NCBI GenBank assembly: GCA_963557315.1
Contig: CAUWAX010000014.1
Location: forward strand, 12,648 to 76,647
Source: an uncultured Gemmiger sp.
GTDB taxonomy: Bacteria; Bacillota; Clostridia; Oscillospirales; Ruminococcaceae
DNA: 64,000 bases
Reading direction: 5' to 3'
In this document: piece by piece, positions 1-64,000 of the stretch
How the letters are laid out: each line of letters begins with the position of its first letter
Numbering within the stretch: position 1 is the first letter of the stretch
The notes under the pieces: model-generated
Told to the model about the DNA's origin: nothing
What the model saw: the letters and a program-made list of their open reading frames with translations, nothing else
Databases searched by the model: none
Position numbers and translations under genes: made by a program

Positions 1-21
1 GCACAAAACGTACACTCTCGT

Positions 22-516
22 TCAAAATTCCGGCACCCTCTTCCATCCAAAGGAACATTCCCCGTCCACGATCTCAATGACGCCGTAACTGGCGCTGTCC
101 CGCAGACTGCCCGGGTTAAACACCGTGGCCGCCGTACCCGGATACCGGGTCAGCTCCTTCACATGGGTGTGGCCGAAGAGGGCCACATCGGCGCCCCGTT
201 CCCCGGCGCACTGGGCCAGCCGCTCGCTGCCCGACTTGACACTGTAATGGTGGCCGTGGGTGTAAAAGAAGAGCACCCCGCCAAAAGGCGCCATTCCCTC
301 GGTGGGTTCGGGGTATCCCGCGTCGCAGTTGCCCGCCACCCGGTAGATGGGATAAGGCACCGGCGTCTTGCGCAGTTCCAGCGCAGCGTTCAGGTCATAC
401 AATCCGTCGCCCAAAAAAAACAGGGCGTCGGCACTCTCGTTTTGCAGCACCCAGCGCAGGTCGCGCAGACGGCCATGCACATCGCTGACAACAAGGATCT
501 TGGTGGTATCGGACAT
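22..516 (-). CDS. YfcE/MJ0936-family metallophosphoesterase
   Basis: 164-aa ORF with calcineurin-like phosphoesterase motifs in the translation (VVSDVHG, GDGLYD, GNCD, GHTH). Confidence 0.8.
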   Translation of the reverse strand: MSDTTKILVVSDVHGRLRDLRWVLQNESADALFFLGDGLYDLNAALELRKTPVPYPIYRVAGNCDAGYPEPTEGMAPFGGVLFFYTHGHHYSVKSGSERLAQCAGERGADVALFGHTHVKELTRYPGTAATVFNPGSLRDSASYGVIEIVDGECSFGWKRVPEF

Positions 517-575
517 GGACTATTTTCCTTTCTGGAAAAATCAGAATTGCTTCTTAGCAGGGGCGGTCCGCCCCG

Positions 576-1412
576 TTATTCTTGGGCGATCAAGGCTTTG
601 TAGATCTCTCCCTTGGAGAAGGGGGTACCGGCTGCCGCCTGTTTGGCCGCCGCCGAGGGCGGTGTTCCCCCCGCCAGCAGGGCACGGGCCGCGGCCACCA
701 CATCCTCCTTGGTGGGGGCGGCGTCCGCCACAGCCGCCGGGTCGGCCCCGGCTACCACCAGCACATACTCGCCCCGGGGGTCGTTTTCCCGGTAAAAGGC
801 CACCGCTTCGCCCAAGGTGGTCTTGACGATTTCTTCATGGAGCTTGGTCAGTTCCCGGCAAAGGCTTACCGGCCGGTCCGGGCCGAAAGCCGCCGTCAGG
901 TCGTCCAGCGTGGTGCGCAGCTTGTGGGGGGCTTCGTACAGCAGGATGGTCCGGGTCTCGCCCTGCAAGGCCGCCAACCGTTCCCGCCGCTCCCGCTTGG
1001 GCACCGGCAAAAATCCTTCAAAGACAAAGCGGGCGGTGGGCTGGCCGCTGGCCGCCAACGCCGTGATGCAGGCCGATGCCCCCGGCACCGGCACCACCCG
1101 GATGCCCCGGGCATGGGCTTCGGCCACGATCTGCTCGCCGGGGTCGCTGATGCAGGGCATGCCCGCGTCGCTGCAAAGGGCGCAGTCCTCCCCCGCCTGG
1201 ATGCGCTGCAAAATCGCCTCGCCGTGGTGCAGGGCGTGTTCATAGTAGCTGACCATCGGCTTTTTCAGCCCCAGATGGTTGAGCAGCCGCAGGGTCACAC
1301 GGGTATCCTCGGCAGCCACAAAATCCACCGCGCCAAAGGTCGCCGCCACCCGGGGCGGCATATCGTCCAGATTGCCGATGGGCGTCGCCACCAGATACAA
1401 AGTCCCCGCCAA
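576..1412 (-). CDS. rsmI: 16S rRNA (cytidine1402-2'-O)-methyltransferase
   Basis: 278-aa ORF. The N-terminus LYLVATPIGNLDD...AAEDTR and overall length are typical of RsmI. Confidence 0.88.
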   Translation of the reverse strand: MAGTLYLVATPIGNLDDMPPRVAATFGAVDFVAAEDTRVTLRLLNHLGLKKPMVSYYEHALHHGEAILQRIQAGEDCALCSDAGMPCISDPGEQIVAEAHARGIRVVPVPGASACITALAASGQPTARFVFEGFLPVPKRERRERLAALQGETRTILLYEAPHKLRTTLDDLTAAFGPDRPVSLCRELTKLHEEIVKTTLGEAVAFYRENDPRGEYVLVVAGADPAAVADAAPTKEDVVAAARALLAGGTPPSAAAKQAAAGTPFSKGEIYKALIAQE

Positions 1413-1563
1413 ACCAAGGCCCCCTTTACTGCAAAATGGGTACGGTGGGCCGCTCCTTTTCGGCGCGGCATTTCCCCACTGTACACACTGTCTTATGTTC
1501 TATTATACCGAACCTGTGCGTCGTTGGCAAGCACTTCCCGGCCCGGAAAAATGCCCCTTACCC

Positions 1564-1596
1564 AAAAACGGACGGGAATCTTCCCGTCCGTTTTTC
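1564..1596. terminator. Bidirectional intrinsic terminator downstream of acyP
   Basis: AAAAACGGACGGGAA-TC-TTCCCGTCCGTTTTT: 11-bp GC-rich stem flanked by an A-tract and a T-tract. Confidence 0.8.
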
Positions 1597-1599
1597 TTT

Positions 1600-1633
1600 G
1601 GAGTTTCTGCTTCCTTCTTTGCAAAGAAGGAAC
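1600..1633 (-). repeat. Intergenic hairpin repeat (IHR), copy 1, stem type A
   Basis: GGAGTTTCTGC-TTCCTTCTTTGCAAAGAAGGAA-C. It lies between the acyP stop (1649) and the terminator at 1564-1596. Confidence 0.9.
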
Positions 1634-1648
1634 AAACCGTTCCCCACT

Positions 1649-1933
1649 TTACTCGCCGCTGCGCTCCGAGAATCCGTACTCCTGCTCTTTCAGCGGCAGA
1701 TTTTCCACCGTCATGCCCTCGATGCGGGCCCAGCGGTTGGTATGTTCGATCAAAGGGATCAGCTTATCCAGTTTGGCGGCGTCGCCCTGGGCTTCCAGCG
1801 TCACGCTGCCGTCCCAGTTGTTGGCCACCCAGCCGGTCAGTTCCAATTTTTGGGCGGCGCAGCAGGCAAAATACCGGAACCCCACGCCCTGCACGCGGCC
1901 GGTAAACCGCCAGCGCCGACGAACGGTTTTCAT
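1649..1933 (-). CDS. acyP: Acylphosphatase
   Basis: 94 aa from the internal ATG at 1933 of ORF 1649..2179. Carries the acylphosphatase signature RFTGRVQGVGFRY. Its ATG overlaps the copA stop as ATGA. Confidence 0.85.
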   Translation of the reverse strand: MKTVRRRWRFTGRVQGVGFRYFACCAAQKLELTGWVANNWDGSVTLEAQGDAAKLDKLIPLIEHTNRWARIEGMTVENLPLKEQEYGFSERSGE

Positions 1934-4515
1934 CCCTCGATACCGGTCACGGTGTAGTCTTTCGCCTCCACGGCCGCCTGCAGGTCGGCGTCCGCCACCG
2001 GCTGGGAAAGGCTGACCACCGCGGTGCCGGCTTCGTGGCTGACGACGGCAGCTTCCACCCCGTCCAGCGCCTCCAGCGCCTTCTTGACGGTGGCTTCGCA
2101 GTGGGCACACATCATGCCCTCGATATGGATGGTCTTTTTCATAACGGGTACCTCCTGTTGGATAGGCTCTGCCGGGCAAGCAGCCGGGCAGGCAGCGGGC
2201 CGGGCCGGGGGTTCTTCCCGGGGCGGGGCCTTGTGTTTGGGCGGAGCATCGTGGTCGGCGTTGCGGGGGTCAAAGGTATTGAGCCGCAAGGCGTTGGTGA
2301 CCACACAGACGCTGGACAGACTCATGGCTGCCGAGGCGATCATGGGGTTGAGGGTGATGCCCAGCCCCGTAAAGACGCCCGCGGCCAGCGGGATGCAGAT
2401 GGCGTTGTAGAAGAACGCCCAGAAGAGATTTTCGTGGATGTTGCGCACCACCGCCCGGGAAAGCCGCACCGCCGCGGGCACGTCGGCCAAGTCGCTGCGG
2501 ACCAGCACCACGTCGGCGGCGTCCAGCGCCACGTCGGCCCCGGCGCCGATGGCAATGCCGGTCTCGGCCCGGGTCAGGGCGGGGGCGTCGTTGATGCCGT
2601 CGCCCACCATGGCCACCCGGCCCCCGGCCTGATGGCGGCGGACTTCGGCCTCTTTACCGGCGGGCAGCACCCCTGCCACCACATGGTCGGCGTCCAGCCC
2701 CACCATCGACCCGATGTGCCGGGCGGTGGCGGCGTTGTCCCCGGTGAGAAGCACCACGTTCAGGCCCAGAGCTTTCATCTGGGCGATGGCCCCCGCCGAG
2801 GTCTTTTTGACCACGTCGGACACACCGATGACACCCGCCGGGCTGCCCGCCAGCGAGAAGTAGAGTGGGGTAATGCCGTTCTGGCTCATCTGCTGTCCGG
2901 CCTCTTCCAAGTCGGGGGGCAGGACACAGGTTTCCCGGATGAAGTCGGCGTTGCCGCCGGCGATGACCTTGCCGGCCACCTTACCCCGCAGGCCCTTGCC
3001 GGGCACGGCGGTAAAGTCCGCCACGGCGGTGTACTTGATCTTTTCTTCCTCGGCCCGCTGCAAGATGGCCCGGGCCAAGGGGTGTTCGCTGCGCAGTTCC
3101 AGCCCAGCCGCCATGCTGAGGAGGAACTTTTCCGGCACGCGGCGGGTGCCTACGATCTGCACCACGCTGGGTTCGCCGGTGGTGATGGTGCCGGTCTTAT
3201 CCAGCAGCACCGTGTCGGTGTAGCCGGTGGTTTCCAGACTGGCGGCAGTCTTAAAGAGGATGCCATGCTTGGCGCCCACGCCGCTGCCCACCATGATGGC
3301 CACGGGGGTGGCCAGACCCAAGGCGCAGGGGCAGCTAATGACCAGCACCGAGATGCCCCGGGCCAGCGCATAGGGGAAGGTCTGGCCCAGCAGCAGCCAG
3401 ACAAGGAAGGTCACAGCGGCAATGGCCATGACGGCGGGCACAAACACGCCGGACACCTTGTCGGCGGTTTTGGCCAAGGGGGCCTTGGTGGCGGCGGCGT
3501 CCCGTACCAGCCGGATAACTTGGGAGAGGGTGGTATCCTGCCCCACCCGTTCGGCGCGGCAGGTCAAAGCGCCGTTCTGGTTGATGGTGGCGGCGCTGAC
3601 GGGGGAACCGGGGAACTTATCCACCGGCATGCTCTCGCCGGTGAGGGCGGCCTCGTTGACACTGGACACACCCTCGGCCACCGTGCCGTCCACCGGGATG
3701 GACTCGCCGGGCTTGACGAGGAAGAGATCCCCCACCGCCACTTCGCTGACCGGCACCGTCACCGGTTTGCCGTTCCGCAGCACGGTGGCGGTCTGGGGGG
3801 CCAGCTCCATCAGGCTTTTCAGGGCGTCGGTGGTGCGGCCCTTGCTGTATGCCTCCAAGGTCTTGCCCACCGTGATCAGGGTCAAAATCATAGCGGCGGA
3901 TTCAAAATACAGGTCGTGGCGGTATTGCAGCACCGTCCCCTCGTCCCCCGACGCCAACCCGGCGCCGATCATGATGAGGGCAAAGACACCGTAGGCCAAA
4001 GCTGCCCCCGCCCCCAAGGACACCAGCGTGTCCATGCCGGGGGCTTTGGTGCGCAGCCCGTTCCAGCCGCTGACAAAGAAGGCCCGGTTGATCCAGCAGA
4101 CCGGCAGGGTCAGGCCCAACTGCAAAAGGCCGTAGACCAGCGCCCCCGGACCGGCCCCCTCCAAGAAGGGGGGCAGCGGCAGGCCGATCATATGCCCCAT
4201 GGACAGGTACATCAGGGGCACCAAAAAGCACAGGCTGTGGATCAGCCGTTTTTTCAGGCGTGGGGTCTCGGTATCGTCCAAGGCGGCGTCCATCGTATCG
4301 TCGGCAAGGGCGGCGCCGTAGCCGGCGGATTCCACCGCCCGGCAGATGCGGGCTTGCAGTTTGGCTTCCTCGACGCCGGGGGCGGGCTGGACCTGCATGG
4401 AATTGGTCAGCAGACTGACCGAAACCGACTGCACGCCGGGCACCGCCGCCACGGCTTTTTCCACATGACTGGCACAAGCCGCACAGCTCATGCCGGTGAT
4501 TTCATAGCGTTGCAT
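1930..4515 (-). CDS. copA: Copper-translocating P1B-type ATPase with N- and C-terminal HMA domains
   Basis: 861 aa from ATG 4515 (MQRYEITGMSCAAC). Shows CPC in a TM helix, the DKTGT phosphorylation site and the GDGINDAP hinge. A second HMA domain (GMMCAHC) sits at the C-terminus. The upstream 80 codons of ORF 1930..4755 look non-coding. Confidence 0.93.
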   Translation of the reverse strand: MQRYEITGMSCAACASHVEKAVAAVPGVQSVSVSLLTNSMQVQPAPGVEEAKLQARICRAVESAGYGAALADDTMDAALDDTETPRLKKRLIHSLCFLVPLMYLSMGHMIGLPLPPFLEGAGPGALVYGLLQLGLTLPVCWINRAFFVSGWNGLRTKAPGMDTLVSLGAGAALAYGVFALIMIGAGLASGDEGTVLQYRHDLYFESAAMILTLITVGKTLEAYSKGRTTDALKSLMELAPQTATVLRNGKPVTVPVSEVAVGDLFLVKPGESIPVDGTVAEGVSSVNEAALTGESMPVDKFPGSPVSAATINQNGALTCRAERVGQDTTLSQVIRLVRDAAATKAPLAKTADKVSGVFVPAVMAIAAVTFLVWLLLGQTFPYALARGISVLVISCPCALGLATPVAIMVGSGVGAKHGILFKTAASLETTGYTDTVLLDKTGTITTGEPSVVQIVGTRRVPEKFLLSMAAGLELRSEHPLARAILQRAEEEKIKYTAVADFTAVPGKGLRGKVAGKVIAGGNADFIRETCVLPPDLEEAGQQMSQNGITPLYFSLAGSPAGVIGVSDVVKKTSAGAIAQMKALGLNVVLLTGDNAATARHIGSMVGLDADHVVAGVLPAGKEAEVRRHQAGGRVAMVGDGINDAPALTRAETGIAIGAGADVALDAADVVLVRSDLADVPAAVRLSRAVVRNIHENLFWAFFYNAICIPLAAGVFTGLGITLNPMIASAAMSLSSVCVVTNALRLNTFDPRNADHDAPPKHKAPPREEPPARPAACPAACPAEPIQQEVPVMKKTIHIEGMMCAHCEATVKKALEALDGVEAAVVSHEAGTAVVSLSQPVADADLQAAVEAKDYTVTGIEG

Positions 4516-4606
4516 GGTGGAGAACTCCTTTATTCGTGCTGGTGAACGGCAGCGGGCCACACAGGGCGCTGCCGGGGAATGTTGTTTTCGCCGCCCCTTT
4601 CCCACA

Positions 4607-5527
4607 TTAAAACAGCTTTTCCGGCAAAAGGATGTCGTGTTTTGGCACTTTGGCCCAATCGAAGGTCTGGGCCAGCGCCGCCGGGGTGGTGGGACGGGGG
4701 GACTCCTGCAAGCCGCAGGCAAAGGCCAGCTTGCCGATGATTTCTTCCGGGGCATACTTGGCCCGCAGATGTTCCAAACTTTGGTCGCCGTCCCGTTTGG
4801 AGAGCCGCCGTCCGTCGGCGGCCAGCAGCAGGGGCAGGTGGTAGAACTGGGGGGCTTGCAGGCCCAGCTCCCGATAGAGCCAGAGCTGTCGGGGGGTGCT
4901 GCTGAGCAGGTCGGCCCCCCGCACCACTTCAGTGACGCCCATCAGGGCATCGTCCACCACCACCGCCAGTTGGTAGGCAAAAACGCCGTCCGCCCGGCGC
5001 AGGTAAAAGTCCCCGCAATCCCGGGCCAGATTTTCGGCGTAGGGGCCCAGATGCCCGTCGGTGAAGGCGATCTTCTCGTCGGGGACCCGGACCCGCCAAG
5101 CGGGGGCACGGGTCTTGGCCTTTTCGGCCACCTGTTCGGGGGTCAGGTTCCGGCAGGTCCCGGCATAGAGCACCTGCCCGTCACTGCGGTGGGGGGCACT
5201 GGCGGCATGGAGCTGGCTGCGGCTGCAAAAGCAGGGATAGACCATCCCCCGCCGTTCCAGTTCCTTATAATAGTGCAGGTAAATTTCGGACCGCTCGCTC
5301 TGGTAGACCGGGGGCTCCGGCCCGTCGGCGGAAAGGCCCAGCCAAGCCAGATCCTCCACGATGGCGTCGGCAAAATGCCGGGGGCACCGCAGCGTGTCCA
5401 GATCCTCGATGCGAAGCAGTACCTGCCCGCCCTTGCTTTTGGCCGAAAGCCAAGCCAGCAGGCAGCAGAGCAAATTGCCCAAGTGCATCCGCCCGCTGGG
5501 GCTGGGGGCATATCGTCCGGTGATCAT
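4607..5527 (-). CDS. gluQ: tRNA glutamyl-Q(34) synthetase (GluRS catalytic-domain paralogue)
   Basis: 306 aa, with the class-I motif RYAPSPSGRMHLGN. It is the length of a GluRS catalytic core without an anticodon-binding domain. Start overlaps the upstream stop (ATGA). Confidence 0.82.
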   Translation of the reverse strand: MITGRYAPSPSGRMHLGNLLCCLLAWLSAKSKGGQVLLRIEDLDTLRCPRHFADAIVEDLAWLGLSADGPEPPVYQSERSEIYLHYYKELERRGMVYPCFCSRSQLHAASAPHRSDGQVLYAGTCRNLTPEQVAEKAKTRAPAWRVRVPDEKIAFTDGHLGPYAENLARDCGDFYLRRADGVFAYQLAVVVDDALMGVTEVVRGADLLSSTPRQLWLYRELGLQAPQFYHLPLLLAADGRRLSKRDGDQSLEHLRAKYAPEEIIGKLAFACGLQESPRPTTPAALAQTFDWAKVPKHDILLPEKLF

Positions 5528-6822
5528 GCTAAGGTATAGACGCCGTCACCCAGCGCCCGCAGATGCACCCGGTAGAAAGCCGCCACCGCCTGCACCATGG
5601 CGTTGGCGTCGGACACCGCGGCGGTCTCCACAGCGGAGTGCATGGCCAACTGGGCCAGCCCGATGTCCGCCATGGGGATGGGCAGCGTATGGCTTTGCAG
5701 GTTGCCCAGCGTACTGCCGCCGGGTTCGTCGGCCCGGTTGGTAAAGACCTGCACCTTGACGCCGGCTTTTTCGCAGATGGCCCGGAAGATGCCGCCGCTG
5801 AGGGCGTTGGTGGTGTATTTTTGGCTGGCGTTGTATTTCAGCACCACGCCGCCGCCCAGCCGCACCGGGGCCGCGGGGTCGCTCTTGGCCGCAAAGTTGG
5901 GGTGGGTGGCGTGGCCGTTGTCGGCGCTGAGCATAAAGCTGTTGGCCAGCGCCCGGTGTTCCATCTGGGCGCTGTGGGGGATGGCTTCCAAGATGCGGTC
6001 CAGCACGTCCCGCAAAAAGCTGCTCTCGGCGCCCTGCCGGCTGGAGGAACCTACCTCCTCGTTGTCCAGCATGGCCCACACCGGGGCGCAGGCGCTGTCG
6101 GTGTCGGCCGCCGCGTCGATAAAGCCCAGCAGCGTGGTGGCGGCGCACTCCAAGTCGTCGATGCGGGGGGCCATAAAGTATTCCCCATCCGGCCCGATGA
6201 CGGTGGGCGCCTGCCGGGTCACGAGCTGCAGATCTTGGTCGAGGATCTCCTCCGGGCGCACACCCAGTTCCTCACAGACCAAGTCGGTCAGGGTACGGCC
6301 CGCTTCGGGACCCCACAGGGGCTGCATGTCGATCTGGGGGTTGTACTCGTGGCCCTTGTTGACCTGCCGCTGCATATGGATGGCCAAGGACGGAATGACC
6401 AGCAGGTCCCGGTCAAGATGGACCAGCCGGGTCTCGACCCCATCCTCGGTGCGAAGCAGCACCCGGCCCGCCACCGTCAGGGGACGATCCAGCCAGGTGG
6501 CCATGTTCATGCCGCCGTAGCCTTCCACGCTCAGGCGGCGGCAGCCGTCGTTGGTCACGGCGTCGGACTTGATCTTCCAGCCCGGCGCATCGCTGTGGCT
6601 GGCGGTGATCCGCCACCCTCCGATGGCATGGTCGGGGATCCGCCACGCTACCACCGCCGAGCCGCCCCGGACCAGATAGTAGCCTTTGCCGGGTTCCAAA
6701 TTCCAGTAATCGGCTTCTTCCAGCCGGGTAAAACCGGCGGCGTCCAGCCAAGCGGCGGCGGTGGCCGCCGCGTGATAGGGGGTCACGCCCTCCTGTAAAA
6801 ACTCAAAAATATCATCGATCAT
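5524..6822 (-). CDS. M18-family aminopeptidase
   Basis: 432-aa ORF. Length and conserved blocks (HSDAPG, DNEEVGS, ADNGHATHPN) fit the aspartyl aminopeptidase (M18) family. Confidence 0.82.
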   Translation of the reverse strand: MIDDIFEFLQEGVTPYHAAATAAAWLDAAGFTRLEEADYWNLEPGKGYYLVRGGSAVVAWRIPDHAIGGWRITASHSDAPGWKIKSDAVTNDGCRRLSVEGYGGMNMATWLDRPLTVAGRVLLRTEDGVETRLVHLDRDLLVIPSLAIHMQRQVNKGHEYNPQIDMQPLWGPEAGRTLTDLVCEELGVRPEEILDQDLQLVTRQAPTVIGPDGEYFMAPRIDDLECAATTLLGFIDAAADTDSACAPVWAMLDNEEVGSSSRQGAESSFLRDVLDRILEAIPHSAQMEHRALANSFMLSADNGHATHPNFAAKSDPAAPVRLGGGVVLKYNASQKYTTNALSGGIFRAICEKAGVKVQVFTNRADEPGGSTLGNLQSHTLPIPMADIGLAQLAMHSAVETAAVSDANAMVQAVAAFYRVHLRALGDGVYTLA

Positions 6823-6910
6823 ACGTCGTTTTCTCCCTCATATTCCTCGGTCCGCGTCAAAGGCGGGCCGTTCTGTTATCATTCTACCGCAAACGTCAAA
6901 GGCGGGCAAG

Positions 6911-6945
6911 TTGCAAAATGGAAAAATTCTTTTATACTTAGTATA
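6911..6945 (+). promoter_or_regulatory. Putative sigma-A promoter overlapping a 13-bp palindrome (candidate HxlR operator)
   Basis: TTGCAA(6911)-16 nt-TATACT(6933). The -10 element is half of the inverted repeat TATACT-T-AGTATA (6933-6945). Confidence 0.45.
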
Positions 6946-7005
6946 CAGGCACTGGTCGTTTTGACAAGTACGCACTTTTTGGAAACCACAGGAGGTGGGC
7001 AAACG

Positions 7006-7392
7006 ATGCATCCCAATCAGGATTGCAACTGCCGCTATGCGGATGTCGGCTGCGACAAGATGGAAGCGGTGATGGACCGCATCAGCGGCAAATGGAAGAT
7101 GCGCATTTTATTTATGGTAGGCGCCCACGGCACGCTGCGGTACGGCGAGCTGCGCCGCCTGCTGGAGGGCATCACCCACAAGATGCTGAGCAACCAGCTC
7201 AAGGAGTTGGCGGCGGATGGGCTGATCGAGCGGTTGGATTATCACGAAACGCCGCCCCGGGTAGAGTACCGGCTGACGGCGGACGGGCAGGACCTGATGC
7301 CGATTTTTGACGGCATGCAGGCCTACATCCGCAAACGGATGGCCGATGGGCACGAATTTTCCACCACCGGGCATACTATAAGGGAAAACTAA
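7006..7392 (+). CDS. HxlR-family winged-helix transcriptional regulator
   Basis: ATG 7006 is preceded by GGAGGTG. HxlR-like blocks are present: SGKWKMRILF, LRYGELRR, TPPRVEYRLT. Confidence 0.8.
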   Translation: MHPNQDCNCRYADVGCDKMEAVMDRISGKWKMRILFMVGAHGTLRYGELRRLLEGITHKMLSNQLKELAADGLIERLDYHETPPRVEYRLTADGQDLMPIFDGMQAYIRKRMADGHEFSTTGHTIREN

Positions 7393-7405
7393 GGGGGCAT
7401 CCACC

Positions 7406-7954
7406 ATGGGAAAATGGGTTTGTTGTTGGTTGGCGGCGCTGTTGCTGGCGGGATGCGCCGCATCGCCGGCCGCCACGCCGGAGACCGCTGTCACGCCGGA
7501 ATCGGCGCTTTCGGGGACCGCGCTGCCGGCGGGCACCCCCACGCCGGAAACCGCCACGGCCGAAACTGCCGCTTCGGCGGCGGGGGCGTTCAAGGTCCAG
7601 CAGTTGACGGTGGTGCTGAACGGCTGCATCGCCTATGAGGCGGACAGTGCCGGGGGCAGCCTGAAAACCGCCCTTGCCGCGGCGGATCTGGTGGTGTACC
7701 TGACGGGGGATTTTGTGCCCGACGACCTGCCGGGGGAGACCCAGCTCTGGCAGGAGGCTTTGAGCACCGACGACCAAGCCACCATGGACGCCAACTGGCC
7801 GCGGGTCTATCGCTGTGCCCAAGACATCTGTGCGGACCCCGCCGCCCAGCAGGGGCTGCTGGACGACGCCGGGGTGACCACCGACTTTTCCGCCATGGAC
7901 CTGACCGAGGTGCCGGACCAGTTGGACGCCATGAACGAGGTGCTGACCGATTGA
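7406..7954 (+). CDS. Hypothetical lipoprotein
   Basis: Signal peptide plus lipobox (LLLAGC), followed by a low-complexity Thr/Pro/Ala linker. Confidence 0.6.
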   Translation: MGKWVCCWLAALLLAGCAASPAATPETAVTPESALSGTALPAGTPTPETATAETAASAAGAFKVQQLTVVLNGCIAYEADSAGGSLKTALAAADLVVYLTGDFVPDDLPGETQLWQEALSTDDQATMDANWPRVYRCAQDICADPAAQQGLLDDAGVTTDFSAMDLTEVPDQLDAMNEVLTD

Positions 7955-8003
7955 GGCGGCCCAGCGCTTCCCGGGAAGAGCCATTCCTTTTAGGAACGGG
8001 AAG

Positions 8004-8025
8004 TTTTCCACCGGGTTGTGGATAA
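8004..8025. promoter_or_regulatory. Convergent pair of DnaA-box-like 9-mers
   Basis: TTTTCCACC (8004-8012) and TGTGGATAA (8017-8025, reverse complement TTATCCACA = consensus) are separated by 4 nt. Confidence 0.55.
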
Positions 8026-8062
8026 CTTTCCGGCCGATGTTCCCTCTTTGGGAGATCAGATC

Positions 8063-8096
8063 GGAATTTCTGCTTCCTTCTTTGCAAAGAAGGAAC
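8063..8096 (-). repeat. IHR copy 2, stem type A
   Basis: GGAATTTCTGC-TTCCTTCTTTGCAAAGAAGGAA-C, located 65 nt after the stop of the 8161..8742 gene. Confidence 0.9.
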
Positions 8097-8160
8097 AAAA
8101 ACAAGAGCCTTTTGCTGTACATCCTGCACAGCAAAGGCTCTTGTTCTTTATATAGATCGT

Positions 8161-8742
8161 TCAGTTCAACGCAAAGCCCTTGTAGTTTGCGCCTTCGATA
8201 TCCGACTGGTAGAAGGTCACCGTCTCACCGTTGGGACCATAGTACTGCACATGATCCCCATACACGCCCTGTTTGTGCCAGACAGCCCGAGCGTTGTTGG
8301 TATCGTAGATAATGTCCGGCATGGAATCCAACGCCGAAACCGCGGTTTCTCCGCTGTCCATCGGTACATGGGCCACAATCGCCAACAGCAGCCGCCAGAT
8401 AAACCCGGCGCCAATCAGGCAAGCCACCAGCGGCAGCATGACCTTTTGTGCCGTGGTTTCGCAGCGGCTCACAATGACCATTCCCATATATAGCAGGCAA
8501 ACCACTGCGATCAGCACAGTTCCAATCATCTCTCCGGCAGAAGTATTCAGTTCCTGTCCGGTAATTGCCTTGATCAAGGTGCCGATGGATGCAATCAGCA
8601 GCATGATCCCCAACAAAATGATGTAGGATCCGCCCACACCAATGATTCCTGCCCATTTACGCCGCAACCCATTGTATCCGATGGTTCCCACCAGACACAG
8701 CGCCAGCATAATCATACCTAATACCGCAACGATGCCATCCAT
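8161..8742 (-). CDS. Hypothetical multi-pass membrane protein with a soluble C-terminal domain
   Basis: 193 aa from ATG 8742 (AAGGAG 8 nt upstream). About five hydrophobic helices precede a roughly 65-aa hydrophilic tail. The rest of ORF 8161..9114 is not supported. Confidence 0.55.
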   Translation of the reverse strand: MDGIVAVLGMIMLALCLVGTIGYNGLRRKWAGIIGVGGSYIILLGIMLLIASIGTLIKAITGQELNTSAGEMIGTVLIAVVCLLYMGMVIVSRCETTAQKVMLPLVACLIGAGFIWRLLLAIVAHVPMDSGETAVSALDSMPDIIYDTNNARAVWHKQGVYGDHVQYYGPNGETVTFYQSDIEGANYKGFALN

Positions 8743-8879
8743 TTGTAAACACTCCTTTTTTCTCACAATACAACCGAGGTTTCTCGTTCTTTTTGATAAC
8801 CATACGGTTATCATTTCACAATGATACCTCTTTCTTGTTGTATTGTCAAGGTATTTACGAGATATCAGGAGGAACCCTT

Positions 8880-9095
8880 TTGGCCTATTACCCACGCCTG
8901 CGCGATCTGCGCGAAGATCACGACCTTTCCCAGCGGCAGTTGGCGGCATTGCTGGGCATGGCACAACCCCAATACAGCCGCTACGAACAGGGTTTGCGGG
9001 ATATTCCCACCCCGGTGCTGATCCAACTGGCCCGCTTATATGACACCACCACCGATTATCTTTTGGGGCTGACCAATGACCCCCGAAAACCCTAA
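8880..9095 (+). CDS. XRE-family helix-turn-helix transcriptional regulator
   Basis: TTG start at 8880 with AGGAGG 8 nt upstream. HTH_3-like LRDLREDHDLSQRQLAALLGMAQPQYSRYEQG. Paralogue of 48003..48233. Confidence 0.7.
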   Translation: MAYYPRLRDLREDHDLSQRQLAALLGMAQPQYSRYEQGLRDIPTPVLIQLARLYDTTTDYLLGLTNDPRKP

Positions 9096-9197
9096 CTTTG
9101 TTATAAAAACGCATTGCAAAGAAGTCCCTCCCCGCAGAATGGACACACCGGGCGGCGGGGGTTTTCCCTTACCATCCCATTCCCGGGCTATAAAATT

Positions 9198-9230
9198 GGA
9201 ATTTCTTCGGTTCCTTCTTTGCAAAGAAGG
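9198..9230 (-). repeat. IHR copy 3, type A (right stem truncated)
   Basis: GGAATTTCTTCGGTTCCTTCTTTGCAAAGAAGG. Confidence 0.85.
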
Positions 9231-9301
9231 TGGTTCCCGCAGGATAAACACACCGGGCGGCACGGTCTTGCCTCAACTACCCATTCCCGGGCTATAAAAT
9301 T

Positions 9302-9337
9302 GGAATTTCTTCGGTTCCTTCTTTGTAAAGAAGGAAC
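9302..9337 (-). repeat. IHR copy 4, type A (TGTAAA centre)
   Basis: GGAATTTCTTCG-GTTCCTTCTTTGTAAAGAAGGAAC. Confidence 0.9.
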
Positions 9338-9372
9338 AAAAAGGGGGCGGTCCCGGGGGACCGTCCCTTTTT
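9338..9372 (-). terminator. Intrinsic terminator of the amt-PII gene
   Basis: 10-bp GC stem (GGGGCGGTCC/GGACCGTCCC) with flanking A- and T-tracts, 9 nt after the stop at 9381. Confidence 0.75.
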
Positions 9373-9380
9373 CCATCGTA

Positions 9381-11096
9381 TTATTCCACATCCTGCAAGG
9401 CGGCGTAATCCTGTTCCCCGGTGCGGACCTTGACGACCTTTGCCACATTGTAGACGAAGATCTTGCCGTCACCGATATGCCCAGTATACAATGCCTTGGT
9501 CGCCGCGTCGATGATGGTATCGACGGGGATCTTGCTGATGACGACTTCCACCTTGACCTTGGGCAGCAAGGTAGTGTCCACTTCAGCACCACGATATTTC
9601 TCGCCGCTGCCCTTTTGCAGGCCGCAGCCCATAACTTGGGTCACGGTCATGCCGGTAACGCCGACGCGGTTGAGTGCTTGCTTCAGGGCGTCGAACTTGG
9701 CTAGCTGGACGATGATGGAAACTTTGTGCATGCCGGAATCCAACTCCGCAGGCAAAGGCGCTTCTTTCTGCACCTTGACGGCGGCGGCCACCTTGGAGGG
9801 GCTGGCCTTGGTGATGTCATCCTCTCCCAGATCGGTGTTCTCGTTGACATCCAGTTCCGCGTAGGTCGCGTCGCTGATGGCAAAGCCCGCGTAAGCACTG
9901 GTCAGGCCATGTTCGTGGATGTCCAGACCGTCGATTTCTTCCTGTTCGGTCACCCGCAGGCCGATGGTTTTCTTGATGAGGGTAAAGATGATGAACATCG
10001 AAACCAGCACCCAGACCAGCACGCTGAGCAAGCCCAGCACCTGCACGCCGAAGAAGGAGAAGCCGTGGCCGTAGAAAACGCCTTGGCTGGTGGAGAAAAG
10101 ACCGGTGGCCAAGGTGCCCCAAGCACCGTTGGCGCAGTGGACCGAGACAGCGCCCACAGGGTCATCGATCTTGGCCACGTTGTCGAAAAATTCTACCGAG
10201 AAGATGCAAAGGATGCCGGCCACGATGCCGATGATGGCAGCGCCGAAGGGATCGACCATGTCACAGCCGGCGGTGATGGCCACCAGACCGGCCAGCGCGC
10301 CGTTGAAGGTCAGGGAAACATCGGGTTTGCCGTAGCGGACCCAGGTGGTGATGAGGGCGGAGCAGGTAGCCAGCGCCGCCGCCAAGTTGGTGTTGAAGCA
10401 GATCAAACCGGCGGAGATCATGGTATCGTCGCCTGTCATCGATACGGTAGAGCCGCCGTTGAAGCCGAACCAGCAGAACCAGAGGATAAAGACGCCCAGC
10501 GCCATGGCGGTGAGGTTGTGGCCGGGGATGGCGCGAGCCTTGCCGTCCTTGCCGTATTTGCCGATGCGGGGCCCGAGCATCCAAGCGCCGAGGCAAGCGG
10601 TGACGCCGCCGACGAAGTGAACGGCAGTGGAACCGGCAAAGTCATGGAAGCCTAGCTGGCTGAGCCAGCCGCCGCCCCAGATCCAGTGCCCGGAGATGGG
10701 GTAGACGATGAGGCTGATGGCCGCCGAGTAGAGGCAGTAGGCACTGAACTTGGTGCGCTCGGCCATGGAGCCGGACACAATGGTGGCAGCGGTGGCGCAG
10801 AAGACGGTCTGGAACACCACATAGACCCACAGCGGCAGGCTGCCGAAGTCGTAGCTGCCCTGAATGAACGGGTCAAACCCGCCGATGAAGGCGCCGGTGC
10901 CCGCAAACATCACACCGAAGCCAACCAGCCAGAAACAAGGTGTGCCAATACAAAAGTCCATCATATTCTTCATCAGAATATTGCCGGTATTTTTGGCACG
11001 GGTCAAGCCTGCTTCACATAGGGCGAAGCCTGCCTGCATGAAAAAGACCATGAACGCCGCAACCAGTGTCCATGTAACGTCTGCCGAACTGTACAT
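9381..11096 (-). CDS. Ammonium transporter (Amt) fused to a C-terminal P-II (GlnB/GlnK) domain
   Basis: Amt core (FMQAGFALCEAG ... HFVGG ... many TM helices) runs in one frame into a P-II domain (MHKVSIIVQLAKFDALKQAL...GDGKIFVYNV). Start chosen at MYSS (11096); ATGs at 11102 and 11123 are alternatives. Confidence 0.9.
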   Translation of the reverse strand: MYSSADVTWTLVAAFMVFFMQAGFALCEAGLTRAKNTGNILMKNMMDFCIGTPCFWLVGFGVMFAGTGAFIGGFDPFIQGSYDFGSLPLWVYVVFQTVFCATAATIVSGSMAERTKFSAYCLYSAAISLIVYPISGHWIWGGGWLSQLGFHDFAGSTAVHFVGGVTACLGAWMLGPRIGKYGKDGKARAIPGHNLTAMALGVFILWFCWFGFNGGSTVSMTGDDTMISAGLICFNTNLAAALATCSALITTWVRYGKPDVSLTFNGALAGLVAITAGCDMVDPFGAAIIGIVAGILCIFSVEFFDNVAKIDDPVGAVSVHCANGAWGTLATGLFSTSQGVFYGHGFSFFGVQVLGLLSVLVWVLVSMFIIFTLIKKTIGLRVTEQEEIDGLDIHEHGLTSAYAGFAISDATYAELDVNENTDLGEDDITKASPSKVAAAVKVQKEAPLPAELDSGMHKVSIIVQLAKFDALKQALNRVGVTGMTVTQVMGCGLQKGSGEKYRGAEVDTTLLPKVKVEVVISKIPVDTIIDAATKALYTGHIGDGKIFVYNVAKVVKVRTGEQDYAALQDVE

Positions 11097-11132
11097 ACAC
11101 ATAACCCCTTTCATTCCCCACAAACACAGAAA

Positions 11133-11161
11133 GCGCCGGGCAGATTTCTCTGCCCGGCGTC
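11133..11161 (-). promoter_or_regulatory. Terminator-like hairpin in the amt 5' leader (possible attenuator)
   Basis: On the minus strand: GACGCCGGGCAGA-GAAA-TCTGCCCGGCGC followed by CTTTCTGTGTTTGT, about 35 nt upstream of the start codon. Confidence 0.4.
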
Positions 11162-11620
11162 TTTGCCGTTTGTTTCGTTGCGCCTATGCTACCACAAGCT
11201 CTGCGCGGGGTCAAGCAAAAATTGCCCTTTTTACCATTTTTTGGAACGTTGCCCGTCCCCTTTCCAAGGTTTTCCACCGTTTTTAGGCAAGATGCCGAAG
11301 CAAAACTTTCTTTTCTTTTGTCAAAAGCCTTTTTTCTTCTCTTATACGCTTCTCTCTATTTATTTTCTTAAGTTTACCGTCCTGCTGCCTTTGGCTGCCC
11401 AAAGGACGCGGTTCCCCCAAAAGAGGGCGCCTTGGGCCGAAAAGGCCCGCGGTGCAGGGTTTTGGGAAAAGTCCATCCGGCAGGACGCCCAACATGTCGT
11501 GACATTTGTTAATTTTTTTGTAAAAAAATCTACCAAAAAAATGCACATTGTGATATAATACAATCAAATGTCGCTTGTACAAATTTATCCATGGTTTTAA
11601 CCAAAAGGAGGAAACCTGTC

Positions 11621-12034
11621 ATGCCCAACCTTGCATTGCTGGCGTTGGAAGCCAGCGACGGCACCGTGGTTCTGACCAGTATTGTGCTGGTCTTTGCGAT
11701 GCTGGTCGCCTTGTGCCTGATTATCACGGTGGAAGGCAAAATTTTCGACAGTATGAACAAAAAGCCGGAAAAACCGCAGCCTCCCAAGGCGGATAAACCC
11801 GCCCCGAAGCCTGCGCCCAAACCGGCGGCCAAGCCGCAGGCGCCTGCCGCCAAGGCGGACAACGGCGCCATCCCCGGCGAGATCATTGCCGCCATTTCGG
11901 CAGCAGTAGCCAGCGTGATGGGTGAGGGTGCCGTGATCCACGGGATCCGCCGCGTGACGAAATCCGGTAAAGGCTCCCGCCGTGGTGCGTGGGGCGATGC
12001 GGGTGTGCGGGAGCACACCACGCCGTTCATGTAA
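11621..12034 (+). CDS. OadG-family Na+-translocating decarboxylase gamma subunit
   Basis: ATG 11621 has AAAAGGAGG upstream. Single N-terminal TM helix, Pro/Ala/Lys linker and the conserved IIAAISAAVASVMG C-terminal block. Lies directly upstream of the beta subunit. Confidence 0.7.
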   Translation: MPNLALLALEASDGTVVLTSIVLVFAMLVALCLIITVEGKIFDSMNKKPEKPQPPKADKPAPKPAPKPAAKPQAPAAKADNGAIPGEIIAAISAAVASVMGEGAVIHGIRRVTKSGKGSRRGAWGDAGVREHTTPFM

Positions 12035-12046
12035 GGAGGGCTGAAA

Positions 12047-13237
12047 ATGGGTGCGATTTTTACCAATATTGCCGAGATTTTCGCCAACTCCGGCTGGGCG
12101 CAGATCTTTTTTGTTGAGGGCGGCTGGAAGTACGCCGTCATGTTGGCGGTAGCCTGTGTGCTGCTGTATCTGGCCATCGTCAAGCAGTTCGAGCCGCTGC
12201 TGCTGTTGCCCATCGGCTTCGGCATGCTGATGACCAACCTGCCGTTGGACGGCATTTTCCACATCGAGATCTTCCTGAACGAAACCAACCACATCAACTG
12301 GGAGATGCTGGGCAGTTCGGGCGGCATGGTGGACTACATCTACTTAGGCGTCAAGCTGGGCATCTATCCGCCGTTGATCTTCTTGGGCATCGGTACCATG
12401 ACCGACTTCACCCCGCTGATTGCCCGCCCGTCCAGCCTGCTGCTGGGTGCTGCGGCTCAGTTGGGTATCTTCTTCACCTTCATTGGCGCGAAGATTCTGG
12501 GCTTCACCGGTCCCGAAGCGGCCTCCATCGGCATCATCGGCGGTGCCGACGGCCCGACCGCGATCTTCACCACCACCCGTTTGGCGCCTCATCTGTTGGG
12601 TTCCATTGCGGTGGCGGCCTACTGTTACATGGCGCTGGTGCCGGTCATTCAGCCGCCCATCATGCGTTTCCTGACTACCGAAAAAGAGCGCCAGATCGTT
12701 ATGACGGCGCCCCGGCAGGTTTCTAAGACCGAGAAGATCCTCTTCCCCATCATCGTTACGATCATCGTCAGCCTGACGCTGCCCGATGCCGCCATTCTGG
12801 TGGGCTGCCTGATGATGGGCAACCTGATGAAGGAATCCGGCGTGGTGGAGCGTATCACCAAGACCGCCGGCAACGAGCTCATGAACATCATCACGATCTT
12901 CTTGGGCTTCTCGGTTGGCTGCACCACCAATGCTTCCACCTTCCTGAACCTCCAGACCGTCGAGATCATCGTCTTGGGCGTTGTGGCCTTCGGTGTGGGT
13001 ACCGCAGGCGGCGTGCTGCTGGGCAAGATCATGTGCGCCGTGACCGGCGGCAAGATCAACCCGCTGATCGGTTCTGCCGGCGTGTCGGCGGTGCCGATGG
13101 CGGCCCGTGTCAGCCAGAAGGTCGGTCAGGAGTACAACCCCCGCAACTACCTGCTCATGCATGCCATGGGCCCCAACGTGGCGGGCGTTATCGGTTCTGC
13201 GGTTGCAGCCGGTATCTTGATCAACATGTTCGGTTGA
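12047..13237 (+). CDS. Na+-translocating decarboxylase beta subunit (OadB/GcdB/MmdB family)
   Basis: 396-aa polytopic membrane protein with family-typical blocks (FEPLLLLPIGFGML, GIIGGADGPTAIF, GSAGVSAVPMAARV). Substrate cannot be assigned. Confidence 0.88.
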   Translation: MGAIFTNIAEIFANSGWAQIFFVEGGWKYAVMLAVACVLLYLAIVKQFEPLLLLPIGFGMLMTNLPLDGIFHIEIFLNETNHINWEMLGSSGGMVDYIYLGVKLGIYPPLIFLGIGTMTDFTPLIARPSSLLLGAAAQLGIFFTFIGAKILGFTGPEAASIGIIGGADGPTAIFTTTRLAPHLLGSIAVAAYCYMALVPVIQPPIMRFLTTEKERQIVMTAPRQVSKTEKILFPIIVTIIVSLTLPDAAILVGCLMMGNLMKESGVVERITKTAGNELMNIITIFLGFSVGCTTNASTFLNLQTVEIIVLGVVAFGVGTAGGVLLGKIMCAVTGGKINPLIGSAGVSAVPMAARVSQKVGQEYNPRNYLLMHAMGPNVAGVIGSAVAAGILINMFG

Positions 13238-13262
13238 TTTTTCCACAAAACGCGTAAAATGT

Positions 13263-13292
13263 CCCGGCTGCTGCGGCAGCCGGGGCTTTTTT
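13263..13292 (+). terminator. Intrinsic terminator after the decarboxylase beta subunit
   Basis: CCCGGCTGC-TGCG-GCAGCCGGG followed by GCTTTTTT. Confidence 0.8.
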
Positions 13293-13482
13293 GTTGACAC
13301 TCGTTCAATTTTACAAAATGTTCATATCAGTATCATAGTTTCTTAGCAGTTATCCTGTATTGTATTAGGCACAGGGAACCGGAGCCGCAACCGGAACCCT
13401 GGAACATGATTCCTCCTCACACCAAACCGATACCCCAAAATGCCCCCGCCCGGAGCCGCAACCGGACGGGGGCAATGCTTTT

Positions 13483-13517
13483 GTTCCTTCTTTGCAAAGA
13501 AGGAACCGAAGAAACTC
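13483..13517 (+). repeat. IHR copy 5, type A
   Basis: GTTCCTTCTTTGCAAAGAAGGAAC-CGAAGAAACTC. Confidence 0.9.
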
Positions 13518-13522
13518 TCATC

Positions 13523-13561
13523 AAAAATCCCCAGCTGGATTGTATCCAGCCGGGGATTTTT
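13523..13561. terminator. Bidirectional intrinsic terminator (3' of the hydrolase gene)
   Basis: AAAAATCCCCAGCTGGAT-TGT-ATCCAGCCGGGGATTTTT. Confidence 0.8.
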
Positions 13562-13610
13562 AGTCAGTGTTCTTTGGTCCCTTCTCTTCAGGAAATGAAC
13601 GGCACAACCA

Positions 13611-14555
13611 TTATCTCAATACGCTATAAAGAAAGTCCGCTGTGGTCTGCCGCAGGTCGGCGTCCAGTTGTTCATTCACGGCGGGGTCGCTGCTGGTATA
13701 GTTGTGGTCCCCCTGTACAAAGGGGTCCAGCACCACGGTGCTTTCCGGCAGGCTCTGGACGGTGGCTACCGTTTCGGTGATGGTGGTTTCGCTCAAAACT
13801 GTTTCGTTGCCGCTGTATGTCAGCAAAACCGGCAGTCCGGCTTCCCGCAAAGCGGCGTTGGGGTCGCTGTTCTGCATCCCCTGTACAAATTCAGCACTGA
13901 TGTCTACCCCCCACTTGGTGGCTGTCTGCCCGCTGGACAACGCCGCGGATGCGATGGCTTCCACCTGTGCAAGGTCCCCGATGTTTAAAAATTCCAGACC
14001 CATCAGTCCGGTACCGTTGGCGGGGCTCCACAAGACCAGCGCCGATACCTGTTCATAGCCCTGCTGGGCACTGATTTGGGGGTACAGGCTGGCCAGCCGT
14101 CCGCCCATGCTGTGGCCTACCAGCGCGGTGGCACCGCGGGTGTTGTATTCTTGCTTCATGTACCCGATGACTGCATTCACGTCGGCGGCCATGTTGTCCA
14201 GCGTGTAGGCGGTGTAGGGTTCGGTGCTGTCCCCGCAGCCCGCAAAGTCTAACCGTACACTGGCAATGCCTTCTTCGGCCAGATCCTCGGCCAACGGGCC
14301 AAAATGCCCGTCACCGTCCCGGTTGCCGGTAAAACCGTGGCACAGGACCACCAACGGTACCGTATCGCCTCGGCTAAGTTTGTTGGGCATCTGCACCGTG
14401 GCGTAGATGTCGCCCCGGGGACCCGGAATTACCTCGTCCCGGGCAGCCGGTGTTTTCCACAACAGCAGGGCCAGTGCCCCCGCTGCGCAAAGCGCTAACA
14501 CCGCAATGCAAAGCCATAACGTCCTCATGCCCCGGCGACGATCGTATTGCTTCAT
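13611..14555 (-). CDS. Membrane-anchored alpha/beta-fold hydrolase
   Basis: 314 aa with an N-terminal TM helix, the HGFTGN oxyanion-region motif and the nucleophile elbow GHSMGG. Confidence 0.8.
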   Translation of the reverse strand: MKQYDRRRGMRTLWLCIAVLALCAAGALALLLWKTPAARDEVIPGPRGDIYATVQMPNKLSRGDTVPLVVLCHGFTGNRDGDGHFGPLAEDLAEEGIASVRLDFAGCGDSTEPYTAYTLDNMAADVNAVIGYMKQEYNTRGATALVGHSMGGRLASLYPQISAQQGYEQVSALVLWSPANGTGLMGLEFLNIGDLAQVEAIASAALSSGQTATKWGVDISAEFVQGMQNSDPNAALREAGLPVLLTYSGNETVLSETTITETVATVQSLPESTVVLDPFVQGDHNYTSSDPAVNEQLDADLRQTTADFLYSVLR

Positions 14556-14631
14556 GGTCCCCTCCTTTGGGTTTGGGTTGGTTTCGTATCTTCATTAAAA
14601 CCAATTCCCTGTACTTTGTCAATATCTCCTT

Positions 14632-14667
14632 GTTCCTTCTTTGCAAAGAAGGAACCGAAGAAATTTC
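14632..14667 (+). repeat. IHR copy 6, type A
   Basis: GTTCCTTCTTTGCAAAGAAGGAAC-CGAAGAAATTTC. Confidence 0.9.
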
Positions 14668-14693
14668 AATCTTTTATCCCATGAATGGGTTCT

Positions 14694-14947
14694 TGTGGAA
14701 AAGTCAAAATCCCCCAATCCATTCACGCCCCGGGAAGTCCCCCCTTCTTTCCAAAACAGGAAGCAGAAATTCCAAATCTTTATCCCATACATATGCTGTT
14801 GCGGGAACCCCAAACTCCCACGGACTTGACTAAGTTATCAACAGCCTTCTCTGAAATCGTGGATAACTTTCTTCTTTTTCCCACACATCTCTCCAGAAAT
14901 TTTCTCTGATCTGTCCGGTTTCTTTTTTTCCACACCGGTGTGGAAAA
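14694..14947. promoter_or_regulatory. DnaA-box cluster A (six boxes in about 255 bp) in a gene-free 570-bp gap downstream of jag
   Basis: Boxes: 14694-702 (rc TTTTCCACA), 14835-43 TTATCAACA, 14858-66 (rc TTATCCACG), 14877-85 TTTCCCACA, 14926-34 TTTTCCACA, 14939-47 (rc TTTTCCACA). The last two form a perfect 22-bp palindrome. Confidence 0.6.
14744..14773 (+). repeat. IHR copy 7 (degenerate, stem broken)
   Basis: CCTTCTTTCCAAAACAGGAAGCAGAAATTCC. Confidence 0.55.
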
Positions 14948-15036
14948 CTATTCGGGTTTTGTCGCTCTTTTTCCTAGTCCCGATGAATGGGAGGGAGTGT
15001 CCTTTGCTTGTAAGAAAGAGCCAAGACCCTCGATAT

Positions 15037-15075
15037 AAAACGAACCCGCAGGGGGTTTCCCTGCGGGTTCGTTTT
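15037..15075. terminator. Bidirectional intrinsic terminator 3' of jag
   Basis: AAAACGAACCCGCAGGG-GGTTT-CCCTGCGGGTTCGTTTT. Confidence 0.85.
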
Positions 15076-15080
15076 GTATA

Positions 15081-15118
15081 AAGTTCTTTTGGTTCTTTTC
15101 TTACAAGCAAGAAAAGAA
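15081..15118 (-). repeat. IHR copy 8, variant stem
   Basis: AAGTTCTTTTGG-TTCTTTTCTT-ACAAGC-AAGAAAAGAA, between the jag stop (15126) and the terminator. Confidence 0.7.
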
Positions 15119-15125
15119 TAAACCA

Positions 15126-16226
15126 TCACAGTTCGATCTTGCCGAAGGCGAAGTCGTCGCCGTCGTGGATGCGCTCGACGGTTTTGGGAGCCATGGGCTG
15201 GGCGTTGGGGTCCCGGGGCGTGTCGGCAAACTCACGGCCGGGCACGCTGGATTTGGGACCATTGTACCGGCTGCCGCCTTCACGGCGGGGACCGCGGCCG
15301 CCACGGCCGCCACGACCCTCACGACGACCACCGCGACCGCCGTCACGACGGCCGCCACGGCCACCCTCACGGCGTCCGCCGCGGACGTTGCGGGCATTGT
15401 CACGGTCAGGCAGGTTGCTGGCATTGGGGTCGGTGGAATAGATCACCACGCGGCGGGCCGGGCCTTCGCCCTTGCTCTCGCTGCGCACACCCTCGATGTC
15501 CGCCACGGCGGTGTGGATGATGTGCCGCTCGTAGGGGTTCATGGGTTCCATCTCGTAGTAGCAGCCGGTGCGGATGACCCGCTCGGCAATGCGGCGGGCC
15601 AAAGCCGCCAGATCGTCTTCCCGCTTGCCGCGGTAGCCGCCCACATCCAGACCCAGCTTCACGTAGGGGCCTTCCATCCGGTTGACCACCAGGCTGGCCA
15701 GATAGGACAGGCTCTCCATCGTTCCGCCGCGGCGTCCGATCAGCGCACCCATGTGGCTGCCGCTGACCCGCAGAATGGTGGCTTCGCCCTTCTTCAGTGC
15801 CGAGAAGGTGAAGTCCTCCACCCCCATCAGCTTAAAGATCGGGGTCAGGTATTCCACAGCGGCCTGCAGCCGGGGATCGGCGTTGATGTCCAGTTCCTGC
15901 TCTTCCGCTTCCTGCGGGGCGGGCTGCTCCGCGGGCTGGGCGGGGGTTTCCTCGGCCGGAGCAGCGGCGGGGGCAACTTCCTCCACCGGGGCCGGTGCGG
16001 CCTCCACAGGGGCCTCCGGGGCGGCCTGAGGTGCTTCCACGGGGGCAGCCTCCGGCTCCTCCACCGTTACCCGCACCTTGGCCGGGATAGTTTTAAACAA
16101 TTTCCGGGCCGGAAATTCCAACACTTCATAGCTGACGTTCAAATCGTCACGGTTCACACCCAGCGCTTCGCAGGCGGCCTCCACAGCGGCCTCTACGGTG
16201 CGGGCACTCATTTCAATGCTGCGCAT
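15126..16226 (-). CDS. khpB: Jag/KhpB RNA-binding protein (Jag_N, KH, R3H) with an Arg/Gly-rich C-terminal extension
   Basis: ATG 16226 has GGAGGGAG upstream. Jag_N (ARTVEAAVEAACEALGV), then an acidic Pro/Ala linker, then KH/R3H (YERHIIHTAV). After R3H comes GGRREGGRGGRRDGGRGGRREGRGGRGGRG. Position downstream of yidC is conserved. Confidence 0.85.
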   Translation of the reverse strand: MRSIEMSARTVEAAVEAACEALGVNRDDLNVSYEVLEFPARKLFKTIPAKVRVTVEEPEAAPVEAPQAAPEAPVEAAPAPVEEVAPAAAPAEETPAQPAEQPAPQEAEEQELDINADPRLQAAVEYLTPIFKLMGVEDFTFSALKKGEATILRVSGSHMGALIGRRGGTMESLSYLASLVVNRMEGPYVKLGLDVGGYRGKREDDLAALARRIAERVIRTGCYYEMEPMNPYERHIIHTAVADIEGVRSESKGEGPARRVVIYSTDPNASNLPDRDNARNVRGGRREGGRGGRRDGGRGGRREGRGGRGGRGPRREGGSRYNGPKSSVPGREFADTPRDPNAQPMAPKTVERIHDGDDFAFGKIEL

Positions 16227-16238
16227 GCTGCTCCCTCC

Positions 16239-17258
16239 TTAGTGTTGCAACGGCGTGGTCCGTTCATCCTTGTACAGCTCGGCTTCGCGCTTGCGCGCCA
16301 GTTCCAAACGCAGCTTGTTGGCTTCGCCGCCGGTGACTTCCTTGGTGACGGTCTGACCGTTTTCCTCAAAGGTCACTGTCTTTTTCTTTTTCTTTTCCGC
16401 GCGCTTGGCAGCCAGTTCGGCCTCATACTGGGCCTTGAATTTTTCGGGGCTGTAAATGCGGTAGGTCACAAAGCTCTGTCCAATCTGGAACAGGTTGGAC
16501 ACGCCGTAGTACAGCGAGAAACCGACGGGGGCATTGAAGCAGAAAGAAACAAACATCAAGTTCATGACCCACATCATGATCTTCATGCTGCCCTGCATCT
16601 GGGCGCCCATGCCGGAGAGTTTCTGGGTGAAGATGTAGCTCAGGATCATCGTCACAGCGGCGATGATGGGGAAGATGGCAATGGGGGTGAGATTAAAGCC
16701 GGGGATATCGCACATATCCATGCCGAAGAAGGTGGTGTTGAAGTTCTGGATCTCGGTGACCACGTTGGCAGGGATGATGTCGGGGCTGATGACGGCACCG
16801 CTGTGGATAGCCTGGATCAGCTGGGTCTGCATGGTGGTAGCGTTGGCAGTCGCCAGACCCAGAGCCTCGCAGGCCTGACGGACGGCGGCATCCGACACAC
16901 CGAAGATGTAGTGCACGGGGTAGTACACAACGCCCAAGAAGCCGAACAGCACCAGCATGGTGAGCAGCATGGGCAGACAGCCGGCCATGGGATTAAAGCC
17001 GTGTTCCTGCTGCAGCTTCATCAGTTCTTCTTGCTGCTTTTGGGGGTTGTTTTTGTACTTTTGCTGGATCTCGTTCACCAGCGGCTGGAACACCGACATT
17101 TTGGCGGTGGACTTCTGCTGGTGAATCGCCAGCGGGAAGAGCAGCAGCTTGATGATAAGGGTGGCAACGATCATCGTTGCCGCGTAGTTGCCGATGAGGT
17201 TGTACAGTACCTTCACCAGCGGGCCCAGAATGATGGCCAGGAAGTAGAAAATTTGCAT
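16239..17258 (-). CDS. yidC: Membrane protein insertase YidC
   Basis: 339 aa with Oxa1/YidC blocks (LLFPLAIHQQKS, MAGCLPMLL). Synteny with jag, yidD and rnpA. Confidence 0.9.
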   Translation of the reverse strand: MQIFYFLAIILGPLVKVLYNLIGNYAATMIVATLIIKLLLFPLAIHQQKSTAKMSVFQPLVNEIQQKYKNNPQKQQEELMKLQQEHGFNPMAGCLPMLLTMLVLFGFLGVVYYPVHYIFGVSDAAVRQACEALGLATANATTMQTQLIQAIHSGAVISPDIIPANVVTEIQNFNTTFFGMDMCDIPGFNLTPIAIFPIIAAVTMILSYIFTQKLSGMGAQMQGSMKIMMWVMNLMFVSFCFNAPVGFSLYYGVSNLFQIGQSFVTYRIYSPEKFKAQYEAELAAKRAEKKKKKTVTFEENGQTVTKEVTGGEANKLRLELARKREAELYKDERTTPLQH

Positions 17259-17353
17259 AGCATGTCCATTCTGCCCCGGCTGCGCCCGGAAGCGTGTATT
17301 TTAACGTAGGTCTTTGCCGCGCAGCGCAAAGACATGAGAGGCAATGTGATGGT

Positions 17354-17410
17354 CCTACTTTCTTTGCAAAGACCTACTTTCTTTGCAAAGAAAGTAGGCA
17401 AAGAAACTCC
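17354..17410 (+). repeat. IHR copy 9, stem type B with a duplicated left half
   Basis: CCTACTTTCTTTGCAAAGA + CCTACTTTCTTTGCAAAGAAAGTAGG + CAAAGAAACTCC. Confidence 0.9.
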
Positions 17411-17824
17411 AAAAAAGTAGGAAGAAAAACTCTAAATAAAATAAAAAGAATATTACCGGGAATATAACCCAGCTCTGGTCAGGGCCCGCCTGCGACGGCG
17501 GGCAGGGTTTCAAATCGGGAGCCCGGGTGAGCTCTTTTGGTCGGCACGGGCAGTTTGGGTCGTAGAGCCGGACATCGCTGTGAAGAGCGGGAACCGTCTC
17601 GGGCGACCTCCTCGAAGCCCCGGGGGTTCTTAGGGGGCCCGCAGGCCCCATGAGCCGTGCCCCGCGCGTCGGAAGTAGCGGCGCGTTTTTCAGCCGCTTT
17701 TTGCGCGCTCAAAAAGCGGCACCGTCTGGAAGCGCATCGGTTCTGTGTTGCCCTCCGCAGTTTCTCAACTGCACTTTCCCCATTAGAAAAAAGCTACATC
17801 CCCAGGCAGCGCGAACCTCCCGGT

Positions 17825-18079
17825 TCACCCCCGGGTCAGCTTCCGCTTTTCATTGACCCATCGCCCTTTTTCCGGCACAGGGTCAAACCCGAACTTGCAC
17901 AGGGGGTTGCAGCGCAGCAGCCGCCAGACCGTCAGGATCAATCCTTTGACCAGTCCATGGACGGCCAAAGCCTGCATGGCGTATTCGCTGCAGGTGGGCA
18001 CAAACCGGCAATGATGCCCCAGATGGGGACTGATGAACCGCTTGTACCCTTGCAGCAGCGCGATGAGCAGCCGGGTCAT
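17825..18079 (-). CDS. yidD: Membrane protein insertion efficiency factor YidD
   Basis: 84 aa with [23 protein letters not shown], the hallmark of YidD. Overlaps the rnpA stop. Confidence 0.9.
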
Positions 18080-18456
18080 TGTGCCGGTTCCGGGTTGTTT
18101 GGCGCCGGCGCGGCGGGTTTGGCCAGATCGGGCAGGCCCGCCTTGGCGAAGAGTTTGCCCAGCGTTTTGCTGAGCTGGGTGCTCTTCAGGTGGGGGGTCT
18201 GACCGCGCGCTACGAGTATTATATCATATCCGCCGATATTTTGCGAGAGGTGTTCGCTCAAAGCGGCGCGCATGACTCTGCGGGCGCGGTTGCGCTGCAC
18301 GGCATGGCCCACTTTTTTGGTAGCAGTCAGCCCAATGCGGGTGTAGCCGACACGATTTTTGGCCACATACAGCACCACATGGGGGTGTACGTAGCTTTTG
18401 CCCCGGCCATAGACCCGGTTGTATTGCCAGTTTTTGTTTAAAACACGATAACGCAT
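18076..18456 (-). CDS. rnpA: Ribonuclease P protein component
   Basis: 126 aa. Basic RNR-like motif ([14 protein letters not shown]). Lies directly downstream of rpmH. Confidence 0.9.
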
Positions 18457-18591
18457 GGGCGAAACTCCACTACAATGTACAAACGGGAACCCAGCCGTGC
18501 GCGGCTGTTGCCCCCCTTTGAAAACGCTAGTTTAGAAAAAAGGGCTGCTGACCGTTTGTCAGCAACCCTTTACTTCATTCATTTCCAAAGA

Positions 18592-18726
18592 TCAGACCGT
18601 CAGGCTCTTGCGGCCCTTGGCACGGCGGCGAGCCAGCACTTTGCGGCCATTCTTGGTGCTCATGCGCTGCAGGAAACCATGCACGCGGCTGCGCTGACGC
18701 TTCTTGGGCTGGAAAGTACGCTTCAT
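18592..18726 (-). CDS. rpmH: 50S ribosomal protein L34
   Basis: Below the ORF-track size cutoff, so translated by hand: [50 protein letters not shown] lies 8 nt upstream. Confidence 0.92.
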
Positions 18727-18967
18727 TTTTCATTCCTCCTGTTGAATTCCCGGTATGGGCGGTTAGTTTCAGGGCTTTGCCCATACAGGGGCAGCCTTGC
18801 AGTCTTAGATTATACGCGATAGCGGCGGCATTTGTCAATAGGTTTTTCCATAAATTTTTCGCCCGAGCGTACAGTTGTGGCCCCCAAAATCCATACCCAC
18901 CATATTTAGTGGGTGGCGGGGCAGTACCGGGGGGCTAAAAATATTCCTACTTTATTATAATAGGGTG

Positions 18968-18996
18968 TTGTTTTGGGCCTTGTTTTGTGGTATACT
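18968..18996 (+). promoter_or_regulatory. Putative dnaA promoter
   Basis: TTGTTT-17 nt-TATACT with a TGn extended -10, about 70 nt upstream of the dnaA ATG. Confidence 0.5.
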
Positions 18997-19065
18997 GTAT
19001 GTAGTGTTTTTGCGCCCTCCTGGAAGGGCGCGATTTTTAACAGGAAGTGGGGAGTATCGTAAGTC

Positions 19066-20376
19066 ATGGATTCCATCAACGACGTATTGGACGCGGCGAA
19101 GGCCTATTGCCGTGAACATACTGCCGAGGCAACTTATCAATACTACATCAGCGACATTAAAGCCGTCAGCTTTGAAAATTCCAACACCATCACGCTGGAG
19201 ATCCGCAACGCCTTCATTCTGGGGATCGTTTCGGACCGGTACACGGCGATGTTGAAGGATGCCTTCAAGTCTGTTTTGGGGTTTGATGTCGATCTTGTCT
19301 TCGTAACTCCGAAAAAAGAGGAAGAACCGGAAAAGCCCAAGCTGGACGAAAAAACGCTGCCCAGCGGCCGGTATGATTTCACCTTTGAGAATTTCATCAA
19401 AGGACCGTCCAACCAGTTTGCCTACGCGGCAGCGCAGGCGGTGGCGGCGAATCCGTCGGGGGCGTACAATCCGCTGTTCATCTATGGACCGTCGGGACTG
19501 GGCAAGACCCATCTGCTCAACGCCATCCAGATCGAGATCAAAAAGAACCACCCGGATTTCAACATCGTCTACGTGGACTGTGAGATGTTCACCAACGAGA
19601 TCATCACGGCGGTGAAGACGGCGACCACCGAACAGTTCCGGCAGAAGTACCGTCAAGCGGACGTGCTGCTGATCGACGACATCCAGTTCCTTGCGGGCAA
19701 AGAGAGCACGCAGGAGGAATTTTTCCACACCTTCAACACGCTGCACAACGACGGGCGGCAGATCGTCATTGCGTCGGACCGTCCGGCCAAGGAGATCAAG
19801 AGTCTGGAAGAGCGGCTGCGCACCCGGTTTGAGTGGGGTCTGACGGCGGACATTCAGCCGCCGGATTTCGAGACCCGGGTAGCCATCGTGAAGCGGAAAG
19901 CCGAGCTGCTGAATCTGGACTTGCCGGATGACGTGGCGGAATACATCGCCAATCACCTGAAGCAGAACATCCGGCAGTTGGAAGGCGCGGTGAAGAAGCT
20001 GAACGCTTATTATATGTTGGAGGGCATTGCCCCCTGCATCGGCGTGACGACCACCGCCATCAAGGATACCTTGAACGACAGCCAGCCCATCCCGGTCACG
20101 ATCGAGAAGATCCTCAACGAGGTAGCCCGCACCTACAATGTGATGCCGGCGGATATCCGGGGCAAGAAGCGCAACGCCAACGTGAGCGCCGCCCGGCAGA
20201 TGACCATGTATATCATCCGGGAAGTGACCGGCATGAGCATGGAAGCCATCGGGCAGGAGTTCCAGCGGGATCATTCCACGGTGGTGTATTCCATCAAGAC
20301 GATGGCCGAAAACATCACCAAGGACCAACACCTCAAAGAGATGTGCAGCGACATCATGAAGAACGTCCGCACTTAA
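19066..20376 (+). CDS. dnaA: Chromosomal replication initiator protein DnaA
   Basis: 436 aa with the AAA+ Walker A GPSGLGKTHLL and a domain IV DNA-binding helix (HSTVVYSIK). Followed by dnaN. Confidence 0.97.
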   Translation: MDSINDVLDAAKAYCREHTAEATYQYYISDIKAVSFENSNTITLEIRNAFILGIVSDRYTAMLKDAFKSVLGFDVDLVFVTPKKEEEPEKPKLDEKTLPSGRYDFTFENFIKGPSNQFAYAAAQAVAANPSGAYNPLFIYGPSGLGKTHLLNAIQIEIKKNHPDFNIVYVDCEMFTNEIITAVKTATTEQFRQKYRQADVLLIDDIQFLAGKESTQEEFFHTFNTLHNDGRQIVIASDRPAKEIKSLEERLRTRFEWGLTADIQPPDFETRVAIVKRKAELLNLDLPDDVAEYIANHLKQNIRQLEGAVKKLNAYYMLEGIAPCIGVTTTAIKDTLNDSQPIPVTIEKILNEVARTYNVMPADIRGKKRNANVSAARQMTMYIIREVTGMSMEAIGQEFQRDHSTVVYSIKTMAENITKDQHLKEMCSDIMKNVRT

Positions 20377-20377
20377 T

Positions 20378-20413
20378 GTTCTTTCTTTACAAAAAAAGAA
20401 CCAAAGAAATTCC
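20378..20413 (+). repeat. IHR copy 10, variant stem
   Basis: GTTCTTTCTTTACAAAAAAAGAAC-CAAAGAAATTCC begins 2 nt after the dnaA stop. Confidence 0.8.
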
Positions 20414-20417
20414 AATC

Positions 20418-20441
20418 AAAATCGAACGATGTTCGATTTTT
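20418..20441 (+). terminator. Weak intrinsic terminator after dnaA
   Basis: ATCGAAC-GAT-GTTCGAT followed by TTTT; the stem is only 7 bp. Confidence 0.45.
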
Positions 20442-20485
20442 GGTTCAAAAAAGAAGGGTCATCCCTTCTCTGGAATGGTTATTTG

Positions 20486-20520
20486 AAAGTTCTTTGCCTA
20501 CTTTCTTTCAAGAAAGTAGG
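20486..20520 (-). repeat. IHR copy 11, stem type B
   Basis: AAAGTTCTTTG-CCTACTTTCTT-TCA-AGAAAGTAGG. Confidence 0.8.
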
Positions 20521-20687
20521 TTATCAACAAAGTTTTCCCTTTTCAACAGGCAGTTTTCAAGAGGCGCGGTGCAAAACCCAAGTTTTCCCTGTTTTCCACC
20601 GTTTTCTACACAGTCGGTGGAGAAAAACTCAACGGTAATTTTCCGCGCCGCTATCTGGTCTGGTGGAGTTTTCCACGGTTTTCACAC
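20521..20687 (+). promoter_or_regulatory. oriC DnaA-box array (dnaA-dnaN spacer)
   Basis: Six co-oriented boxes: TTATCAACA 20521, TTTTCAACA 20540, TTTTCCACC 20592, TTTTCTACA 20602, TTTTCCACG 20669, TTTTCACAC 20679. Weaker TTTTCC-type sites are also present. Confidence 0.75.
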
Positions 20688-20730
20688 CCCCTACTACTAC
20701 TACGAGAATAGTTAATAGTTTCTGCGTCCA
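20688..20730. other. Candidate oriC unwinding module: GC cluster, DnaA-trio-like (TAG)4 on the bottom strand, AT-rich tract
   Basis: The top strand reads CCCCC-TACTACTACTAC-GAGAATAGTTAATAGTTTCTG immediately after the last DnaA box. On the bottom strand this is four TAG trinucleotides abutting GGGGG. Confidence 0.6.
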
Positions 20731-20864
20731 AAACGACGAAAACATTCTGCCAAACCCGGCAAAATGGCGCATCCGGTGTGGAAAACAAAAAGGGACCTAT
20801 TTTACCACTCAACTACCCAGACGTCGGGCCTATCTGCAAGACAAAGACCGAGAAAGGACCTGCC

Positions 20865-21974
20865 ATGAAATTTGAATGCGAAAAATCTCTGTTGGCGTCC
20901 GCCATTGAAGGCGTTTCCCGCGCCATCACCAACCGCTCCGCCATTCCGGTGCTGGAAGGCATCTACCTGAAAGCCGAGGGCTTCAACCTGACGCTGACCG
21001 GCTACGATATGGAGATGGGCATCACCACCACCATCGAATGCAACGTACTGGTTCCCGGCGAAACGGTGCTGGAAGCCAAGCTGCTGCTCTCGATGGTCAG
21101 CCGGATGCCTGCGGGGGATGTGCGCATCGAACTGACCGACGAAGGTCAGGCCATCATCAGCGGCGGCGTGGCGGAATTTGAAATTCCTGCCCTGAACGCC
21201 TCCGACTATCCCAGCCTGCCGGTGACCGGGGCGGACAATACCATGACCATCCCCACCAGCATGATGCGGGAACTCATCGAGAAAACCATCTACGCTGTCA
21301 GCCAGGACGACAAGAAACCCGCCCACACCGGCGAACTCTTTGTCATCGAACCGGGCAGCCTGACCATTGTGGCACTGGACGGCTACCGGCTGGCCATCAT
21401 CCAGCGGGACGTGGAATGCACCCGCGACATCCGCATCATCATTCCCGCCAAGACCTTGCAGGAACTGCTCAAGATCATGGGCGGACCGGATGACCCGGTA
21501 AAGATCGACGCCAACCGCCGGTATGTGGTGTTCACCACCAACGGCTACACCATCATGAGCCGCCTGATCGAAGGCGACTTCCTCAGCTACGAGAGCGTCA
21601 TCCCCAAGGACAAGCGCACCCGGGTGACGGTGGACTGCAAGACCTTCATCAACACCATCGAGCGCGCCTCCCTCATCATCACCGAGCGGCTGAAAAATCC
21701 GCTGCGCATCTCCTTTGCCGAAGACAAGATCACCGTGCGGTGCCAGACGCCGCTGGGCAAGGTGGTGGACGAGTTCCCGCCGGTAGAGATGACCGGCGAC
21801 CCGGTGGAGATCGGCTTCAATAACCGGTATCTGCTGGACGCGCTGCGGTATTCCAAGTGCGAGCGGATGGTGCTGGAGATCAACGGCCCCTTAAGCCCCG
21901 TGAAGATCCTGCCCGAGGACGGCAAGGACTTCATCTATCTGGTGCTGCCGGTGCGGTTCAAGAACGAGGGCTGA
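20865..21974 (+). CDS. dnaN: DNA polymerase III beta sliding clamp
   Basis: 369 aa from ATG 20865 ([21 protein letters not shown]). Length fits the three-domain clamp. Position is dnaA-dnaN-recF. Confidence 0.95.
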
Positions 21975-21978
21975 TCCT

Positions 21979-22194
21979 ATGGAAAAACTGCGGATTCATA
22001 CCGAGTATATCAAGCTGGACGCGCTGCTGAAATTTGCCGGTCTGTGTGAAACGGGCGGCGAAGCCAAGGAACTGATCCAAGGCGGCGCGGTCAAGGTCAA
22101 CGGCGAGGTGTGTACCATGCGGGGCAAGAAATGCCGCGCCGGGGACACCGTAGAGCTGGACGGCCAGACGGTACAGATCGCGGAGGGCGGCTGA
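21979..22194 (+). CDS. yaaA: S4-domain RNA-binding protein YaaA
   Basis: 71 aa. [33 protein letters not shown] matches the small S4 protein found between dnaN and recF in Firmicutes. Confidence 0.8.
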
Positions 22195-23297
22195 TGCGCC
22201 TGACCCATCTGGAGCTGACCGACCACCGCAACCTGGCCCATGCTGTGCTGGACCCCGACCCCCACCTGACGGTGCTGTGCGGGCCTAACGGACAGGGCAA
22301 GACCAATTTGCTGGAAGCGGTGTGGCTGCTCACCGGGGGCAAGAGCTTCCGGGGTGCCAAGGACGCCGAACTGATCCGCCGCGGGTGCGAGTTTTCGGTG
22401 ATCGAAGGCGCGCTGGAAAGCGACGGCACCGAAAAGACCATCCGTCTGACGGTGGGGGCCAAGGGCAGTCAACGCCCCGGCCGCACCGCCAAGCTCAACG
22501 GGGTGGACCAAGGCCGAGCCGCGGCATTGGCGGGCAACTTTCAGGCCGTGGTGTTCGAGCCGGACCTTCTCTCGCTGGTCAAGGGCGGGCCGGAAGGCCG
22601 GCGCCGGTTTTTGGACGCGGCGCTGTGTCAGGTATTCCGGCCCTATCTGGTGGCGCTGCGCCGGTATATGCGGCTGGTGGCCCAGAAAAACGCCCTGCTG
22701 AAAAGTTATGACATCACCCCCAACGGGGCGCTGCTGCTGGACGCTTACAACGAACAGTTGGCCCAGTACGGCGGGCAGATCATGGCCCACCGGCAGCGTT
22801 TTGTGGAGGCATTGGCCCCGGTAGCGGCCCAAAACTATGCGGAAATTTCGCATGGTGCCGAGGTTTTTTCGCTGCGGTACCAATGCTGTGCCGCCCAGCC
22901 CACCGCCGAAGCGCTGGCCGAAAAGCTGGCGTCGGTGCGGGGCAGTGAACTGCGGATGGGCTTTTGCATGGTCGGTCCCCACCGGGAAGATCTGGACTTG
23001 CAGTTGGACGGCCAGCCCGCCAGGATCTATGGCAGCCAAGGCCAGCAGCGGAGCTGTGTGTTGGCCATGAAATTGGCGGAAGCCACGGTGGTAGGCGACT
23101 TTTTCGGGGAACACCCGGTGCTGTTGCTGGACGACGTGCTCAGCGAATTGGACGACGAGCGGCAGACCTACCTGCTGACCCGGATGGGCGAGCACCAGAC
23201 CATCGTGACGACCTGTGACACCGCCGCCTTTGCCCGGACCAACGGCAAGATCATCTATGTGAAGGCGGGACAGGCGTCGGAAAGTCCCATCGATTAG
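22194..23297 (+). CDS. recF: DNA replication and repair protein RecF
   Basis: 367 aa from ATG 22194 (overlaps the yaaA stop as TGATG). Walker A GPNGQGKTNLLEA, signature GSQGQQRS, Walker B LLLDDVLSELD. Confidence 0.93.
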   Translation: MRLTHLELTDHRNLAHAVLDPDPHLTVLCGPNGQGKTNLLEAVWLLTGGKSFRGAKDAELIRRGCEFSVIEGALESDGTEKTIRLTVGAKGSQRPGRTAKLNGVDQGRAAALAGNFQAVVFEPDLLSLVKGGPEGRRRFLDAALCQVFRPYLVALRRYMRLVAQKNALLKSYDITPNGALLLDAYNEQLAQYGGQIMAHRQRFVEALAPVAAQNYAEISHGAEVFSLRYQCCAAQPTAEALAEKLASVRGSELRMGFCMVGPHREDLDLQLDGQPARIYGSQGQQRSCVLAMKLAEATVVGDFFGEHPVLLLDDVLSELDDERQTYLLTRMGEHQTIVTTCDTAAFARTNGKIIYVKAGQASESPID

Positions 23298-23331
23298 AGT
23301 TTCTTTGCTTCTTTCTTTGCAAAGAAAGAAG
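23297..23331 (-). repeat. IHR copy 12, variant stem
   Basis: GAGTTTCTTTG-CTTCTTTCTTTGCAAAGAAAGAAG starts within the recF stop codon. Its right arm runs into the remB Shine-Dalgarno sequence (GAAGGAG). Confidence 0.8.
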
Positions 23332-23341
23332 GAGACGAACC

Positions 23342-23602
23342 ATGTACTTTCATGCCGGACAAGACTTTGTGCTGAACACCCGGGACTTGCTGGGTGTCTT
23401 TGACTTGGACACGGCGGGGGCATCCCGCCGCACCGAGGAATACTTTCATAAAGCCGAAGCGGAGGGCGCCGTGGTGGACCTGTGTCCCCCCGGCACCCTG
23501 CCCAAGAGCTTTTTGCTCACCGATTTCCCCGACGAAACGGTGTATCTAAGCCCCCTCTCCCCCGCGGCGCTGAAAAAGCGCACCGAAAAGGTGGAGTGGT
23601 GA
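23342..23602 (+). CDS. remB: DUF370 / RemB-like protein
   Basis: 86 aa. MYFHAGQDFVLNTRDLLGVFD...VYLSPLSPAALKKR resembles B. subtilis YaaB/RemB. Sits at the conserved recF-gyrB position. Confidence 0.75.
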   Translation: MYFHAGQDFVLNTRDLLGVFDLDTAGASRRTEEYFHKAEAEGAVVDLCPPGTLPKSFLLTDFPDETVYLSPLSPAALKKRTEKVEW

Positions 23603-25948
<2,346 letters not shown>

Positions 25949-25956
25949 CGGTTTTT

Positions 25957-25992
25957 GTTCCTTCTTTGCAAAGAAGGAACCGAAGAAACTCC
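25957..25992 (+). repeat. IHR copy 13, type A
   Basis: GTTCCTTCTTTGCAAAGAAGGAAC-CGAAGAAACTCC in the 70-nt gyrB-gyrA spacer. Confidence 0.9.
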
Positions 25993-26018
25993 AAACCAAT
26001 TCCAAGGTGGTACACTGA

Positions 26019-28577
26019 ATGGAAGAAAATATCATTATGGTGCCGGGGTCCGGCACCAAGGTCATTGAGCGCGATGTCAAACAGGAGATCGAAACGGCCT
26101 TCTTGGACTATTCCATGTCGGTCATCGTCTCCCGCGCGCTGCCCGATGTGCGGGACGGCTTGAAACCCGTTCATCGCCGCATCCTGTACACCATGCACGA
26201 GCGCGGCAACGACCCGCAGCATCCCTACCGTAAATCCGCCGATACCGTCGGTGCGGTGTTGGGCTCCTACCATCCCCACGGCGACGCCTCCGTGTATGAC
26301 GCCATGGTGCGTCTGGCACAGGATTTCAGCCTGCGGTATCCGCTGGTAGACGGCCAAGGCAACTTTGGTTCGGTGGACGGCGACCCCCCGGCTGCTTACC
26401 GTTATACCGAGGCCCGCATGTCCAAAATCGCCTGTGAGATGCTCACCGACATCGAGAAGGACACCATCGACTGGGACCCCAACTTCGATGAAACCAAGAA
26501 GGAACCCCACGTGCTGCCCAGCCGGTTCCCCAACCTGCTGGTCAACGGCAGTCAGGGCATTGCCGTCGGTATGGCCACCAACATTCCGCCCCACAACCTG
26601 CGGGAAGTGGTGGCCGGTATGTCGGCCCTGATGGACAACCCCGACATCGATTTGGCGGGCCTGATGGAATACATCAAAGGCCCCGACTTCCCCACCGGCG
26701 GCATCATCATGGGCCGGTCGGGTATTCGGGCGGCCTACGCCACCGGCCGCGGCAAGATCACCCTGCGGGGCCGTGCTGAGATCGTCGAGAAGAAGAACGG
26801 CCGGTATGAGATCCTCATCACCGAGATCCCCTACATGGTCAACAAGACCCGCCTGCTGGAATCCATCGGCGACTTGGTCAAGGAGAAGCGCATCGAGGGC
26901 ATCTCCGACCTGAACGACGAATCCTCCAGCCGTACCGGCATGAAGATCGTCGTCGAGATCAAGAAGGACGCCAACCCTCAGGTGGTGCTGAATCAGCTCT
27001 ACCGCTACACCCAGTTGCAGGACACCGTGGGTGTCATCATGTTGGCGCTGGACGACGGCGTGCCCAAGATCATGAGCCTGAAAACCGTCATGGAACGCTA
27101 CATCGAGTTCCAGATGGAAGTCATCCGCCGCCGCACCGCCTTCGATCTGCGCAAGGCGCAGGAGCGGGAACATATTCTGGAAGGCTTGCGCAAGGCCGTG
27201 GACATCGTGGACGAGATCATCGCCACCATCCGTGCCTGCAAGGGCGGCTTTGCCGAAGCCCGGCAGGCGGTCATGGAGCGGTTCGACTTCGACGAGCCGC
27301 AGGCTGACGCCATCGTCAAGCTGCAGTTGGGCCGTCTGGCCGGTCTGGAAATCCTCAAGATCGAGCAGGAATTGGACGAACTGCGCAAAGCCATTGCCGA
27401 TTACAAGGACATCCTGTCCAACGATGAGCATGTTAAGCGGATCGTCAAGACCGACCTGAACGCTTTGGCGGAGAAGTACGGCGACGAGCGCCGCACCTCC
27501 ATCGAGGCGGTATCCGGCGAGGTGGACATCGAGGACCTGATCCCCGAGGAGACCTGCGTCTTTACCCTGACCCACGAAGGCTACATCAAGCGGACGGCGC
27601 TGGACACCTATCAGGCCCAGAACCGCGGCGGCCGGGGCGTGCAGGGCATGACCCAGAAGGACGACGACTTTACCGAGGAGTTGTTCGTGGGGTCCACCCA
27701 TGACTATATGCTCTTCATGACCGATCAGGGCCGCGTCTACCGGCTGAAAGGTTATCAGGTGCCGGAGGGCAGCCGCACCGCCAAGGGCAGCCATATCGTG
27801 AACCTGCTGCAGTTGCAGGAGGGCGAAAAGGTCACTCTGATGCTTCAGCAGAGCGCCAAGGCTGACGAGGACAACACCTATCTGACGATGGTGACCCGGC
27901 AGGGCCTCATCAAGCGTACGCCGCTGTCCCAGTTCCGCAACATCCGTAAGGCGGGCTTGATCGCGCTGGGCCTGAACGAAGGCGACAGCTTGGTGTGGAG
28001 CCACCTGACCGGCGGCAACGATGAGATCATCGTGGCCACCCATGACGGTGCTGCCATCCACTTTACCGAGTCGGGCGCCCGGTCTATGGGCCGTACCGGC
28101 CACGGCGTGCGGGTCATCCGCCTGCGGGAAGGCGACTATGTGGTGGGGGCAGGCGTCTGCCGTCCCGGCGCCACGGTACTCACCATCACCGAGGATGGCA
28201 AGGGCCGCCGCAGCCGCATCGATGATTACCGCATCACCAAGCGGGGCGGTCTGGGCATCCGCAACTACGCCAAGGGCGGCGTAGCGGGCATCAAGATCGT
28301 GGACGAGACCGACGACCTGATCCTCATCAGCGCCAACGGTATCCTCATCCGCATCCATGCGTCGGACATCAATGTGCAGAGCCGCTACGGCAGCGGTGTG
28401 CGGGTCATGCGCCTGACCGAGGGCGATAAGGTAGCCATGGTGGCCCGGGTAGACCGGGACAACGACGCCGAGACCGCCAAGGTGGAAGTCGAGGCCGGTG
28501 ACGACGCCGAACCCTCCGCCGAGGAACTGGCTGCCATCGAGGCCGCCGAACGCGCCGACGTGCCCGACGACGAGTAA
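26019..28577 (+). CDS. gyrA: DNA gyrase subunit A
   Basis: 852 aa. [12 protein letters not shown], the QRDR-type block [17 protein letters not shown], the active-site region [10 protein letters not shown], and C-terminal beta-pinwheel repeats. Confidence 0.97.
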
Positions 28578-28794
28578 TTGATTTTTTGCTGTTCTTTTCT
28601 TGCTTCGGGCGCAGCGGTGCCAGCTCCCCGGCACCGTTCTGCTCTGCTGCCGGAGCACATCTGCTGTGTCACTCGGGCTTGCCATACATACAGTATGGCT
28701 GCCCCCTCCTTCCTTGCGGCTGTGCCCGGCAGCGAGCATTCCGGTACCGTTGTCTGACCCGCTGCACCCGGAAAAGAACCAAAAGAACTCTCAT

Positions 28795-28835
28795 AAAAAA
28801 TCCCCCGCAGGGTTACTACCCTGCGGGGGATTTTT
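28795..28835. terminator. Bidirectional intrinsic terminator (gyrA / ABC operon)
   Basis: AAAAAATCCCCCGCAGGG-TTACTA-CCCTGCGGGGGATTTTT. Confidence 0.85.
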
Positions 28836-28840
28836 CGTTA

Positions 28841-28875
28841 GAGTTTCTTCGGTTCCTTCTTTGCAAAGAAGGAAC
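28841..28875 (-). repeat. IHR copy 14, type A
   Basis: GAGTTTCTTCG-GTTCCTTCTTTGCAAAGAAGGAAC, between the permease stop (28889) and the terminator. Confidence 0.9.
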
Positions 28876-28888
28876 AACAGACAGACAA

Positions 28889-30301
28889 TCAGTCGTGGCG
28901 GATGGCTTCCAGGGCGCTGATCTTGACGGCATTGTTAGCGGGCAGGATACCCGACACAAGGCCCACCAGCGTGGCAAAGACCAGAGCCGCCAGCATCAGC
29001 CAAGGCGGGATGATCGAGATGGTGCTGGACATACCGCCGTAATACATGCCGCCGCCCATCAGGCCGGACAGGTCGATGGTCTGCCCGAACACCGAGAGGA
29101 TCAACGACAGATGGTTGAGCACGAAACTGACCAGCAAACTGATGGCCACGCCCACCACACCGCCGATGAAGCCGATGCAGGAACTTTCCATCAAGAACAT
29201 GGTGCGGATGTTGTTCAGTTCACACCCCAGCACCTTCATGACGCCGATTTCTCGGGTCCGTTCATAAATGGCCATCGTCATGGTATTGATGATGTTGATG
29301 GCCGCTACCAACAGCGATACAGCCGCCACGCCGCCAAAGATCATCTGGCTGCGGACCACCTGCTTTTGCATCTCTTCCCGCTGCTGGTTCATCGAGTAGG
29401 TGTTCTCGAATCCCAAGTCATGGATGGCCTTCTCTACGTCGGCCACGTTTTCCAGCTCATCCACTTTCACATAGACCTGATCGTAGGAGGTGTTGTTGTT
29501 GGTGATCTTCGCCATCTTATAATAGGCTTCCTCGATCATCTTCAGGTCCTGGGTGCGCAGGATGATGTTGCTCTGGGTCCACCAGCCTTTGCTGGCGTCC
29601 TGCTGGATGTGTCCCACCACTTCCAAGTCCCAGGTCTGGGTCTTTTCGGTGGACCCCTCCCCCGTTTTGATGGTCAAGGTCATCTTGTCCTTGTCCACAT
29701 TGACGAAGGGTTCTACCGGGTTGCCCTGGGCGTCCACCATGCCCTGCCAGCGGTACCGGTTGGGGCTGGTTTCGCTTTTGCGGGAATCATAGAAATTGTA
29801 GCCGGTGTAATCCCCCACCAGCACCTGCAATTTGGTGGCTTTTTTGTTGGCGGGGCCGGTGTCGGGCCAGCGCCCCGAGGAAAGCTGGAATCCCATGGGT
29901 TCCAGCGCGGCGGGGTCCACGCCGGTCAGGGAACCCAGATCCATCACGTACCGGTCATTGGTGCCGGCGTTGACGCTGCCCTGCAAGGAATAGGCCGAAA
30001 CATACGCCGTTGCGGCCAGAACATGGTCCAACTTTTTAAAACTTTCGATGGCTGCGTCGTCCAGTTTGAGCGCCTTTCCGTCTGCGCCCACTGCCATGCC
30101 GCCGCCGTAGACCTGAATCTGGGTCAGATCGCCCCAGCTTTGCAGCATCTCGTCGTTGGCTTGGCTTTGGGCAATGCCCAGCGAGATCATCAGCACCACC
30201 ATGCAGGTGCCGATGACCACGCCGATGAGCGTCAGGGCGGTGCGGCCCTTGCGGCGGGTCAAGTTGCGGGCGCTCAGGGCGATTTCATCAGAGATCTTCA
30301 T
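28889..30301 (-). CDS. FtsX/MacB-type ABC transporter permease
   Basis: 470 aa. N-terminal TM helix, a large extracytoplasmic domain, and a C-terminal FtsX-like 3-TM bundle (REIGVMKVLG). Confidence 0.85.
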   Translation of the reverse strand: MKISDEIALSARNLTRRKGRTALTLIGVVIGTCMVVLMISLGIAQSQANDEMLQSWGDLTQIQVYGGGMAVGADGKALKLDDAAIESFKKLDHVLAATAYVSAYSLQGSVNAGTNDRYVMDLGSLTGVDPAALEPMGFQLSSGRWPDTGPANKKATKLQVLVGDYTGYNFYDSRKSETSPNRYRWQGMVDAQGNPVEPFVNVDKDKMTLTIKTGEGSTEKTQTWDLEVVGHIQQDASKGWWTQSNIILRTQDLKMIEEAYYKMAKITNNNTSYDQVYVKVDELENVADVEKAIHDLGFENTYSMNQQREEMQKQVVRSQMIFGGVAAVSLLVAAINIINTMTMAIYERTREIGVMKVLGCELNNIRTMFLMESSCIGFIGGVVGVAISLLVSFVLNHLSLILSVFGQTIDLSGLMGGGMYYGGMSSTISIIPPWLMLAALVFATLVGLVSGILPANNAVKISALEAIRHD

Positions 30302-31775
30302 CGCTGTCCTCAGCTTCCAGAGCGGCCAGAGCCATGGCCTTCTTCTTTTTCTTACGCTTGATGACGACTACGACCACCACGACGACCACCGCGCCGCAGG
30401 CAACGATGAGCACCCAGCCCCAGACCGGCATGCCGGTGGTTTGGGGCTGCATCTCATCGATGGTGGGGTCCGTGATGGACGGGTCGTACATCATCTCTTC
30501 CACGGTGGTGGAGAAATCCTTGGTGATGGTGCGGGCTTCGCCGCTGGCGTCCTCGTAGCTCAGCGTGATGGTACCGGTCACCGCACCGGCGGCGTCGGGC
30601 GTCAGGTCAAAGTCCACGCTGCCCTCGGTGCCGGCGTTGAGGTTGCCTAAGTACTGGTAGCCGCCGGCGCCCAGATTGGTGCCGGACAGCCGGGCTTCCA
30701 GATTGGAAATGGGGTTTTTGCCCTTGTTGACGTAGCTCAGGGAAACGCTGGCCGTTTCGCCCAGCACCACGCTGGAGGGCACCTGAAGCTGGCCCACCTC
30801 GAAGCGGTCGGGCTGGCTGATGGGGATCGAGATGGAGGTGGTGCCCGTGACGGTCTTGCCGGAGATGGCCCCGATGCCCGTGAGGTTCACGGTGATGTCG
30901 GCCACGGTGCCGGTAAAGCCGGAGGAGGGCAGGACCGGGAAGGTGACTTCCCGGATGGATTCAGGGGAAAGGCTGCCGATATAGTTGGAGAGGCTGCCGC
31001 TGGCCAGAGAAACGTTTTCCGGCATGGTCAGCGAAACGATGACATCGGACAGGTCCTCGTTGCCGGCGGTGGCGTAGACGCCCAGCGAGAGGGTGAACTC
31101 CTCACCGGCTACCACGGGGCCGTCGCCGTAGCTGGAGGAACGGACCAGCAAATTGGGAGAGGTGGTCTGGTCCTTGTCCACGCACTGGCCGATGGAAACG
31201 CTGAACTGCTGCATGGGCTTGGTGGTATCCAGATAGGTCAGGTTGATGGGCAGGGTGTTGCCGCCGCCGTTGTAGATCACATCCCGGAAGAGCAGCACAT
31301 AGCTGTAATAGTTGTAGTAGGCGTTGGCGGCCTTTTCTTCTTCGGTGGCCTGCCCGTTGCGCACCCGCTTCAGGCGTTCGGTGTTGGGGTCGTCGTTGTT
31401 GTCAAACAACTGGCCGATCTCGCCGATGCCGGTGTACTGGAACACCGAGGAGCTGATGCGGGCGGTGATGTCCTCCGGCCGGACGGCATACCGGGCCGAG
31501 GAATGGTCCACCACCTGCAAAACGACGTTTACATGGTCGCCCACATCCACGGTGGTGATCTCGCCGCCGGCGGTGTCGGTGACGGTGTAGCCCACCACAT
31601 AGACCCCGTCCGAAGTGGGGGGCGTGGTGTTGTCCGGCGTGGGAGTAGGCGTGGGGGTATCGGTGGTGCCGGAAGAAGCGGTGCTGTCGGAAGCGGCATC
31701 CTCCGCATGGACCACCGGCATGCCAAGCGCCGACACCAAGGCCAGCAGGGCAATCAGGGACAGGATACGTTTCAA
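30288..31775 (-). CDS. Secreted, C-terminally membrane-anchored surface protein (beta-rich repeats)
   Basis: 495 aa. Signal peptide, Thr/Pro linker, C-terminal TM helix followed by KRKKKKK and an acidic tail. Overlaps the permease gene by 14 nt. Confidence 0.6.
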   Translation of the reverse strand: MKRILSLIALLALVSALGMPVVHAEDAASDSTASSGTTDTPTPTPTPDNTTPPTSDGVYVVGYTVTDTAGGEITTVDVGDHVNVVLQVVDHSSARYAVRPEDITARISSSVFQYTGIGEIGQLFDNNDDPNTERLKRVRNGQATEEEKAANAYYNYYSYVLLFRDVIYNGGGNTLPINLTYLDTTKPMQQFSVSIGQCVDKDQTTSPNLLVRSSSYGDGPVVAGEEFTLSLGVYATAGNEDLSDVIVSLTMPENVSLASGSLSNYIGSLSPESIREVTFPVLPSSGFTGTVADITVNLTGIGAISGKTVTGTTSISIPISQPDRFEVGQLQVPSSVVLGETASVSLSYVNKGKNPISNLEARLSGTNLGAGGYQYLGNLNAGTEGSVDFDLTPDAAGAVTGTITLSYEDASGEARTITKDFSTTVEEMMYDPSITDPTIDEMQPQTTGMPVWGWVLIVACGAVVVVVVVVVIKRKKKKKAMALAALEAEDSDEDL

Positions 31776-31847
31776 GATAAGACCTCCAGTTTTTCGGCAG
31801 GCAGCGGCCCGCCGTAGCGATTTCGATGGGCAGATAAGCCGTGGGGG

Positions 31848-32669
31848 TTAGGCCTTGGCTTGGGTGGGTTGGGGCGTTTGCTTGTCTTTCCCGGTTTTTT
31901 CTTTGCTGGCGTCGCCGCCAATGTTCAGGTTGCCGTCCAAATCGGCAAACAGTTCATCCCGGTACTTTTGTTTGGTTTCGTCGTCCTGCACCACGCTGGA
32001 CTGGACCTTGCCGTCCAGAATGGTAACGATGCGGTCGGCACATTGGGCCAGTTCCGGTTCGTGGGTGACCATGACGAAGGTGACCTGCTGGGTCTTGGAC
32101 AGTTCCAGCATACGGTACAAGACCTGCTTACTGGTCATCGAGTCCAAGTTGCCGGTGGGTTCGTCGGCAAAAATGACCTTGGGGTTGCTGACAAAGGCCC
32201 GGGCAATGCCGACGCGCTGCTGCTGGCCGCCGCTCATCTCGGTGGGCAGGTGGTTGGCCCGGCCCAGCAAGCCCATGTTTTTCAGTTCCTTGCGGGCCAG
32301 CTTCATGCGGGTCTTTTTGTCCACCCCTTTGAACATCAGGGGTAAGGCTACATTTTCGGCAGCGGTCATGGTGGGCAGCAGGTTGTAACTCTGGAAGATG
32401 AACCCCAGATGGGCCTGCCGGAACCGGGCCAGTTCGGTCTCGGTCATGGCGCTGATCTCGTGCTTGCCGATGAACACCTTGCCCCGGGTGGGTTTTTCCA
32501 GCCCGGCCAGCATATTCAGCAGCGTACTTTTGCCGCTGCCCGATTGGCCCACGATACAGCAGAACTCCCCTTTCTCGATGGAGAGGTCCACGTCGTTCAG
32601 GGCCACGACCTTTTCTTTGCCCACGGCGTAGACTTTGCGCAGTTTTTCGGTGCGGATGATGGGTGCCAA
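31848..32669 (-). CDS. ABC transporter ATP-binding protein (MacB/LolD type)
   Basis: 273 aa from TTG 32669 (AAGGGGG 7 nt upstream). Walker A GQSGSGKST, signature LSGGQQQRV, Walker B VIFADEPTGNLD. Confidence 0.9.
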   Translation of the reverse strand: MAPIIRTEKLRKVYAVGKEKVVALNDVDLSIEKGEFCCIVGQSGSGKSTLLNMLAGLEKPTRGKVFIGKHEISAMTETELARFRQAHLGFIFQSYNLLPTMTAAENVALPLMFKGVDKKTRMKLARKELKNMGLLGRANHLPTEMSGGQQQRVGIARAFVSNPKVIFADEPTGNLDSMTSKQVLYRMLELSKTQQVTFVMVTHEPELAQCADRIVTILDGKVQSSVVQDDETKQKYRDELFADLDGNLNIGGDASKEKTGKDKQTPQPTQAKA

Positions 32670-33003
32670 ACATCTGCCCCCTTTCCAAGCGTGTATTGGC
32701 CTTATTCTACCATACTTCGACAGGAAAGAAAAGGCCGTCCCATGTAAATTTTTGCGGCACCGCAAACCCCATAACGGCGGGATTTGCGGCGCCTTTGTCT
32801 ATACAAACGAGGCAACCCTTCGATGGGTTGCAAAATCTTGCAAAAAAGTTACATTGCAACAAGATTTCGGCGCCCAAGGGGAAGCATTTCGGCATTTTGT
32901 CAGGGGGTCTCTCCCCTCTTTCCCTGTAAAAGAGAACAGGTACGGTCCTGCGGCCATGCCTGTTGGTTTGGAATTTTTTTGAGATTTTTTCCCTGCTTTT
33001 ATC

Positions 33004-33078
33004 GGAGTTTCTTTTTGGAGTTTTTTTGGAGTTTCTTTGCCTACTTTCTTTGCAAAGAAAGTAGGCAAAGAAAGTAGG
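33004..33078 (-). repeat. IHR copy 15, type B, with a triplicated arm and duplicated right half
   Basis: GGAGTTTCTTTTT / GGAGTTTTTTT / GGAGTTTCTTTG-CCTACTTTCTTTGCAAAGAAAGTAGG-CAAAGAAAGTAGG. It abuts the TGA at 33079. Confidence 0.9.
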
Positions 33079-33564
33079 TCACTCCATGCGGCTGACCTGC
33101 CAGCCGTCGTCGGTCAGGGTCAGGCCGATCTCGCCGGTAAAGGTCACCGGGGTAATGCCTTCCGGGCTGGCCGTCACCGTATAGGTGTAGTTGGCTTGGG
33201 TGTCGGTGTTGGAATAGGCTTCCTCCAGCGCTACCGATTCCACCACCACGGCGGTATCCGGTCAGGTGGTCAGCACCCGGGTAGGCACCCGGTTGGCCGT
33301 CAGGGTACTCAGCCCTTCCTCAGTAAAGTGCGCCCCCAGCCGCTGGGTCCAGTATTCGTTCAGCGATGCCTCGTCGGTGACGCTCTCGGCCAGTGCCGTT
33401 TCAAAGGACGCGCTGTCCCCTGCCTCGCAGCTATACACCGCCTCCAAAACCGTTTGGGCGGTGGTTTCGGCGTCCGCTTCGGGCTGGGCCCCGCACCCCG
33501 CCAACAGCGCCGCTGCCAACAGCCCTGCCGCTGCCACACCGCGGAACAAACCCTGCTTTTTCAT
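33079..33564 (-). pseudogene. Lipoprotein gene interrupted by one in-frame TGA (33262-33264)
   Basis: ORF 33262..33564 has a signal peptide and lipobox (LLAGC). The same frame continues for 60 more sense codons with typical GC3-rich codon usage (PDTAVVVESV...GWQVSRME) to the TGA at 33079, where an IHR begins, as at other gene ends. Confidence 0.6.
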
Positions 33565-33685
33565 GGAACATCGCTCCTTCTTATATAAGGTATCTTTAGG
33601 ATAGCAAACCTTTTTATATTTGTCAATAAAAACTATTGACTATTGCCCTCGGTATGGTATCGTGATACTGAAAACCTTTACAGAA

Positions 33686-34090
33686 ATGGGCAGCGCTATG
33701 AAAGCAGAACGAAGAGAAAAAGGCGGTACGCCGCAAGGGATGCGGGATGCATTCAAAAAGACCACCACCGAGATGTTGGTCTTATTCATGCTGCGTCAGC
33801 GGCCCATGTATGTCTACGAAATGGCGCAGGAAGTGCAGCGTCTGACGGCGGGGGTGCTGACCTACAACACCCTGTATCTGGCGGTCTACCGGCTGCAGGC
33901 GTCGGGCTGTATCGAGGAAGCGGAAAAACGCATCGAGGACGGCCGGGCGCGGATCTATCTGGGCATCACGGCGGCGGGGCAGGTCTACTACGAGCAGCTC
34001 TATGCCGAATACCGGACGCTGACGGCGGCGCTGGACGGGTTGTTGGCCCGGGACGGCGCCCTGTACGGAGAGGAATCGCAGGATGTTTGA
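33686..34090 (+). CDS. PadR-family transcriptional regulator
   Basis: PadR winged-helix blocks (EMLVLFMLRQRPMYVYEMAQEV...YNTLYLAVYRLQASGCIE). Start is uncertain: ATG 33686 or 33698. Confidence 0.8.
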   Translation: MGSAMKAERREKGGTPQGMRDAFKKTTTEMLVLFMLRQRPMYVYEMAQEVQRLTAGVLTYNTLYLAVYRLQASGCIEEAEKRIEDGRARIYLGITAAGQVYYEQLYAEYRTLTAALDGLLARDGALYGEESQDV

Positions 34091-34535
34091 GCAGAAACAA
34101 AAACGGTTTGTGCGGCAGGCAGCTTCCGCCCTGCCCGGGGCTGAAGCCCGGGACGCCTTTGCCCGCTATGTGGCGGGGGCAGTGCGGGATTTAAGCAGCC
34201 CCGAGGACGGCTTTGCCCCGGTGGCGGAACAGTTGGGCGGCACGGCGGAGCAGGCCGCCCGGGACTTTTTGGACAGCCAACCCCCCGAGGTGGTGGAACG
34301 CTGGCGGCAGTCTGCCCGGCGCGCCAACCGCCGCTGCTGGATCGCCGTGGGGGTGGTGATCGCGGTGCTGGCGGCCATTGTGGCCTTTTATGTAGCCACC
34401 AAGGGGGTGCTCATCGTCAACACCGAGACCACCTACTATGATTTCAGCGGCACCGACCTCACTGCCGAAGAGCAGTTGGAACTGGTCATGAAGCTCAACG
34501 AGGAGAAACATGCCGCCGACTCGGCGGCCTCGTGA
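34083..34535 (+). CDS. Hypothetical single-pass membrane protein co-transcribed with PadR
   Basis: 150 aa with one TM helix (CWIAVGVVIAVLAAIVAFYVA). Overlaps the padR 3' end by 8 nt. Confidence 0.55.
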   Translation: MFEQKQKRFVRQAASALPGAEARDAFARYVAGAVRDLSSPEDGFAPVAEQLGGTAEQAARDFLDSQPPEVVERWRQSARRANRRCWIAVGVVIAVLAAIVAFYVATKGVLIVNTETTYYDFSGTDLTAEEQLELVMKLNEEKHAADSAAS

Positions 34536-34556
34536 CCCATCGAAAGGACCCCATCC

Positions 34557-35240
34557 ATGTCTGAAGCCTATACTATTCTTCCCATCGCCCACATCCGCAC
34601 CGACTTTCCCGACAAGTTCGGCATTCCCCGGCAGAGCGGCCTTGTGCCGGAACTGACGGCCCGCATCGTCTTTGAGCCGGACTACCGGGACCCCCACGCC
34701 TTGGTGGGGCTGGAAGGGTACAGCCATCTGTGGCTGATCTGGCAGTTTTCCACCGTGGCGGCGGAGTATGCCGCCGGCAAGCGGTGGCGGCCCACCGTGC
34801 GGCCGCCCCGGTTGGGGGGCAATGCGCGGCGGGGGGTGTTTGCCACCCGCAGCCCCTACCGGCCCAACGCCTTGGGGCTTAGCTGCGTGGAACTGGCGGG
34901 CATCGAGGACGGCGACCTGTTGGTGAAAGGGGCGGACCTGCTGGACGGCACGCCGATTTACGACATCAAGCCCTACCTGCCCTATGTGGACGCCCACCCC
35001 GAGGCTCGGGGCGGCTTTGCGGACGCCACCGCCCACTATGGGCTAAAGGTAGAATGTGACCCCGCTTTTTTGGCCAAACTGCCCAAAGAAAAACAGGCGG
35101 CGCTGCTGGGGGTGCTGCAAAACGACCCCAGACCGGCCTATCAGCACGACCCCCAGCGGGTCTACACGCTGGACTTTGGGACGAACAAGGTGCGGTTCAC
35201 GGTGGACGGACAAACCTTGCAGGTACGGGAAATTTTGTAG
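34557..35240 (+). CDS. trmO: tRNA (m6t6A37) methyltransferase TrmO (TsaA/YaeB family)
   Basis: 227 aa. Family-typical blocks: IRTDFPDKFGIPRQSG, GYSHLWLIWQFS, FATRSPYRPNALGLS, GTPIYDIKPY. Confidence 0.85.
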   Translation: MSEAYTILPIAHIRTDFPDKFGIPRQSGLVPELTARIVFEPDYRDPHALVGLEGYSHLWLIWQFSTVAAEYAAGKRWRPTVRPPRLGGNARRGVFATRSPYRPNALGLSCVELAGIEDGDLLVKGADLLDGTPIYDIKPYLPYVDAHPEARGGFADATAHYGLKVECDPAFLAKLPKEKQAALLGVLQNDPRPAYQHDPQRVYTLDFGTNKVRFTVDGQTLQVREIL

Positions 35241-35380
35241 ATCGCAGCCCCCGGGATATTTGGCAAACCGTGTCATATTTCGGACTGCAAAATTGTGCAT
35301 TTTGCAAGGTTTGTAGAAAAATAGTCAAAATGCACACATCCGCCGCAAAAATCTGTGCAACATTCTAAACAAAAACCCTT

Positions 35381-35409
35381 TACGAATCAGGTTCCTTTTT
35401 GGTACAATA
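35381..35409 (+). promoter_or_regulatory. Putative nifJ promoter
   Basis: TTACGA-17 nt-TACAAT with a TGn extended -10, about 130 nt upstream of the ATG. Confidence 0.4.
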
Positions 35410-35540
35410 AAGCTATGCAAAAGCGTCTTTCTAGCTGTGCGCCCGGGGCAAAACACAGGCACACGGCCGGCTAGGCGTGGGCCTGTGCGGGTAAAACCGT
35501 GCAGAACTGCAAAACTACTCTTGAAAATGGAGGAAGAAAA

Positions 35541-38500
35541 ATGCCCAGAGCAAAACAGTCTATGGACGGCAATACCGCTGCGGCGCACGTAGCCTATGCG
35601 TTCACCGATGTGGCTGCCATCTACCCCATCACTCCGTCCAGCCCCATGGCTGATACGGTGGACCAGTGGAGCGCTGCCGGCCTGAAGAACATCTTCGGCA
35701 ACCAGGTTAAGGTCGTCGAGATGGAGTCCGAAGCCGGTGCTGCCGGTGCTGTGCACGGTGCCCTTGGTACCGGTGCCATCACCACCACCTTCACCGCATC
35801 CCAGGGCCTGCTGCTGATGATCCCCAACATGTACAAGATCGCAGCCGAAGGCCTGCCCTGCGTCTTTGACGTTTCTGCCCGTACCGTCGCTACCCATGCG
35901 CTGAACATCTTCGGCGACCACAGCGACGTTTACGCCACCCGCCAGACCGGTTTCGCCATGCTGTGCGAATCCAACCCGCAGGAAGTCATGGACCTGTCCC
36001 CCGTGGCGCATCTGTCCGCCATTGAGGGCCGCGTTCCCTTCGTGAACTTCTTCGACGGCTTCCGTACCTCTCACGAGATCCAGAAAATCGAGAAGTGGGA
36101 CTACGAGGACCTGAAGGAAATGTGCAACATGGAGGCTGTGGAGAAATTCCGCGCCGAGGCACTGAACCCCGAGCATCCCAAGACCCGCGGCTCTCACGAG
36201 AACGGCGACGTCTTCTTCCAGCATCGTGAGGCTTGCAACCCCGCCTACGAGGCCCTGCCTGCCGTTGTCAAGAAGTACATGGACAAGATCAATGCCAAGA
36301 TCGGCACCAACTATGATCTGTTCAACTACTACGGCGCCCCCGACGCTGACCGCGTGATCATCGCCATGGGCTCCATCTGCGACGTGGCCGAAGAAGTCAT
36401 CGACTACCTGACCGCTAAGGGCGAGAAGGTCGGTCTGGTTCTGGTCCGTCTGTACCGTCCTTGGGTTTCCGAGGCTTTGCTGAAGGTCCTGCCCAAGACT
36501 GTCAAGAAGATCGCTGTTCTGGACCGCACCAAGGAGCCCGGCTCTCTGGGCGAGCCCCTCTATCTGGATGTGGCCGCTACCCTGCGTGAAGCCGGCATGA
36601 ACGACATCGTTCTGACCGGCGGCCGCTACGGCTTGGGTTCCAAGGATACCCCGCCGTCCAGCGTCTTTGCTGTGTACACCGAGCTGGCTAAGGACGAGCC
36701 CAAGAGCCGTTTCACCATCGGCATCGTGGACGACGTGACCAACCTGAGCCTGCCCGAGGTCAAGCCCGCGCCCATCACCTCTGCCCCCGGCACCAAAGAG
36801 TGCAAGTTCTGGGGTCTGGGCGGTGACGGCACCGTTGGCGCCAACAAGAACTCCACCAAGATCATCGGCGACCACACCGACAAGTACATCCAGGCCTACT
36901 TCCAGTATGACTCCAAGAAGACCGGCGGTGTGACCATCAGCCACCTGCGTTTCGGCGACAAGCCCATCCGCAGCCCCTACTACATCAACCAGGCCGACTT
37001 CGTGGCCTGCCACAACCCCGCCTACATCCACATGGGCATGAAGATGGTGCAGGACGTTAAGCCCGGCGGCGTGTTCATGATCAACTGCCAGTGGACCGAC
37101 GAGGAGCTGGATCAGCACCTGAATGCTGCCGACAAGAAGTACATTGCCGACAACAACATCCAGCTGTACACCATCAACGCCATCGACAAGGCTATCGAGA
37201 TCGGTATGGGCAAGCGCACCAATACCATCCTGCAGTCCGCCTTCTTCAAGCTGGCTGACGTTATGCCCATCGACGAGGCTGTCGAGTACATGAAGGCCGC
37301 CGCCAAGAAGAGCTACGGCAAGAAGGGCGACGCCGTTGTTGAGATGAACTGGAAGGCCATCGACGCCGGTGTGGACGCTGTCCATAAGGTCGAAGTGCCC
37401 GAAAGCTGGCACAACCCCGCTCCCGACGCTGCTCCCGCCGACCTGAAGGGACCCGCTCCGCTGGTCAAGATGATCCGCGAGGTCATGGAGCCCATCAGCC
37501 GTATGGACGGCGACAGCCTGCCGGTTTCTGCCTTTGCGCATAACCCCAACGGCGAATGGGAACTGGGCGCCTCTGCTTACGAGAAGCGCGGCACCGCCGT
37601 TATGGTTCCCGAGTGGAATGCCGAGAAGTGCATCCAGTGCAACAACTGTGCCTTCGTCTGCTCTCATGCCACTATCCGTCCGTTCTGCCTGACCGCCGAC
37701 GAGATGGCCAACGCGCCCGAGAGCCTGAAGAGCGCCGACACCAAGCCCAAGGCCAGCGAGTACAAGTTCACCATGGCTGTGTCTCCTCTGGACTGCATGG
37801 GCTGTGGCGAGTGTGTCACCGTCTGCCCGACCAAGGCTATCGAGATGAAGCCGCAGGAGAGCCAGTCCGCACAGCAGGCTGCGTTCGACTACTGCGTCGA
37901 GAACATCCGCAAGAAGGACAACATCCCCGGCGTTGTGTCCGAGGTTTCCGTCAAGGGTTCTCAGTTCAACCAGCCGCTGCTTGAGTTCTCTGGCTCCTGC
38001 GCTGGCTGTGCCGAGACTTCTTACGCCCGCCTGATCACCCAGCTCTTCGGCGAGAAGATGTTCATCTCCAACGCCACCGGCTGCTCCTCCATCTGGGGTG
38101 GTACCGCTTCTATCAGCCCGTACACCACCAACAAGGAATCCGGCCATGGCCCCGCTTGGATCAACTCTCTGTTCGAGGATAACGCTGAGCACGGCCTCGG
38201 AATGCAGATCGGCTACGAGACTGTCCGTGAGAACCTGATCAAGAAGGTCGAGGCTCTGAAGGGCAAGAACGCCGAGCTGGACGCTGTCATCGACAAGTTC
38301 ATCGAGACCAAGGCCAACACCAAGGCCAACGATGCTCCTGCCAAGGCTCTGGTTGCCGCTCTCGAGGCGGACGGCTCTGCTGAGGCTCAGGAGATCCTGA
38401 AGGACAAGCAGTATCTGGCCAAGAAGAGCTTCTGGATCTTCGGCGGCGACGGCTGGGCTTACGACATCGGTTACGGCGGCTTGGATCACGTCCTGGCTTC

Positions 38501-39080
38501 CGGCCACGATGTCAACGTCATGGTCTTCGACACCGAGATGTACTCCAACACCGGCGGACAGGCTTCCAAGGCCTCCAACATCGGTGAGGTCTGCCAGTTC
38601 GCTGCTGCCGGTAAGGAAATCAGCAAGAAGAGCCTGGCCGAGATCTGCATGACCTACGGCTACATCTACGTGGCTCAGATCGCTCTGGGCGCCAACATGG
38701 CCCAGGCTGTCAAGGCCATTGCCGAGGCTGAGGCTTACCCCGGCCCGTCCATCATCATCGGCTACGCTCCCTGCGAGCTGCACGGTGTTAAGGGCGGCAT
38801 GACCAACTGCCAGAACGAGATGAAGAAGGCTGTCGAGGCCGGTTACTGGAACCTGTTCACCTTCAATCCCGCCAACAAGGCTCAGGGCAAGAACCCCTTC
38901 ACCCTAACCTCCAAGGCCGGCGATATGAGCAAGTATCAGGACTTCCTGAACAACGAGACCCGTTATAGCCGTCTGGCTCGTGCCTTCCCCGAGCGTGCGA
39001 AGGAACTGTTCGAGAAGAACCAGGCCGCTGCCGATGCTCGTTACGAGCACCTGACCCGCTTGGTCGAGCTGTACAAGTAA
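35541..39080 (+). CDS. nifJ: Pyruvate:ferredoxin (flavodoxin) oxidoreductase
   Basis: 1179 aa from ATG 35541 (GGAGGAAG upstream). Two 4Fe-4S motifs (CIQCNNCAFVC, CMGCGECVTVC) and the TPP-binding block GGDGWAYDIGYGG. Confidence 0.95.
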   Translation: MPRAKQSMDGNTAAAHVAYAFTDVAAIYPITPSSPMADTVDQWSAAGLKNIFGNQVKVVEMESEAGAAGAVHGALGTGAITTTFTASQGLLLMIPNMYKIAAEGLPCVFDVSARTVATHALNIFGDHSDVYATRQTGFAMLCESNPQEVMDLSPVAHLSAIEGRVPFVNFFDGFRTSHEIQKIEKWDYEDLKEMCNMEAVEKFRAEALNPEHPKTRGSHENGDVFFQHREACNPAYEALPAVVKKYMDKINAKIGTNYDLFNYYGAPDADRVIIAMGSICDVAEEVIDYLTAKGEKVGLVLVRLYRPWVSEALLKVLPKTVKKIAVLDRTKEPGSLGEPLYLDVAATLREAGMNDIVLTGGRYGLGSKDTPPSSVFAVYTELAKDEPKSRFTIGIVDDVTNLSLPEVKPAPITSAPGTKECKFWGLGGDGTVGANKNSTKIIGDHTDKYIQAYFQYDSKKTGGVTISHLRFGDKPIRSPYYINQADFVACHNPAYIHMGMKMVQDVKPGGVFMINCQWTDEELDQHLNAADKKYIADNNIQLYTINAIDKAIEIGMGKRTNTILQSAFFKLADVMPIDEAVEYMKAAAKKSYGKKGDAVVEMNWKAIDAGVDAVHKVEVPESWHNPAPDAAPADLKGPAPLVKMIREVMEPISRMDGDSLPVSAFAHNPNGEWELGASAYEKRGTAVMVPEWNAEKCIQCNNCAFVCSHATIRPFCLTADEMANAPESLKSADTKPKASEYKFTMAVSPLDCMGCGECVTVCPTKAIEMKPQESQSAQQAAFDYCVENIRKKDNIPGVVSEVSVKGSQFNQPLLEFSGSCAGCAETSYARLITQLFGEKMFISNATGCSSIWGGTASISPYTTNKESGHGPAWINSLFEDNAEHGLGMQIGYETVRENLIKKVEALKGKNAELDAVIDKFIETKANTKANDAPAKALVAALEADGSAEAQEILKDKQYLAKKSFWIFGGDGWAYDIGYGGLDHVLASGHDVNVMVFDTEMYSNTGGQASKASNIGEVCQFAAAGKEISKKSLAEICMTYGYIYVAQIALGANMAQAVKAIAEAEAYPGPSIIIGYAPCELHGVKGGMTNCQNEMKKAVEAGYWNLFTFNPANKAQGKNPFTLTSKAGDMSKYQDFLNNETRYSRLARAFPERAKELFEKNQAAADARYEHLTRLVELYK

Positions 39081-39092
39081 TCTTGTGCGCAT

Positions 39093-39136
39093 GAGATTCT
39101 CTGTACTTTTCTTATAAGAAAAGTACCAAAAGAATG
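39093..39136. repeat. IHR copy 16, two-armed full palindrome, variant stem
   Basis: GAGATTCTCT-GTACTTTTCTTATAAGAAAAGTAC-CAAAAGAATGTC. Both flanking arms are present and largely complementary to each other. Confidence 0.8.
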
Positions 39137-39142
39137 TCACCT

Positions 39143-39180
39143 AAAAATCCCCGTCCGGGTACCCCCGGGCGGGGATTTTT
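39143..39180 (+). terminator. Intrinsic terminator of nifJ
   Basis: AAAAATCCCCGTCCGGG-TAC-CCCCGGGCGGGGATTTTT. Confidence 0.85.
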
Positions 39181-39468
39181 GTTGCCGTTTTTCCGGTACC
39201 TTTCCTTACAAAAAGCACAGCGAAGCCCATACACCCTGCGAATCCTTACCGAAGCGGCAGGGGGGGCTGCTCTGGGGCAGCCGGGGCGTGGTTTTTTCCA
39301 AGACGGGGTGTTTTGCAGAGCAGGAGCTTGTCCCCACCGCGGGGGAAAACCCGCCCCGGCTTAGGCTATGGTACACCCGCTGCTTTCCCTCATAATCATC
39401 CCCCGCACCCCGCCCCGATCTTTGGCTTGCGGGTGTTTCTTGGCAAGAGGGGGGCCGAATCCCCATAG

Positions 39469-39507
39469 AAAACCGCCCGCTATGGAATTTCCATAGCGGG
39501 CGGTTTT
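39469..39507. terminator. Bidirectional intrinsic terminator 3' of uppP
   Basis: AAAACCGCCCGCTATGGAA-TT-TCCATAGCGGGCGGTTTTG. Confidence 0.85.
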
Positions 39508-39511
39508 GTTT

Positions 39512-39547
39512 GGAGTTTCTTCGGTTCCTTCTTTGCAAAGAAGGAAC
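39512..39547 (-). repeat. IHR copy 17, type A
   Basis: GGAGTTTCTTCG-GTTCCTTCTTTGCAAAGAAGGAAC, between the uppP stop (39561) and the terminator. Confidence 0.9.
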
Positions 39548-39560
39548 AAAAGCCCGGCGC

Positions 39561-40421
39561 TTAGGCGGCCATAGCGGTTTGGGCGATCCAGATGCCCAGC
39601 ACCACCAGACCCAGCGCGATGCGGTACCAGCCAAAGGCCGTGAAGGTATGTTTCTTGACGTAGTTCATCAGGAAGCGGATGGCGGCCATGGACACCAAGA
39701 AGGCCACCACGCAGCCCACCAGCAGGGACAGCACTTCCGGCATGGTAAAGCTGCTGCCGCCCAGCACATACTTGACGACCTTCAGCCCGGAAGCACCGGC
39801 CATGACGGGAATCGCCAAGAAGAAGGTGAACTGGGACGCGCAGGGGCGGCTCATACCGCAGAGCAGGCCGCCCACGATGGTGGCGCCGCTGCGGGACGTG
39901 CCGGGGATCATGGCCAGCACCTGCCACGCGCCCACCAGAATGGCCTGCTTGTAGGTGATGCGGCTGAGCTTGGTGGTGGAAGGCACCCGGGGCCGACGCT
40001 CGATGAGGATGAAGGCCACGCCGTAGACGATGAGCATGATGGCCACCACAATGCTGTTGTAGAGGTGGGCATCCAGCCAGTCATCCAGCAAGAAGCCCAG
40101 CACGGCGGCGGGCAGACAAGCCACGATGATCTTGCACCACAGCCGGACCACCGGCCAGCGCAGATGCTTGGCAAGGCCGGAATCCCGGCCGTTGTCGGCA
40201 CAGAAGGGCCACAGTTTTTTGAAATAGAGGACCACCACCGCCAAAATGGCGCCCAGCTGAATGACCACGCGGAACATGGACATAAATTCTTCGTCAAAGC
40301 TGAACTTGAGTAGCTGTTCGGCCAGAATCATGTGGCCGGTACTGGAGATGGGCAGCCATTCGGTGATGCCTTCGATGACGCCGTAGACGACGGACCGAAG
40401 CAAGTCAAAGAGTAAATCCAT
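39561..40421 (-). CDS. uppP: Undecaprenyl-diphosphate phosphatase
   Basis: 286 aa. The BacA/UppP signature EGITEWLPISSTGH and the PGTSRSGATI block. Confidence 0.92.
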   Translation of the reverse strand: MDLLFDLLRSVVYGVIEGITEWLPISSTGHMILAEQLLKFSFDEEFMSMFRVVIQLGAILAVVVLYFKKLWPFCADNGRDSGLAKHLRWPVVRLWCKIIVACLPAAVLGFLLDDWLDAHLYNSIVVAIMLIVYGVAFILIERRPRVPSTTKLSRITYKQAILVGAWQVLAMIPGTSRSGATIVGGLLCGMSRPCASQFTFFLAIPVMAGASGLKVVKYVLGGSSFTMPEVLSLLVGCVVAFLVSMAAIRFLMNYVKKHTFTAFGWYRIALGLVVLGIWIAQTAMAA

Positions 40422-40611
40422 GCGGGCAATGCCTCCTTATTGTTTCGCGTACCTATCATACCACAAAACGGGCAGGGGAGGGTACTCTTTTTTTGTAGAT
40501 TTTACAACTATTTTGGTCGCCTCTAGGCAAAACTGCCAAAACCGTCTTGCCGTTTTTGTCGGATGCCACTATAATAAAGTATATCTGTGCATAGAGGAAG
40601 GGAATAGGGAT

Positions 40612-41271
40612 ATGTATACCACCGTGCTGTTTGATCTGGACGGTACCTTGCTGAACACCATCGACGATCTGGCCGACTCGGCCAATCGGGTCTGCGCGGC
40701 CCATGGCTGGCCCACCTACACGGTGGACCAATACCGGTACTTTGTGGGCAACGGCATCCCCAAATTGGTGGAGCGGTTCAGCCCGGAATCGGCCCGCGAC
40801 CCCGAAACGCTGGCCGCTACCCTAAAGGAATTTGACGCCGAATACGGCGCCCATATGTTTGACAAGACCGCGCCCTACCCGGGCATGCCGGAGCTGCTGG
40901 CCCGGCTGCACGAACGGGGGATTCGGATGGCGGTCTACTCCAACAAAGCCGACGAATTTGCCGGGGACGTGGTGGCGCGGTACTTTGACGCCAGCCTGTT
41001 TGAGGTCATCCGGGGCGCCCGGAAAGGCGTGCCCACCAAGCCCGCGCCGGAAGGCACCAAGGCCCTGATGGCCCATCTGGGGGTAGACCCCGCCGCCGGC
41101 AACGTGCTGTACGTAGGGGACAGCAACGTGGACGTGGCCACCGCCCACAACGCGGGACTGCCCTGCTGCGGCGTGCTGTGGGGCTTCCGCACCCGGGAGG
41201 AACTGCAGCAGGCAGGGGCCGAATATCTGGCCGCCGACACCGCCCAGTTGGAAGCGGTCATTTTGGGATGA
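40612..41271 (+). CDS. HAD-superfamily hydrolase (phosphoglycolate phosphatase-like)
   Basis: 219 aa from ATG 40612. HAD motif I FDLDGTL and motif IV-like YVGDSNVDV. Confidence 0.8.
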   Translation: MYTTVLFDLDGTLLNTIDDLADSANRVCAAHGWPTYTVDQYRYFVGNGIPKLVERFSPESARDPETLAATLKEFDAEYGAHMFDKTAPYPGMPELLARLHERGIRMAVYSNKADEFAGDVVARYFDASLFEVIRGARKGVPTKPAPEGTKALMAHLGVDPAAGNVLYVGDSNVDVATAHNAGLPCCGVLWGFRTREELQQAGAEYLAADTAQLEAVILG

Positions 41272-41320
41272 GGTTTGGGCGGTGAACCCCCGTGACCGGG
41301 AATTTTTGGGCGTCTTGTTT

Positions 41321-41358
41321 AGAATTTCTTTGCCTACTTTCTTTGCAAAGAAAGTAGG
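41321..41358 (-). repeat. IHR copy 18, type B
   Basis: AGAATTTCTTTG-CCTACTTTCTTTGCAAAGAAAGTAGG. Confidence 0.9.
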
Positions 41359-41401
41359 GAAAGGCATACTTTTACAAAATTTGTAAGGGGGATCTGGTAG
41401 C

Positions 41402-42598
41402 ATGATTGTGCAGCACTATAAAGATATGCTGGGGGCCAAGTCGGTCATTCGGGAAATTTCCGAATGGAGCACCGCCCGCGGCAAGGAAATCGGGTACGAG
41501 AATGTCTTTGATTACTCGTTGGGCAATCCGTCGGTGCCCTGCCCGGCGCAGTTCACCGAAGCCTGCCGGGATTTGCTGGACCATACCGACCCGGTAACGC
41601 TGCACGGCTACACCCCCACGCTGACCCTGCCGGAAGTGCGGGCGCAGGTGGCGGAAAGCCTGAACCGCCGGTTCGGCATGGACTACACCGCCGACCATAT
41701 CTTTATGACTTCCGGTGCGGCGGGGGCGCTGGCCCACGCGCTGCGCTGCGTGGCGGTGCCGGGGCAGAACATCGTGACCTTTGCGCCTTTCTTCCCGGAG
41801 TACAAGCCCTACGTGGAAGGCGCCGGGCTGACTCTGCGGGTGGCGCCGCCTCGGGTGGAGGATTTCCAAATCAACTTTGACGCGCTGGACGGTCTGGTGG
41901 ATGAAAACACCGCCGCCGTGCTGATCAACTCCCCCAACAATCCCAGCGGTGTGGCATACAGCGCCGCCACGCTGACCAAACTGGCCGACTACCTGACCGC
42001 CGCCAGCAAACGGTATGGGCATCACATCTTCCTGATTTCCGATGAACCCTACCGGGAGATCGCCTTCGGCGGGGTAGAGGTGCCCTATCCGGCCAAGTTC
42101 TATCCCGATACCCTGACCTGCTACTCCTTCTCGAAGAGTTTGAGCGTGCCGGGGGAGCGCATCGGGTATCTGGCCGCCAACCCCCACTGCGAGGACGCCG
42201 CCTACATCGTGCCGATGTGCGGGCAGATCTCCCGGGGGACGGGGCACAACTGCCCGTCGGGGCTGTTCCAGTGGGCGGTGGGCCGCTGCATCGACCTGAC
42301 CAGCGACCTGTCGGTATACGAAACCAACATGGAACTGCTCTATGTCGAGCTTACCAAGCTGGGCTTTACGGTCAACAAGCCCAACGGCACCTTCTACATC
42401 TTTCCCAAAGCCTTGGAGGAGGACGCCAAGGCTTTCTGCCGCAAGGCCATGGCCTACGACTTGGCTTTGGTGCCGGGGGATACCTTCGGCTGCCCGGGAT
42501 ATTTCCGCATGGCCTACTGCATCGCAACCGAAAAGGTACGCCGCAGCATCCCCGCACTGGAAAAATTCGTCCGGGAACAGTACGGCGTGAAGGTCTGA
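41402..42598 (+). CDS. PLP-dependent aminotransferase, class I/II
   Basis: 398 aa. NPSNPSG-like NSPNNPSG and the PLP-lysine motif SFSKSLSVPGERIGY. Confidence 0.88.
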   Translation: MIVQHYKDMLGAKSVIREISEWSTARGKEIGYENVFDYSLGNPSVPCPAQFTEACRDLLDHTDPVTLHGYTPTLTLPEVRAQVAESLNRRFGMDYTADHIFMTSGAAGALAHALRCVAVPGQNIVTFAPFFPEYKPYVEGAGLTLRVAPPRVEDFQINFDALDGLVDENTAAVLINSPNNPSGVAYSAATLTKLADYLTAASKRYGHHIFLISDEPYREIAFGGVEVPYPAKFYPDTLTCYSFSKSLSVPGERIGYLAANPHCEDAAYIVPMCGQISRGTGHNCPSGLFQWAVGRCIDLTSDLSVYETNMELLYVELTKLGFTVNKPNGTFYIFPKALEEDAKAFCRKAMAYDLALVPGDTFGCPGYFRMAYCIATEKVRRSIPALEKFVREQYGVKV

Positions 42599-42612
42599 CG
42601 GGGTATACTATT

Positions 42613-42659
42613 GGAATTTCTTCGGTTCCTTCTTTGTAAAGAAGGAACAAAGAAGGAAC
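42613..42659 (-). repeat. IHR copy 19, type A with a duplicated right half
   Basis: GGAATTTCTTCG-GTTCCTTCTTTGTAAAGAAGGAAC-AAAGAAGGAAC. Confidence 0.9.
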
Positions 42660-42675
42660 AACAACCACACAAAGG

Positions 42676-43629
42676 ATGAAAGCTATGACGATTGTACGCC
42701 GTATACTACCGCTGATGTTAGCCGTAACGCTGTTGGCGGGCTGTTCCAAGAAAGCGAAGGAACCGGAACCCACGCCGACACCGGTACCAACGGTAGCGCC
42801 GACGCCGGAACCCACCGCCACGCCGGAGAGTGCGTTGGTGATGGCGGCAGCGTCCAGCAACGCCACCAAGGACGCGCCGGAAGTGACCGACCCCACCACT
42901 TGGGACGAAGCGGGCAAAGCGTTGATGGAGCAGTTGGCGGAACAGTTTGCCGACGCGGGCATGACGCTGGACGCGCAGGAAGGATACCCCTACCTGTTGG
43001 CGGTAAACCGGGCAGCCAGCACGGTGACGGTCTACACCACCGACGAGGAGAACCGGTACACGGTACCGTTCATGGCGATGGTTTGCAGCGGCGGCGAGGA
43101 CACCCCCACGGGTTACTGGACCACCCCGGTGAACTATGACTGGCGGCTGCTGATGGGACCCAGCTATGGGCAGTACGCCACCCGCATCTATGGCGGGTAT
43201 CTGTTCCACAGCGTGCCCTATTACAGCCAGCACAAGGACGACGTGGAATACGACCAGTTCAACGAGCTGGGCAGCATTGCCAGCTTGGGCTGTATCCGGT
43301 TGGCGGTGGTAGACGTAAAGTGGATCTACGATAACTGCCCCATCGGTACGCCGGTGGTGATCTATGACGACGCGGAAAACCCCGGGCCGATGGGCAAACC
43401 GGGCACCATCTACACCGACCCGAAGGACGAGGAAAAGCGGGGCTGGGACCCCACCGACCCCGACCCGGCCAACCCGTGGGATGACAGCTACCTGACCGGC
43501 ACGGCTATCCGCAGCCAAGAGGCGTGGGACCAGTGGGACGCCGAACAGGAAAACTGGCTGGCCAGCCTGACCCCCACCGACCTGCAAGGCTGGAGCACCG
43601 ATTCCAGCATCGTGGGCACCCGCGGCTAA
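42676..43629 (+). CDS. L,D-transpeptidase (YkuD-domain) lipoprotein
   Basis: 317 aa. Lipobox LLAGC and the YkuD catalytic block HSVPY...SLGCIRL. Confidence 0.8.
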   Translation: MKAMTIVRRILPLMLAVTLLAGCSKKAKEPEPTPTPVPTVAPTPEPTATPESALVMAAASSNATKDAPEVTDPTTWDEAGKALMEQLAEQFADAGMTLDAQEGYPYLLAVNRAASTVTVYTTDEENRYTVPFMAMVCSGGEDTPTGYWTTPVNYDWRLLMGPSYGQYATRIYGGYLFHSVPYYSQHKDDVEYDQFNELGSIASLGCIRLAVVDVKWIYDNCPIGTPVVIYDDAENPGPMGKPGTIYTDPKDEEKRGWDPTDPDPANPWDDSYLTGTAIRSQEAWDQWDAEQENWLASLTPTDLQGWSTDSSIVGTRG

Positions 43630-43632
43630 CCA

Positions 43633-43666
43633 TCCTTTCTTTATAAAGAAAGGACCAAAGAATTTC
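43633..43666 (+). repeat. IHR copy 20, variant stem
   Basis: TCCTTTCTTTATAAAGAAAGGA-CCAAAGAATTTC, 4 nt after the stop and followed by the terminator. Confidence 0.8.
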
Positions 43667-43670
43667 AACC

Positions 43671-43702
43671 AAAAAGGCATGGTCTTAGGACCATGCCTTT
43701 TT
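43671..43702. terminator. Bidirectional intrinsic terminator shared by convergent genes
   Basis: AAAAAGGCATGGTC-TTAG-GACCATGCCTTTTT. Confidence 0.85.
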
Positions 43703-43706
43703 CTAT

Positions 43707-43744
43707 AGAGTTTCTTTGCCTACTTTCTTTGCAAAGAAAGTAGG
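43707..43744 (-). repeat. IHR copy 21, type B
   Basis: AGAGTTTCTTTG-CCTACTTTCTTTGCAAAGAAAGTAGG. Confidence 0.9.
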
Positions 43745-43761
43745 GCTTTATCAAGGAACCA

Positions 43762-45321
43762 TCACGCATGTAACGTAATATAATACACCGGGCACCGCGC
43801 TACCTCGGTGAGCAGCTCCGCCGATTGAATATCCAGCACTTCGTTGGCCAACTCCAACAGCTCATCGGCGGAATACAGGTAGCCGTAGAGCACAAACCCA
43901 TCGGAGAGGTCCCGGTTTTCCACCGCATCGGCCAAGCCTTCGGCGTCGTGGCCGCCGGTGACCTGATACACCGCCTCTCGCTGGGCAAATTCCGGTAAGA
44001 AAAGGTCGGGGGCCACTTCGTACCCCGCTTGGTTGAGCACCACCGCGGGCAGGGAAGCGGTATCTGCCAGCGCAGGGGCGCGGCCCGCGTACTGGGTGTA
44101 GAGGTATTCGTTGCCCACCGTCAGATGGGCCATCAGGACAGGCAGCATGACGATGAGGGCCATCACCGGTTCCCACCGGGGATAAAGGGCCGCCAACCGG
44201 GCCAGCACGGCAGCGCCTGCCAGCACCAGCGGCCCGTAGAGCAGCACATAGTAGCGGTCCGCCTCATAGGGGGCGGTCTTGTTGATGACCAAAATATAAC
44301 ACAGCCCCGCCAATGCCAGCATGCAGGCAAACAACCCCATGCCCCGGGGACGGCAGCCCGCCTTCCAGAGCAGCGCCCCGGCAAAGAGGAGCAGCAGTGC
44401 CCAGAGAGCCGCGCCGCCGAATTGGCCCCCCAGCAGGGCCAGGACCCGGCCTACGCTGGCGACCCAATCGGACAGGGAGGAGAGGTCCAAAAAGCTGCCG
44501 AAAGCCTGCTGCCCCCGGGACCCCGAGAAGATGTGCTGCCGCATGGTGGGAAAGGCCAAAAACGCCAAGCCCAGCCCGCCGAATTCGGCCACCACATAGG
44601 ACAGGGCGGCCCGCCAGCGGCGGGTGGCCAGCAGCCATAGGCCGAACAGCCCGCAGAAGAAGAAACAGAACACAAGGAAGAAATACTGGGTCAGTGCGCC
44701 GGCCATGGTGGCGGCCGCCAACCCCAGCCAGACCAGCCCGGGCTTTTGCCCGGCGCGCAGCCGGCGGTAGAGGGTCAGGTGAGCCAACACCAGCAAAAGG
44801 GTCTCGCACATCAGCATGGCGTACATCCGGGTCAGGATGGCCATGCCTTGGGTGCCTACGTTGAGCAGAAAGACCGCCGCCGCCACCCACGACACCCAGA
44901 ACCGCCCGGTGAGCCGCCGCGCCGCCCAGTACAGCACAAAGGTGGCTGCCAGCAGAAAGAGGAAGTTGGGCAAAAGCCCCACCCAAGGCAGGTCTACCCC
45001 GGGGAAAAGACATTCAAAGGTATAGACCACGCAGTAGTAGAGCGGCGGGTGAACGTCGATTTTTTGGTTGTTCCAGAGGATGCGGTAGTCAAAGGAATGG
45101 GTGGGGTGCAGGGCGCTCTGGTAGAGCGCACCGTCCTGCCAGGTATCCAGATACCCGTCCTGCAGGGCGTAGAATCCCCCCGGATAGTTGGTCAGTTCGT
45201 AGGTATACAGCTCGTCTACATGATACCCCTGCTTGCAGGCGGCATAGCCAAGCATCAAGCCCAGCCCCGCCACCAGCAGCAAGACCAGCGCCAGCAGATA
45301 CCGCTTTTTCCGTTGTGCCAT
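43762..45321 (-). CDS. GT39/ArnT-like polytopic glycosyltransferase
   Basis: 519 aa with about 11 TM helices. An early DE motif (HVDELYTYE) and HPPLYY in the first loops are typical of PMT_2-type enzymes. Confidence 0.7.
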   Translation of the reverse strand: MAQRKKRYLLALVLLLVAGLGLMLGYAACKQGYHVDELYTYELTNYPGGFYALQDGYLDTWQDGALYQSALHPTHSFDYRILWNNQKIDVHPPLYYCVVYTFECLFPGVDLPWVGLLPNFLFLLAATFVLYWAARRLTGRFWVSWVAAAVFLLNVGTQGMAILTRMYAMLMCETLLLVLAHLTLYRRLRAGQKPGLVWLGLAAATMAGALTQYFFLVFCFFFCGLFGLWLLATRRWRAALSYVVAEFGGLGLAFLAFPTMRQHIFSGSRGQQAFGSFLDLSSLSDWVASVGRVLALLGGQFGGAALWALLLLFAGALLWKAGCRPRGMGLFACMLALAGLCYILVINKTAPYEADRYYVLLYGPLVLAGAAVLARLAALYPRWEPVMALIVMLPVLMAHLTVGNEYLYTQYAGRAPALADTASLPAVVLNQAGYEVAPDLFLPEFAQREAVYQVTGGHDAEGLADAVENRDLSDGFVLYGYLYSADELLELANEVLDIQSAELLTEVARCPVYYITLHA

Positions 45322-45375
45322 AGCGTGCTCCCATCACCAAAAAAGCCCGCCCCCCAAGGGGCGGGCTACATTGTT

Positions 45376-45615
45376 TTACATCTCGGCGTTTTCAGCCAGA
45401 TCCACAGCAAAGCGCCACAGTTCACCGATCGTCATATCCACGTTCAGTTCACTCTCGTCGATTTCCACGCCCAGCGCTTCACCCAGTGCCCAGGCCAGTT
45501 CCACCATGTCCTCATGGTCGGCGCCCAGATCGCTCAGCGCAACGCCGCGGGAAAGTTCGGCCGTGTCGCAGCTGAACTGTTCCGCCAAAAGCTCCTGCAG
45601 TTCTTCGAACGTCAC
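45376..45615 (-). CDS. Acyl-carrier-protein-like small acidic protein lacking the conserved Ser
   Basis: 79 aa from GTG 45615 (GAGGGGGG upstream). ACP-like helix II region reads LGADHEDMVELAWALGE where ACPs have DSL. Has its own promoter at 45650-45678. Confidence 0.5.
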   Translation of the reverse strand: MTFEELQELLAEQFSCDTAELSRGVALSDLGADHEDMVELAWALGEALGVEIDESELNVDMTIGELWRFAVDLAENAEM

Positions 45616-45649
45616 TCTGCGTTCCCCCCTCGCTGAGAAGTTTTCTTTT

Positions 45650-45678
45650 ATGATACAGGGCGGCACCCCATTCGTCAA
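45650..45678 (-). promoter_or_regulatory. Putative promoter of the ACP-like gene
   Basis: On the minus strand: TTGACG-17 nt-TATCAT. Confidence 0.5.
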
Positions 45679-45706
45679 GGGGGTGCAAGGGTACAATAGC
45701 ACAAAA

Positions 45707-47587
45707 TTACTGTGATTGTTTTGTGGAATCTGCCGGGGTCGCTGCCGGTAATTGCGGCTGGGCGTTCAAAATCCGCATAAACTCTTCGCCGGAGATGGTC
45801 TCCTTTTCGTAGAGATATTGGGCGATCTCGTCCAGTTTGCGCTTGTTTTCGGCCAACAGCGACAGGGCCTTCTGGTGCTGGGCCTTGACGATCTCCACCA
45901 CCTTGGCGTCCACCGCGGCGGCGGTCTGCTGGCTGCAAGCCAAGCTGGCGTCGCCGCCCAGGTAGGCGTTGTTGACGGTTTCCAGCGCCACCATGTCGAA
46001 GTCATCGGTCATGCCGTACCGGGTCACAGCGGCCCGGGCCAGCTTGGTGGCCTGTTCAATGTCGTTGGAAGCACCGGTGGTGATGGAGTGGAAGATCAAT
46101 TCCTCCGCAGCACGGCCGCCGGTAAAGGTGGCGATCTTGTTGAGGATCTCCTCCTTGGACATCAGGGTGTGGTCGCCCTCATCCACCTGCATGGTAAAGC
46201 CCAGCGCGCCGGAGGTACGGGGCACAATGGTGATTTTTTGCACCGGGGCGCTGTGGCTTTGCAGCGCCGCCACCAAGGCATGACCCACTTCGTGGTAGGC
46301 CACGATGCACTTCTCTTTGTCGTTGAGGATCTTGTTTTTCTTCTGGGCACCGGCCAGAATGGTGTCCACGGCCTCCTGCAGGTCGAACTGGGTCACGGCC
46401 TTGCGGCGGTGACGCACGGCGCAGAGGGCGGCTTCGTTGACGATGTTGGCCAGCTCGGCGCCGGAGGCACCGGGGGTCATCCGGGCTATAATGGAAAAGT
46501 CGCAGTCGGGGCCCAGCTTGACCTTCTTGGCGTGGAGCCGCAGGATACTTTCCCGGCCTTTCAGGTCGGGCAGTTCCACCGGCACGCGGCGGTCAAACCG
46601 GCCGGGCCGGGTCAGGGCCGGGTCCAGCGATTCGGGACGGTTGGTAGCGGCCAGAATGACCACGCCCTTGGTGGCGTCAAAGCCGTCCATCTCGGTGAGG
46701 AGCTGGTTCAGGGTCTGCTCCCGCTCGTCGTTGCCGCCGAAGTTCCCGGCGCCGTCACGCTTTTTGCCGATGGTATCGATCTCGTCGATAAAGACGATGC
46801 AGGGGGCTTTTTCGGCGGCCTGTTTAAAGAGGTCCCGCACCTTGGAAGCACCCATGCCCACGAACATCTCTACAAATTCGCTGCCCGCGATGGAGAAGAA
46901 GGGCACACCGGCCTCGCCGGCCACGGCCCGGGCCAGCAAGGTCTTGCCGGTACCCGGAGGGCCTACCAGCAAAACGCCCTTGGGCATCTTAGCGCCGATG
47001 TCCTCGTACTTTTTGGGGTTGTGGAGAAAGTCCACGATCTCTTGCAAACTCTCTTTGGCTTCGTCCTCACCGGCCACGTCCTGAAACTTGATGCCGGTCT
47101 TGTCGTCCACCACATACTGCTTGGCCCCCGACTTGCCGCCGAAGAACATGGAATTGGCGCCGCCCATGCCCTGCATCCGCTTGGCCAGCATCCGGTTGGC
47201 CAGCCAGAACAGCACCAAGAAGGGCAGGAAGCTCAGCACCAGATTGAGCAGCGAATCCCAGATGGTGGGGTTCTGGTAGACGGTGCCGAACTCTACGCCG
47301 GCATCTTCCAGCCGGTTGACCAGATCGCCGTCCTGCGAGATGGCGTTGGTCTTGTAGGCGTTTTCGTCCTTGTCCACAAAGAAGATCTGCTGGTCTTCCA
47401 ACTGGACGGTGGTCAGTTCTTTATCTTCCAGCATCTGCAAGAAGGTGCTGTAATTGACGCTTTTTACTTTGGCCTGCATCATGGCCGGGAATAGGAAAAT
47501 GTTGCTGAGCAGCAGCAGCACGATCACAATGGAATAGCCGACCCAAAGTTTCTTTTTGGGATCTTTGGGGGGTGTGGTTTCTTTCAT
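45707..47587 (-). CDS. ftsH: ATP-dependent zinc metalloprotease FtsH
   Basis: 626 aa. Walker A GPPGTGKT, Walker [12 protein letters not shown], and the zinc motif HEVGHA. Confidence 0.96.
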
Positions 47588-47707
47588 AGATCTTCAACTC
47601 CTTACTAAGGTATAGCATGCGCCAAAATCATGAACCGCATGTGAATGGATTTTGAACGAATCGAAAAATCCCAGAGAAATGCAGGGTTTTGCACCGTTTG
47701 CACCGAG

Positions 47708-47994
47708 TTTTCCACTCTTTCCACGGACTTTTCCACGGGGAAATGGTGGAAAACCCTGTTGAAACTGTGGAAAACCGGGTGGAAAAGTGGGGAAATTCCG
47801 AGAATTTGCAGCAGCAACGGCGAAAATAGGCGGAAAATTTTCCACAACTGTCCACCGAAAAGGTGCAAAAACGGCCCGGACCGAGGGATCCGGGCGGTGG
47901 AAAAGACACAAAATAGGGGAAAAGGGCGGCAAAAATCCCCTGCCGGCAGAGGGTGTTTGGGGAAAACTCGGCGCCGGGGCTGCCCGGTGGAAAA
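47708..47994. promoter_or_regulatory. DnaA-box cluster C (nine TTTTCCAC-core boxes) upstream of ftsH
   Basis: Plus orientation: 47708, 47717 (CTTTCCACG), 47729, 47838 (TTTTCCACA). Minus orientation: 47745, 47766 (TGTGGAAAA), 47778, 47896, 47986. A further box lies at 48376-84. Confidence 0.6.
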
Positions 47995-48002
47995 GCCGGT
48001 TT

Positions 48003-48233
48003 TTATTCCCGGGGGGCGCCGCCGTAAGGCCAAGGGATGTCGGACAGTTCTAAAAGATAATCCGCCGTGACGCCGTAATACCGGGCCAGCTTGCGCAGGA
48101 TCTCGGTGGGAATGTCCAGTTCGCCCCGCTCATAGTTGCTGTACACCCGCTGGCTGCAAGACAAAATTTGCCCCAGTTGGGTTTGGGTCAAGTCATGATC
48201 TTCGCGTAGGTCGCGGATTCGTCGGTACAGCAT
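48003..48233 (-). CDS. XRE-family helix-turn-helix transcriptional regulator
   Basis: 76 aa from ATG 48233. IRDLREDHDLTQTQLGQILSCSQRVYSNYERG. Paralogue of 8880..9095. Confidence 0.7.
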   Translation of the reverse strand: MLYRRIRDLREDHDLTQTQLGQILSCSQRVYSNYERGELDIPTEILRKLARYYGVTADYLLELSDIPWPYGGAPRE

Positions 48234-48513
48234 GGTCAGCCTCAACTCTTTGTAGGGATACAAAAAGTATAGCATAGCGGAATTTCCGCTATTGCACTCT
48301 AGCGGATAATGCGCTAGAATAGAAGTGGCTACTCTCTTTTCTGCCGGTGATAGGATGCCCATTTTTGCACAGGGCGGTGGAAAAGGTAAAATAATCCTAT
48401 TAAAAATAGACAGATAAACTATAAATGTTCAAATATTTGCAATATTTGTAACAAGTCGGCAACATCTGTCGTTATACTATATAGGTGAAAGAAAACAAAA
48501 GGAGGGCTGCACC

Positions 48514-48906
48514 GTGGCCGAACCCGCCTATCAAAAGGAAGTATGCTTTGTGGAAGAACTAAAACCCCGGGTACATCATCTGCTGCGGCGCACCAACCGT
48601 AAGCTGACCGAGTATCGGTTCAAGGATCTCCAGATCGACCTGCGGGCCCATCGGGTCTGGCGGGCGGGGGTAGAGGTAGACCTGACCCTCCGGGAGTATG
48701 CGTTGTTGGAAACCTTGGTCATCAACCGCAACATTGCGCTGACCCGGGGGCAACTGCTCACCGCCGCATGGGGGTACGATTACATTGGCGAAAGCCGCAC
48801 GGTGGATGTCCATATCAACCGGGTGCGGCGCAAGCTGGGCCTCCAGCACGAGATCCAGACGGTTTTTAAGGTAGGGTATCGCCTCAATACCCGAGGGACG
48901 CTGTAA
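48514..48906 (+). CDS. Stand-alone OmpR/PhoB-type winged-helix DNA-binding domain protein (no receiver domain)
   Basis: 130 aa, GTG start with AAAAGGAGGG upstream. Trans_reg_C blocks (LTLREYALLETL, RTVDVHINRVRRKL, VFKVGYRL). The N-terminal 30 aa resemble only the last helix of a receiver domain. Confidence 0.7.
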   Translation: MAEPAYQKEVCFVEELKPRVHHLLRRTNRKLTEYRFKDLQIDLRAHRVWRAGVEVDLTLREYALLETLVINRNIALTRGQLLTAAWGYDYIGESRTVDVHINRVRRKLGLQHEIQTVFKVGYRLNTRGTL

Positions 48907-50164
48907 CGCCCCACTGTTGGGCCACTGCCTGCCGTTCTTGGGCGGCCAAGGTTTCCCATGGGGGATTGGCCCACAGGGAGCCGTACCGGTAGAGCCCCGC
49001 CCCCTGAAAGCCCAGTGTTTCCAGCAGGGCCAGTTGGTCGGCCAAGGCGTGGCCGGTGTTCCATTCGTCGGCGCCGGCAGTGCTGCCGTCCCCATCCCCC
49101 AGCCGGTAGGCGCCCAGCCCGCCGTAGAGCGCCACCCCCTCGGCCCGGGACAGCGCCGCCCATTGGGCAGCCAGTTCGGGCAGACTGCGGGTGGTGTCGC
49201 CGTTTTGTTCGTAGGTAAGGCCCCAGTAAAGCTGGGGCATCAGATAATCCACAAAGCCGCCCTGTGCCAGCCACCGGGCGGCATCGCTGTATTGGCCGCT
49301 GTAACACAGCTCCAAATCGGCCATGGGCGCCACGCCGAACCGCACGCCGTAGCGTTGGGTCACGCTGTGGCAAAGGGTCATCAGCTCGTTGACGTTCTGC
49401 CGCCGCCAGTTTTCCAGCGAAAGGCCGCTCTCCGCCGCGGCATAGTCCGCCGCGTCAAAGGAGGCGTCGGTGGTGGGGTAGAAATAGTCGTCAAAGTGGA
49501 TGCCGTCCAAGTCGTAGTTTTGGCAGAGTTCCTCTACCCCATCGGCGATGAACTGCCGCACGGCGGGGTCGCCGGGGTCAAGGTAGATGCCTTGGGTGGT
49601 GACCTTGCACCATTCGGGGTGCTGCCGGGCGGGGCTGTCGTCGCAAAGGGCGGGCACGCCCCCCACCTGTAAGCGGTAGGGGTTGACCCAAGCTTCCAGT
49701 TCCAACCCCCGGTCGTGGGCAGCCTGCACCAGCAGGGCCAGGGGATCATAGCCGGGGTCCTGTCCTTGGGTACCGGTGCAAAGGTGGCTGAAGGGAAAGA
49801 GTGCACTGGGGTAGAGGGCGTCCCCGAAAGGCCGCACTTGGGCCAGCACCACGGTGGCCCCCACGTCGGCGATGTTGTCCAGCAGCGCCCCGGCATCTTG
49901 GGCGAAGGTGTCGGCGGAAGAAAAGTCCACCTGCTGCCATTCCAGATAGCTGACCCACACCGCCCGGTAGGGGGTGGTGCGGGTCGCGGGCGCCGCCGTG
50001 GCCGACGGCGCAGCGGTGGCGGTGGACGGGGCGGAATCCCCCGCAGAGGAAGAACCGCGGGAACCCGCCGCCCTATCGGAGAGCATCCATAGGGGTGCCA
50101 CCAGCGCCACCAATGCCCACCCCAACACCAACAGACCCCAGCCCCAACGCCGCACGACCCGCAC
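48884..50164 (-). CDS. Glycoside-hydrolase-like GHL10 (DUF187/YngK-type) secreted protein
   Basis: 426 aa. N-terminal TM/signal sequence and Ser/Thr/Ala linker. TIM-barrel-like blocks (VWVSYLEW, GLELEAWVNPYRL, GIHFDDYFYP). Confidence 0.72.
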   Translation of the reverse strand: MRVVRRWGWGLLVLGWALVALVAPLWMLSDRAAGSRGSSSAGDSAPSTATAAPSATAAPATRTTPYRAVWVSYLEWQQVDFSSADTFAQDAGALLDNIADVGATVVLAQVRPFGDALYPSALFPFSHLCTGTQGQDPGYDPLALLVQAAHDRGLELEAWVNPYRLQVGGVPALCDDSPARQHPEWCKVTTQGIYLDPGDPAVRQFIADGVEELCQNYDLDGIHFDDYFYPTTDASFDAADYAAAESGLSLENWRRQNVNELMTLCHSVTQRYGVRFGVAPMADLELCYSGQYSDAARWLAQGGFVDYLMPQLYWGLTYEQNGDTTRSLPELAAQWAALSRAEGVALYGGLGAYRLGDGDGSTAGADEWNTGHALADQLALLETLGFQGAGLYRYGSLWANPPWETLAAQERQAVAQQWGVTASLGY

Positions 50165-50215
50165 CTCCTTTTGGGGAAAGATATGCCCGTCCGCCCCAAA
50201 AAATGCCCGCCGCCC

Positions 50216-50244
50216 TTGGCAACCGGCCCGATTTGTGATATACT
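50216..50244 (+). promoter_or_regulatory. Promoter of tRNA(CAU)
   Basis: TTGGCA-17 nt-TATACT with a TGn extended -10. The tRNA starts about 19 nt downstream. Confidence 0.65.
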
Positions 50245-50262
50245 ATTGTGTACGACTGATGC

Positions 50263-50339
50263 GGGCCATTAGCTCAGTTGGTCAGAGCTGGCGGCTCATA
50301 ACCGCTTGGTCCCGGGTTCAAGTCCTGGATGGCCCACCA
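50263..50339 (+). tRNA. tRNA with CAU anticodon (Ile2-lysidine-like or elongator Met), CCA encoded
   Basis: Hand-folded cloverleaf: GGGCCAT / GCTC-AGTTGGTCA-GAGC / GGCGG-CTCATAA-CCGCT / CCGGG-TTCAAGT-CCTGG / ATGGCCC-A-CCA. Confidence 0.88.
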
Positions 50340-50633
50340 ATAAAAGAGCGTCCCCAAACAGGGGACGTTTTTTTATTCAAAAGGCCATTCAGGACTTGAA
50401 CAGCCCGTAGCCAAACAGTCCTGCGGACTGTTTGGCAGGGCGCGGGTCAGCAGAGGATGGCCCACCAATAAAAGAGCGTCCCCAAACAGGGGACGTTTTT
50501 TTATTCAAAAGGCCATTCAGGACTTGAACAGCCCGTAGCCAAACAGTCCTGCGGACTGTTTGGCAGGGCGCGGGTCAGCAGAGGATGGCCCACCAATAAA
50601 AGAGCGTCCCCAAACAGGGGACGTTTTTTTATT
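50327..50633 (+). repeat. 128-bp tandem repeat (2 identical copies plus a partial third), seeded by the tRNA 3' end and its terminator
   Basis: GGATGGCCCACCAATAAAAGAGCGTCCCCAAACAGGGGACGTTTTTTTATT... starts at 50327, 50455 and 50583. Copies 1 and 2 are identical over 128 nt. Confidence 0.9.
50349..50374 (+). terminator. Intrinsic terminator of tRNA(CAU), duplicated at +128 and +256
   Basis: CGTCCCC-AAACA-GGGGACG followed by TTTTTTT. Confidence 0.85.
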
Positions 50634-50660
50634 ATGCAAAGACAAGATTCTGCCGTTGAA

Positions 50661-50770
50661 AATGGCCGCTTTTCGCGGCCGTATAAATCGGAACCAACGC
50701 GCTGCGTTGGTTTTTGCACCGCGCTGTACACTGTGGGCGCGGTTGCGGGGCATGGCCCCGCAGGCAAAAA
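50661..50770 (-). repeat. Structured ~110-nt repeat, family 2, copy B, inserted into the third tandem unit
   Basis: Its reverse complement aligns to 23714-23823. The differences within the hairpins are compensatory (GGCCGCGAAAAGCGGCC versus GGCCCCGGAACCGGGGCC). Confidence 0.8.
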
Positions 50771-50845
50771 ACTTGAACAGCCCGTAGGCAAACAGTCCTG
50801 CGGACTGTTTGACAGGGCGCGGGTGAACAGAGGATGGCCCACCAA
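50771..50845 (+). repeat. Displaced distal part of the third 128-bp unit
   Basis: ACTTGAACAGCCCGTAGGCAAACAGTCCTGCGGACTGTTTGACAGGGCGCGGGTGAACAGAGGATGGCCCACCAA, with a few substitutions relative to copies 1 and 2. Confidence 0.85.
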
Positions 50846-50878
50846 TGCAAAAGCGCATCCGGTGCCCGCCTTCCCCGC

Positions 50879-50907
50879 TTGACAGCGCCCCGGCCCGGTG
50901 CTATACT
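50879..50907 (+). promoter_or_regulatory. Near-consensus sigma-A promoter
   Basis: TTGACA-17 nt-TATACT. Confidence 0.7.
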
Positions 50908-50915
50908 AAGACTGT

Positions 50916-51006
50916 GCTCCTTAAGAGCGAACAATCGAAGAATTTTGATGACACGCCTATTCCCATACGGGATAAGTGTGTCATTTTTTTGTTCGCAGAA
51001 AGGAGC
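50916..51006 (+). promoter_or_regulatory. Structured 5' leader: terminator-like hairpin nested inside an SD-sequestering helix
   Basis: GCTCCTT (50916) pairs with AAGGAGC (51000), and GCGAACAA (50927) pairs with TTGTTCGC (50989). The inner hairpin is ATGACAC...GTGTCAT followed by T7 (50948-50990). Confidence 0.4.
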
Positions 51007-51016
51007 ATGTCTACAA

Positions 51017-51394
51017 ATGTTGCAGAAAATTGAACAGGAAGGAATTGTTTGTTCGGTATTTACCAACGACAAGACGGTGGCCGCCACCGAAAACCCGGCG
51101 CTGGACCTCCAGACGGTGGTCTATGCTGGGTGGCGGTGGCTGTATCGGTGCCGGGCGCTGCGCAAGCCGCTGTGCGCGCTCTGTCTGGGGTTCCGGCGGG
51201 GCAAGTACCGCCGCAAGAGCCTGCGGTTGGTGGTGACGCTGCCCGCCCGGGCGGCCCAGCTTCCGGGGGATGGGTACCTCCACCTGCTGGTTCGCCTCTC
51301 GTCGGAGGGCGCCTATCTGGAGGCCGTCAACCATACCGCCCAGAAGCGGCCCGGGGGGCTGCCCCACCGGGGCCGGCGGGTCGTCTTCCACTGA
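51017..51394 (+). CDS. Hypothetical Arg-rich protein
   Basis: 125 aa from ATG 51017 (GAAAGGAG 11 nt upstream). Bracketed by a consensus promoter and an intrinsic terminator. No recognisable family. Confidence 0.45.
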   Translation: MLQKIEQEGIVCSVFTNDKTVAATENPALDLQTVVYAGWRWLYRCRALRKPLCALCLGFRRGKYRRKSLRLVVTLPARAAQLPGDGYLHLLVRLSSEGAYLEAVNHTAQKRPGGLPHRGRRVVFH

Positions 51395-51397
51395 CCC

Positions 51398-51428
51398 AAA
51401 CCCGGGAGCCATCGGCTCCCGGGTTTTT
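51398..51428 (+). terminator. Intrinsic terminator
   Basis: CCCGGGAGCC-ATC-GGCTCCCGGG followed by TTTTT. Confidence 0.85.
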
Positions 51429-51507
51429 GCATGGGGGCGGCGGCTCTTTACGGGGCGCGATTGCCGTATTATAATGAAACAAAAAGAATAAGGGTGGAGG
51501 AATTTTC

Positions 51508-52623
51508 ATGAGATTGTATGGAAAACTTGCCGCCTTAAGCCTGACGGCTGCGTTGTTGCTGACAGGCTGCGGCACCACCATCACAGGGGTGACGCTGGGC
51601 CTGCCCGACCAGATGGAGCGCGGCGCCACCGGAATGGCCACCCCGGAATATGCGTACAGCGGTGCCACGCCGGAGGCGGCGAAAGTCGAGGAACTGGCGG
51701 ACAAGCTGGGCCTGAGCTATACATCCAGCGACCCGTCGGTGGTGATGGTGGATGCCGACGGCAATCTGGCGGCCTTGGCGGCAGGCACGGCGGAAGTGGC
51801 CCTGACCAGTGCGGACGGCAAGATCTCGGCCAGCGGGACCATCACGGTGGTGGTCAGCCCCACCGGGTTGACCATGCCCGAAACGCTGACCTTCACGGTG
51901 GGGGACGAAGCCCAGTCGGCAGCGGCCACCGTCCAGCCCGAGGATGCCACCGACCAGAACGTTACCTACACCTCCTCCGATGAAGCGGTGGCCACGGTAG
52001 ATGCCGCAGGCAGCGTAACGCCGGTGGCCGCAGGGGAAGCGGTGATCACGGCGAAGCTGGGAGATTTGGAAGCGAGCTGCACGGTGACGGTGGAAGAACC
52101 GAATACCACAGCCCCCACAGAAACTACCGGGCAGGCGGAACAGACCGCCCCGGCGGCATCGGGCAGCGAGGGCGGCGAGAGCGGCGACACCGCCGACAGC
52201 GCCCAGACCCCGGCGCCGGCGGCCAGCACAGCCTACGGCGCCATTCCGTTCAGCCTTGCGGCAGGAACGCAGGAATGGTTTGGGATCGATTCTACCGATG
52301 ATGCCTATTGGGCGACGCTGGAAAACATCAATGCCTACCGGGCTGCGGCGGGGGTGCCTGCTCTGAGCGTAGACAGCAATTTGACCGCCATTGCGGGACA
52401 GCGTTGTATTGACATGGTGATTTCTGGCACGATGAGCCACGACGGGTATCAAACCCCTGAAATCATTGCACAAAACTGGAACTCCGCACAGGCTGTCGTG
52501 GATGCTTGGGCGGCAAGTCCGGGACATTATGCCGCCATGACCAGCCCCGACTACACGGTTTGTGGTATTGGGTGTGCCTTCGAGGAGGGCGGTACCACCT
52601 ACTGGTGTGTGACCTTCGGCTGA
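51508..52623 (+). CDS. Lipoprotein with Big_2 (Ig-like) repeats and a C-terminal CAP/SCP (YkwD-like) domain
   Basis: 371 aa. Lipobox LLTGC. Two SSDxxVxxVDxxGxxxxxxxGxAxxT Big_2-type repeats. CAP block NAYRAAAGVPAL...WAASPGHYAAM. Confidence 0.75.
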   Translation: MRLYGKLAALSLTAALLLTGCGTTITGVTLGLPDQMERGATGMATPEYAYSGATPEAAKVEELADKLGLSYTSSDPSVVMVDADGNLAALAAGTAEVALTSADGKISASGTITVVVSPTGLTMPETLTFTVGDEAQSAAATVQPEDATDQNVTYTSSDEAVATVDAAGSVTPVAAGEAVITAKLGDLEASCTVTVEEPNTTAPTETTGQAEQTAPAASGSEGGESGDTADSAQTPAPAASTAYGAIPFSLAAGTQEWFGIDSTDDAYWATLENINAYRAAAGVPALSVDSNLTAIAGQRCIDMVISGTMSHDGYQTPEIIAQNWNSAQAVVDAWAASPGHYAAMTSPDYTVCGIGCAFEEGGTTYWCVTFG

Positions 52624-52632
52624 TAAAACTGG

Positions 52633-52670
52633 AAAACGCCGGGCGCAGAAGCGCCCGGCGTTGTTGTTTT
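52633..52670 (+). terminator. Intrinsic terminator
   Basis: AACGCCGGGCGC-AGAA-GCGCCCGGCGTT followed by GTTGTTTT. Confidence 0.8.
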
Positions 52671-52692
52671 GCCGCGGCCGGCATGGTATACT
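52664..52692 (+). promoter_or_regulatory. Putative promoter of the R-M gene
   Basis: TTGTTT-17 nt-TATACT with TGn, the same layout as the dnaA promoter. Confidence 0.45.
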
Positions 52693-52753
52693 GAACCCAG
52701 AAGAAAAAAGCAAGGCGTTTGCCCTATTTTGACGGCACGATGAGGTGAACAGC

Positions 52754-55567
52754 ATGACGGATGCACAAAGGCAGAAGGCAGCAAAAGAGTTTGCCGAGTA
52801 TTGGAAAGGCAAAGGGTATGAAAAAGGGGAAAGCCAACCCTTCTGGCTTTCTCTGCTCCGGGATGTTTATGGCGTGGAGCACCCGGAACAGTTTATTGAA
52901 TTTGAAGATCAGGTCCATCTGGACCACACCAGCTTTATTGATGGCTATATTCCTTCTACCCGTGTATTGATCGAGCAGAAGGCGTTGGACAAGGATATGA
53001 AGAAAGGCATCCGCCAGTCGGACGGTTCCTATTTGTCGCCGTTCCAGCAGGCCAAGCGGTATATTACCGAACTGCCGGTGTCCAAACATCCGCGGTGGGT
53101 GGTTACCTGCAATTTCAGTACCTTTTATGTGTATGATATGGAACGCCCTCAGGGTGAGCCGGAAGTGATTAAGCTGGAGAATCTGGAAAGCGAAGCCTAT
53201 CGGCTGCAATTTCTGGTAGATTCCGGCAATGAGCATCTGAAACGGGAGATGGAGGTATCCATCGCCGCCGGTGAGATTGTCGGGCTTTTATACGATGCTT
53301 TCCTGAAGCAGTATGCAGACCCCAGAAGCGAGCGAGCCTTAAAAAGTCTGAACAAACTGTGTGTACGGCTGGTCTTTTGTTTGTATGCCGAGGATGCCGG
53401 TATTTTCGGCCGCCACGGCATGTTCCATGATTATCTGTCGGCCTTTGATACCCGCAGTATGCGTCGCGCTTTAGTGGATCTTTTCAAGGTATTGGATACC
53501 AAAGAAGAGGATCGGGATCAATATTTAAAAGCGGATAATCCGGAACTGGCAGCTTTCCCCTATGTGAACGGCGGCCTTTTCTCGGATGAAGATATCGAGA
53601 TCCCTCCCTTTACCGATGAGATTCGGGAGCTGCTGTTGGCAAAGGCCAGTGACGATTTCAACTGGTCGGAGATTAGCCCCACCATTTTCGGTGCCGTGTT
53701 TGAGAGCACCTTGAACCCGGAGACCCGCCGCAGCGGGGGTATGCACTATACCAGCATCGAGAATATTCACAAGGTAATAGACCCTCTGTTTCTGGATGAT
53801 TTGAAAGGGGAACTGGACGAAATCTGTGCCATTGCGGTGGACCGCACCAAGATGGCCAAGCTGAAAGCCTACCAGCGCAAGCTGGCATCCCTGACTTTTC
53901 TGGACCCAGCGTGTGGTTCTGGCAACTTCCTGACGGAAACTTATCTGAGTTTGCGTCGTTTGGAAAACCGGGCCCTGTTGGAATTGTTGCACGGTCAGAT
54001 GGCAATGTATACGGCCAGCGACAGCCCGATTCAAATTTCTATTTCTCAATTTTACGGTATCGAAATCAATGACTTCGCGGTGACGGTCGCCAAGACGGCG
54101 CTCTGGATTGCCGAAAGTCAAATGATGAAGGAAACCGAGAAAATCCTGCTGGTGCCGTTGGAGTTCCTGCCTCTGAAAACCAACGCCTATATTGTGGAAG
54201 GAAATGCCCTGCAGATGGATTGGGAAGAAGTTGTGCCCAAGACCCGGCTGAACTATATCATGGGCAATCCGCCGTTTGTGGGAAAGAAAGAGCAAACTTC
54301 CAGTCAGAAAAAAGAACTTATGACTATTTACGGTAAAGGCATTTCTGGCATAGGAAATATGGATTATGTAACGGGTTGGTATATTAAAGCCGCCGAATAT
54401 ATGCAGGAAACATCTATAGTAGCAGCTTTTGTTTCGACAAACTCTGTTACCCAAGGAGAACAGCCTGGTGTATTATGGGAAAAACTTTCTCAATACAATG
54501 TACAGATTGTTTTTGCATACCGAAGTTTTGTATGGGAAAGCGAAGCTAATGAAAAAGCTCATGTTCATTGCGTTATCATTGGTTTTACTTGCTCAACAGG
54601 CGTTTTTACTAAGAAAATATATACAGGAACTCGCTATACAGAAGCTGAGTTTATAAATTCATACTTGGTTGATGCGCCAATGGTTTATATTAAAAATAGA
54701 AAAGAAGGTCCTATATGTGATGTCCCAGCAATGTGTTATGGCTCTATGCCAATAGATAACAATAATTTGATATTGAGTGCGGAAGATGTTGATGCGGCAT
54801 TGAAGGAAAATCCCAATAATGCCCAATGTATTCGAGAATATGTTGGTGGCGATGAACTATTAAACAACAAAAAACGTTGGTGCTTGTGGTTAGAGGGAGT
54901 TGACCCTTCGGTTTATATAAATTCTAAATTTATAATGAACCGAATCGAGGCAACTAAAAATTATCGTCTTTATGAATCTACTCGCCCACAAACGAATAAG
55001 GCGGCTGAAACGCCGCAGCTCTTTGGAGAAATCCGTCAACCGCAAAATGGAGCGCTGGTTATCCCTAAGGTGTCGTCAGAAGACAGACTCTATATTCCGA
55101 TTGCATACGTAAAGCCCGGAATAATCATAAATGGTAGTGCACTTATGATTCCGAATGCATCGCTCTATCATTTTGGTATTTTATCATCGAATGTGCATAA
55201 TGCATGGATGCGTATTGTGGCAGGACGTATGAAAAGTGATTATCAATATTCTTCGGGTATTGTATATAATAACTTCCCTTGGCCCAGCGTATCCGAAAAG
55301 CAAAAAGAACTTATAAAAAAGGCTGCCCAAAAAGTTTTAGAAGCAAGGGATAAGCATAAAAATGTTTCTCTTGCGGCTATGTATAAGGAAAAAAATTTTT
55401 TGCTTTTTGGTGAGCTAAAAACTGCACATGATAATTTAAATCGTGTGGTGATGGATGCTTACGGTTTTGTAAAAGGGACAGAAGCAAGAACTAGTGAAAG
55501 TGCCTGTGTAGCTGAACTGATGAAGATGTACCAGAAAAAGGTTGTCGAACTGGACGCCAACAAGTAA
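52754..55567 (+). CDS. MmeI-family type IIL restriction-modification enzyme (fused endonuclease, N6-adenine methyltransferase and TRD)
   Basis: 937 aa from ATG 52754 (GAGGTGA upstream). N-terminal D...EQK nuclease motif (FIDGYIPSTRVLIEQK). MmeI-like blocks LVFCLYAEDAGIF, AAFPYVNGGLF, DPACGSGNFL, NPPFVG, FVSTNSVTQGEQ, HCVIIGF. Confidence 0.85.
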   Translation: MTDAQRQKAAKEFAEYWKGKGYEKGESQPFWLSLLRDVYGVEHPEQFIEFEDQVHLDHTSFIDGYIPSTRVLIEQKALDKDMKKGIRQSDGSYLSPFQQAKRYITELPVSKHPRWVVTCNFSTFYVYDMERPQGEPEVIKLENLESEAYRLQFLVDSGNEHLKREMEVSIAAGEIVGLLYDAFLKQYADPRSERALKSLNKLCVRLVFCLYAEDAGIFGRHGMFHDYLSAFDTRSMRRALVDLFKVLDTKEEDRDQYLKADNPELAAFPYVNGGLFSDEDIEIPPFTDEIRELLLAKASDDFNWSEISPTIFGAVFESTLNPETRRSGGMHYTSIENIHKVIDPLFLDDLKGELDEICAIAVDRTKMAKLKAYQRKLASLTFLDPACGSGNFLTETYLSLRRLENRALLELLHGQMAMYTASDSPIQISISQFYGIEINDFAVTVAKTALWIAESQMMKETEKILLVPLEFLPLKTNAYIVEGNALQMDWEEVVPKTRLNYIMGNPPFVGKKEQTSSQKKELMTIYGKGISGIGNMDYVTGWYIKAAEYMQETSIVAAFVSTNSVTQGEQPGVLWEKLSQYNVQIVFAYRSFVWESEANEKAHVHCVIIGFTCSTGVFTKKIYTGTRYTEAEFINSYLVDAPMVYIKNRKEGPICDVPAMCYGSMPIDNNNLILSAEDVDAALKENPNNAQCIREYVGGDELLNNKKRWCLWLEGVDPSVYINSKFIMNRIEATKNYRLYESTRPQTNKAAETPQLFGEIRQPQNGALVIPKVSSEDRLYIPIAYVKPGIIINGSALMIPNASLYHFGILSSNVHNAWMRIVAGRMKSDYQYSSGIVYNNFPWPSVSEKQKELIKKAAQKVLEARDKHKNVSLAAMYKEKNFLLFGELKTAHDNLNRVVMDAYGFVKGTEARTSESACVAELMKMYQKKVVELDANK

Positions 55568-55580
55568 AGCAAACCAAAAC

Positions 55581-55613
55581 AAAAATCCGGGAGCAGCCGC
55601 TCCCGGATTTCTT
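55581..55613 (+). terminator. Intrinsic terminator of the R-M gene
   Basis: AAATCCGGGAGC-AGCC-GCTCCCGGATTT followed by CTT. Confidence 0.8.
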
Positions 55614-55640
55614 ATCTTATAGGAATAGGGCAATAGTCTG

Positions 55641-56125
55641 TGACCCCGACGGGAATCTCCCGCGGGCTAACAAACAGTCCACCGGACTGTTCGTTGCGCG
55701 CTGCGGCGCGCCGCCCTGTATCGGGCGCGGGTGCCCCGCATCGGGCGACGCCCCTTGGGGCGGGGCTGGCCCTCTGCGACCCGCGGCCCTGCGACCGCAC
55801 CCTGCATCCGCCGCAGGCGGCGGTCGCCTGCGCAGCAATTCCTCGTACGGAAACAAAAAAATCTCCTCCAGCCTGAGCTAGAGGAAATTTTTTATGACCC
55901 GTACGGGAATCTCCCGCGCTCTAAAAACGCTCCGCAGGAGCGTTTTTGCCCACCGGAGCGAACGGTGGGCAAAAGCTTTTCGATTCCCGTACGTCGGCCC
56001 AAACTGTATAGAATAAGAGCTTTTTCCATAGCCCCGACGGGAATCTCCCGCGGGCTAACGAACAGTCCACTGGACTGTTCGTTGCGCACTGCGGTGCGCC
56101 GCCCTGTTCGATTCCTCGTACGGAA
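55641..56125 (-). repeat. Three units derived from the tRNA-Glu 3' end, downstream of tRNA-Glu
   Basis: Each unit is bounded by a direct copy (TGACCCGTACGGGAATC-type at 55641, 55897 and 56031) and an inverted copy (TTCGATTCC(T)CGTACG at about 55838, 55979 and 56108) of the tRNA-Glu T-arm/acceptor end. Confidence 0.8.
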
Positions 56126-56127
56126 GC

Positions 56128-56160
56128 ACAAAAATAACCCCCAGCCTAAGCTGGGGGCTT
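56128..56160 (-). terminator. Intrinsic terminator of the tRNA-Met/tRNA-Glu operon
   Basis: On the minus strand: AAGCCCCCAGC-TTAG-GCTGGGGGTT followed by ATTTTTG. Confidence 0.8.
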
Positions 56161-56165
56161 ATTTT

Positions 56166-56240
56166 TGGTGACCCGTACGGGAATCGAACCCATGTTACAG
56201 CCGTGAAAGGGCCGTGTCTTAACCGCTTGACCAACGGGCC
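56166..56240 (-). tRNA. tRNA-Glu (UUC), CCA encoded
   Basis: The reverse complement reads GGCCCGTTGGTCAAGCGGTTAAGACACGGCCCTTTCACGGCTGTAACATGGGTTCGATTCCCGTACGGGTCACCA. Anticodon loop is CTTTCAC. Confidence 0.9.
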
Positions 56241-56247
56241 ATATGAC

Positions 56248-56325
56248 GCAGGATTTCGCTAAAACAGCAAGCAACTTACCGACCACTGCTGCAATCGGCC
56301 CCCAAGTATTTTAGCGAAAGCCTGC
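56248..56325 (-). other. Long inverted repeat in the tRNA-Met/tRNA-Glu spacer
   Basis: GCAGGATTTCGCTAAAA (56248-64) pairs with TTTTAGCGAAAGCCTGC (56309-25): 17 bp with one mismatch and a 44-nt loop. Confidence 0.6.
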
Positions 56326-56329
56326 ATTA

Positions 56330-56406
56330 TGGTAGCGGTAACTGGATTTGAACCGGTGACACTTCGGGTATGAACCGAATGCTCTAGCCAACTGAGCTAT
56401 ACCGCC
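56330..56406 (-). tRNA. Elongator tRNA-Met (CAU), CCA encoded
   Basis: The reverse complement reads GGCGGTATAGCTCAGTTGGCTAGAGCATTCGGTTCATACCCGAAGTGTCACCGGTTCAAATCCAGTTACCGCTACCA. Confidence 0.88.
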
Positions 56407-56439
56407 ACATATCGGCGCCTTATCAAAAAGCGCTCTATT

Positions 56440-56468
56440 ATTATACGAATCCGGGGGCTTTCTGTCAA
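56440..56468 (-). promoter_or_regulatory. Consensus sigma-A promoter of the tRNA operon
   Basis: On the minus strand: TTGACA-17 nt-TATAAT, about 33 nt upstream of tRNA-Met. Confidence 0.75.
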
Positions 56469-56582
56469 GTAGTTTTTGCAATTTTTTTTAAAAAATACGG
56501 CTAAGTTGTAACTTTTTCAGCGCTCTATGGTGCGTTGCCGCGGCATATGCTATACTGGACTCAAGAAAAGGAGGGTCACATC

Positions 56583-57311
56583 ATGAAAATTTCTCTGCTT
56601 TTTGCGGCGGCCCTGCTGGCGCTGACGGCCTGTACCGCCGCTCCGTCCGAGAACGCGGTCTCGGATTCTGGTTCTTCCGCTGCGGCGCAGGCCACCCCCG
56701 ACCCCACCGAACCGCCCGACGCTACTCCGGCGCCCACGCCCCAAGCCACGCCGGTGCCGGTAGAAACAATGAAAGAACGATACATCGAAACATTCTCAGC
56801 GCCGGAAGCGGAAGTTGAAACCACGGTCACCGCCAATGGCTGCACCCTGACATTGGAGGATAGTCTGGACACCGAGCCGGAGTTGTTGGTCTATCTGGGG
56901 TATCTCTACGAAGTACAGGGAGAGGTCGAGAAGGTAGAGGGGTTGATAGGCGAGGATAACGCCCTCATGGGGGCAATGGGAACCACCGCCTGGATGTATC
57001 GGGACGGGGACCCGGAGATGGCCACTCAAACCATCCACGAACTGCACACCATGACATGGCAGGAGGTGGAGGGGGCTTCGAACTACACCCGTACCCAACT
57101 GCAGCAGTATCTGGCGGACTGCGACCTGCAGCAGTGGACGATGGTAGCGGTGGATCTGGACTGGACCTACACCCCAGAGAAGGAAGCCGCCGGTCCCCAA
57201 CTACCCGCAGGCCGCTACCAGCGGTATTTCCTGCTGGGCAGTCCTTCGGGCAGTAGGGAGCTGAAACTCTATGCCCTTTACTGGGAGGACTTTTACCCCC
57301 AGAAGTTATAA
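56583..57311 (+). CDS. Hypothetical lipoprotein
   Basis: 242 aa from ATG 56583 (AAAAGGAGGG upstream). Signal peptide plus lipobox LALTAC, then a Pro/Thr/Ala linker. Confidence 0.6.
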   Translation: MKISLLFAAALLALTACTAAPSENAVSDSGSSAAAQATPDPTEPPDATPAPTPQATPVPVETMKERYIETFSAPEAEVETTVTANGCTLTLEDSLDTEPELLVYLGYLYEVQGEVEKVEGLIGEDNALMGAMGTTAWMYRDGDPEMATQTIHELHTMTWQEVEGASNYTRTQLQQYLADCDLQQWTMVAVDLDWTYTPEKEAAGPQLPAGRYQRYFLLGSPSGSRELKLYALYWEDFYPQKL

Positions 57312-57332
57312 GAACAAAGGCGCAAAAGAACC

Positions 57333-57365
57333 AAAAAACGCATGGTCATGTGACCATGCGTTTTT
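57333..57365. terminator. Bidirectional intrinsic terminator (lipoprotein gene / serS)
   Basis: AAAAAACGCATGGTCA-TG-TGACCATGCGTTTTT. Confidence 0.85.
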
Positions 57366-57369
57366 CTTT

Positions 57370-57405
57370 GGAATTTCTTTGGCTCTTTCTTTGTAAAGAA
57401 AGAAC
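57370..57405 (-). repeat. IHR copy 22, variant stem
   Basis: GGAATTTCTTTG-GCTCTTTCTTTGTAAAGAAAGAAC, between the serS stop (57418) and the terminator. Confidence 0.85.
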
Positions 57406-57417
57406 AGCACCACCCAA

Positions 57418-58725
57418 TTACTTCTTGTTGGGCACCAGCAGGGCCTTGCCGCCCATGTAGGGGCGCAGGACCTCGGGGATGGTAACGCTGCCGTCGGCCT
57501 TCAGATGGTTCTCCAGAAAGGCGATGAGCATCCGCGGCGGGGCCACGCAGGTGTTGTTCAGGGTATGGGCAAGCTGAGGTTTGCCGTTCTCGTCCTTGTA
57601 GCGGATATGCAGACGGCGGGCCTGGGCATCGCCCAAGTTGGAGCAGCTGCACACCTCGAAGTACTTCTGCTGACGGGGGCTCCAGGCCTCGATGTCGCAG
57701 CTCTTCACCTTCAGGTCGGCCAAGTCGCCGGAGCAGCACTCCAACTGGCGGACGGGGATCTCCATAGAGCGGAACAGCTCCACCGAGTTACGCCACAGCT
57801 TTTCGTACCAGTTCATGCTGTCCTCGGGCTTGCAGACGACGATCATCTCCTGCTTCTCGAACTGGTGGATGCGGTAGATGCCGCGCTCCTCGATGCCGTG
57901 GGCGCCCTTCTCCTTGCGGAAGCAGGGGGAATAGCTGGTCAGGGTCAGGGGCAGCTTGCTGCCGTCCAGCATCTGGTCGATGAACCGGCCGATCATGGTA
58001 TGCTCGGAAGTACCGATGAGGTAGAGGTCCTCGCCCTCGATCTTGTACATCATGGCGTCCATCTCGGGGAAGGACATAACGCCCTTGACCACGTCACCGT
58101 GCATCATGAAGGGCGGGATCACATAGGTGAAGCCCTTGTCGATCATGAAATCCCGGGCGTAGGCCAGCACGGCTTCGTGCAGGCGGGCGATGTCGCCCAG
58201 CAGATAGTAGAAGCCGTTGCCCGCGACCCGACCGGCGGAATCCAGATCGATGCCGTCAAAGCTCTCCATGATGTCCACATGGTAGGGGATGGGGTAGTCG
58301 GGCACCACCGGCTCACCGAACCGCTGGACTTCCACGTTGTGGCTGTCGTCGGGACCAATGGGCACGCTGGGGTCGATCATCTGAGGAATCGTGTACATGA
58401 TCTCCTGAATCTTGGCCTGCAGCTCGGTCTCCTTGGCTTCCAGCTCCTTCAGGCGGTCAGCCTGAGCCGTGACCTGCTTTTTGACCTCTTCCGCCTCGGC
58501 GGCTTTGCTGGGGTCTTTCTTGGCCTGTCCCATCAGCATGCCGATCTGCTTGGACAGCTTGTTGCGGTTGGCCCGCAGGTCGCTGGCCTCGCCGATGGCG
58601 GCGCGGTACTCGGCATCCAGCGCGATGACCTCATCCACCAAGGGCAGCTTGGCGTCTTGGAACTTCTTGCGGATGTTCTCCTTGACGGCTTCGGGGTTTT
58701 CGCGGACAAAGCGAATGTCTAACAT
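57418..58725 (-). CDS. serS: Seryl-tRNA synthetase
   Basis: 435 aa. N-terminal coiled-coil arm (MLDIRFVRENPE...) and class-II motifs (FRKEKGAHG, TLNNTCVAPPR). Confidence 0.95.
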   Translation of the reverse strand: MLDIRFVRENPEAVKENIRKKFQDAKLPLVDEVIALDAEYRAAIGEASDLRANRNKLSKQIGMLMGQAKKDPSKAAEAEEVKKQVTAQADRLKELEAKETELQAKIQEIMYTIPQMIDPSVPIGPDDSHNVEVQRFGEPVVPDYPIPYHVDIMESFDGIDLDSAGRVAGNGFYYLLGDIARLHEAVLAYARDFMIDKGFTYVIPPFMMHGDVVKGVMSFPEMDAMMYKIEGEDLYLIGTSEHTMIGRFIDQMLDGSKLPLTLTSYSPCFRKEKGAHGIEERGIYRIHQFEKQEMIVVCKPEDSMNWYEKLWRNSVELFRSMEIPVRQLECCSGDLADLKVKSCDIEAWSPRQQKYFEVCSCSNLGDAQARRLHIRYKDENGKPQLAHTLNNTCVAPPRMLIAFLENHLKADGSVTIPEVLRPYMGGKALLVPNKK

Positions 58726-58755
58726 GATTGATGCACTCCTCTATGGTAATTTCCT

Positions 58756-59640
58756 TCAGGATTCGGGGTCGTACTGGCCCAGCAGGCTGACGAACTTTTG
58801 CAGCATCTCGTCGCTGTAAAAGTCGATTTTCAGGCTGCCTTTGCCATCCTTGTACTCTACATGGACCTCGCTGCCGGTGACTTCCTTCAGCGCGGCTTCC
58901 ACTTCCACCGCCCGCTTGGGACGGGTAAAGGCGTCGGGTTTGGGTTTGGGGGGCTTGGGCGGCTTGGACAACTTCTTGCAAAGCGCCTCGGTCTGCCGCA
59001 CGTTCAAGCCTTTGTCGGTGATCTCTGCCGCGGCGGCTTGGATCAGCTCCTCGTTGGGCAGACCCAGCAGCACCTTGGCATGACCGGCGCTGAGCGTACC
59101 GGCACTGACCTGCGCCCGCACATCGTCGGGCAAGGCCAGCAGCCGCAGCGAGTTGGTCACCGCACTGCGGCTTTTGCCCAGCCGCTTGGCGGCGGTCTCT
59201 TGGGTCAGGCCGTATTTTTCGATAAGCTGACGGCAGCCCTCCGCCACTTCGATGGGGTCGAGGTCCTCCCGCTGGAGGTTCTCGATGAGGGCCAAGGCTG
59301 CGGCCTGTTCGTCGGTCACATCCTTGATGAGGACCGGCACCTCGTCCAGCCCGGCCAGCCGAGCCGCCCGCCAGCGGCGCTCGCCGGCAATGATCAGATA
59401 CCCGGTGCCGATCCGCTTGGGCCGCACCGCGATGGGCTGCAGCAGACCGTTTTCGGTGATGCTGGCCGCCAGACCCGCCAGCGCCTCGTCGTCAAACTTT
59501 TTGCGGGGCTGCTCGGGGTCGGGTTCGATCTCCCGCAAGGGCAGGGTGGTCACGCCGGCGTCGTCGGCACTGGTTTCGGGTAGGTCGGCAAACAGACTGT
59601 CCAGTCCTTTGCCCAACCCTCCCAGTTTGCGTTTGGCCAT
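58756..59640 (-). CDS. parB: Chromosome partitioning protein ParB/Spo0J
   Basis: 294 aa. ParB box LLQPIAVRP...IIAGERRWRAA, the HTH region, and position downstream of parA. Confidence 0.92.
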   Translation of the reverse strand: MAKRKLGGLGKGLDSLFADLPETSADDAGVTTLPLREIEPDPEQPRKKFDDEALAGLAASITENGLLQPIAVRPKRIGTGYLIIAGERRWRAARLAGLDEVPVLIKDVTDEQAAALALIENLQREDLDPIEVAEGCRQLIEKYGLTQETAAKRLGKSRSAVTNSLRLLALPDDVRAQVSAGTLSAGHAKVLLGLPNEELIQAAAAEITDKGLNVRQTEALCKKLSKPPKPPKPKPDAFTRPKRAVEVEAALKEVTGSEVHVEYKDGKGSLKIDFYSDEMLQKFVSLLGQYDPES

Positions 59641-59652
59641 CGGCGTACCTCC

Positions 59653-60417
59653 TTACCGCTCGTTGTTGTGTAAAAATTCCCGGGCCAGCTCCATGTAGGC
59701 TTCGCAGCCTTTGCCGCTGGGCTCGTAGAAGTTGATGGGCATACCGAAGCTGGGCGCCTCGCTCAGGCGCACCGACCGGGGAATGACCGCCTTGAATACC
59801 TTGTCGCCGTAGTATTTCTTGACTTGGGCCACCACCTGCATGGTCAGGTTGAGCCGGCCGGAATACATGGTGAAGAGCACGCCCTCGATGTCCAGATACC
59901 GGTTGTACTTTTTGCGCACCGTTTTTAAGGTGTTCATCAGCTCGGTCAGGCCCTCCAGCGCGAAGAACTCGCACTGTAGGGGGATGAGCACGGTATCGCA
60001 GGCGCACAGGCCGTTGATGGTCAGCAGATCCAGCGAGGGCGGGCAGTCGATGAAGATATAGTCGTAGAGGGGGACCACCGGGGCCAGCACAGCCCGCAGC
60101 CGCATTTCGCGCCGGGGGATGCTGACCAGTTCCACCGCCGCACCCGCCAACTGGGTGTTGGAAGGCAGCAGGTCGGCGTTGTACTCGGTCTTGACGATGG
60201 CATCCCGCACATCGTCATCGTCGATGAGGCAGGTGTAGATGTCGGCGTCCAGCTTATTTTTGGCCACGCCGTAGCCCGAGGTGGAGTTGCCCTGGGGGTC
60301 CAGGTCCACCACAAGGACCTTTTTGCCCAGCGCAGCCACGCAGGCGCTCAGGTTGACGGCGGTGGTGGTTTTGCCCACGCCGCCTTTCTGGTTTGCTACC
60401 GCGATGACTTTGGCCAC
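59653..60417 (-). CDS. parA: Chromosome partitioning ATPase ParA/Soj
   Basis: 254 aa from GTG 60417 (GAGGAGGG upstream). Deviant Walker A NQKGGVGKTTT. The upstream part of ORF 59653..60846 is Pro-rich and looks non-coding. Confidence 0.93.
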   Translation of the reverse strand: MAKVIAVANQKGGVGKTTTAVNLSACVAALGKKVLVVDLDPQGNSTSGYGVAKNKLDADIYTCLIDDDDVRDAIVKTEYNADLLPSNTQLAGAAVELVSIPRREMRLRAVLAPVVPLYDYIFIDCPPSLDLLTINGLCACDTVLIPLQCEFFALEGLTELMNTLKTVRKKYNRYLDIEGVLFTMYSGRLNLTMQVVAQVKKYYGDKVFKAVIPRSVRLSEAPSFGMPINFYEPSGKGCEAYMELAREFLHNNER

Positions 60418-60519
60418 GGCGTACCCTCCTCTTTGTTGCAAAATAGGGCGCAAAAACTGCGTCCGCACCCTATTATAGCACAGCTTGCCCCCTTTAAAAA
60501 GGGTTTTGCAGAAAAAACT

Positions 60520-60555
60520 CCCCCGGGAATGTTCCACGTGGAACATTCCCGGGGG
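60520..60555. promoter_or_regulatory. parS site 1 (TGTTCCACGTGGAACA, 60530-60545) at the centre of a 36-bp perfect palindrome
   Basis: CCCCCGGGAA-TGTTCCACGTGGAACA-TTCCCGGGGG. On the minus strand it is followed by GAGTTTTTT, so it also has the form of an intrinsic terminator after the noc-like gene. Confidence 0.85.
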
Positions 60556-60631
60556 CAAATCACCCGCTTTTCCAAAAACAAAAGCGCGGCGCACCGGAAA
60601 GCCCGGTGCGCCGTGGAAGGGGGAAAGGAGG

Positions 60632-61621
60632 TCACAGCAGCTGTACGGCAAAGCTCTCGCGGTCGGCGGGGGCGTCGGCGTCGGGAGCAGGGGGAACCGC
60701 AGCAGCGGCCGGGACGGCGGGGGAAACCCCGGCACCAGCCGGGGAGAGGGGAGCTGCCTGCCCAGCCCCGGGGGACGGGGCGGCGGCAGAGGGGGCCGGG
60801 GTGCCGGTGGCCACCCGGCCATCGGTGCCCACGGGGATGCGGACAATGTACTCGAGACAACCGTCCCGCTTATCGCAGCTGGTGGTGGCGGCGATGCCCT
60901 TTTGGGTCATCAGGTCCACGGCGTGCTGCAAGGTGTTGACGAAGAACCGCACGTCCCGCACCATGGGGATGGTCTTGCGGCAGGGGCTGGGGGCCTTGGG
61001 GGCGGCCAGCATGGTGTCCACCAGCTTGTCGGCCTGACGGACGCTCATATTCTCCCGGGCGATCTTTTCCAGCGCCGCGGTGCGGCGGCTTTCCGGCAGG
61101 CGAAGCACCGCCCGGGCGTGCCGCTCGCTGAGATGGTTGGCGGTGCACAGGTCCTGCTGTTCGGGGGTCAGGGTAAGCAGGCGCAGCTTGTTGGCCAAGG
61201 CGGGCTGGCTAAGGCCCAGACGGCGGGCGGCTTCGGCTTGGGTGCAGCCCCACAGCCGGATGACCTCCTTGATGCCCCGGGCGGTGTCGAAGGGGTCCAA
61301 CTGGCTGCGCTGGAGGTTTTCCAAAAGACCCAGCGCCGCCGATTCGCTGTCGTCGAAGTCGGACAGGATGGCGGGGATCTTTTCCAGCTTGGCCAGACGG
61401 CAGGCCCGCAGACGGCGTTCCCCGGCCACCAGTTGGTATTTCCGCAGCCCTACCCGCCGCACGCTGATGGGCTGCAGCAGGCCGTTTTGCAGAATGCTCA
61501 CCGCCAAGGCGGCGATCTCCGGCTCGTCGAAGGCGGTGCGGGCCTGATAGGGCGACGGCTCGATGCTGTCGATGGGCAGCAGCATCACGCGGCCCGGTTT
61601 TTGGCTTTCTTTTCTGGACAC
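60632..61621 (-). CDS. ParB/Noc-like paralogue with a Pro/Ala-rich C-terminal tail
   Basis: 329 aa. ParB box LLQPISVRR...LVAGERRLRAC and HTH TQAEAARRLGLSQPALANKL. Sits in the rsmG-noc-soj-spo0J position. Confidence 0.8.
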   Translation of the reverse strand: MSRKESQKPGRVMLLPIDSIEPSPYQARTAFDEPEIAALAVSILQNGLLQPISVRRVGLRKYQLVAGERRLRACRLAKLEKIPAILSDFDDSESAALGLLENLQRSQLDPFDTARGIKEVIRLWGCTQAEAARRLGLSQPALANKLRLLTLTPEQQDLCTANHLSERHARAVLRLPESRRTAALEKIARENMSVRQADKLVDTMLAAPKAPSPCRKTIPMVRDVRFFVNTLQHAVDLMTQKGIAATTSCDKRDGCLEYIVRIPVGTDGRVATGTPAPSAAAPSPGAGQAAPLSPAGAGVSPAVPAAAAVPPAPDADAPADRESFAVQLL

Positions 61622-61753
61622 GATGATTTCCTCCCTGCGGGCGCAATCTCCCGATAAAACAAAAGTGCTATGCTTTTTCTACAAAAAGCATAGCACATCG
61701 TGCCGCAAACGGGAACAAAAATCGTTCGTCCCAAAAGGGCGTTTTTCGCGGTG

Positions 61754-62458
61754 TTACAGCGGTTTTTTTGCGATTTTTCCGCCGTTCCGGGGGTAAACCG
61801 TCGGAGTTTGCGATATTTTTTTGCAGACCACCAGCCCCCGGGCGCTGCCGTCCGGCAGGGTAAAGGTGCGGGTTTCCCGGTATTGGCCGCCCAGCTTATG
61901 CAGGGCGTTGGCCGCGGCCTTGGCTTCGGCGTCGGCCTCGGGGCCTTTCAGGGCGATGAAGACCCCGCCCGGTTTGACCAGCGGCAGGCAGTATTCACAC
62001 AGCACCGGCAGCGCGGCCACCGCCCGGGCGCAGGCCACGTCGAACTGTTCCCGCCAGACTTTGCGGGCCGCTTCCTCGGCCCGTTCCTTGGCGAACTCGA
62101 TGCCGGTCAGGCCCAGTTCGGCGCAGAGATATTTGAGGAAATCCACCCGTTTGCCGGTGGGTTCCATCAGGGTGAGCTGCAAATCGGGCTTGTAGATCTT
62201 GGCCACCACACCGGGGAAGCCCGCGCCGGTGCCCACGTCCACCAGCTTGCCCGCCACTTCGGGCTGGGCGGCAAAGAGCAGGCTGTCGGCAAAGTGGCGG
62301 TCCTCGATGCCCTCGGGGGCGGTGATGGCCGTCAGGTTGACTTTCTGGTTGTAGTCCACCAGCAGTTCGGCGTAGCGGTCCAGCAGGTCCAACTGGGTGG
62401 GGGAGAGGGCAATGTTCCACGTGGAACATTTTTGGGCCAGACGTTCCTTGTCGATCAT
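61754..62458 (-). CDS. rsmG: 16S rRNA (guanine527-N7)-methyltransferase
   Basis: 234 aa. SAM motif [11 protein letters not shown]. Its start overlaps the mnmG stop. Confidence 0.9.
62413..62428. promoter_or_regulatory. parS site 2 inside the 5' end of rsmG
   Basis: Perfect TGTTCCACGTGGAACA, lying within the codons for ...KCSTWNI... Confidence 0.85.
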
Positions 62459-64000
62459 AGGGTTTCCTCTTTCTGCCCGTCGGCGCGGGCTTTCAGCAGT
62501 ACGATGCTCAACTGGGCGAGATCGCTGGGGGAGACCCCGGGGATCCGTCCGGCCTGGGCCAGCGTCCGGGGCCGGATCTTGCAGAGCTTCTCCCGGGATT
62601 CCAGCGTCATCGTTTCGATGGGGGCATAGTCGAAGTCCTCGGGGATGGTCACGTTTTCGTGGCGCTGGATGTCCCGGATGATCCGCTCCTCCCGGGCGAT
62701 GTAGCCCGCATAGCGGATCTCGGTCTCGATGCGCTGGGCCATGGCGGGGGTGACCCCTTCGCCTCGGCCGATGACCGCGGCGATCCGCTCATAGGTGATG
62801 GCCGGGCGGCGCATCAGCTCGGCTGCGGTGCCGCCGCTCTCGCCCAGTTCGGTGCCCTCCGGCACCACCGCCCGCAGGTCGGCTAACTTGATGTGGGCGT
62901 TTTGCAGCCGCTTCAGTTCGGCCTGCTTGATGTCCCGGTCGTGGCAAAAGACCGCCCACCGGGCGTCGTCCACCAGACCGTACTCCCGGCCAATGGGGGT
63001 CAGCCGCTCGTCGGCGTTGTCCTGCCGCAGGGACAGACGGTATTCGCTGCGGCTGGTCATCATGCGGTAGGGGTCCAGCACCCCCTTGGTGACCAGATCA
63101 TCCACCAAGGTGCCCAGATAGCTGGTGTGGCGGGCCAGCACCAGTTCGGACTTGCCCAACGCATGGCGGGCGGCGTTCAGCCCGGCCAGCAGACCTTGGG
63201 CGGCGGCTTCCTCGTAGCCGGAAGTGCCGTTGAACTGTCCGGCGCCGTAGATGCCCGCCACCACCTTGCTCTCCAAGGTGGGTTTCAGGGTGGTGGGGTC
63301 CACGCAGTCGTATTCGATGGCGTAGGCGGGGCGCATGATCTCCAGATGTTCAAAGCCCACGATGGTGCGGTACATGGCATTCTGGACCGCCTCGGGCAGG
63401 CTGGAGGAAAGCCCTTGCAGGTACATCTCCTCGGTGTCCTCGCCGCAGGGCTCCACAAAGATGGGGTGGCGCTGCTTTTCTTTGAAGCGCACCACCTTGT
63501 CCTCGATGGAGGGGCAGTACCGGGGTCCCACGCCTTGGATGTCCCCGCCGTAGAGGGGGGAGCGGTGCAGGTTGTCGAGGATGACCTTGTGGGTCTCGGG
63601 GTTGGTGTAGGCGATGTAGCAGTCCACCTTGTTGTGCATGGGGGCGCGGGTCAAAAAGCTGAAAGGCTGCAGCAGTTCGTCGGGGTCACCGGGCTGGCAT
63701 TCCAGCTTGGAGAAATCGATGCTGCGGCGATGGACCCGGGCGGGGGTGCCGGTCTTGAAGCGGCGCAGGGTAAAGCCGTGGTCCACCAGCGACCGGGTCA
63801 AGGCGGTGGCAGCGTGGGTGCCGTCGGGGCCGCCGTCGTAGTGGGCTTCCCCCACAAAGATCCGCCCGCCCAAGGTGGTGCCGGTGGCAATGACACAGGC
63901 CTTGCAGCCGTAGTAGCCGCCCAGCGCCGTGATGACCCCCACGATGCGCCCTTCCTGCACGTCCACGCCGACGATCTCGGCTTGGTGGATGTCCAAGTTG
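62455..64000 (-). CDS. mnmG: tRNA uridine-5-carboxymethylaminomethyl modification enzyme MnmG (GidA), 5' end beyond the window
   Basis: More than 513 aa in frame to the window edge. GidA blocks ([38 protein letters not shown]-like). The true start lies above position 64000. Confidence 0.93.

Follow-up and report, generated by a model that had tools for sequence, protein, structure and literature searches.

The hairpin–arm repeat of the oriC region

The window, i.e., the whole 64-kb stretch of DNA analyzed, comes from a Gemmiger species, of which it represents the oriC region, and carries, in the spacers around genes such as dnaA, recF, gyrB and gyrA (Table 1), copies of a repeat unit of ~45 nt made of a perfect hairpin and a one-sided arm. 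In the window copies the hairpin measures 24–26 nt, with the core TTCTTTGCAAAGAA, and the arm, which is A-rich and ~19 nt long, contains CRAAGAAAYTCYAA; the hairpin has 12–13 bp and a 4-nt loop, the inner 6–7 bp of its stem being fixed and the outer 5 bp variable yet paired; the stems are near-perfect DNA palindromes. A second subfamily has the core TTTTCTTGCAAGAAAA (also written TTTTCTT..AAGAAAA), and the units occur either singly or in doublets with their arms pointing inward.

A 24-nt prototype searched with up to 3 mismatches gave 10 matches in the window and none in 100 shuffles; the 12-nt arm (1 mismatch at most) matched 9 times vs 0.24 expected, and the 14-nt core (2 at most) detected 19 sites. 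By chance, no copies of the repeat would be expected in the window. The covariance model (CM) built from 34 distinct copies, with which the window was scanned without filters, returned 21 full-length sites (31–72 bits); these and a copy directly 3′ of gyrA, interrupted by a 176-nt insertion, reproduce the number of 22 given in the original prediction. Four decayed relics lie at 11504, 13560, 14736 and 39178. All window copies are outside called genes, as had been claimed, their only coding contacts being the recF stop codon TAG, which consists of the first three arm bases (23295–23297), and the stop of a 56-codon ORF, abutted by the copy at 33040–33078. The low-GC island at 50–56 kb contains terminators and no elements.

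The order stop codon, hairpin, arm, terminator had been cited for nine genes and holds for all nine, with only a few nt separating the arm from the start of the terminator stem in each case; among all terminators of the window, about 40% have this hairpin–arm module. The name GT39, attached to one of these genes (43762–45321), has as its only basis a weak PMT_2 match below the Pfam cut-off.

Table 1. Elements, decayed partners and shared terminators of the window (positions in window numbering)
Feature	Position	Strand	Type	CM bits	Context
Element 1	1594-1637	-	stem CTTCC/GGAAC, shortened arm	49.2	~15 nt 3′ of acyP stop (1649; acylphosphatase Pfam match), then terminator 1566-1593
Element 2	8057-8100	-		43.1	terminator 8100-8155 between gene stop (8161) and hairpin
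Element 3	9192-9237	-	hairpin left half damaged	40.6	part of 104-nt tandem duplication (repeat family D5)
Element 4	9296-9341	-	GTTCC	63.6	3′ of the fused amtB-glnB gene and of its terminator (9344-9367)
Element 5	13479-13524	+	GTTCC	70.1	then bidirectional terminator 13527-13557
Partner of 5	13560-13604	-	decayed, doublet relic	12.6	beyond terminator
Element 6	14628-14673	+	GTTCC	61.3	antisense to both neighbor genes; ~76 nt upstream of hydrolase start
Element 7	15074-15123	-	subfamily 2, 3-nt loop insertion	31.3	6 nt 3′ of jag stop (15126), then terminator 15040-15072
Element 8	17355-17440	+	CCTAC copy (17374-17416) nested in split older copy (17355-17373, 17417-17440)	53.6	yidC-yidD spacer, antisense
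Element 9	20374-20419	+	GTTCT	63.7	1 nt 3′ of dnaA stop, then terminator about 20420-20445
Element 10	20479-20524	-	CCTAC, 1-nt loop deletion	34.5	oriC region, adjoins DnaA-box-like TTATCAACA
Element 11	23290-23335	-	CTTCT	65.4	antisense; arm provides recF stop; hairpin end overlaps next gene's ribosome-binding site
Element 12	25953-25998	+	GTTCC	68.8	8 nt 3′ of gyrB stop, no terminator, within gyrB-gyrA unit
Element 13	28589-28797	+	subfamily 2, split by insertion 28600-28775		directly 3′ of gyrA stop; right half and arm at 28773-28797
Bidirectional intrinsic terminator	28799-28832	.			common to elements 13 and 14 (doublet)
Element 14	28834-28879	-	GTTCC	69.2	13 nt 3′ of ABC (FtsX) permease stop
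Element 15	33022-33078	-	CCTAC	55.5	right half duplicated (33066-33078); arm motifs triplicated upstream (32998-33039)
Element 16	39099-39144	+	subfamily 2, stem GTACT	31.0	21 nt 3′ of nifJ stop, then terminator 39146-39177
Partner of 16	39178-39222	-	decayed, doublet relic	11.8	
Element 17	39506-39551	-	GTTCC	72.5 (best)	13 nt 3′ of uppP stop, then terminator 39471-39505
Element 18	41315-41361	-	CCTAC	57.2	antisense; 41 nt upstream of aminotransferase start
Element 19	42607-42652	-	GTTCC	62.6	antisense; between aminotransferase stop and L,D-transpeptidase start
Element 20	43628-43673	+	ATCCT/GGAC	50.0	3 nt 3′ of L,D-transpeptidase stop
Bidirectional terminator	43674-43699	.	GGCATGGTC..GACCATGCC family		separates elements 20 and 21
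Element 21	43701-43747	-	CCTAC	50.5	16 nt 3′ of stop of gene 43762-45321
Element 22	57364-57409	-	GCTCT/AGAAC	63.6	12 nt 3′ of serS stop, then terminator 57337-57362

Placement, orientation and pairing

About 20 Gemmiger-type assemblies yielded ~200 distinct sites in 725 kb, a density of ~1 copy per 3–4 kb of fetched DNA; these statistics are based on crude in-house gene calls and on tiles chosen for having at least one copy, with partly orthologous loci, so that the p-values derived from them are optimistic. The family noticed in the window is real, coherent and strictly extragenic; in the wider sample only 5 copies of 204 are inside called CDS, though CDS make up 81% of the DNA. The number of elements per spacer is 0.93 between convergent, 0.21 between co-directional and 0.05 between divergent genes. 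The polarity is such that the hairpin side abuts the gene end and the arm points into the intergenic interior; 85 of 103 sense copies are found within 30 nt of the stop (median 11–12 nt) and, in convergent spacers, 68 of 72 copies are nearer to the gene for which they are sense. The proposal that two thirds of the copies are sense is numerically correct (16/22 in the window and 103/159 classifiable copies in the wider sample) but fails in co-directional intergenic regions, where antisense copies prevail (52 vs 31 sense), the overall figure being driven by convergent gene pairs. About one third of the copies are antisense to the local genes, mostly with no adjacent terminator.

Neighboring pairs are arms-inward in 34 cases and arms-outward in none; the former occur at no fewer than 29 different flank pairs, mostly at 94–99 nt from center to center, and bracket a bidirectional intrinsic terminator of the form A5-stem-T5. 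Main type and subfamily 2 are combined in 25 of 30 doublets (p about 1e-9, an optimistic value for the reasons given above), and different REP types are likewise paired in BIMEs.

Covariation, conservation and turnover

Within the stems 97% of the cells are paired, double changes occur in 5 of the 10 pairs and the covariation score was reached by none of 500 shuffles. The z-scores of the RNA folds range from −6.7 to −8.8, the latter belonging to element 17 (−48.8 kcal/mol). There is no excess of G·U over A·C in the stems (5 vs 9), so that there is no sign of selection acting on the RNA form rather than on the DNA form. At orthologous sites of different species hairpin and arm are 95–97% identical, compared with 66% for the enclosed terminator and 74–78% for the flanking CDS; a conserved hairpin and arm beside a freely varying terminator stem would agree with recognition by some factor.

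At the 3′ ends of jag the detector finds the element in 10 of 12 orthologues, the copies of the window and of L001 being readable and unscored. Downstream of the dnaA stop it is readable in all 11 orthologues (5 by the detector), with stems that differ and that are swapped at the same site between strains having identical DnaA protein; the position of element 10 is kept in seven strains, with stems CCTAC, GTTCT or GTACT. Seven of 14 gyrB orthologues have a hairpin no more than 40 nt from the stop (5 sense, 2 antisense). For gyrA, the detector finds one behind the stop in 10 of 12 orthologues, the other two (window and L001) having the split copy, which is intact in L079 and L101. Orthologous 3′ ends retain a hairpin, though of varying type; with split or stop-overlapping copies read by eye, this holds for all orthologues of gyrA and dnaA. 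For uppP the element is detected in 6 of 7 orthologues, the copy of the seventh (L117) being truncated by the stop codon.

Between strains and species, copies at orthologous sites give way to other stem types, disappear or arise anew; three additional strains whose aminotransferase is identical showed no polymorphism. The spectra of stem types vary by genome (permutation p about 1e-4, likewise optimistic), individual types being amplified in a lineage-specific manner. Some copies provide stop codons, which has also been described for REPs (PMC3733652); some lie within other repeats or are interrupted by them. No target-site duplication, mobilizing enzyme or transposase, or clean empty site was found. 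Several other MITE-like repeats share the same spacers.

Relation to known repeats and alternative explanations

Rfam 15 contains no match to the family, either at gathering or at E-value thresholds, and no earlier description was found in the searchable literature, in agreement with the original remark that it was not recognized as a described REP, BIME or MITE family. In organization and behavior it resembles the REP/BIMEs of E. coli and other enterobacteria and the REPINs of Pseudomonas, the sequences being unrelated. Unlike canonical REPs, defined by a GTAG tag and a stem mismatch, both of which are required by E. coli TnpA-REP (PMC3333891), the Gemmiger family lacks these defining features, most of its hairpin copies being without GTAG and without mismatch.

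What kind of element is the repeat? A dedicated RNA-level signal (an RNA-binding-protein site, a terminator enhancer or a 3′-end stabilizer), selected gene by gene with no repeat population, would account for the fixed order and tight spacing of the module, for the near invariance of inner stem and arm next to an outer stem that only pairs and a terminator stem that drifts, and for the recurrence of elements after the same stop codons across species. Such a signal is nevertheless unlikely, being difficult to reconcile with an equally conserved antisense third, whose arm would be read in complementary form, with the lack of wobble asymmetry, with the turnover of stem types at one site among strains with identical DnaA and their lineage-specific amplification, with inverted doublets, whose distal copy beyond the terminator would rarely be transcribed, and with nested, split and tandemly duplicated copies. 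Indeed, the original proposal of an action at the RNA level rather than of a MITE goes further than the antisense third and the missing G·U excess allow. A miniature mobile element of MITE-like or REPIN-like kind, purely selfish or neutral, devoid of host function and located at 3′ ends through insertion tolerance or a preference for the proximity of terminators, is also unlikely, if slightly less so; it would fit the high copy number, the restriction to the genus, the polymorphism of presence and type, the lineage-specific stem spectra, the nesting and element-provided stop codons, and the presence of other MITE-like repeats in the same spacers, Gemmiger having been noted as MITE-rich (PMC11602168). 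However, neither a target-site duplication nor an autonomous relative or cognate transposase was found, so that a classical MITE is likewise not shown; furthermore, copies are stable among close strains, their position after particular stop codons is kept across species and their identity exceeds that of the adjacent coding DNA, and tolerance alone leaves unexplained why the median distance to the stop is 11 nt in spacers measuring 100–300 nt and why divergent spacers are nearly free of copies.

Palindromes that are almost perfect, covary symmetrically and show no strand-specific wobble, copies in both orientations and doublets that could form long cruciforms would also suit a DNA-level site, at which a nucleoid-associated protein, gyrase, recombinase or partition protein would bind double-stranded or cruciform DNA to structure the chromosome. 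E. coli REP/BIMEs bind gyrase and IHF. The IHF site lies in the BIME-1 linker (PMC3333891). This explanation is quite improbable, since a dimeric double-stranded target needs no complementarity at variable outer positions and neither the strong polarity to stop codons nor a one-sided arm would be expected of chromosome structuring; by inspection, the parS, dif and attC consensus sequences are unmatched. Far less probable still is a canonical REP family cognate to a Gemmiger RAYT. Several Gemmiger genomes do have a RAYT-like gene (Pfam Y1_Tnp, E = 1e-10; NCBIfam REP_Tyr_transpos, 79.2 bits vs a cut-off of 80), the CCTAC...GTAGG stem type contains the tetranucleotides CTAC/GTAG and a repeated composite sometimes joins the hairpin to a GTAG REP. 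Yet it is a different GTAG-tagged repeat, GTAGGGCGGGGTCTTGACCCCGCC or GTAGGGGCCGGGCATGCCCGGCCC, that flanks and even interrupts the RAYT gene, the GTAG-tagged REPs (121 in 47 loci) number zero in the window and L001–L006, where the hairpin family is abundant, and most hairpins lack the features needed by TnpA-REP; the assignment is largely refuted.

A REP/BIME-like family with a probable role in 3′ UTRs

Antisense copies, palindromic structure, turnover, lineage-specific amplification of stem types, nesting and doublets are typical of a REP-like repeat population, a nature that had been set aside originally, and the elements constitute a new REP/BIME-like family. The explanation that we favor, with modest confidence, is a family of small palindromic repeats, extragenic and specific to the genus, REP/BIME- or REPIN-like, whose sense copies have a role in the 3′ UTR. 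The uniformity of this population would be kept by copying at the DNA level, through mobilization or gene conversion by some enzyme, and copies would survive at places where they do no harm or are of use, namely 3′ of stop codons. To judge from its position upstream of the terminator, the hairpin of sense copies is presumably co-transcribed and may form a stable stem-loop that separates stop codon from terminator. By analogy with REPs, which when located in 3′ UTRs are described as combined terminators and mRNA stabilizers (bioRxiv 10.64898/2026.03.23.713779), a 3′-UTR function is likely; as in E. coli REPs, the stem-loop would most plausibly be a local element, serving as a barrier to 3′-to-5′ exonucleases and/or as a modulator of termination and read-through. 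In the RNA fold of elements 20 and 21 the two arms pair around the terminator enclosed by the doublet.

Anatomy and number of the units

The unit that recurs in the window consists of a hairpin, whose perfect stem measures 12-13 bp and whose 4-nt loop usually reads UGCA, and of an arm, CRAAGAAAYTCYAAWCAAA, placed on one side of it and missing in only 2 of the 286 hairpins collected with a core-independent detector. The inner stem bases TTCTTT/AAAGAA are invariant, whereas the outer five pairs, after which the stem types are named (GTTCC, GTTCT, GTCCT, CTTCT, CCTAC, GTACT, CCTGC, CCCAC and GCCCT), differ between copies with complementarity kept. In an alignment of 34 distinct copies, pairing is found in 97% of the cells and both-side changes in 5 of 10 pairs, a covariation reached by no shuffle, while over positions 3-12 of 159 copies 98.4% of the pairs are Watson-Crick. 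Besides the main type there is a second version of the core, subfamily 2, displaced by one base (GTTCTTTTCTTGCAAGAAAAGAAC plus CAAAAGAACTCT); its members in the window include the "degenerate" copies at jag and nifJ. The uppP unit and the doublet at 43.6 kb are predicted to fold as RNA in the expected manner (z = -6.7 to -8.8); in the GTTCC-type copies the U-run (T-run in the DNA) preceding the hairpin is able to pair with the arm, thereby lengthening the predicted stem.

Within the window, the 24-nt prototype allowing up to 3 mismatches yields 10 matches as opposed to 0 in shuffles, the 12-nt arm with at most 1 mismatch yields 9 as opposed to 0.24 expected, and the 14-nt core TTCTTTGCAAAGAA with at most 2 mismatches marks 19 sites. 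The covariance model envisaged in the original prediction, built from the 34 distinct copies with a 10-bp helix and run on the window without filters, returned 21 full-length sites (31-72 bits); these and a copy directly 3' of gyrA, whose hairpin is split by a 176-nt insertion, account for the 22 copies counted earlier, and four decayed relics are also recognizable. In all, about 200 sites are found in 725 kb, the palindrome measuring 24-26 nt. Pfam annotation, with which the earlier gene names agree, identifies the window as a Firmicute origin region in which rpmH-rnpA-yidD-yidC-jag faces dnaA-dnaN-S4-recF-remA-gyrB-gyrA.

Coordinates of repeat units, doublets, terminators and transposase genes (window positions unless a fetched locus is named)
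Feature	Position	Remark
Nested copy	17355-17440	
Copy split by another repeat	28600-28775	
Copy tandemly duplicated with 60-nt module	9160-9368	
Decayed relics	11504; 13560; 14736; 39178	
Doublet	28589-28879	
Doublet	43628-43747	
Doublet	13479-13604	half-decayed
Doublet	39099-39222	half-decayed
Terminator, ATCCCC..GGGGAT type	13527-13557; 28799-32; 39146-77	
Terminator, GGCATGGTC..GACCATGCC type	43674-99; 57337-62	
Terminator, TCGAAC..GTTCGA type	~20420-45	
RAYT-like Y1 transposase gene	L020 6021-6482; L072 4293-4853	fetched loci

Placement with respect to genes

Placement was evaluated over the window and 112 genome tiles, each chosen for carrying at least one main-type copy; many of the tiles are mutually orthologous, so that the counts overstate the number of independent samples. 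The gene calls, made with a codon model of our own trained on the data, match the metagenome gene calls around oriC. Coding sequences occupy 81% of this DNA and hold 5 of 204 copies, and the number of copies per spacer is 0.93 between convergent, 0.21 between co-directional and 0.05 between divergent genes.

If the strand is taken that reads hairpin before arm, the gene upstream is co-oriented for 103 of 159 copies. The distance from the stop codon to these sense copies has a median of 11-12 nt, being no more than 30 nt in 85 and no more than 15 nt in 68 of them; in 9 of the 23 sense cases of the CCTAC type the unit starts with the base directly 3' of TAA or TGA. The statement that two thirds of the copies are sense is therefore borne out as a figure, which arises mostly because a copy lying between two convergent genes is necessarily sense to either the one or the other, but does not hold generally, since in co-directional spacers the antisense copies prevail (52 vs 31). 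The hairpin of these antisense copies faces the next start codon at a median of 86 nt, and most of them lack an adjoining terminator. In convergent spacers 68 of 72 copies lie nearer the gene to which they are sense. A single rule covers both sense and antisense classes: the hairpin side adjoins the end of a gene, the arm pointing towards the interior of the spacer.

The possibility that the antisense copies contain a promoter, raised by the resemblance of ...CCCGGGATAAAAGGTTG before the arm to a -10 box, was rejected because only 6 of the 52 antisense copies contain a hexamer with five or more of its six positions in agreement, no consistent -35 was found for them, and the same module also follows sense copies, where it points the wrong way. 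IS200/IS605 elements target the lagging strand; in the window, counted by hand, no sign of such targeting is seen, the orientation showing no flip across oriC (5 minus/3 plus on the left, 9 minus/5 plus on the right).

The element at 20479-20524, in the dnaA-dnaN spacer (oriC), adjoins the DnaA-box-like TTATCAACA, on the margin of the cluster of DnaA boxes; its position is kept in seven strains with varying stems (CCTAC, GTTCT, GTACT).

About 10 of the roughly 25 terminator-like hairpins of the window bear the module, none of these lying in a low-GC island at 50-56 kb. The island, with a low-GC stretch at ~50300-56400 (GC 0.50 over 52-56 kb), encodes an MmeI-type restriction-modification protein (52745-55567), is limited by tRNA genes (50263; 56169; 56333) and repeats (55629-56107), and contains some ten terminator-like hairpins but lacks the hairpin element, which is what one expects of DNA acquired recently. 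The 3' end of the tRNA gene at 50263-50336 begins a series of perfect 128-nt tandem repeats (50327-50454, 50455-50582 and a third unit represented by its first 51 nt, up to 50633), each unit containing a terminator-like hairpin; 85 nt of the unit recur with 92% identity at 50771-50855. These tandem units look like reiterated attachment sites.

Doublets and terminators

Neighboring hairpins no more than 160 nt apart always have their arms turned inward (34 pairs, as opposed to 0 with arms outward). Such doublets occur in at least 29 different gene contexts, most of them measuring 94-99 nt from center to center around an A5-stem-T5 bidirectional terminator, and combine a main-type with a subfamily-2 unit in 25 of 30 cases vs 30% expected. 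Their organization is that of the E. coli BIMEs, where a linker stands between two REP types that differ from each other and run in opposite orientations (PMC3333891).

The hairpin itself is not an intrinsic terminator: instead of a GC-rich stem-loop immediately followed by a U-tract it has an AT-rich stem followed by the A-rich arm, the true terminator being a separate stem-loop downstream. The intrinsic terminators of the window fall into a few recurring sequence families with compensatory stem changes, which recur at non-orthologous sites in many loci.

Conservation and turnover

In orthologous doublets of different species hairpin and arm are 95-97% identical, compared with 66% for the enclosed terminator, whose stems show compensatory substitutions, and 74-78% for the last 300 nt of the flanking genes. 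The conservation of the family, like its anatomy and the statistics of its placement, is shown directly, and conservation above that of the neighboring genes points to some factor recognizing the sequence.

Comparison of orthologous spacers, suggested earlier as a check, revealed that copies come and go and that types are swapped, some 3' ends being retained. Some hairpin is found in every orthologue after dnaA and gyrA (stop-overlapping and split copies being read by eye), in 6 of 7 after uppP, where one additional copy is truncated by the stop, and in at least 10 of 12 after jag, the type at these conserved ends varying by lineage. Other ends are polymorphic (gyrB, 7 of 14; recF), and rpmH has no hairpin (0 of 12). 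Even among contigs encoding identical DnaA, unit types are swapped across the gyrA terminator and entire copies are gained or lost, and the stem-type spectra differ among genomes (permutation p ~1e-4). On the other hand, the layouts are unchanged, with no empty site, in three more strains having an identical aminotransferase, so that turnover is not rapid. The stop codon may come from the element, the TAG of recF lying within the arm; one uppP orthologue terminates within the hairpin, and in one dnaA gene the stop codon extends over the first base of the stem.

Several other repeats share these spacers. The 176-nt GC-rich insertion splits the loop of the subfamily-2 hairpin that follows the gyrA stop; it is 84-86% conserved in three fetched loci (L093, L114, L080) and is therefore old and possibly functional, perhaps as a small RNA. 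A 104-nt tandem unit made of hairpin, arm and a ~60-nt module (..TTTTATAGCCCGGGAATGGG..CCGCCCGGTGTG) is present twice in the window, once in the related metagenome contig L001 and three times at another site (~5560-5880) of the related contig L003. A different repeat of ~230 nt with AT-rich ends (ATAATAAATAATAAATAAGAAAGAATAAATCAGGAATGCGCGCC...), found in L004, L006 and L115, fills the recF-remA, remA-gyrB, gyrB-gyrA and yidC-yidD spacers, which in the lineage of the window are occupied by hairpin elements. Finally, mosaic MITE-like repeats of ~300-400 nt (23603-23959 and 17411-17824, with a partial copy at 50661-50769) have copies in more than 20 fetched loci, in spacers that differ by strain, and end on one side in a hairpin related to the present family (GACTTTTTCGGTTCCTTTTTGGTCACTCAAAAAGGAAC).

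Comparison with known repeats

As surmised in the original prediction, no family described in Rfam or in the searchable literature accounts for the element. Rfam 15 at the gathering threshold returned only three tRNAs from the window; with an E-value threshold, the stretch 39050-43800 gave nothing beyond chance hairpin matches below the cut-off. The searchable literature contains neither the core sequence nor a link between Gemmiger or Subdoligranulum and such repeats; a survey of conserved MITEs does mention Gemmiger. By inspection, there is no match to parS, dif, attC, uptake sequences or known operators.

The closest likeness is to the REP/BIME sequences of E. coli and other enterobacteria. 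These too are short (20-40 nt) extragenic palindromes present in hundreds of copies and concentrated at 3' ends and between convergent genes; their stem positions vary with complementarity retained, they are targeted by insertion of other elements, may supply stop codons, as has also been reported (PMC3733652), and for the most part form inverse pairs of two types, y with z1/z2 in E. coli and main type with subfamily 2 here. Unlike them, the Gemmiger family, which has no sequence similarity to REPs, possesses an AT-rich instead of a GC-rich stem and, on one side only, a long conserved arm; its doublets have a complete bidirectional intrinsic terminator for a linker, and its host is a Firmicute (Oscillospiraceae). 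Its stems are perfect and in most copies lack the mismatch or bulge needed for binding of E. coli TnpA-REP (PMC3333891). The GTAG/CGTC tag at the 5' foot is absent from the GTTCC, GTTCT, GTCCT and CTTCT types and from subfamily 2, GTAG occurring solely within the stem of the CCTAC...GTAGG type, about one quarter of the copies.

As in the REPINs of Pseudomonas fluorescens (PMC3116915, PMC8049555), inverted doublets appear to be the recurrent unit and each genome harbors a population composed of a dominant sequence and its variants; the lineage-specific composition suggests ongoing copying. The two halves of a REPIN, however, are near-identical and separated by a short non-functional spacer, whereas those of a Gemmiger doublet belong to different subfamilies, enclose a terminator and give no support to a dependence on RAYT (REP-associated tyrosine transposase).

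MITEs and the palindrome-associated elements derived from IS200/IS605 are likewise small, non-coding, intergenic, multi-copy and hairpin-forming, but the Gemmiger unit, at 45 nt, is below the usual MITE size and has no terminal inverted repeats distinct from its hairpin. A resemblance may also be noted to the DNA uptake sequences of Neisseria that are paired as terminators, and to tandem-hairpin terminators, where short conserved motifs stand as inverted pairs at gene ends together with transcription terminators; but the Gemmiger hairpin has no U-tract, is separate from the terminator and, unlike uptake sequences, is absent from coding DNA, and the family is not known to be linked to competence.

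Origin and possible function

On balance, and with some reserve, the hairpin family is probably a REP/BIME-like repeat population. A structure-specific process would keep hairpin and arm uniform within genomes and amplify lineage-specific variants, the copies persisting immediately 3' of stop codons and on either side of terminators. If the terminators are in use, the sense copies, lying between stop codon and terminator, must belong to the 3' UTR of the mRNA, and there a 12-bp hairpin may, most simply and by analogy, act as a barrier to 3' exonucleases and as a modulator of read-through. Earlier reports attribute to REP/BIME a role as 3'-UTR stabilizer and terminator (PMC3333891, PMC3733652, PMC1525189, bioRxiv 10.64898/2026.03.23.713779), the last of them describing a dual stabilizer/read-through role of E. 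coli REPs. As for the Gemmiger family, we infer its transcription, its RNA function and its copying mechanism.

That the family is the cognate REP of the Gemmiger RAYT is hardly tenable. A RAYT-like gene (Pfam Y1_Tnp E = 1e-10; 79.2 bits for the NCBIfam model "REP-associated tyrosine transposase", cut-off 80) is indeed present in the gyrB-gyrA spacer of five Gemmiger tiles (L017, L020, L032, L072, L115), but is flanked by different repeats, classical GTAG-tagged GC-rich REPs (GTAGGGCGGGGTCTTGACCCCGCC or GTAGGGGCCGGGCATGCCCGGCCC), two of which lie within the RAYT ORF of L072; the hairpin family is thus hardly the canonical REP of the genus. In the fetched tiles no RAYT flanked by hairpin-family repeats was found. 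The GTAG REPs number 121 in 47 of 118 loci and, like RAYT, are missing from the window; as they are also missing from the six related contigs L001-L006, the hairpin family evidently thrives without the RAYT/REP system.

A purely selfish element, whose copies would be gained and lost as described, is unlikely. Neither target-site duplications or direct repeats flanking single units or doublets nor a conserved target, including a tetranucleotide, were found; the 5' flanks of the CCTAC type show a weak preference for ...A and nothing more, and the inverted repeats at the doublet ends, TGTTC...GAACA, follow from the way a doublet is built. No clean pair of empty and filled sites was seen among the strains compared, and no autonomous insertion sequence with matching ends was seen in ~1 Mb of tiles. 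Quite unlikely is a dedicated RNA-protein signal, which would fit the sense copies lying between stop codon and terminator, but G.U mismatches, which should outnumber A.C if RNA were the form under selection, do not do so in these copies (G.T 5 vs A.C 9, both small numbers), so that selection on the RNA only is not supported. A binding site acting at the DNA level appears very unlikely.

A more far-reaching, and as such speculative and rather unlikely, proposal can be advanced: main-type unit, terminator and subfamily-2 unit may constitute a self-homogenizing "terminator cassette" that, recognized through invariant inner stem and arm by a structure-specific protein and independent of RAYT and GTAG REPs, spreads through Gemmiger and provides genes with ready-made 3' ends, each of which would comprise a stop codon, a protective hairpin and a bidirectional terminator. 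Should this be true, a genus-wide 3'-UTR architecture would have been written by a mobile element and conserved above the genes themselves.

Small extragenic palindromic repeats forming BIME-like mosaics are, as a kind of element, already known. What is new is the host phylum, the AT-rich perfect stem with its long one-sided arm, the use of a terminator as linker, the independence from a co-resident RAYT/REP system and a sequence conservation exceeding that of neighboring genes. To our knowledge, work on REP-type repeats has been confined almost entirely to Proteobacteria and has left their function a matter of debate; an independent, sequence-unrelated system of the same logic is now offered by a Firmicute abundant in the human and animal gut. 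Since its conserved hairpin is physically apart from the terminator, the stabilizer and terminator roles are separable in tests, and thanks to the coexisting canonical GTAG-REP/RAYT system, repeat populations that depend on RAYT can be compared in a natural setting with others that do not. The elements are also worth considering in the design of expression constructs for Oscillospiraceae and in the interpretation of 3'-end RNA data.

Distribution

When hairpin core plus arm were searched for in a collection containing one genome per species, at least 112 tiles matched; among the matches listed, which come from ~20 assemblies (Gemmiger, "Subdoligranulum", unnamed Clostridia and bins labeled Bulleidia or Collinsella), the family is likely restricted to the genus and represents a ready genus marker. 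On these grounds the window is assigned to a Gemmiger (Oscillospiraceae) chromosome. A phage origin was rejected on the basis of a single match among 2.9 million viral contigs. The elements can be expected to disrupt short-read assemblies and to confuse binning, as the Bulleidia and Collinsella labels illustrate. The contigs so labeled that carry the element (L010, L018, L044, L049 and L066 for Bulleidia; L009 and L078 for Collinsella) have a GC content of 0.57-0.62, like Gemmiger contigs, and are therefore probably mis-binned or mislabeled Gemmiger in public MAGs.

What the first reader, a model, noticed from the sequence alone, without database searches (positions are those of the whole stretch)
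55641..56165. A second tRNA (Glu) has the same downstream architecture, and its units share the AACAGTCC-NNNN-GGACTGTT hairpin with the tRNA(CAU) units
Downstream of tRNA-Glu (minus strand) come a terminator and then three units. Each is bounded by an inverted copy and a direct copy of the tRNA-Glu T-arm/acceptor end (CCGTACG(A)GGAATCGAAC ... GGGAGATTCCCGTCGGGG). Units 1 and 3 contain CAACGAACAGTCC-AGTG-GGACTGTTCGTT, the same core as the hairpin in the tRNA(CAU) units 5.5 kb away, even though the flanks mimic a different tRNA. Unit 1 also carries an extra, very GC-rich insert of about 115 bp. A common internal module with ends matched to the host tRNA argues against independent att scars. It favours one element family that copies or targets tRNA 3' ends.
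Basis: partly seen in the sequence, partly recalled or inferred. Interest (0 to 1): 0.65.

Follow-up and report, generated by a model that had tools for sequence, protein, structure and literature searches.

The report
Hairpin repeat units trailing tRNA genes
Behind two tRNA genes of this gut Gemmiger bacterium sit copies of a widespread, apparently undescribed family of about 100-base folded repeat units, each carrying a conserved hairpin between an inverted and a direct copy of the end of whichever tRNA lies upstream.

Summary
The hairpin loop is 3 nt, not 4. Unit 2 carries a variant hairpin, and a second terminator lies between units 2 and 1.

The hairpin ACAGTCC-N3-GGACTGT occurs 5 times in 64 kb (0.2 expected). 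All five copies, plus one variant, lie downstream of tRNA-Glu or tRNA-Met(CAU). A covariance model built without the Met units finds exactly these six units, always on the tRNA-sense strand.

The same layout recurs in more than 45 loci from many genomes, behind about 20 tRNA kinds and in several phyla: tRNA, own terminator, inverted T-arm copy, module with hairpin, direct copy of the tRNA 3' end. The arms match the local tRNA far better than other tRNAs (p 6e-13 and 1e-21). One module subtype occurs behind different tRNAs.

Compensatory changes, a G·T over A·C excess (35:3) and a conserved NGK loop show single-strand folding on the tRNA-sense strand. Metatranscriptomes hold the units at low depth.

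Best reading: a mosaic, non-autonomous repeat family that lives in tRNA trailers. It probably spreads by recombination in the tRNA T-loop and by tandem duplication, and is transcribed by read-through. The mobilising enzyme and any RNA function are unknown. No Rfam family or paper match was found.

The parts
56166..56240 (-). tRNA-Glu(UUC), with encoded CCA. It is the host tRNA of the three units. Its 3' part from the T-loop to CCA is called 'e' in this report.
   Evidence: ARAGORN; Rfam tRNA 60.3 bits
56330..56406 (-). tRNA-Met(CAU), first gene of the Met-Glu operon. A perfect sigma-70-type promoter lies at 56440-56468 (-).
56128..56165 (-). Terminator T1 of tRNA-Glu. It is bidirectional, with stem 56136-56159. 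It forms the apex of a near-continuous palindrome made of the tRNA 3' half, T1 and the arm of unit 3.
   Evidence: I2, I18; sequence
56032..56123 (-). Glu unit 3. Inverted arm 56106-56123, P2 helix, small GC hairpin, conserved hairpin 56057-56083, direct arm 56032-56045.
   Evidence: z -5.8; 82.7 bits, E 6e-15
55895..55993 (-). Glu unit 2. Perfect inverted arm 55979-55993. Two inner hairpins at 55944-55974 and 55923-55947; the second is the variant ACGCTCC-TGC-GGAGCGT. The direct arm 55895-55911 ends GGGTCATAAAAAA, like the CCA-less tRNA-Glu end of related species.
   Evidence: I4, I11, I12, I15; z -6.8; 27.5 bits, E 1e-3
55855..55890 (-). Terminator T2, a paralogue of T1. The block 55838-55893 is 79% identical to 56111-56166.
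   Evidence: D4; sequence
55640..55850 (-). Glu unit 1. Inverted arm 55838-55850, a 118-nt GC-rich insert at 55720-55837 sitting inside the T-loop complement of the arm, conserved hairpin 55669-55695, direct arm 55640-55657.
   Evidence: D2, 95% to unit 3; 75.7 bits; the insert end 55807-55843 is multi-copy in metagenomes
50263..50339 (+). tRNA-Met(CAU), host of the second array. Promoter-like site at 50216-50244.
50340..50633 (+). Met array. Two exact 128-nt repeats of terminator, inverted arm, module and a 13-nt direct arm, followed by a third copy of the terminator. Inverted arms lie at 50383-50401 and 50511-50529, hairpins at 50410-50436 and 50538-50564, and direct arms GGATGGCCCACCA at 50455-50467 and 50583-50595.
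   Evidence: D2, D3, I9; z -5.1; 44.1 bits each
50771..50844 (+). Met unit 3, 92% identical to the array units. The inverted arm is truncated to ACTTGAAC. Hairpin at 50787-50813, direct arm at 50832-50844.
   Evidence: D1; 45.2 bits

Best explanation
The units belong to a mosaic, non-coding, non-autonomous repeat family that lives in the trailers of tRNA genes.

Anatomy (shown). Directly after the tRNA's own terminator comes an inverted copy ('a') of the tRNA T-loop, the 3' strand of the T-stem, and part of the acceptor 3' strand. Next comes a module with a short covarying helix (P2), optional extra hairpins, and a 10-11-bp hairpin topped by CC-NGK-GG. Usually a direct copy ('e'') of the tRNA follows, running from the T-loop to CCA, often with a second copy of the terminator. 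On the tRNA-sense strand each unit folds into a rod.

Spread (inferred). The block made of a new tRNA 3' end, terminator, inverted arm and module enters by recombination inside the T-loop of the tRNA gene. This pushes the old 3' end downstream, where it becomes e'. Arrays then grow and shrink by unequal recombination between the e copies. Modules are exchanged between tRNA loci. The inverted arm stays matched to the tRNA because tRNA end, terminator and arm form one long palindrome.

Expression (partly shown). The units have no promoter of their own and are transcribed at a low level by read-through of the tRNA terminator. The strand-specific folding signal means that RNA, or single-stranded DNA of that strand, is what selection sees.

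The enzyme that moves the units and any function of the RNA are unknown.
For: - Family and anatomy: (six units, all in tRNA trailers, all sense strand). Searches show the same order in more than 45 loci behind Arg, Ser, Tyr, Leu, His, Gly, Ala, Thr, Asp, Pro, Asn, Met and Glu tRNAs. The hosts are Oscillospirales, Burkholderiales, Planctomycetota and a Bacteroidaceae-labelled MAG.
- Arms are tRNA-specific: (p 6e-13 and 1e-21).
- Fixed inner borders in the T-loop: the inverted arm ends at the complement of G53/T54, and the direct arm begins at position 55-59.
- Same module subtype behind different tRNAs: Glu, Gly; Tyr, Ser; Glu, Ser; Thr, Asp, Arg.
- Where the arms differ, the inverted arm matches the upstream tRNA rather than its own direct copy (window units 1 and 3, L107, L037).
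- Single-strand folding: P2 and the hairpin covary. There are 7 pairs with double changes, 0 of 500 shuffles reach the score, and slid controls collapse. G·T against A·C is 35:3 next to the core. The loop is NGK in one orientation in 211 of 231 copies. Sense scores far exceed antisense scores.
- Turnover: orthologous tRNA-Glu trailers in other Gemmiger species carry different modules and hairpin variants with compensatory changes.
- Strains differ by one 128-nt Met repeat, and alternative joints between units appear in a metagenome.
- Displaced old end: the direct arm of unit 2 plus T2 resembles the CCA-less tRNA-Glu end of L229 and L227.
- No recombinase or cargo in the window or in L067.
- No promoter for the units.
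- RNA evidence: a metatranscriptome contig spans unit 3, T1 and the tRNA end. The L067 unit array has depth 4-14, against 66-115 for the tRNAs and 0 for the neighbouring 640 nt.
Against: - No transposition or integration event was seen, and no empty site was recovered. Tandem duplication alone explains arrays once a first unit exists.
- How the inverted arm arises is not explained by any standard recombinase mechanism.
- A strong terminator lies between the tRNA and the units, so RNA levels are low. Contig depth in metatranscriptomes is a poor measure and DNA carry-over cannot be excluded.
- The same hairpin also occurs in non-tRNA contexts (a Ruminococcus multi-hairpin element, 5' regions in phage-like contigs). 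It may therefore be a general-purpose module rather than a tRNA-specific one.
- The exact-match search biases the sample towards one hairpin sequence.
Confidence: 0.45

Rival explanations
1. A functional small RNA made from tRNA read-through, analogous to the E. coli tyrT/rtT repeats. The stem formed by the inverted and direct arms, with its NCCA tail, mimics the acceptor/T-stem minihelix. RNase P and 3' processing enzymes would then release a stable hairpin RNA whose conserved CC-NGK-GG hairpin binds a protein. Possible roles are a sponge or decoy for tRNA-targeting factors, or a regulator. The DNA repeats would be a by-product of duplication.
For: - Covariation and G·U bias on the sense strand.
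- Conserved loop.
- CCA retained in many direct arms and followed by a terminator.
- Motifs resembling RNA tertiary elements in one subtype: CCG-UWAAG/UAGG resembles an 11-nt tetraloop receptor, and there are tandem G·A pairs (the resemblance rests on my own knowledge).
- Presence in metatranscriptomes.
- The tyrT trailer repeats give rtT RNA (10.1101/2024.07.17.603846, and my own knowledge).
Against: - Rapid turnover at orthologous loci and decay of arms in some units. This is not what a conserved RNA gene shows.
- In most units the inverted arm covers only the T-loop and T-stem, so no full acceptor-stem mimic forms.
- A terminator precedes every unit and there is no promoter.
- Rfam RtT and every other family fail to match.
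Confidence: 0.2
2. Ordinary scars of independent integrations. Phages or islands that use tRNA genes as attachment sites left attR-type copies of the tRNA 3' end. The hairpin would be a conserved arm-type site or terminator of one widespread integrative element lineage, and the interiors were later deleted.
For: - Direct copies begin in the T-loop and run to CCA, as at attL/attR of T-loop-crossing integrases (Williams 2002, from my own knowledge).
- The displaced copies can differ from the live tRNA end (L107 and the window).
- 101 viral or prophage contigs carry the hairpin.
- An integrase or serine recombinase lies next to the unit in L213 and L208.
- A low-GC MmeI restriction gene sits between the two tRNA loci.
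Against: - The inverted arm is not a feature of att scars.
- Arrays of 100-200-nt units with no cargo and no recombinase occur in plain chromosomal settings.
- One module subtype serves many tRNA kinds with matched arms.
- Strand-specific covariation and G·T bias are not expected for double-stranded att sites.
Confidence: 0.12
3. A REP/REPIN- or attC-like element that moves as folded single-stranded DNA. The rod formed by arm, module and arm reconstitutes a duplex copy of the tRNA gene segment. A trans-acting HUH (RAYT/IS200-like) or tyrosine recombinase recognises it, as for integron attC sites or CTX phage.
For: - Strand-specific hairpin signal, which G·T pairs in DNA would also give.
- Alternating head-to-head palindromes (tRNA end-terminator-arm, and arm-module-arm) like BIME arrays.
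- The genome holds another REP-like family placed after terminators.
- The integrated layout fits what one-strand exchange at the top of a folded stem would give (inference).
Against: - No RAYT, TnpA or IntI gene lies in the window or near units.
- Orientation follows the tRNA gene rather than replication direction. The two arrays in the window are convergent, so one is head-on to replication.
- Near-identical hairpins across phyla are unlike species-specific REPs.
Confidence: 0.13
4. A guide-RNA-like homing device. The module would be a scaffold and the 18-22-nt direct copy a 3' guide against the tRNA gene. G53-T54-T55 just upstream of the match would act as a PAM-like signal that the copy itself lacks, as with the homing crRNAs of type V-K CRISPR-associated transposons.
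For: - Direct copies are 18-22 nt, start right after GTT, and are followed by a terminator.
- Units lie at a roughly fixed distance, 45-120 nt, beyond the tRNA end.
Against: - No cas, tnpB, iscB or transposase genes are nearby.
- The inverted arm would sequester the guide.
- The border varies with module subtype from position 55 to 59.
- Some units lack the direct copy (L227, L229).
Confidence: 0.04

Closest known systems
E. coli tyrT trailer repeats / rtT RNA (Rfam RtT, RF00391)
   Same: Tandem repeat units sit directly downstream of a tRNA gene. Each ends with a copy of the tRNA 3' end, and they are co-transcribed with the tRNA and processed (my own knowledge; the tyrT/rttR region is mentioned in 10.1101/2024.07.17.603846).
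   Different: - There is no sequence or model match.
- The units here add an inverted arm and a conserved hairpin.
- A terminator stands before each unit.
- They occur behind about 20 tRNA kinds and in several phyla.
REP / BIME / REPIN elements mobilised by RAYT transposases
   Same: Short intergenic hairpin repeats, often just after terminators. They occur in arrays of alternating orientation, form long hairpins as single strands, and are non-autonomous (10.1101/2024.07.17.603846 summarises REPIN-RAYT).
   Different: - The arms here are copied from the neighbouring tRNA rather than being part of a fixed consensus.
- No GTAG-type 5' motif and no RAYT gene was seen.
- The hairpin core is shared across phyla.
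attL/attR duplications of tRNA 3' ends left by tRNA-targeting integrases (genomic islands, prophages)
   Same: A direct repeat of the tRNA 3' part starts in the T-loop. The live tRNA end may be a replacement and the old end is displaced downstream. Successive events give arrays (PMC9897764 describes such tRNA fragments).
   Different: The units are about 100 nt with no cargo or recombinase. They carry an inverted arm and show strand-specific structural conservation.
Integron attC sites / CTX phage folded attP
   Same: Imperfect palindromes that act as folded single strands, defined more by structure than by sequence, integrated in arrays at a fixed site.
   Different: No integron integrase or Xer link is known here. 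The polarity of the GTT/AAC triplets differs from attC R boxes. The target is a tRNA T-loop. This comparison is inference only.

Membership tests
tRNA gene / tRNA-like RNA (Rfam RF00005 clan) | Cloverleaf detected by ARAGORN or by the Rfam tRNA model | tested here: not met
   Only the three true tRNAs are called, and no unit is.
RtT RNA (tyrT trailer repeats) | Match to Rfam RF00391 | tested here: not met
   No hit even at E up to 10.
RtT RNA (tyrT trailer repeats) | Repeat units downstream of a tRNA, each ending in a copy of the tRNA 3' end | tested here: met
Integrase att scars at tRNA genes | Direct repeat of the tRNA 3' segment with its border in the T-loop, anticodon loop or acceptor end | tested here: met
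   Direct arms start at tRNA position 55-59 and run to CCA.
Integrase att scars at tRNA genes | Recombinase gene and cargo between the repeats, or remnants of them | tested here: not met
   The window and L067 have none. No recurrent neighbouring family appears in 120 loci. A recombinase lies next to the unit in only some viral contigs.
REP/REPIN-RAYT | Multi-copy intergenic imperfect palindromes forming hairpin doublets | tested here: inconclusive
   The units are hairpin-rich and multi-copy, but the arms are locus-specific.
REP/REPIN-RAYT | Cognate RAYT (Y1 HUH) gene in the genome, usually flanked by REPs | not testable with these tools
   Only 64 kb of the genome is available. No such gene appears among the called genes with Pfam hits.
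Integron attC | Adjacent IntI integrase and attI; R''/R' boxes RYYYAAC...GTTRRRY | tested here: not met
   No integrase. The T-loop-derived GTTCRA/TYGAAC ends deviate from the consensus and have opposite polarity (sequences).
CRISPR-associated transposon homing guide (type V-K) | cas12k, tnsB, tnsC and tniQ genes with a delocalised crRNA | tested here: not met
   No such genes in the window or in sampled loci.
IS200/IS605 PATE or TnpB omega-RNA | TnpA/TnpB gene, or a match to the Rfam IS605-orfB or HEARO families | tested here: not met

The most novel reading that the evidence does not exclude
The units are the integrated form of a tiny self-complementary mobile element of about 130 nt (a rod or dumbbell). 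It would home to tRNA genes by presenting a folded copy of the tRNA T-arm and acceptor duplex to a T-loop-specific recombinase, and it would bring its own replacement tRNA 3' end and terminator. That would be an integron-cassette-like system whose attachment site is any tRNA gene. The conserved CC-NGK-GG hairpin would be the handle recognised by a trans-acting enzyme shared across phyla.
Probability: 0.12. Interest if true: 0.85.

Novelty: new variant of a known kind. Interest (0 to 1): 0.62.

Why it matters
tRNA gene ends are the main landing sites for mobile DNA in bacteria, and tRNA trailers are usually treated as junk or scars. This family is a structured module with a conserved hairpin and arms copied from whichever tRNA it follows. 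It occurs in gut Clostridia, Burkholderiales, Planctomycetota and phage-like contigs.

If it is mobile, it would be among the smallest site-specific elements known, and it would show how tRNA 3' ends get replaced. If the RNA is functional, it would be a widespread tRNA-linked small RNA class missing from Rfam.

In practice, these units create false tRNA fragments, repeat-induced assembly breaks and strain-level length variation next to tRNA genes.

Tried and rejected
- Rfam at gathering and at permissive thresholds on the window and on 18 foreign loci gave only tRNAs and noise.
- Clustering ORFs within 4 kb of 129 hairpins to find a partner protein gave only housekeeping families: ABC transporters, kinases, GyrB, PurH.
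- Distant direct copies that would bracket a larger element were absent in 8 loci.
- Empty-site search through SerRS orthologues: two related species have the same operon but also carry units, and two lack the tRNAs there. No empty site was obtained.
- Literature searches by phrase and by sequence found no description. PMC9897764 treats only classical tRNA fragments.
- A snap-back origin at the T-arm was rejected because the direct arms keep the true T-loop 3' bases, for example AAGTCC and GAATCC.
- A fully continuous terminator-centred palindrome from simple template switching is not observed. A 4-10-nt bubble at the acceptor end and CCA is always present.
- The idea that the loop mimics an anticodon, the resemblance to CsrA sites, and the nearby MmeI recognition site were considered and dropped as unsupported.
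- My quick scan for inverted arms without modules was too crude to use.

Full report
**What is there**

The window comes from a Gemmiger species. Its SerRS is 93% identical to a Gemmiger sp. protein. The region lies near the trmE-gidA-gidB-noc-soj-spo0J-serS cluster.

ARAGORN and Rfam find three tRNAs:
- tRNA-Met(CAU) at 50263-50339 (+).
- An operon of tRNA-Met at 56330-56406 (-) and tRNA-Glu(UUC) at 56166-56240 (-). A perfect promoter drives it at 56440-56468.

Read on the tRNA strand, tRNA-Glu is followed by:
- A bidirectional terminator, T1.
- Unit 3 (56032-56123).
- A short spacer.
- Unit 2 (55895-55993).
- A second terminator, T2, 79% identical to T1 over the 56-nt block that also includes the adjoining arm.
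- Unit 1 (55640-55850).

Units 1 and 3 are 95% identical over 76 nt. Unit 1 has a 118-nt GC-rich insert placed exactly inside the T-loop complement of its inverted arm. Unit 2 has perfect arms but a different interior that includes a variant hairpin, ACGCTCC-TGC-GGAGCGT.

The tRNA-Met(CAU) gene is followed by two exact 128-nt repeats of terminator, inverted arm, module and 13-nt direct arm. A third terminator copy comes next, and a third, 92%-identical unit lies 140 nt further on.

**Is it more than chance?**

With N3 it occurs 5 times against 0.2 expected; with N4 it occurs 0 times.
- Hairpins topped by TCC-N3-GGA with at least four further pairs number 6 in the window against 0.13 in shuffles. 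All six lie in the two trailers.
- Each unit folds as a long rod on the tRNA-sense strand, z -5 to -7.
- I built a covariance model from 13 units: the two Glu-type window units plus foreign ones, with no Met unit. It finds exactly the six window units on the sense strand. The Met units score E 3e-7 to 5e-7 and unit 2 scores E 1e-3. Antisense scores are far lower.

The Glu and Met units are therefore one structural family.

**The family elsewhere**

A scan of viral contigs gave 101 more.

Of 129 genome hairpins, 40 lie within 600 nt of a tRNA. Nearly all of those are downstream, at 70-120 nt. For comparison, a random intergenic site has well under a 1% chance of lying there (my own estimate).

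In these loci the order is constant: tRNA, own terminator, inverted arm, module with hairpin, direct arm, and often a second terminator copy. The tRNAs include Arg, Ser, Tyr, Leu, His, Gly, Ala, Thr, Asp, Pro, Asn, Met and Glu. The hosts are mostly Oscillospirales, but also Burkholderiales, Planctomycetota and a Bacteroidaceae-labelled MAG.

The inner borders are fixed. The inverted arm always ends at the complement of G53/T54 (...TCGAAC). The direct arm begins at position 55-59 and runs to CCA, 18-22 nt in all.

Over 47 dereplicated units the arms match the cognate tRNA far better than other tRNAs or shuffles. The inverted arm scores 11.0, 7.0 and 5.2 (p 6e-13). The direct arm scores 14.7, 6.6 and 5.8 (p 1e-21).

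The same module subtype occurs behind different tRNAs, with arms matched each time. The subtype found in the window's Glu units also follows a tRNA-Gly.

There is one qualification: the hairpin also occurs in other recurrent settings. These include a roughly 200-nt multi-hairpin element in Ruminococcus, the 5' region of a gene in phage- or ICE-like contigs, and 159-nt tandem arrays in viral contigs.

**Single-strand structure**

- The loop is not random. In one orientation it reads NGK, with GGT, AGT, GGG, TGT, TGC and GGC making up 211 of 231 copies. That orientation is the tRNA-sense one.
- In that orientation both flanks are purine-rich and T-poor.
- The stem extends to 10 bp. Non-Watson-Crick pairs at the next three positions are G·T 35 times and A·C 3 times.
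- Helix P2 and the hairpin covary. Seven pairs show double changes and 97% of cells are paired. No shuffle out of 500 reaches the observed covariation, and sliding one strand drops pairing below 50%.
- Orthologous units in L227 and L147 are about 95% alike in their flanks, yet differ at three hairpin pairs, all compensated.

So the sense strand folds as RNA or as single-stranded DNA, and selection sees that fold.

**Expression**

The units have no promoter of their own. Gut metatranscriptome assemblies cover the window's units only weakly, but one contig spans unit 3, T1 and the tRNA-Glu end.

Rumen metatranscriptomes cover the Ser-tRNA unit array of Ruminococcus sp. JE7B6 at depth 4-14. The tRNAs reach 66-115, and the next 640 nt have depth 0. 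This suggests low-level read-through transcription. Contig depth and possible DNA carry-over limit the inference.

**Dynamics**

- Strains with an identical SerRS carry identical Glu units but one fewer Met repeat. Assembly collapse cannot be excluded.
- A cat-gut metagenome holds alternative joints between units.
- Two other Gemmiger species have the same serS/tRNA-Met/tRNA-Glu layout, with different modules and different numbers of units behind tRNA-Glu.
- In those species tRNA-Glu lacks an encoded CCA (GGGTCATAA, GGGTCATGA). In the window the live gene ends GGGTCACCA, while the direct arm of unit 2 reads GGGTCATAAAAAA followed by T2. This looks like the old 3' end displaced downstream, although two point changes after a duplication would give the same picture.
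- Where arms differ, the inverted arm matches the tRNA upstream of the terminator rather than its own direct copy (window units 1 and 3, L107, L037).
- tRNA end, terminator and inverted arm form one near-continuous palindrome of about 100 nt, with a 4-10-nt bubble at the acceptor end and CCA.

**Mechanism**

No recombinase, transposase or cargo lies in the window or in plain chromosomal arrays such as L067. No neighbouring protein family recurs. Some viral contigs have an integrase or serine recombinase beside the unit, which is expected near tRNAs in any case.

My preferred reading (confidence 0.45) is a non-autonomous, mosaic repeat family that lives in tRNA trailers:
- It enters by recombination in the T-loop and brings a replacement tRNA end plus terminator.
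- It expands by unequal recombination between direct copies.
- It is transcribed by read-through and selected to fold on the sense strand.

The anatomy, the tRNA specificity of the arms, the strand-specific structure and the turnover are shown. The entry route, the origin of the inverted arm and any RNA function are inferred.

Rivals:
- An rtT-like processed small RNA (0.2).
- Classical att scars (0.12).
- A REPIN- or attC-like single-stranded DNA element (0.13).
- A guide-RNA-like homing device (0.04).

**Comparison and novelty**

The nearest known things are:
- The E. coli tyrT trailer repeats (rtT).
- REP/BIME/REPIN elements.
- attL/attR duplications of tRNA ends.
- Folded attC or CTX attachment sites.

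None has the combination seen here: a hairpin shared across phyla, covarying helices, and an inverted plus a direct arm copied from the local tRNA. Rfam has no family for it. Five literature searches found no description.

I rate it a new variant of a known kind (tRNA-trailer or REP-like repeats), with interest 0.62. A more radical reading, a tiny self-complementary element that homes to tRNA T-loops, is not excluded (probability 0.12).

Noticed in passing
window 1596-1634, 8059-8097, 9196-9234, 9300-9338, 13469-13507, 14618-14656, 23294-23332, 25943-25981, 28838-28876, 33022-33083, 39510-39548, 41320-41358, 42611-42649, 43701-43749, 57368-57406: A second, unrelated hairpin-repeat family with about 14 copies in 64 kb: TTGGAATTTCTTCGG-TTCCTTCTTTGCAAAGAAGGAA, plus a variant CCTACTTTCTTTGCAAAGAAAGTAGG. 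It usually sits right after the terminator of a protein gene, in both orientations, and looks REP-like.
   Followed up: no
window 55720-55837: The GC-rich 118-nt insert in Glu unit 1 sits exactly inside the T-loop complement of the inverted arm. Its end (55807-55843) has 10-100 times higher contig depth in metagenomes, so it is itself a multi-copy element.
   Followed up: partly
window 56241-56329: The spacer between tRNA-Met and tRNA-Glu is a long hairpin (22-nt arms, 86% complementary). Between strains with an identical SerRS it differs by many clustered substitutions while the units are identical. In metagenomes it is replaced by unrelated spacers.
   Followed up: partly
window 52745-55567: A low-GC MmeI-family restriction-modification gene (Pfam MmeI_N/hel/Mtase/TRD/C) and a Big_2/CAP secreted protein (51508-52623) lie between the two convergent tRNA loci. 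The whole 50.3-56.2 kb stretch looks like an island bracketed by unit arrays.
   Followed up: partly
window 50327-50633 versus L121-L125: Metagenome assemblies of the same species carry one fewer 128-nt Met repeat. This is either copy-number variation or assembly collapse.
   Followed up: partly
L016, L017, L024, L038, L040, L093, L097, L098, L104, L116 (for example L038 1085-1300): In Ruminococcus the same hairpin is one of about six consecutive perfect hairpins in a conserved element of roughly 200 nt that is not next to a tRNA. It folds with z -8 and has no Rfam match.
   Followed up: partly
L138 10700-11180; also L150, L188, L199: Viral contigs hold tandem arrays of the hairpin with a 159-nt period. 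Each repeat carries the complement of a complete T-arm-like hairpin (GCAAG-TTCAATT-CTTGC), but no tRNA is called.
   Followed up: partly
L128 9300-9400 and about 12 similar viral contigs: In a phage- or ICE-like element carrying a ParB-like methylase and a small terminase subunit, the same hairpin lies in the 5' untranslated region. It sits about 30 nt upstream of a second hairpin and the ribosome-binding site of a 216-aa gene.
   Followed up: no
L222 530-560, L156 10700-10760, L227 5340-5500, L049 about 2440: Units in other loci carry hairpins with different stems but the same CC-RGT-GG top: ACATGCC-AGT-GGCATGT, GTCTCC-GGT-GGAGAC, GAGCCC-AGT-GGGCTC, GTCTGCC-AGT-GGCAGAC. The constant part is therefore the apex rather than the stem sequence.
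   Followed up: partly
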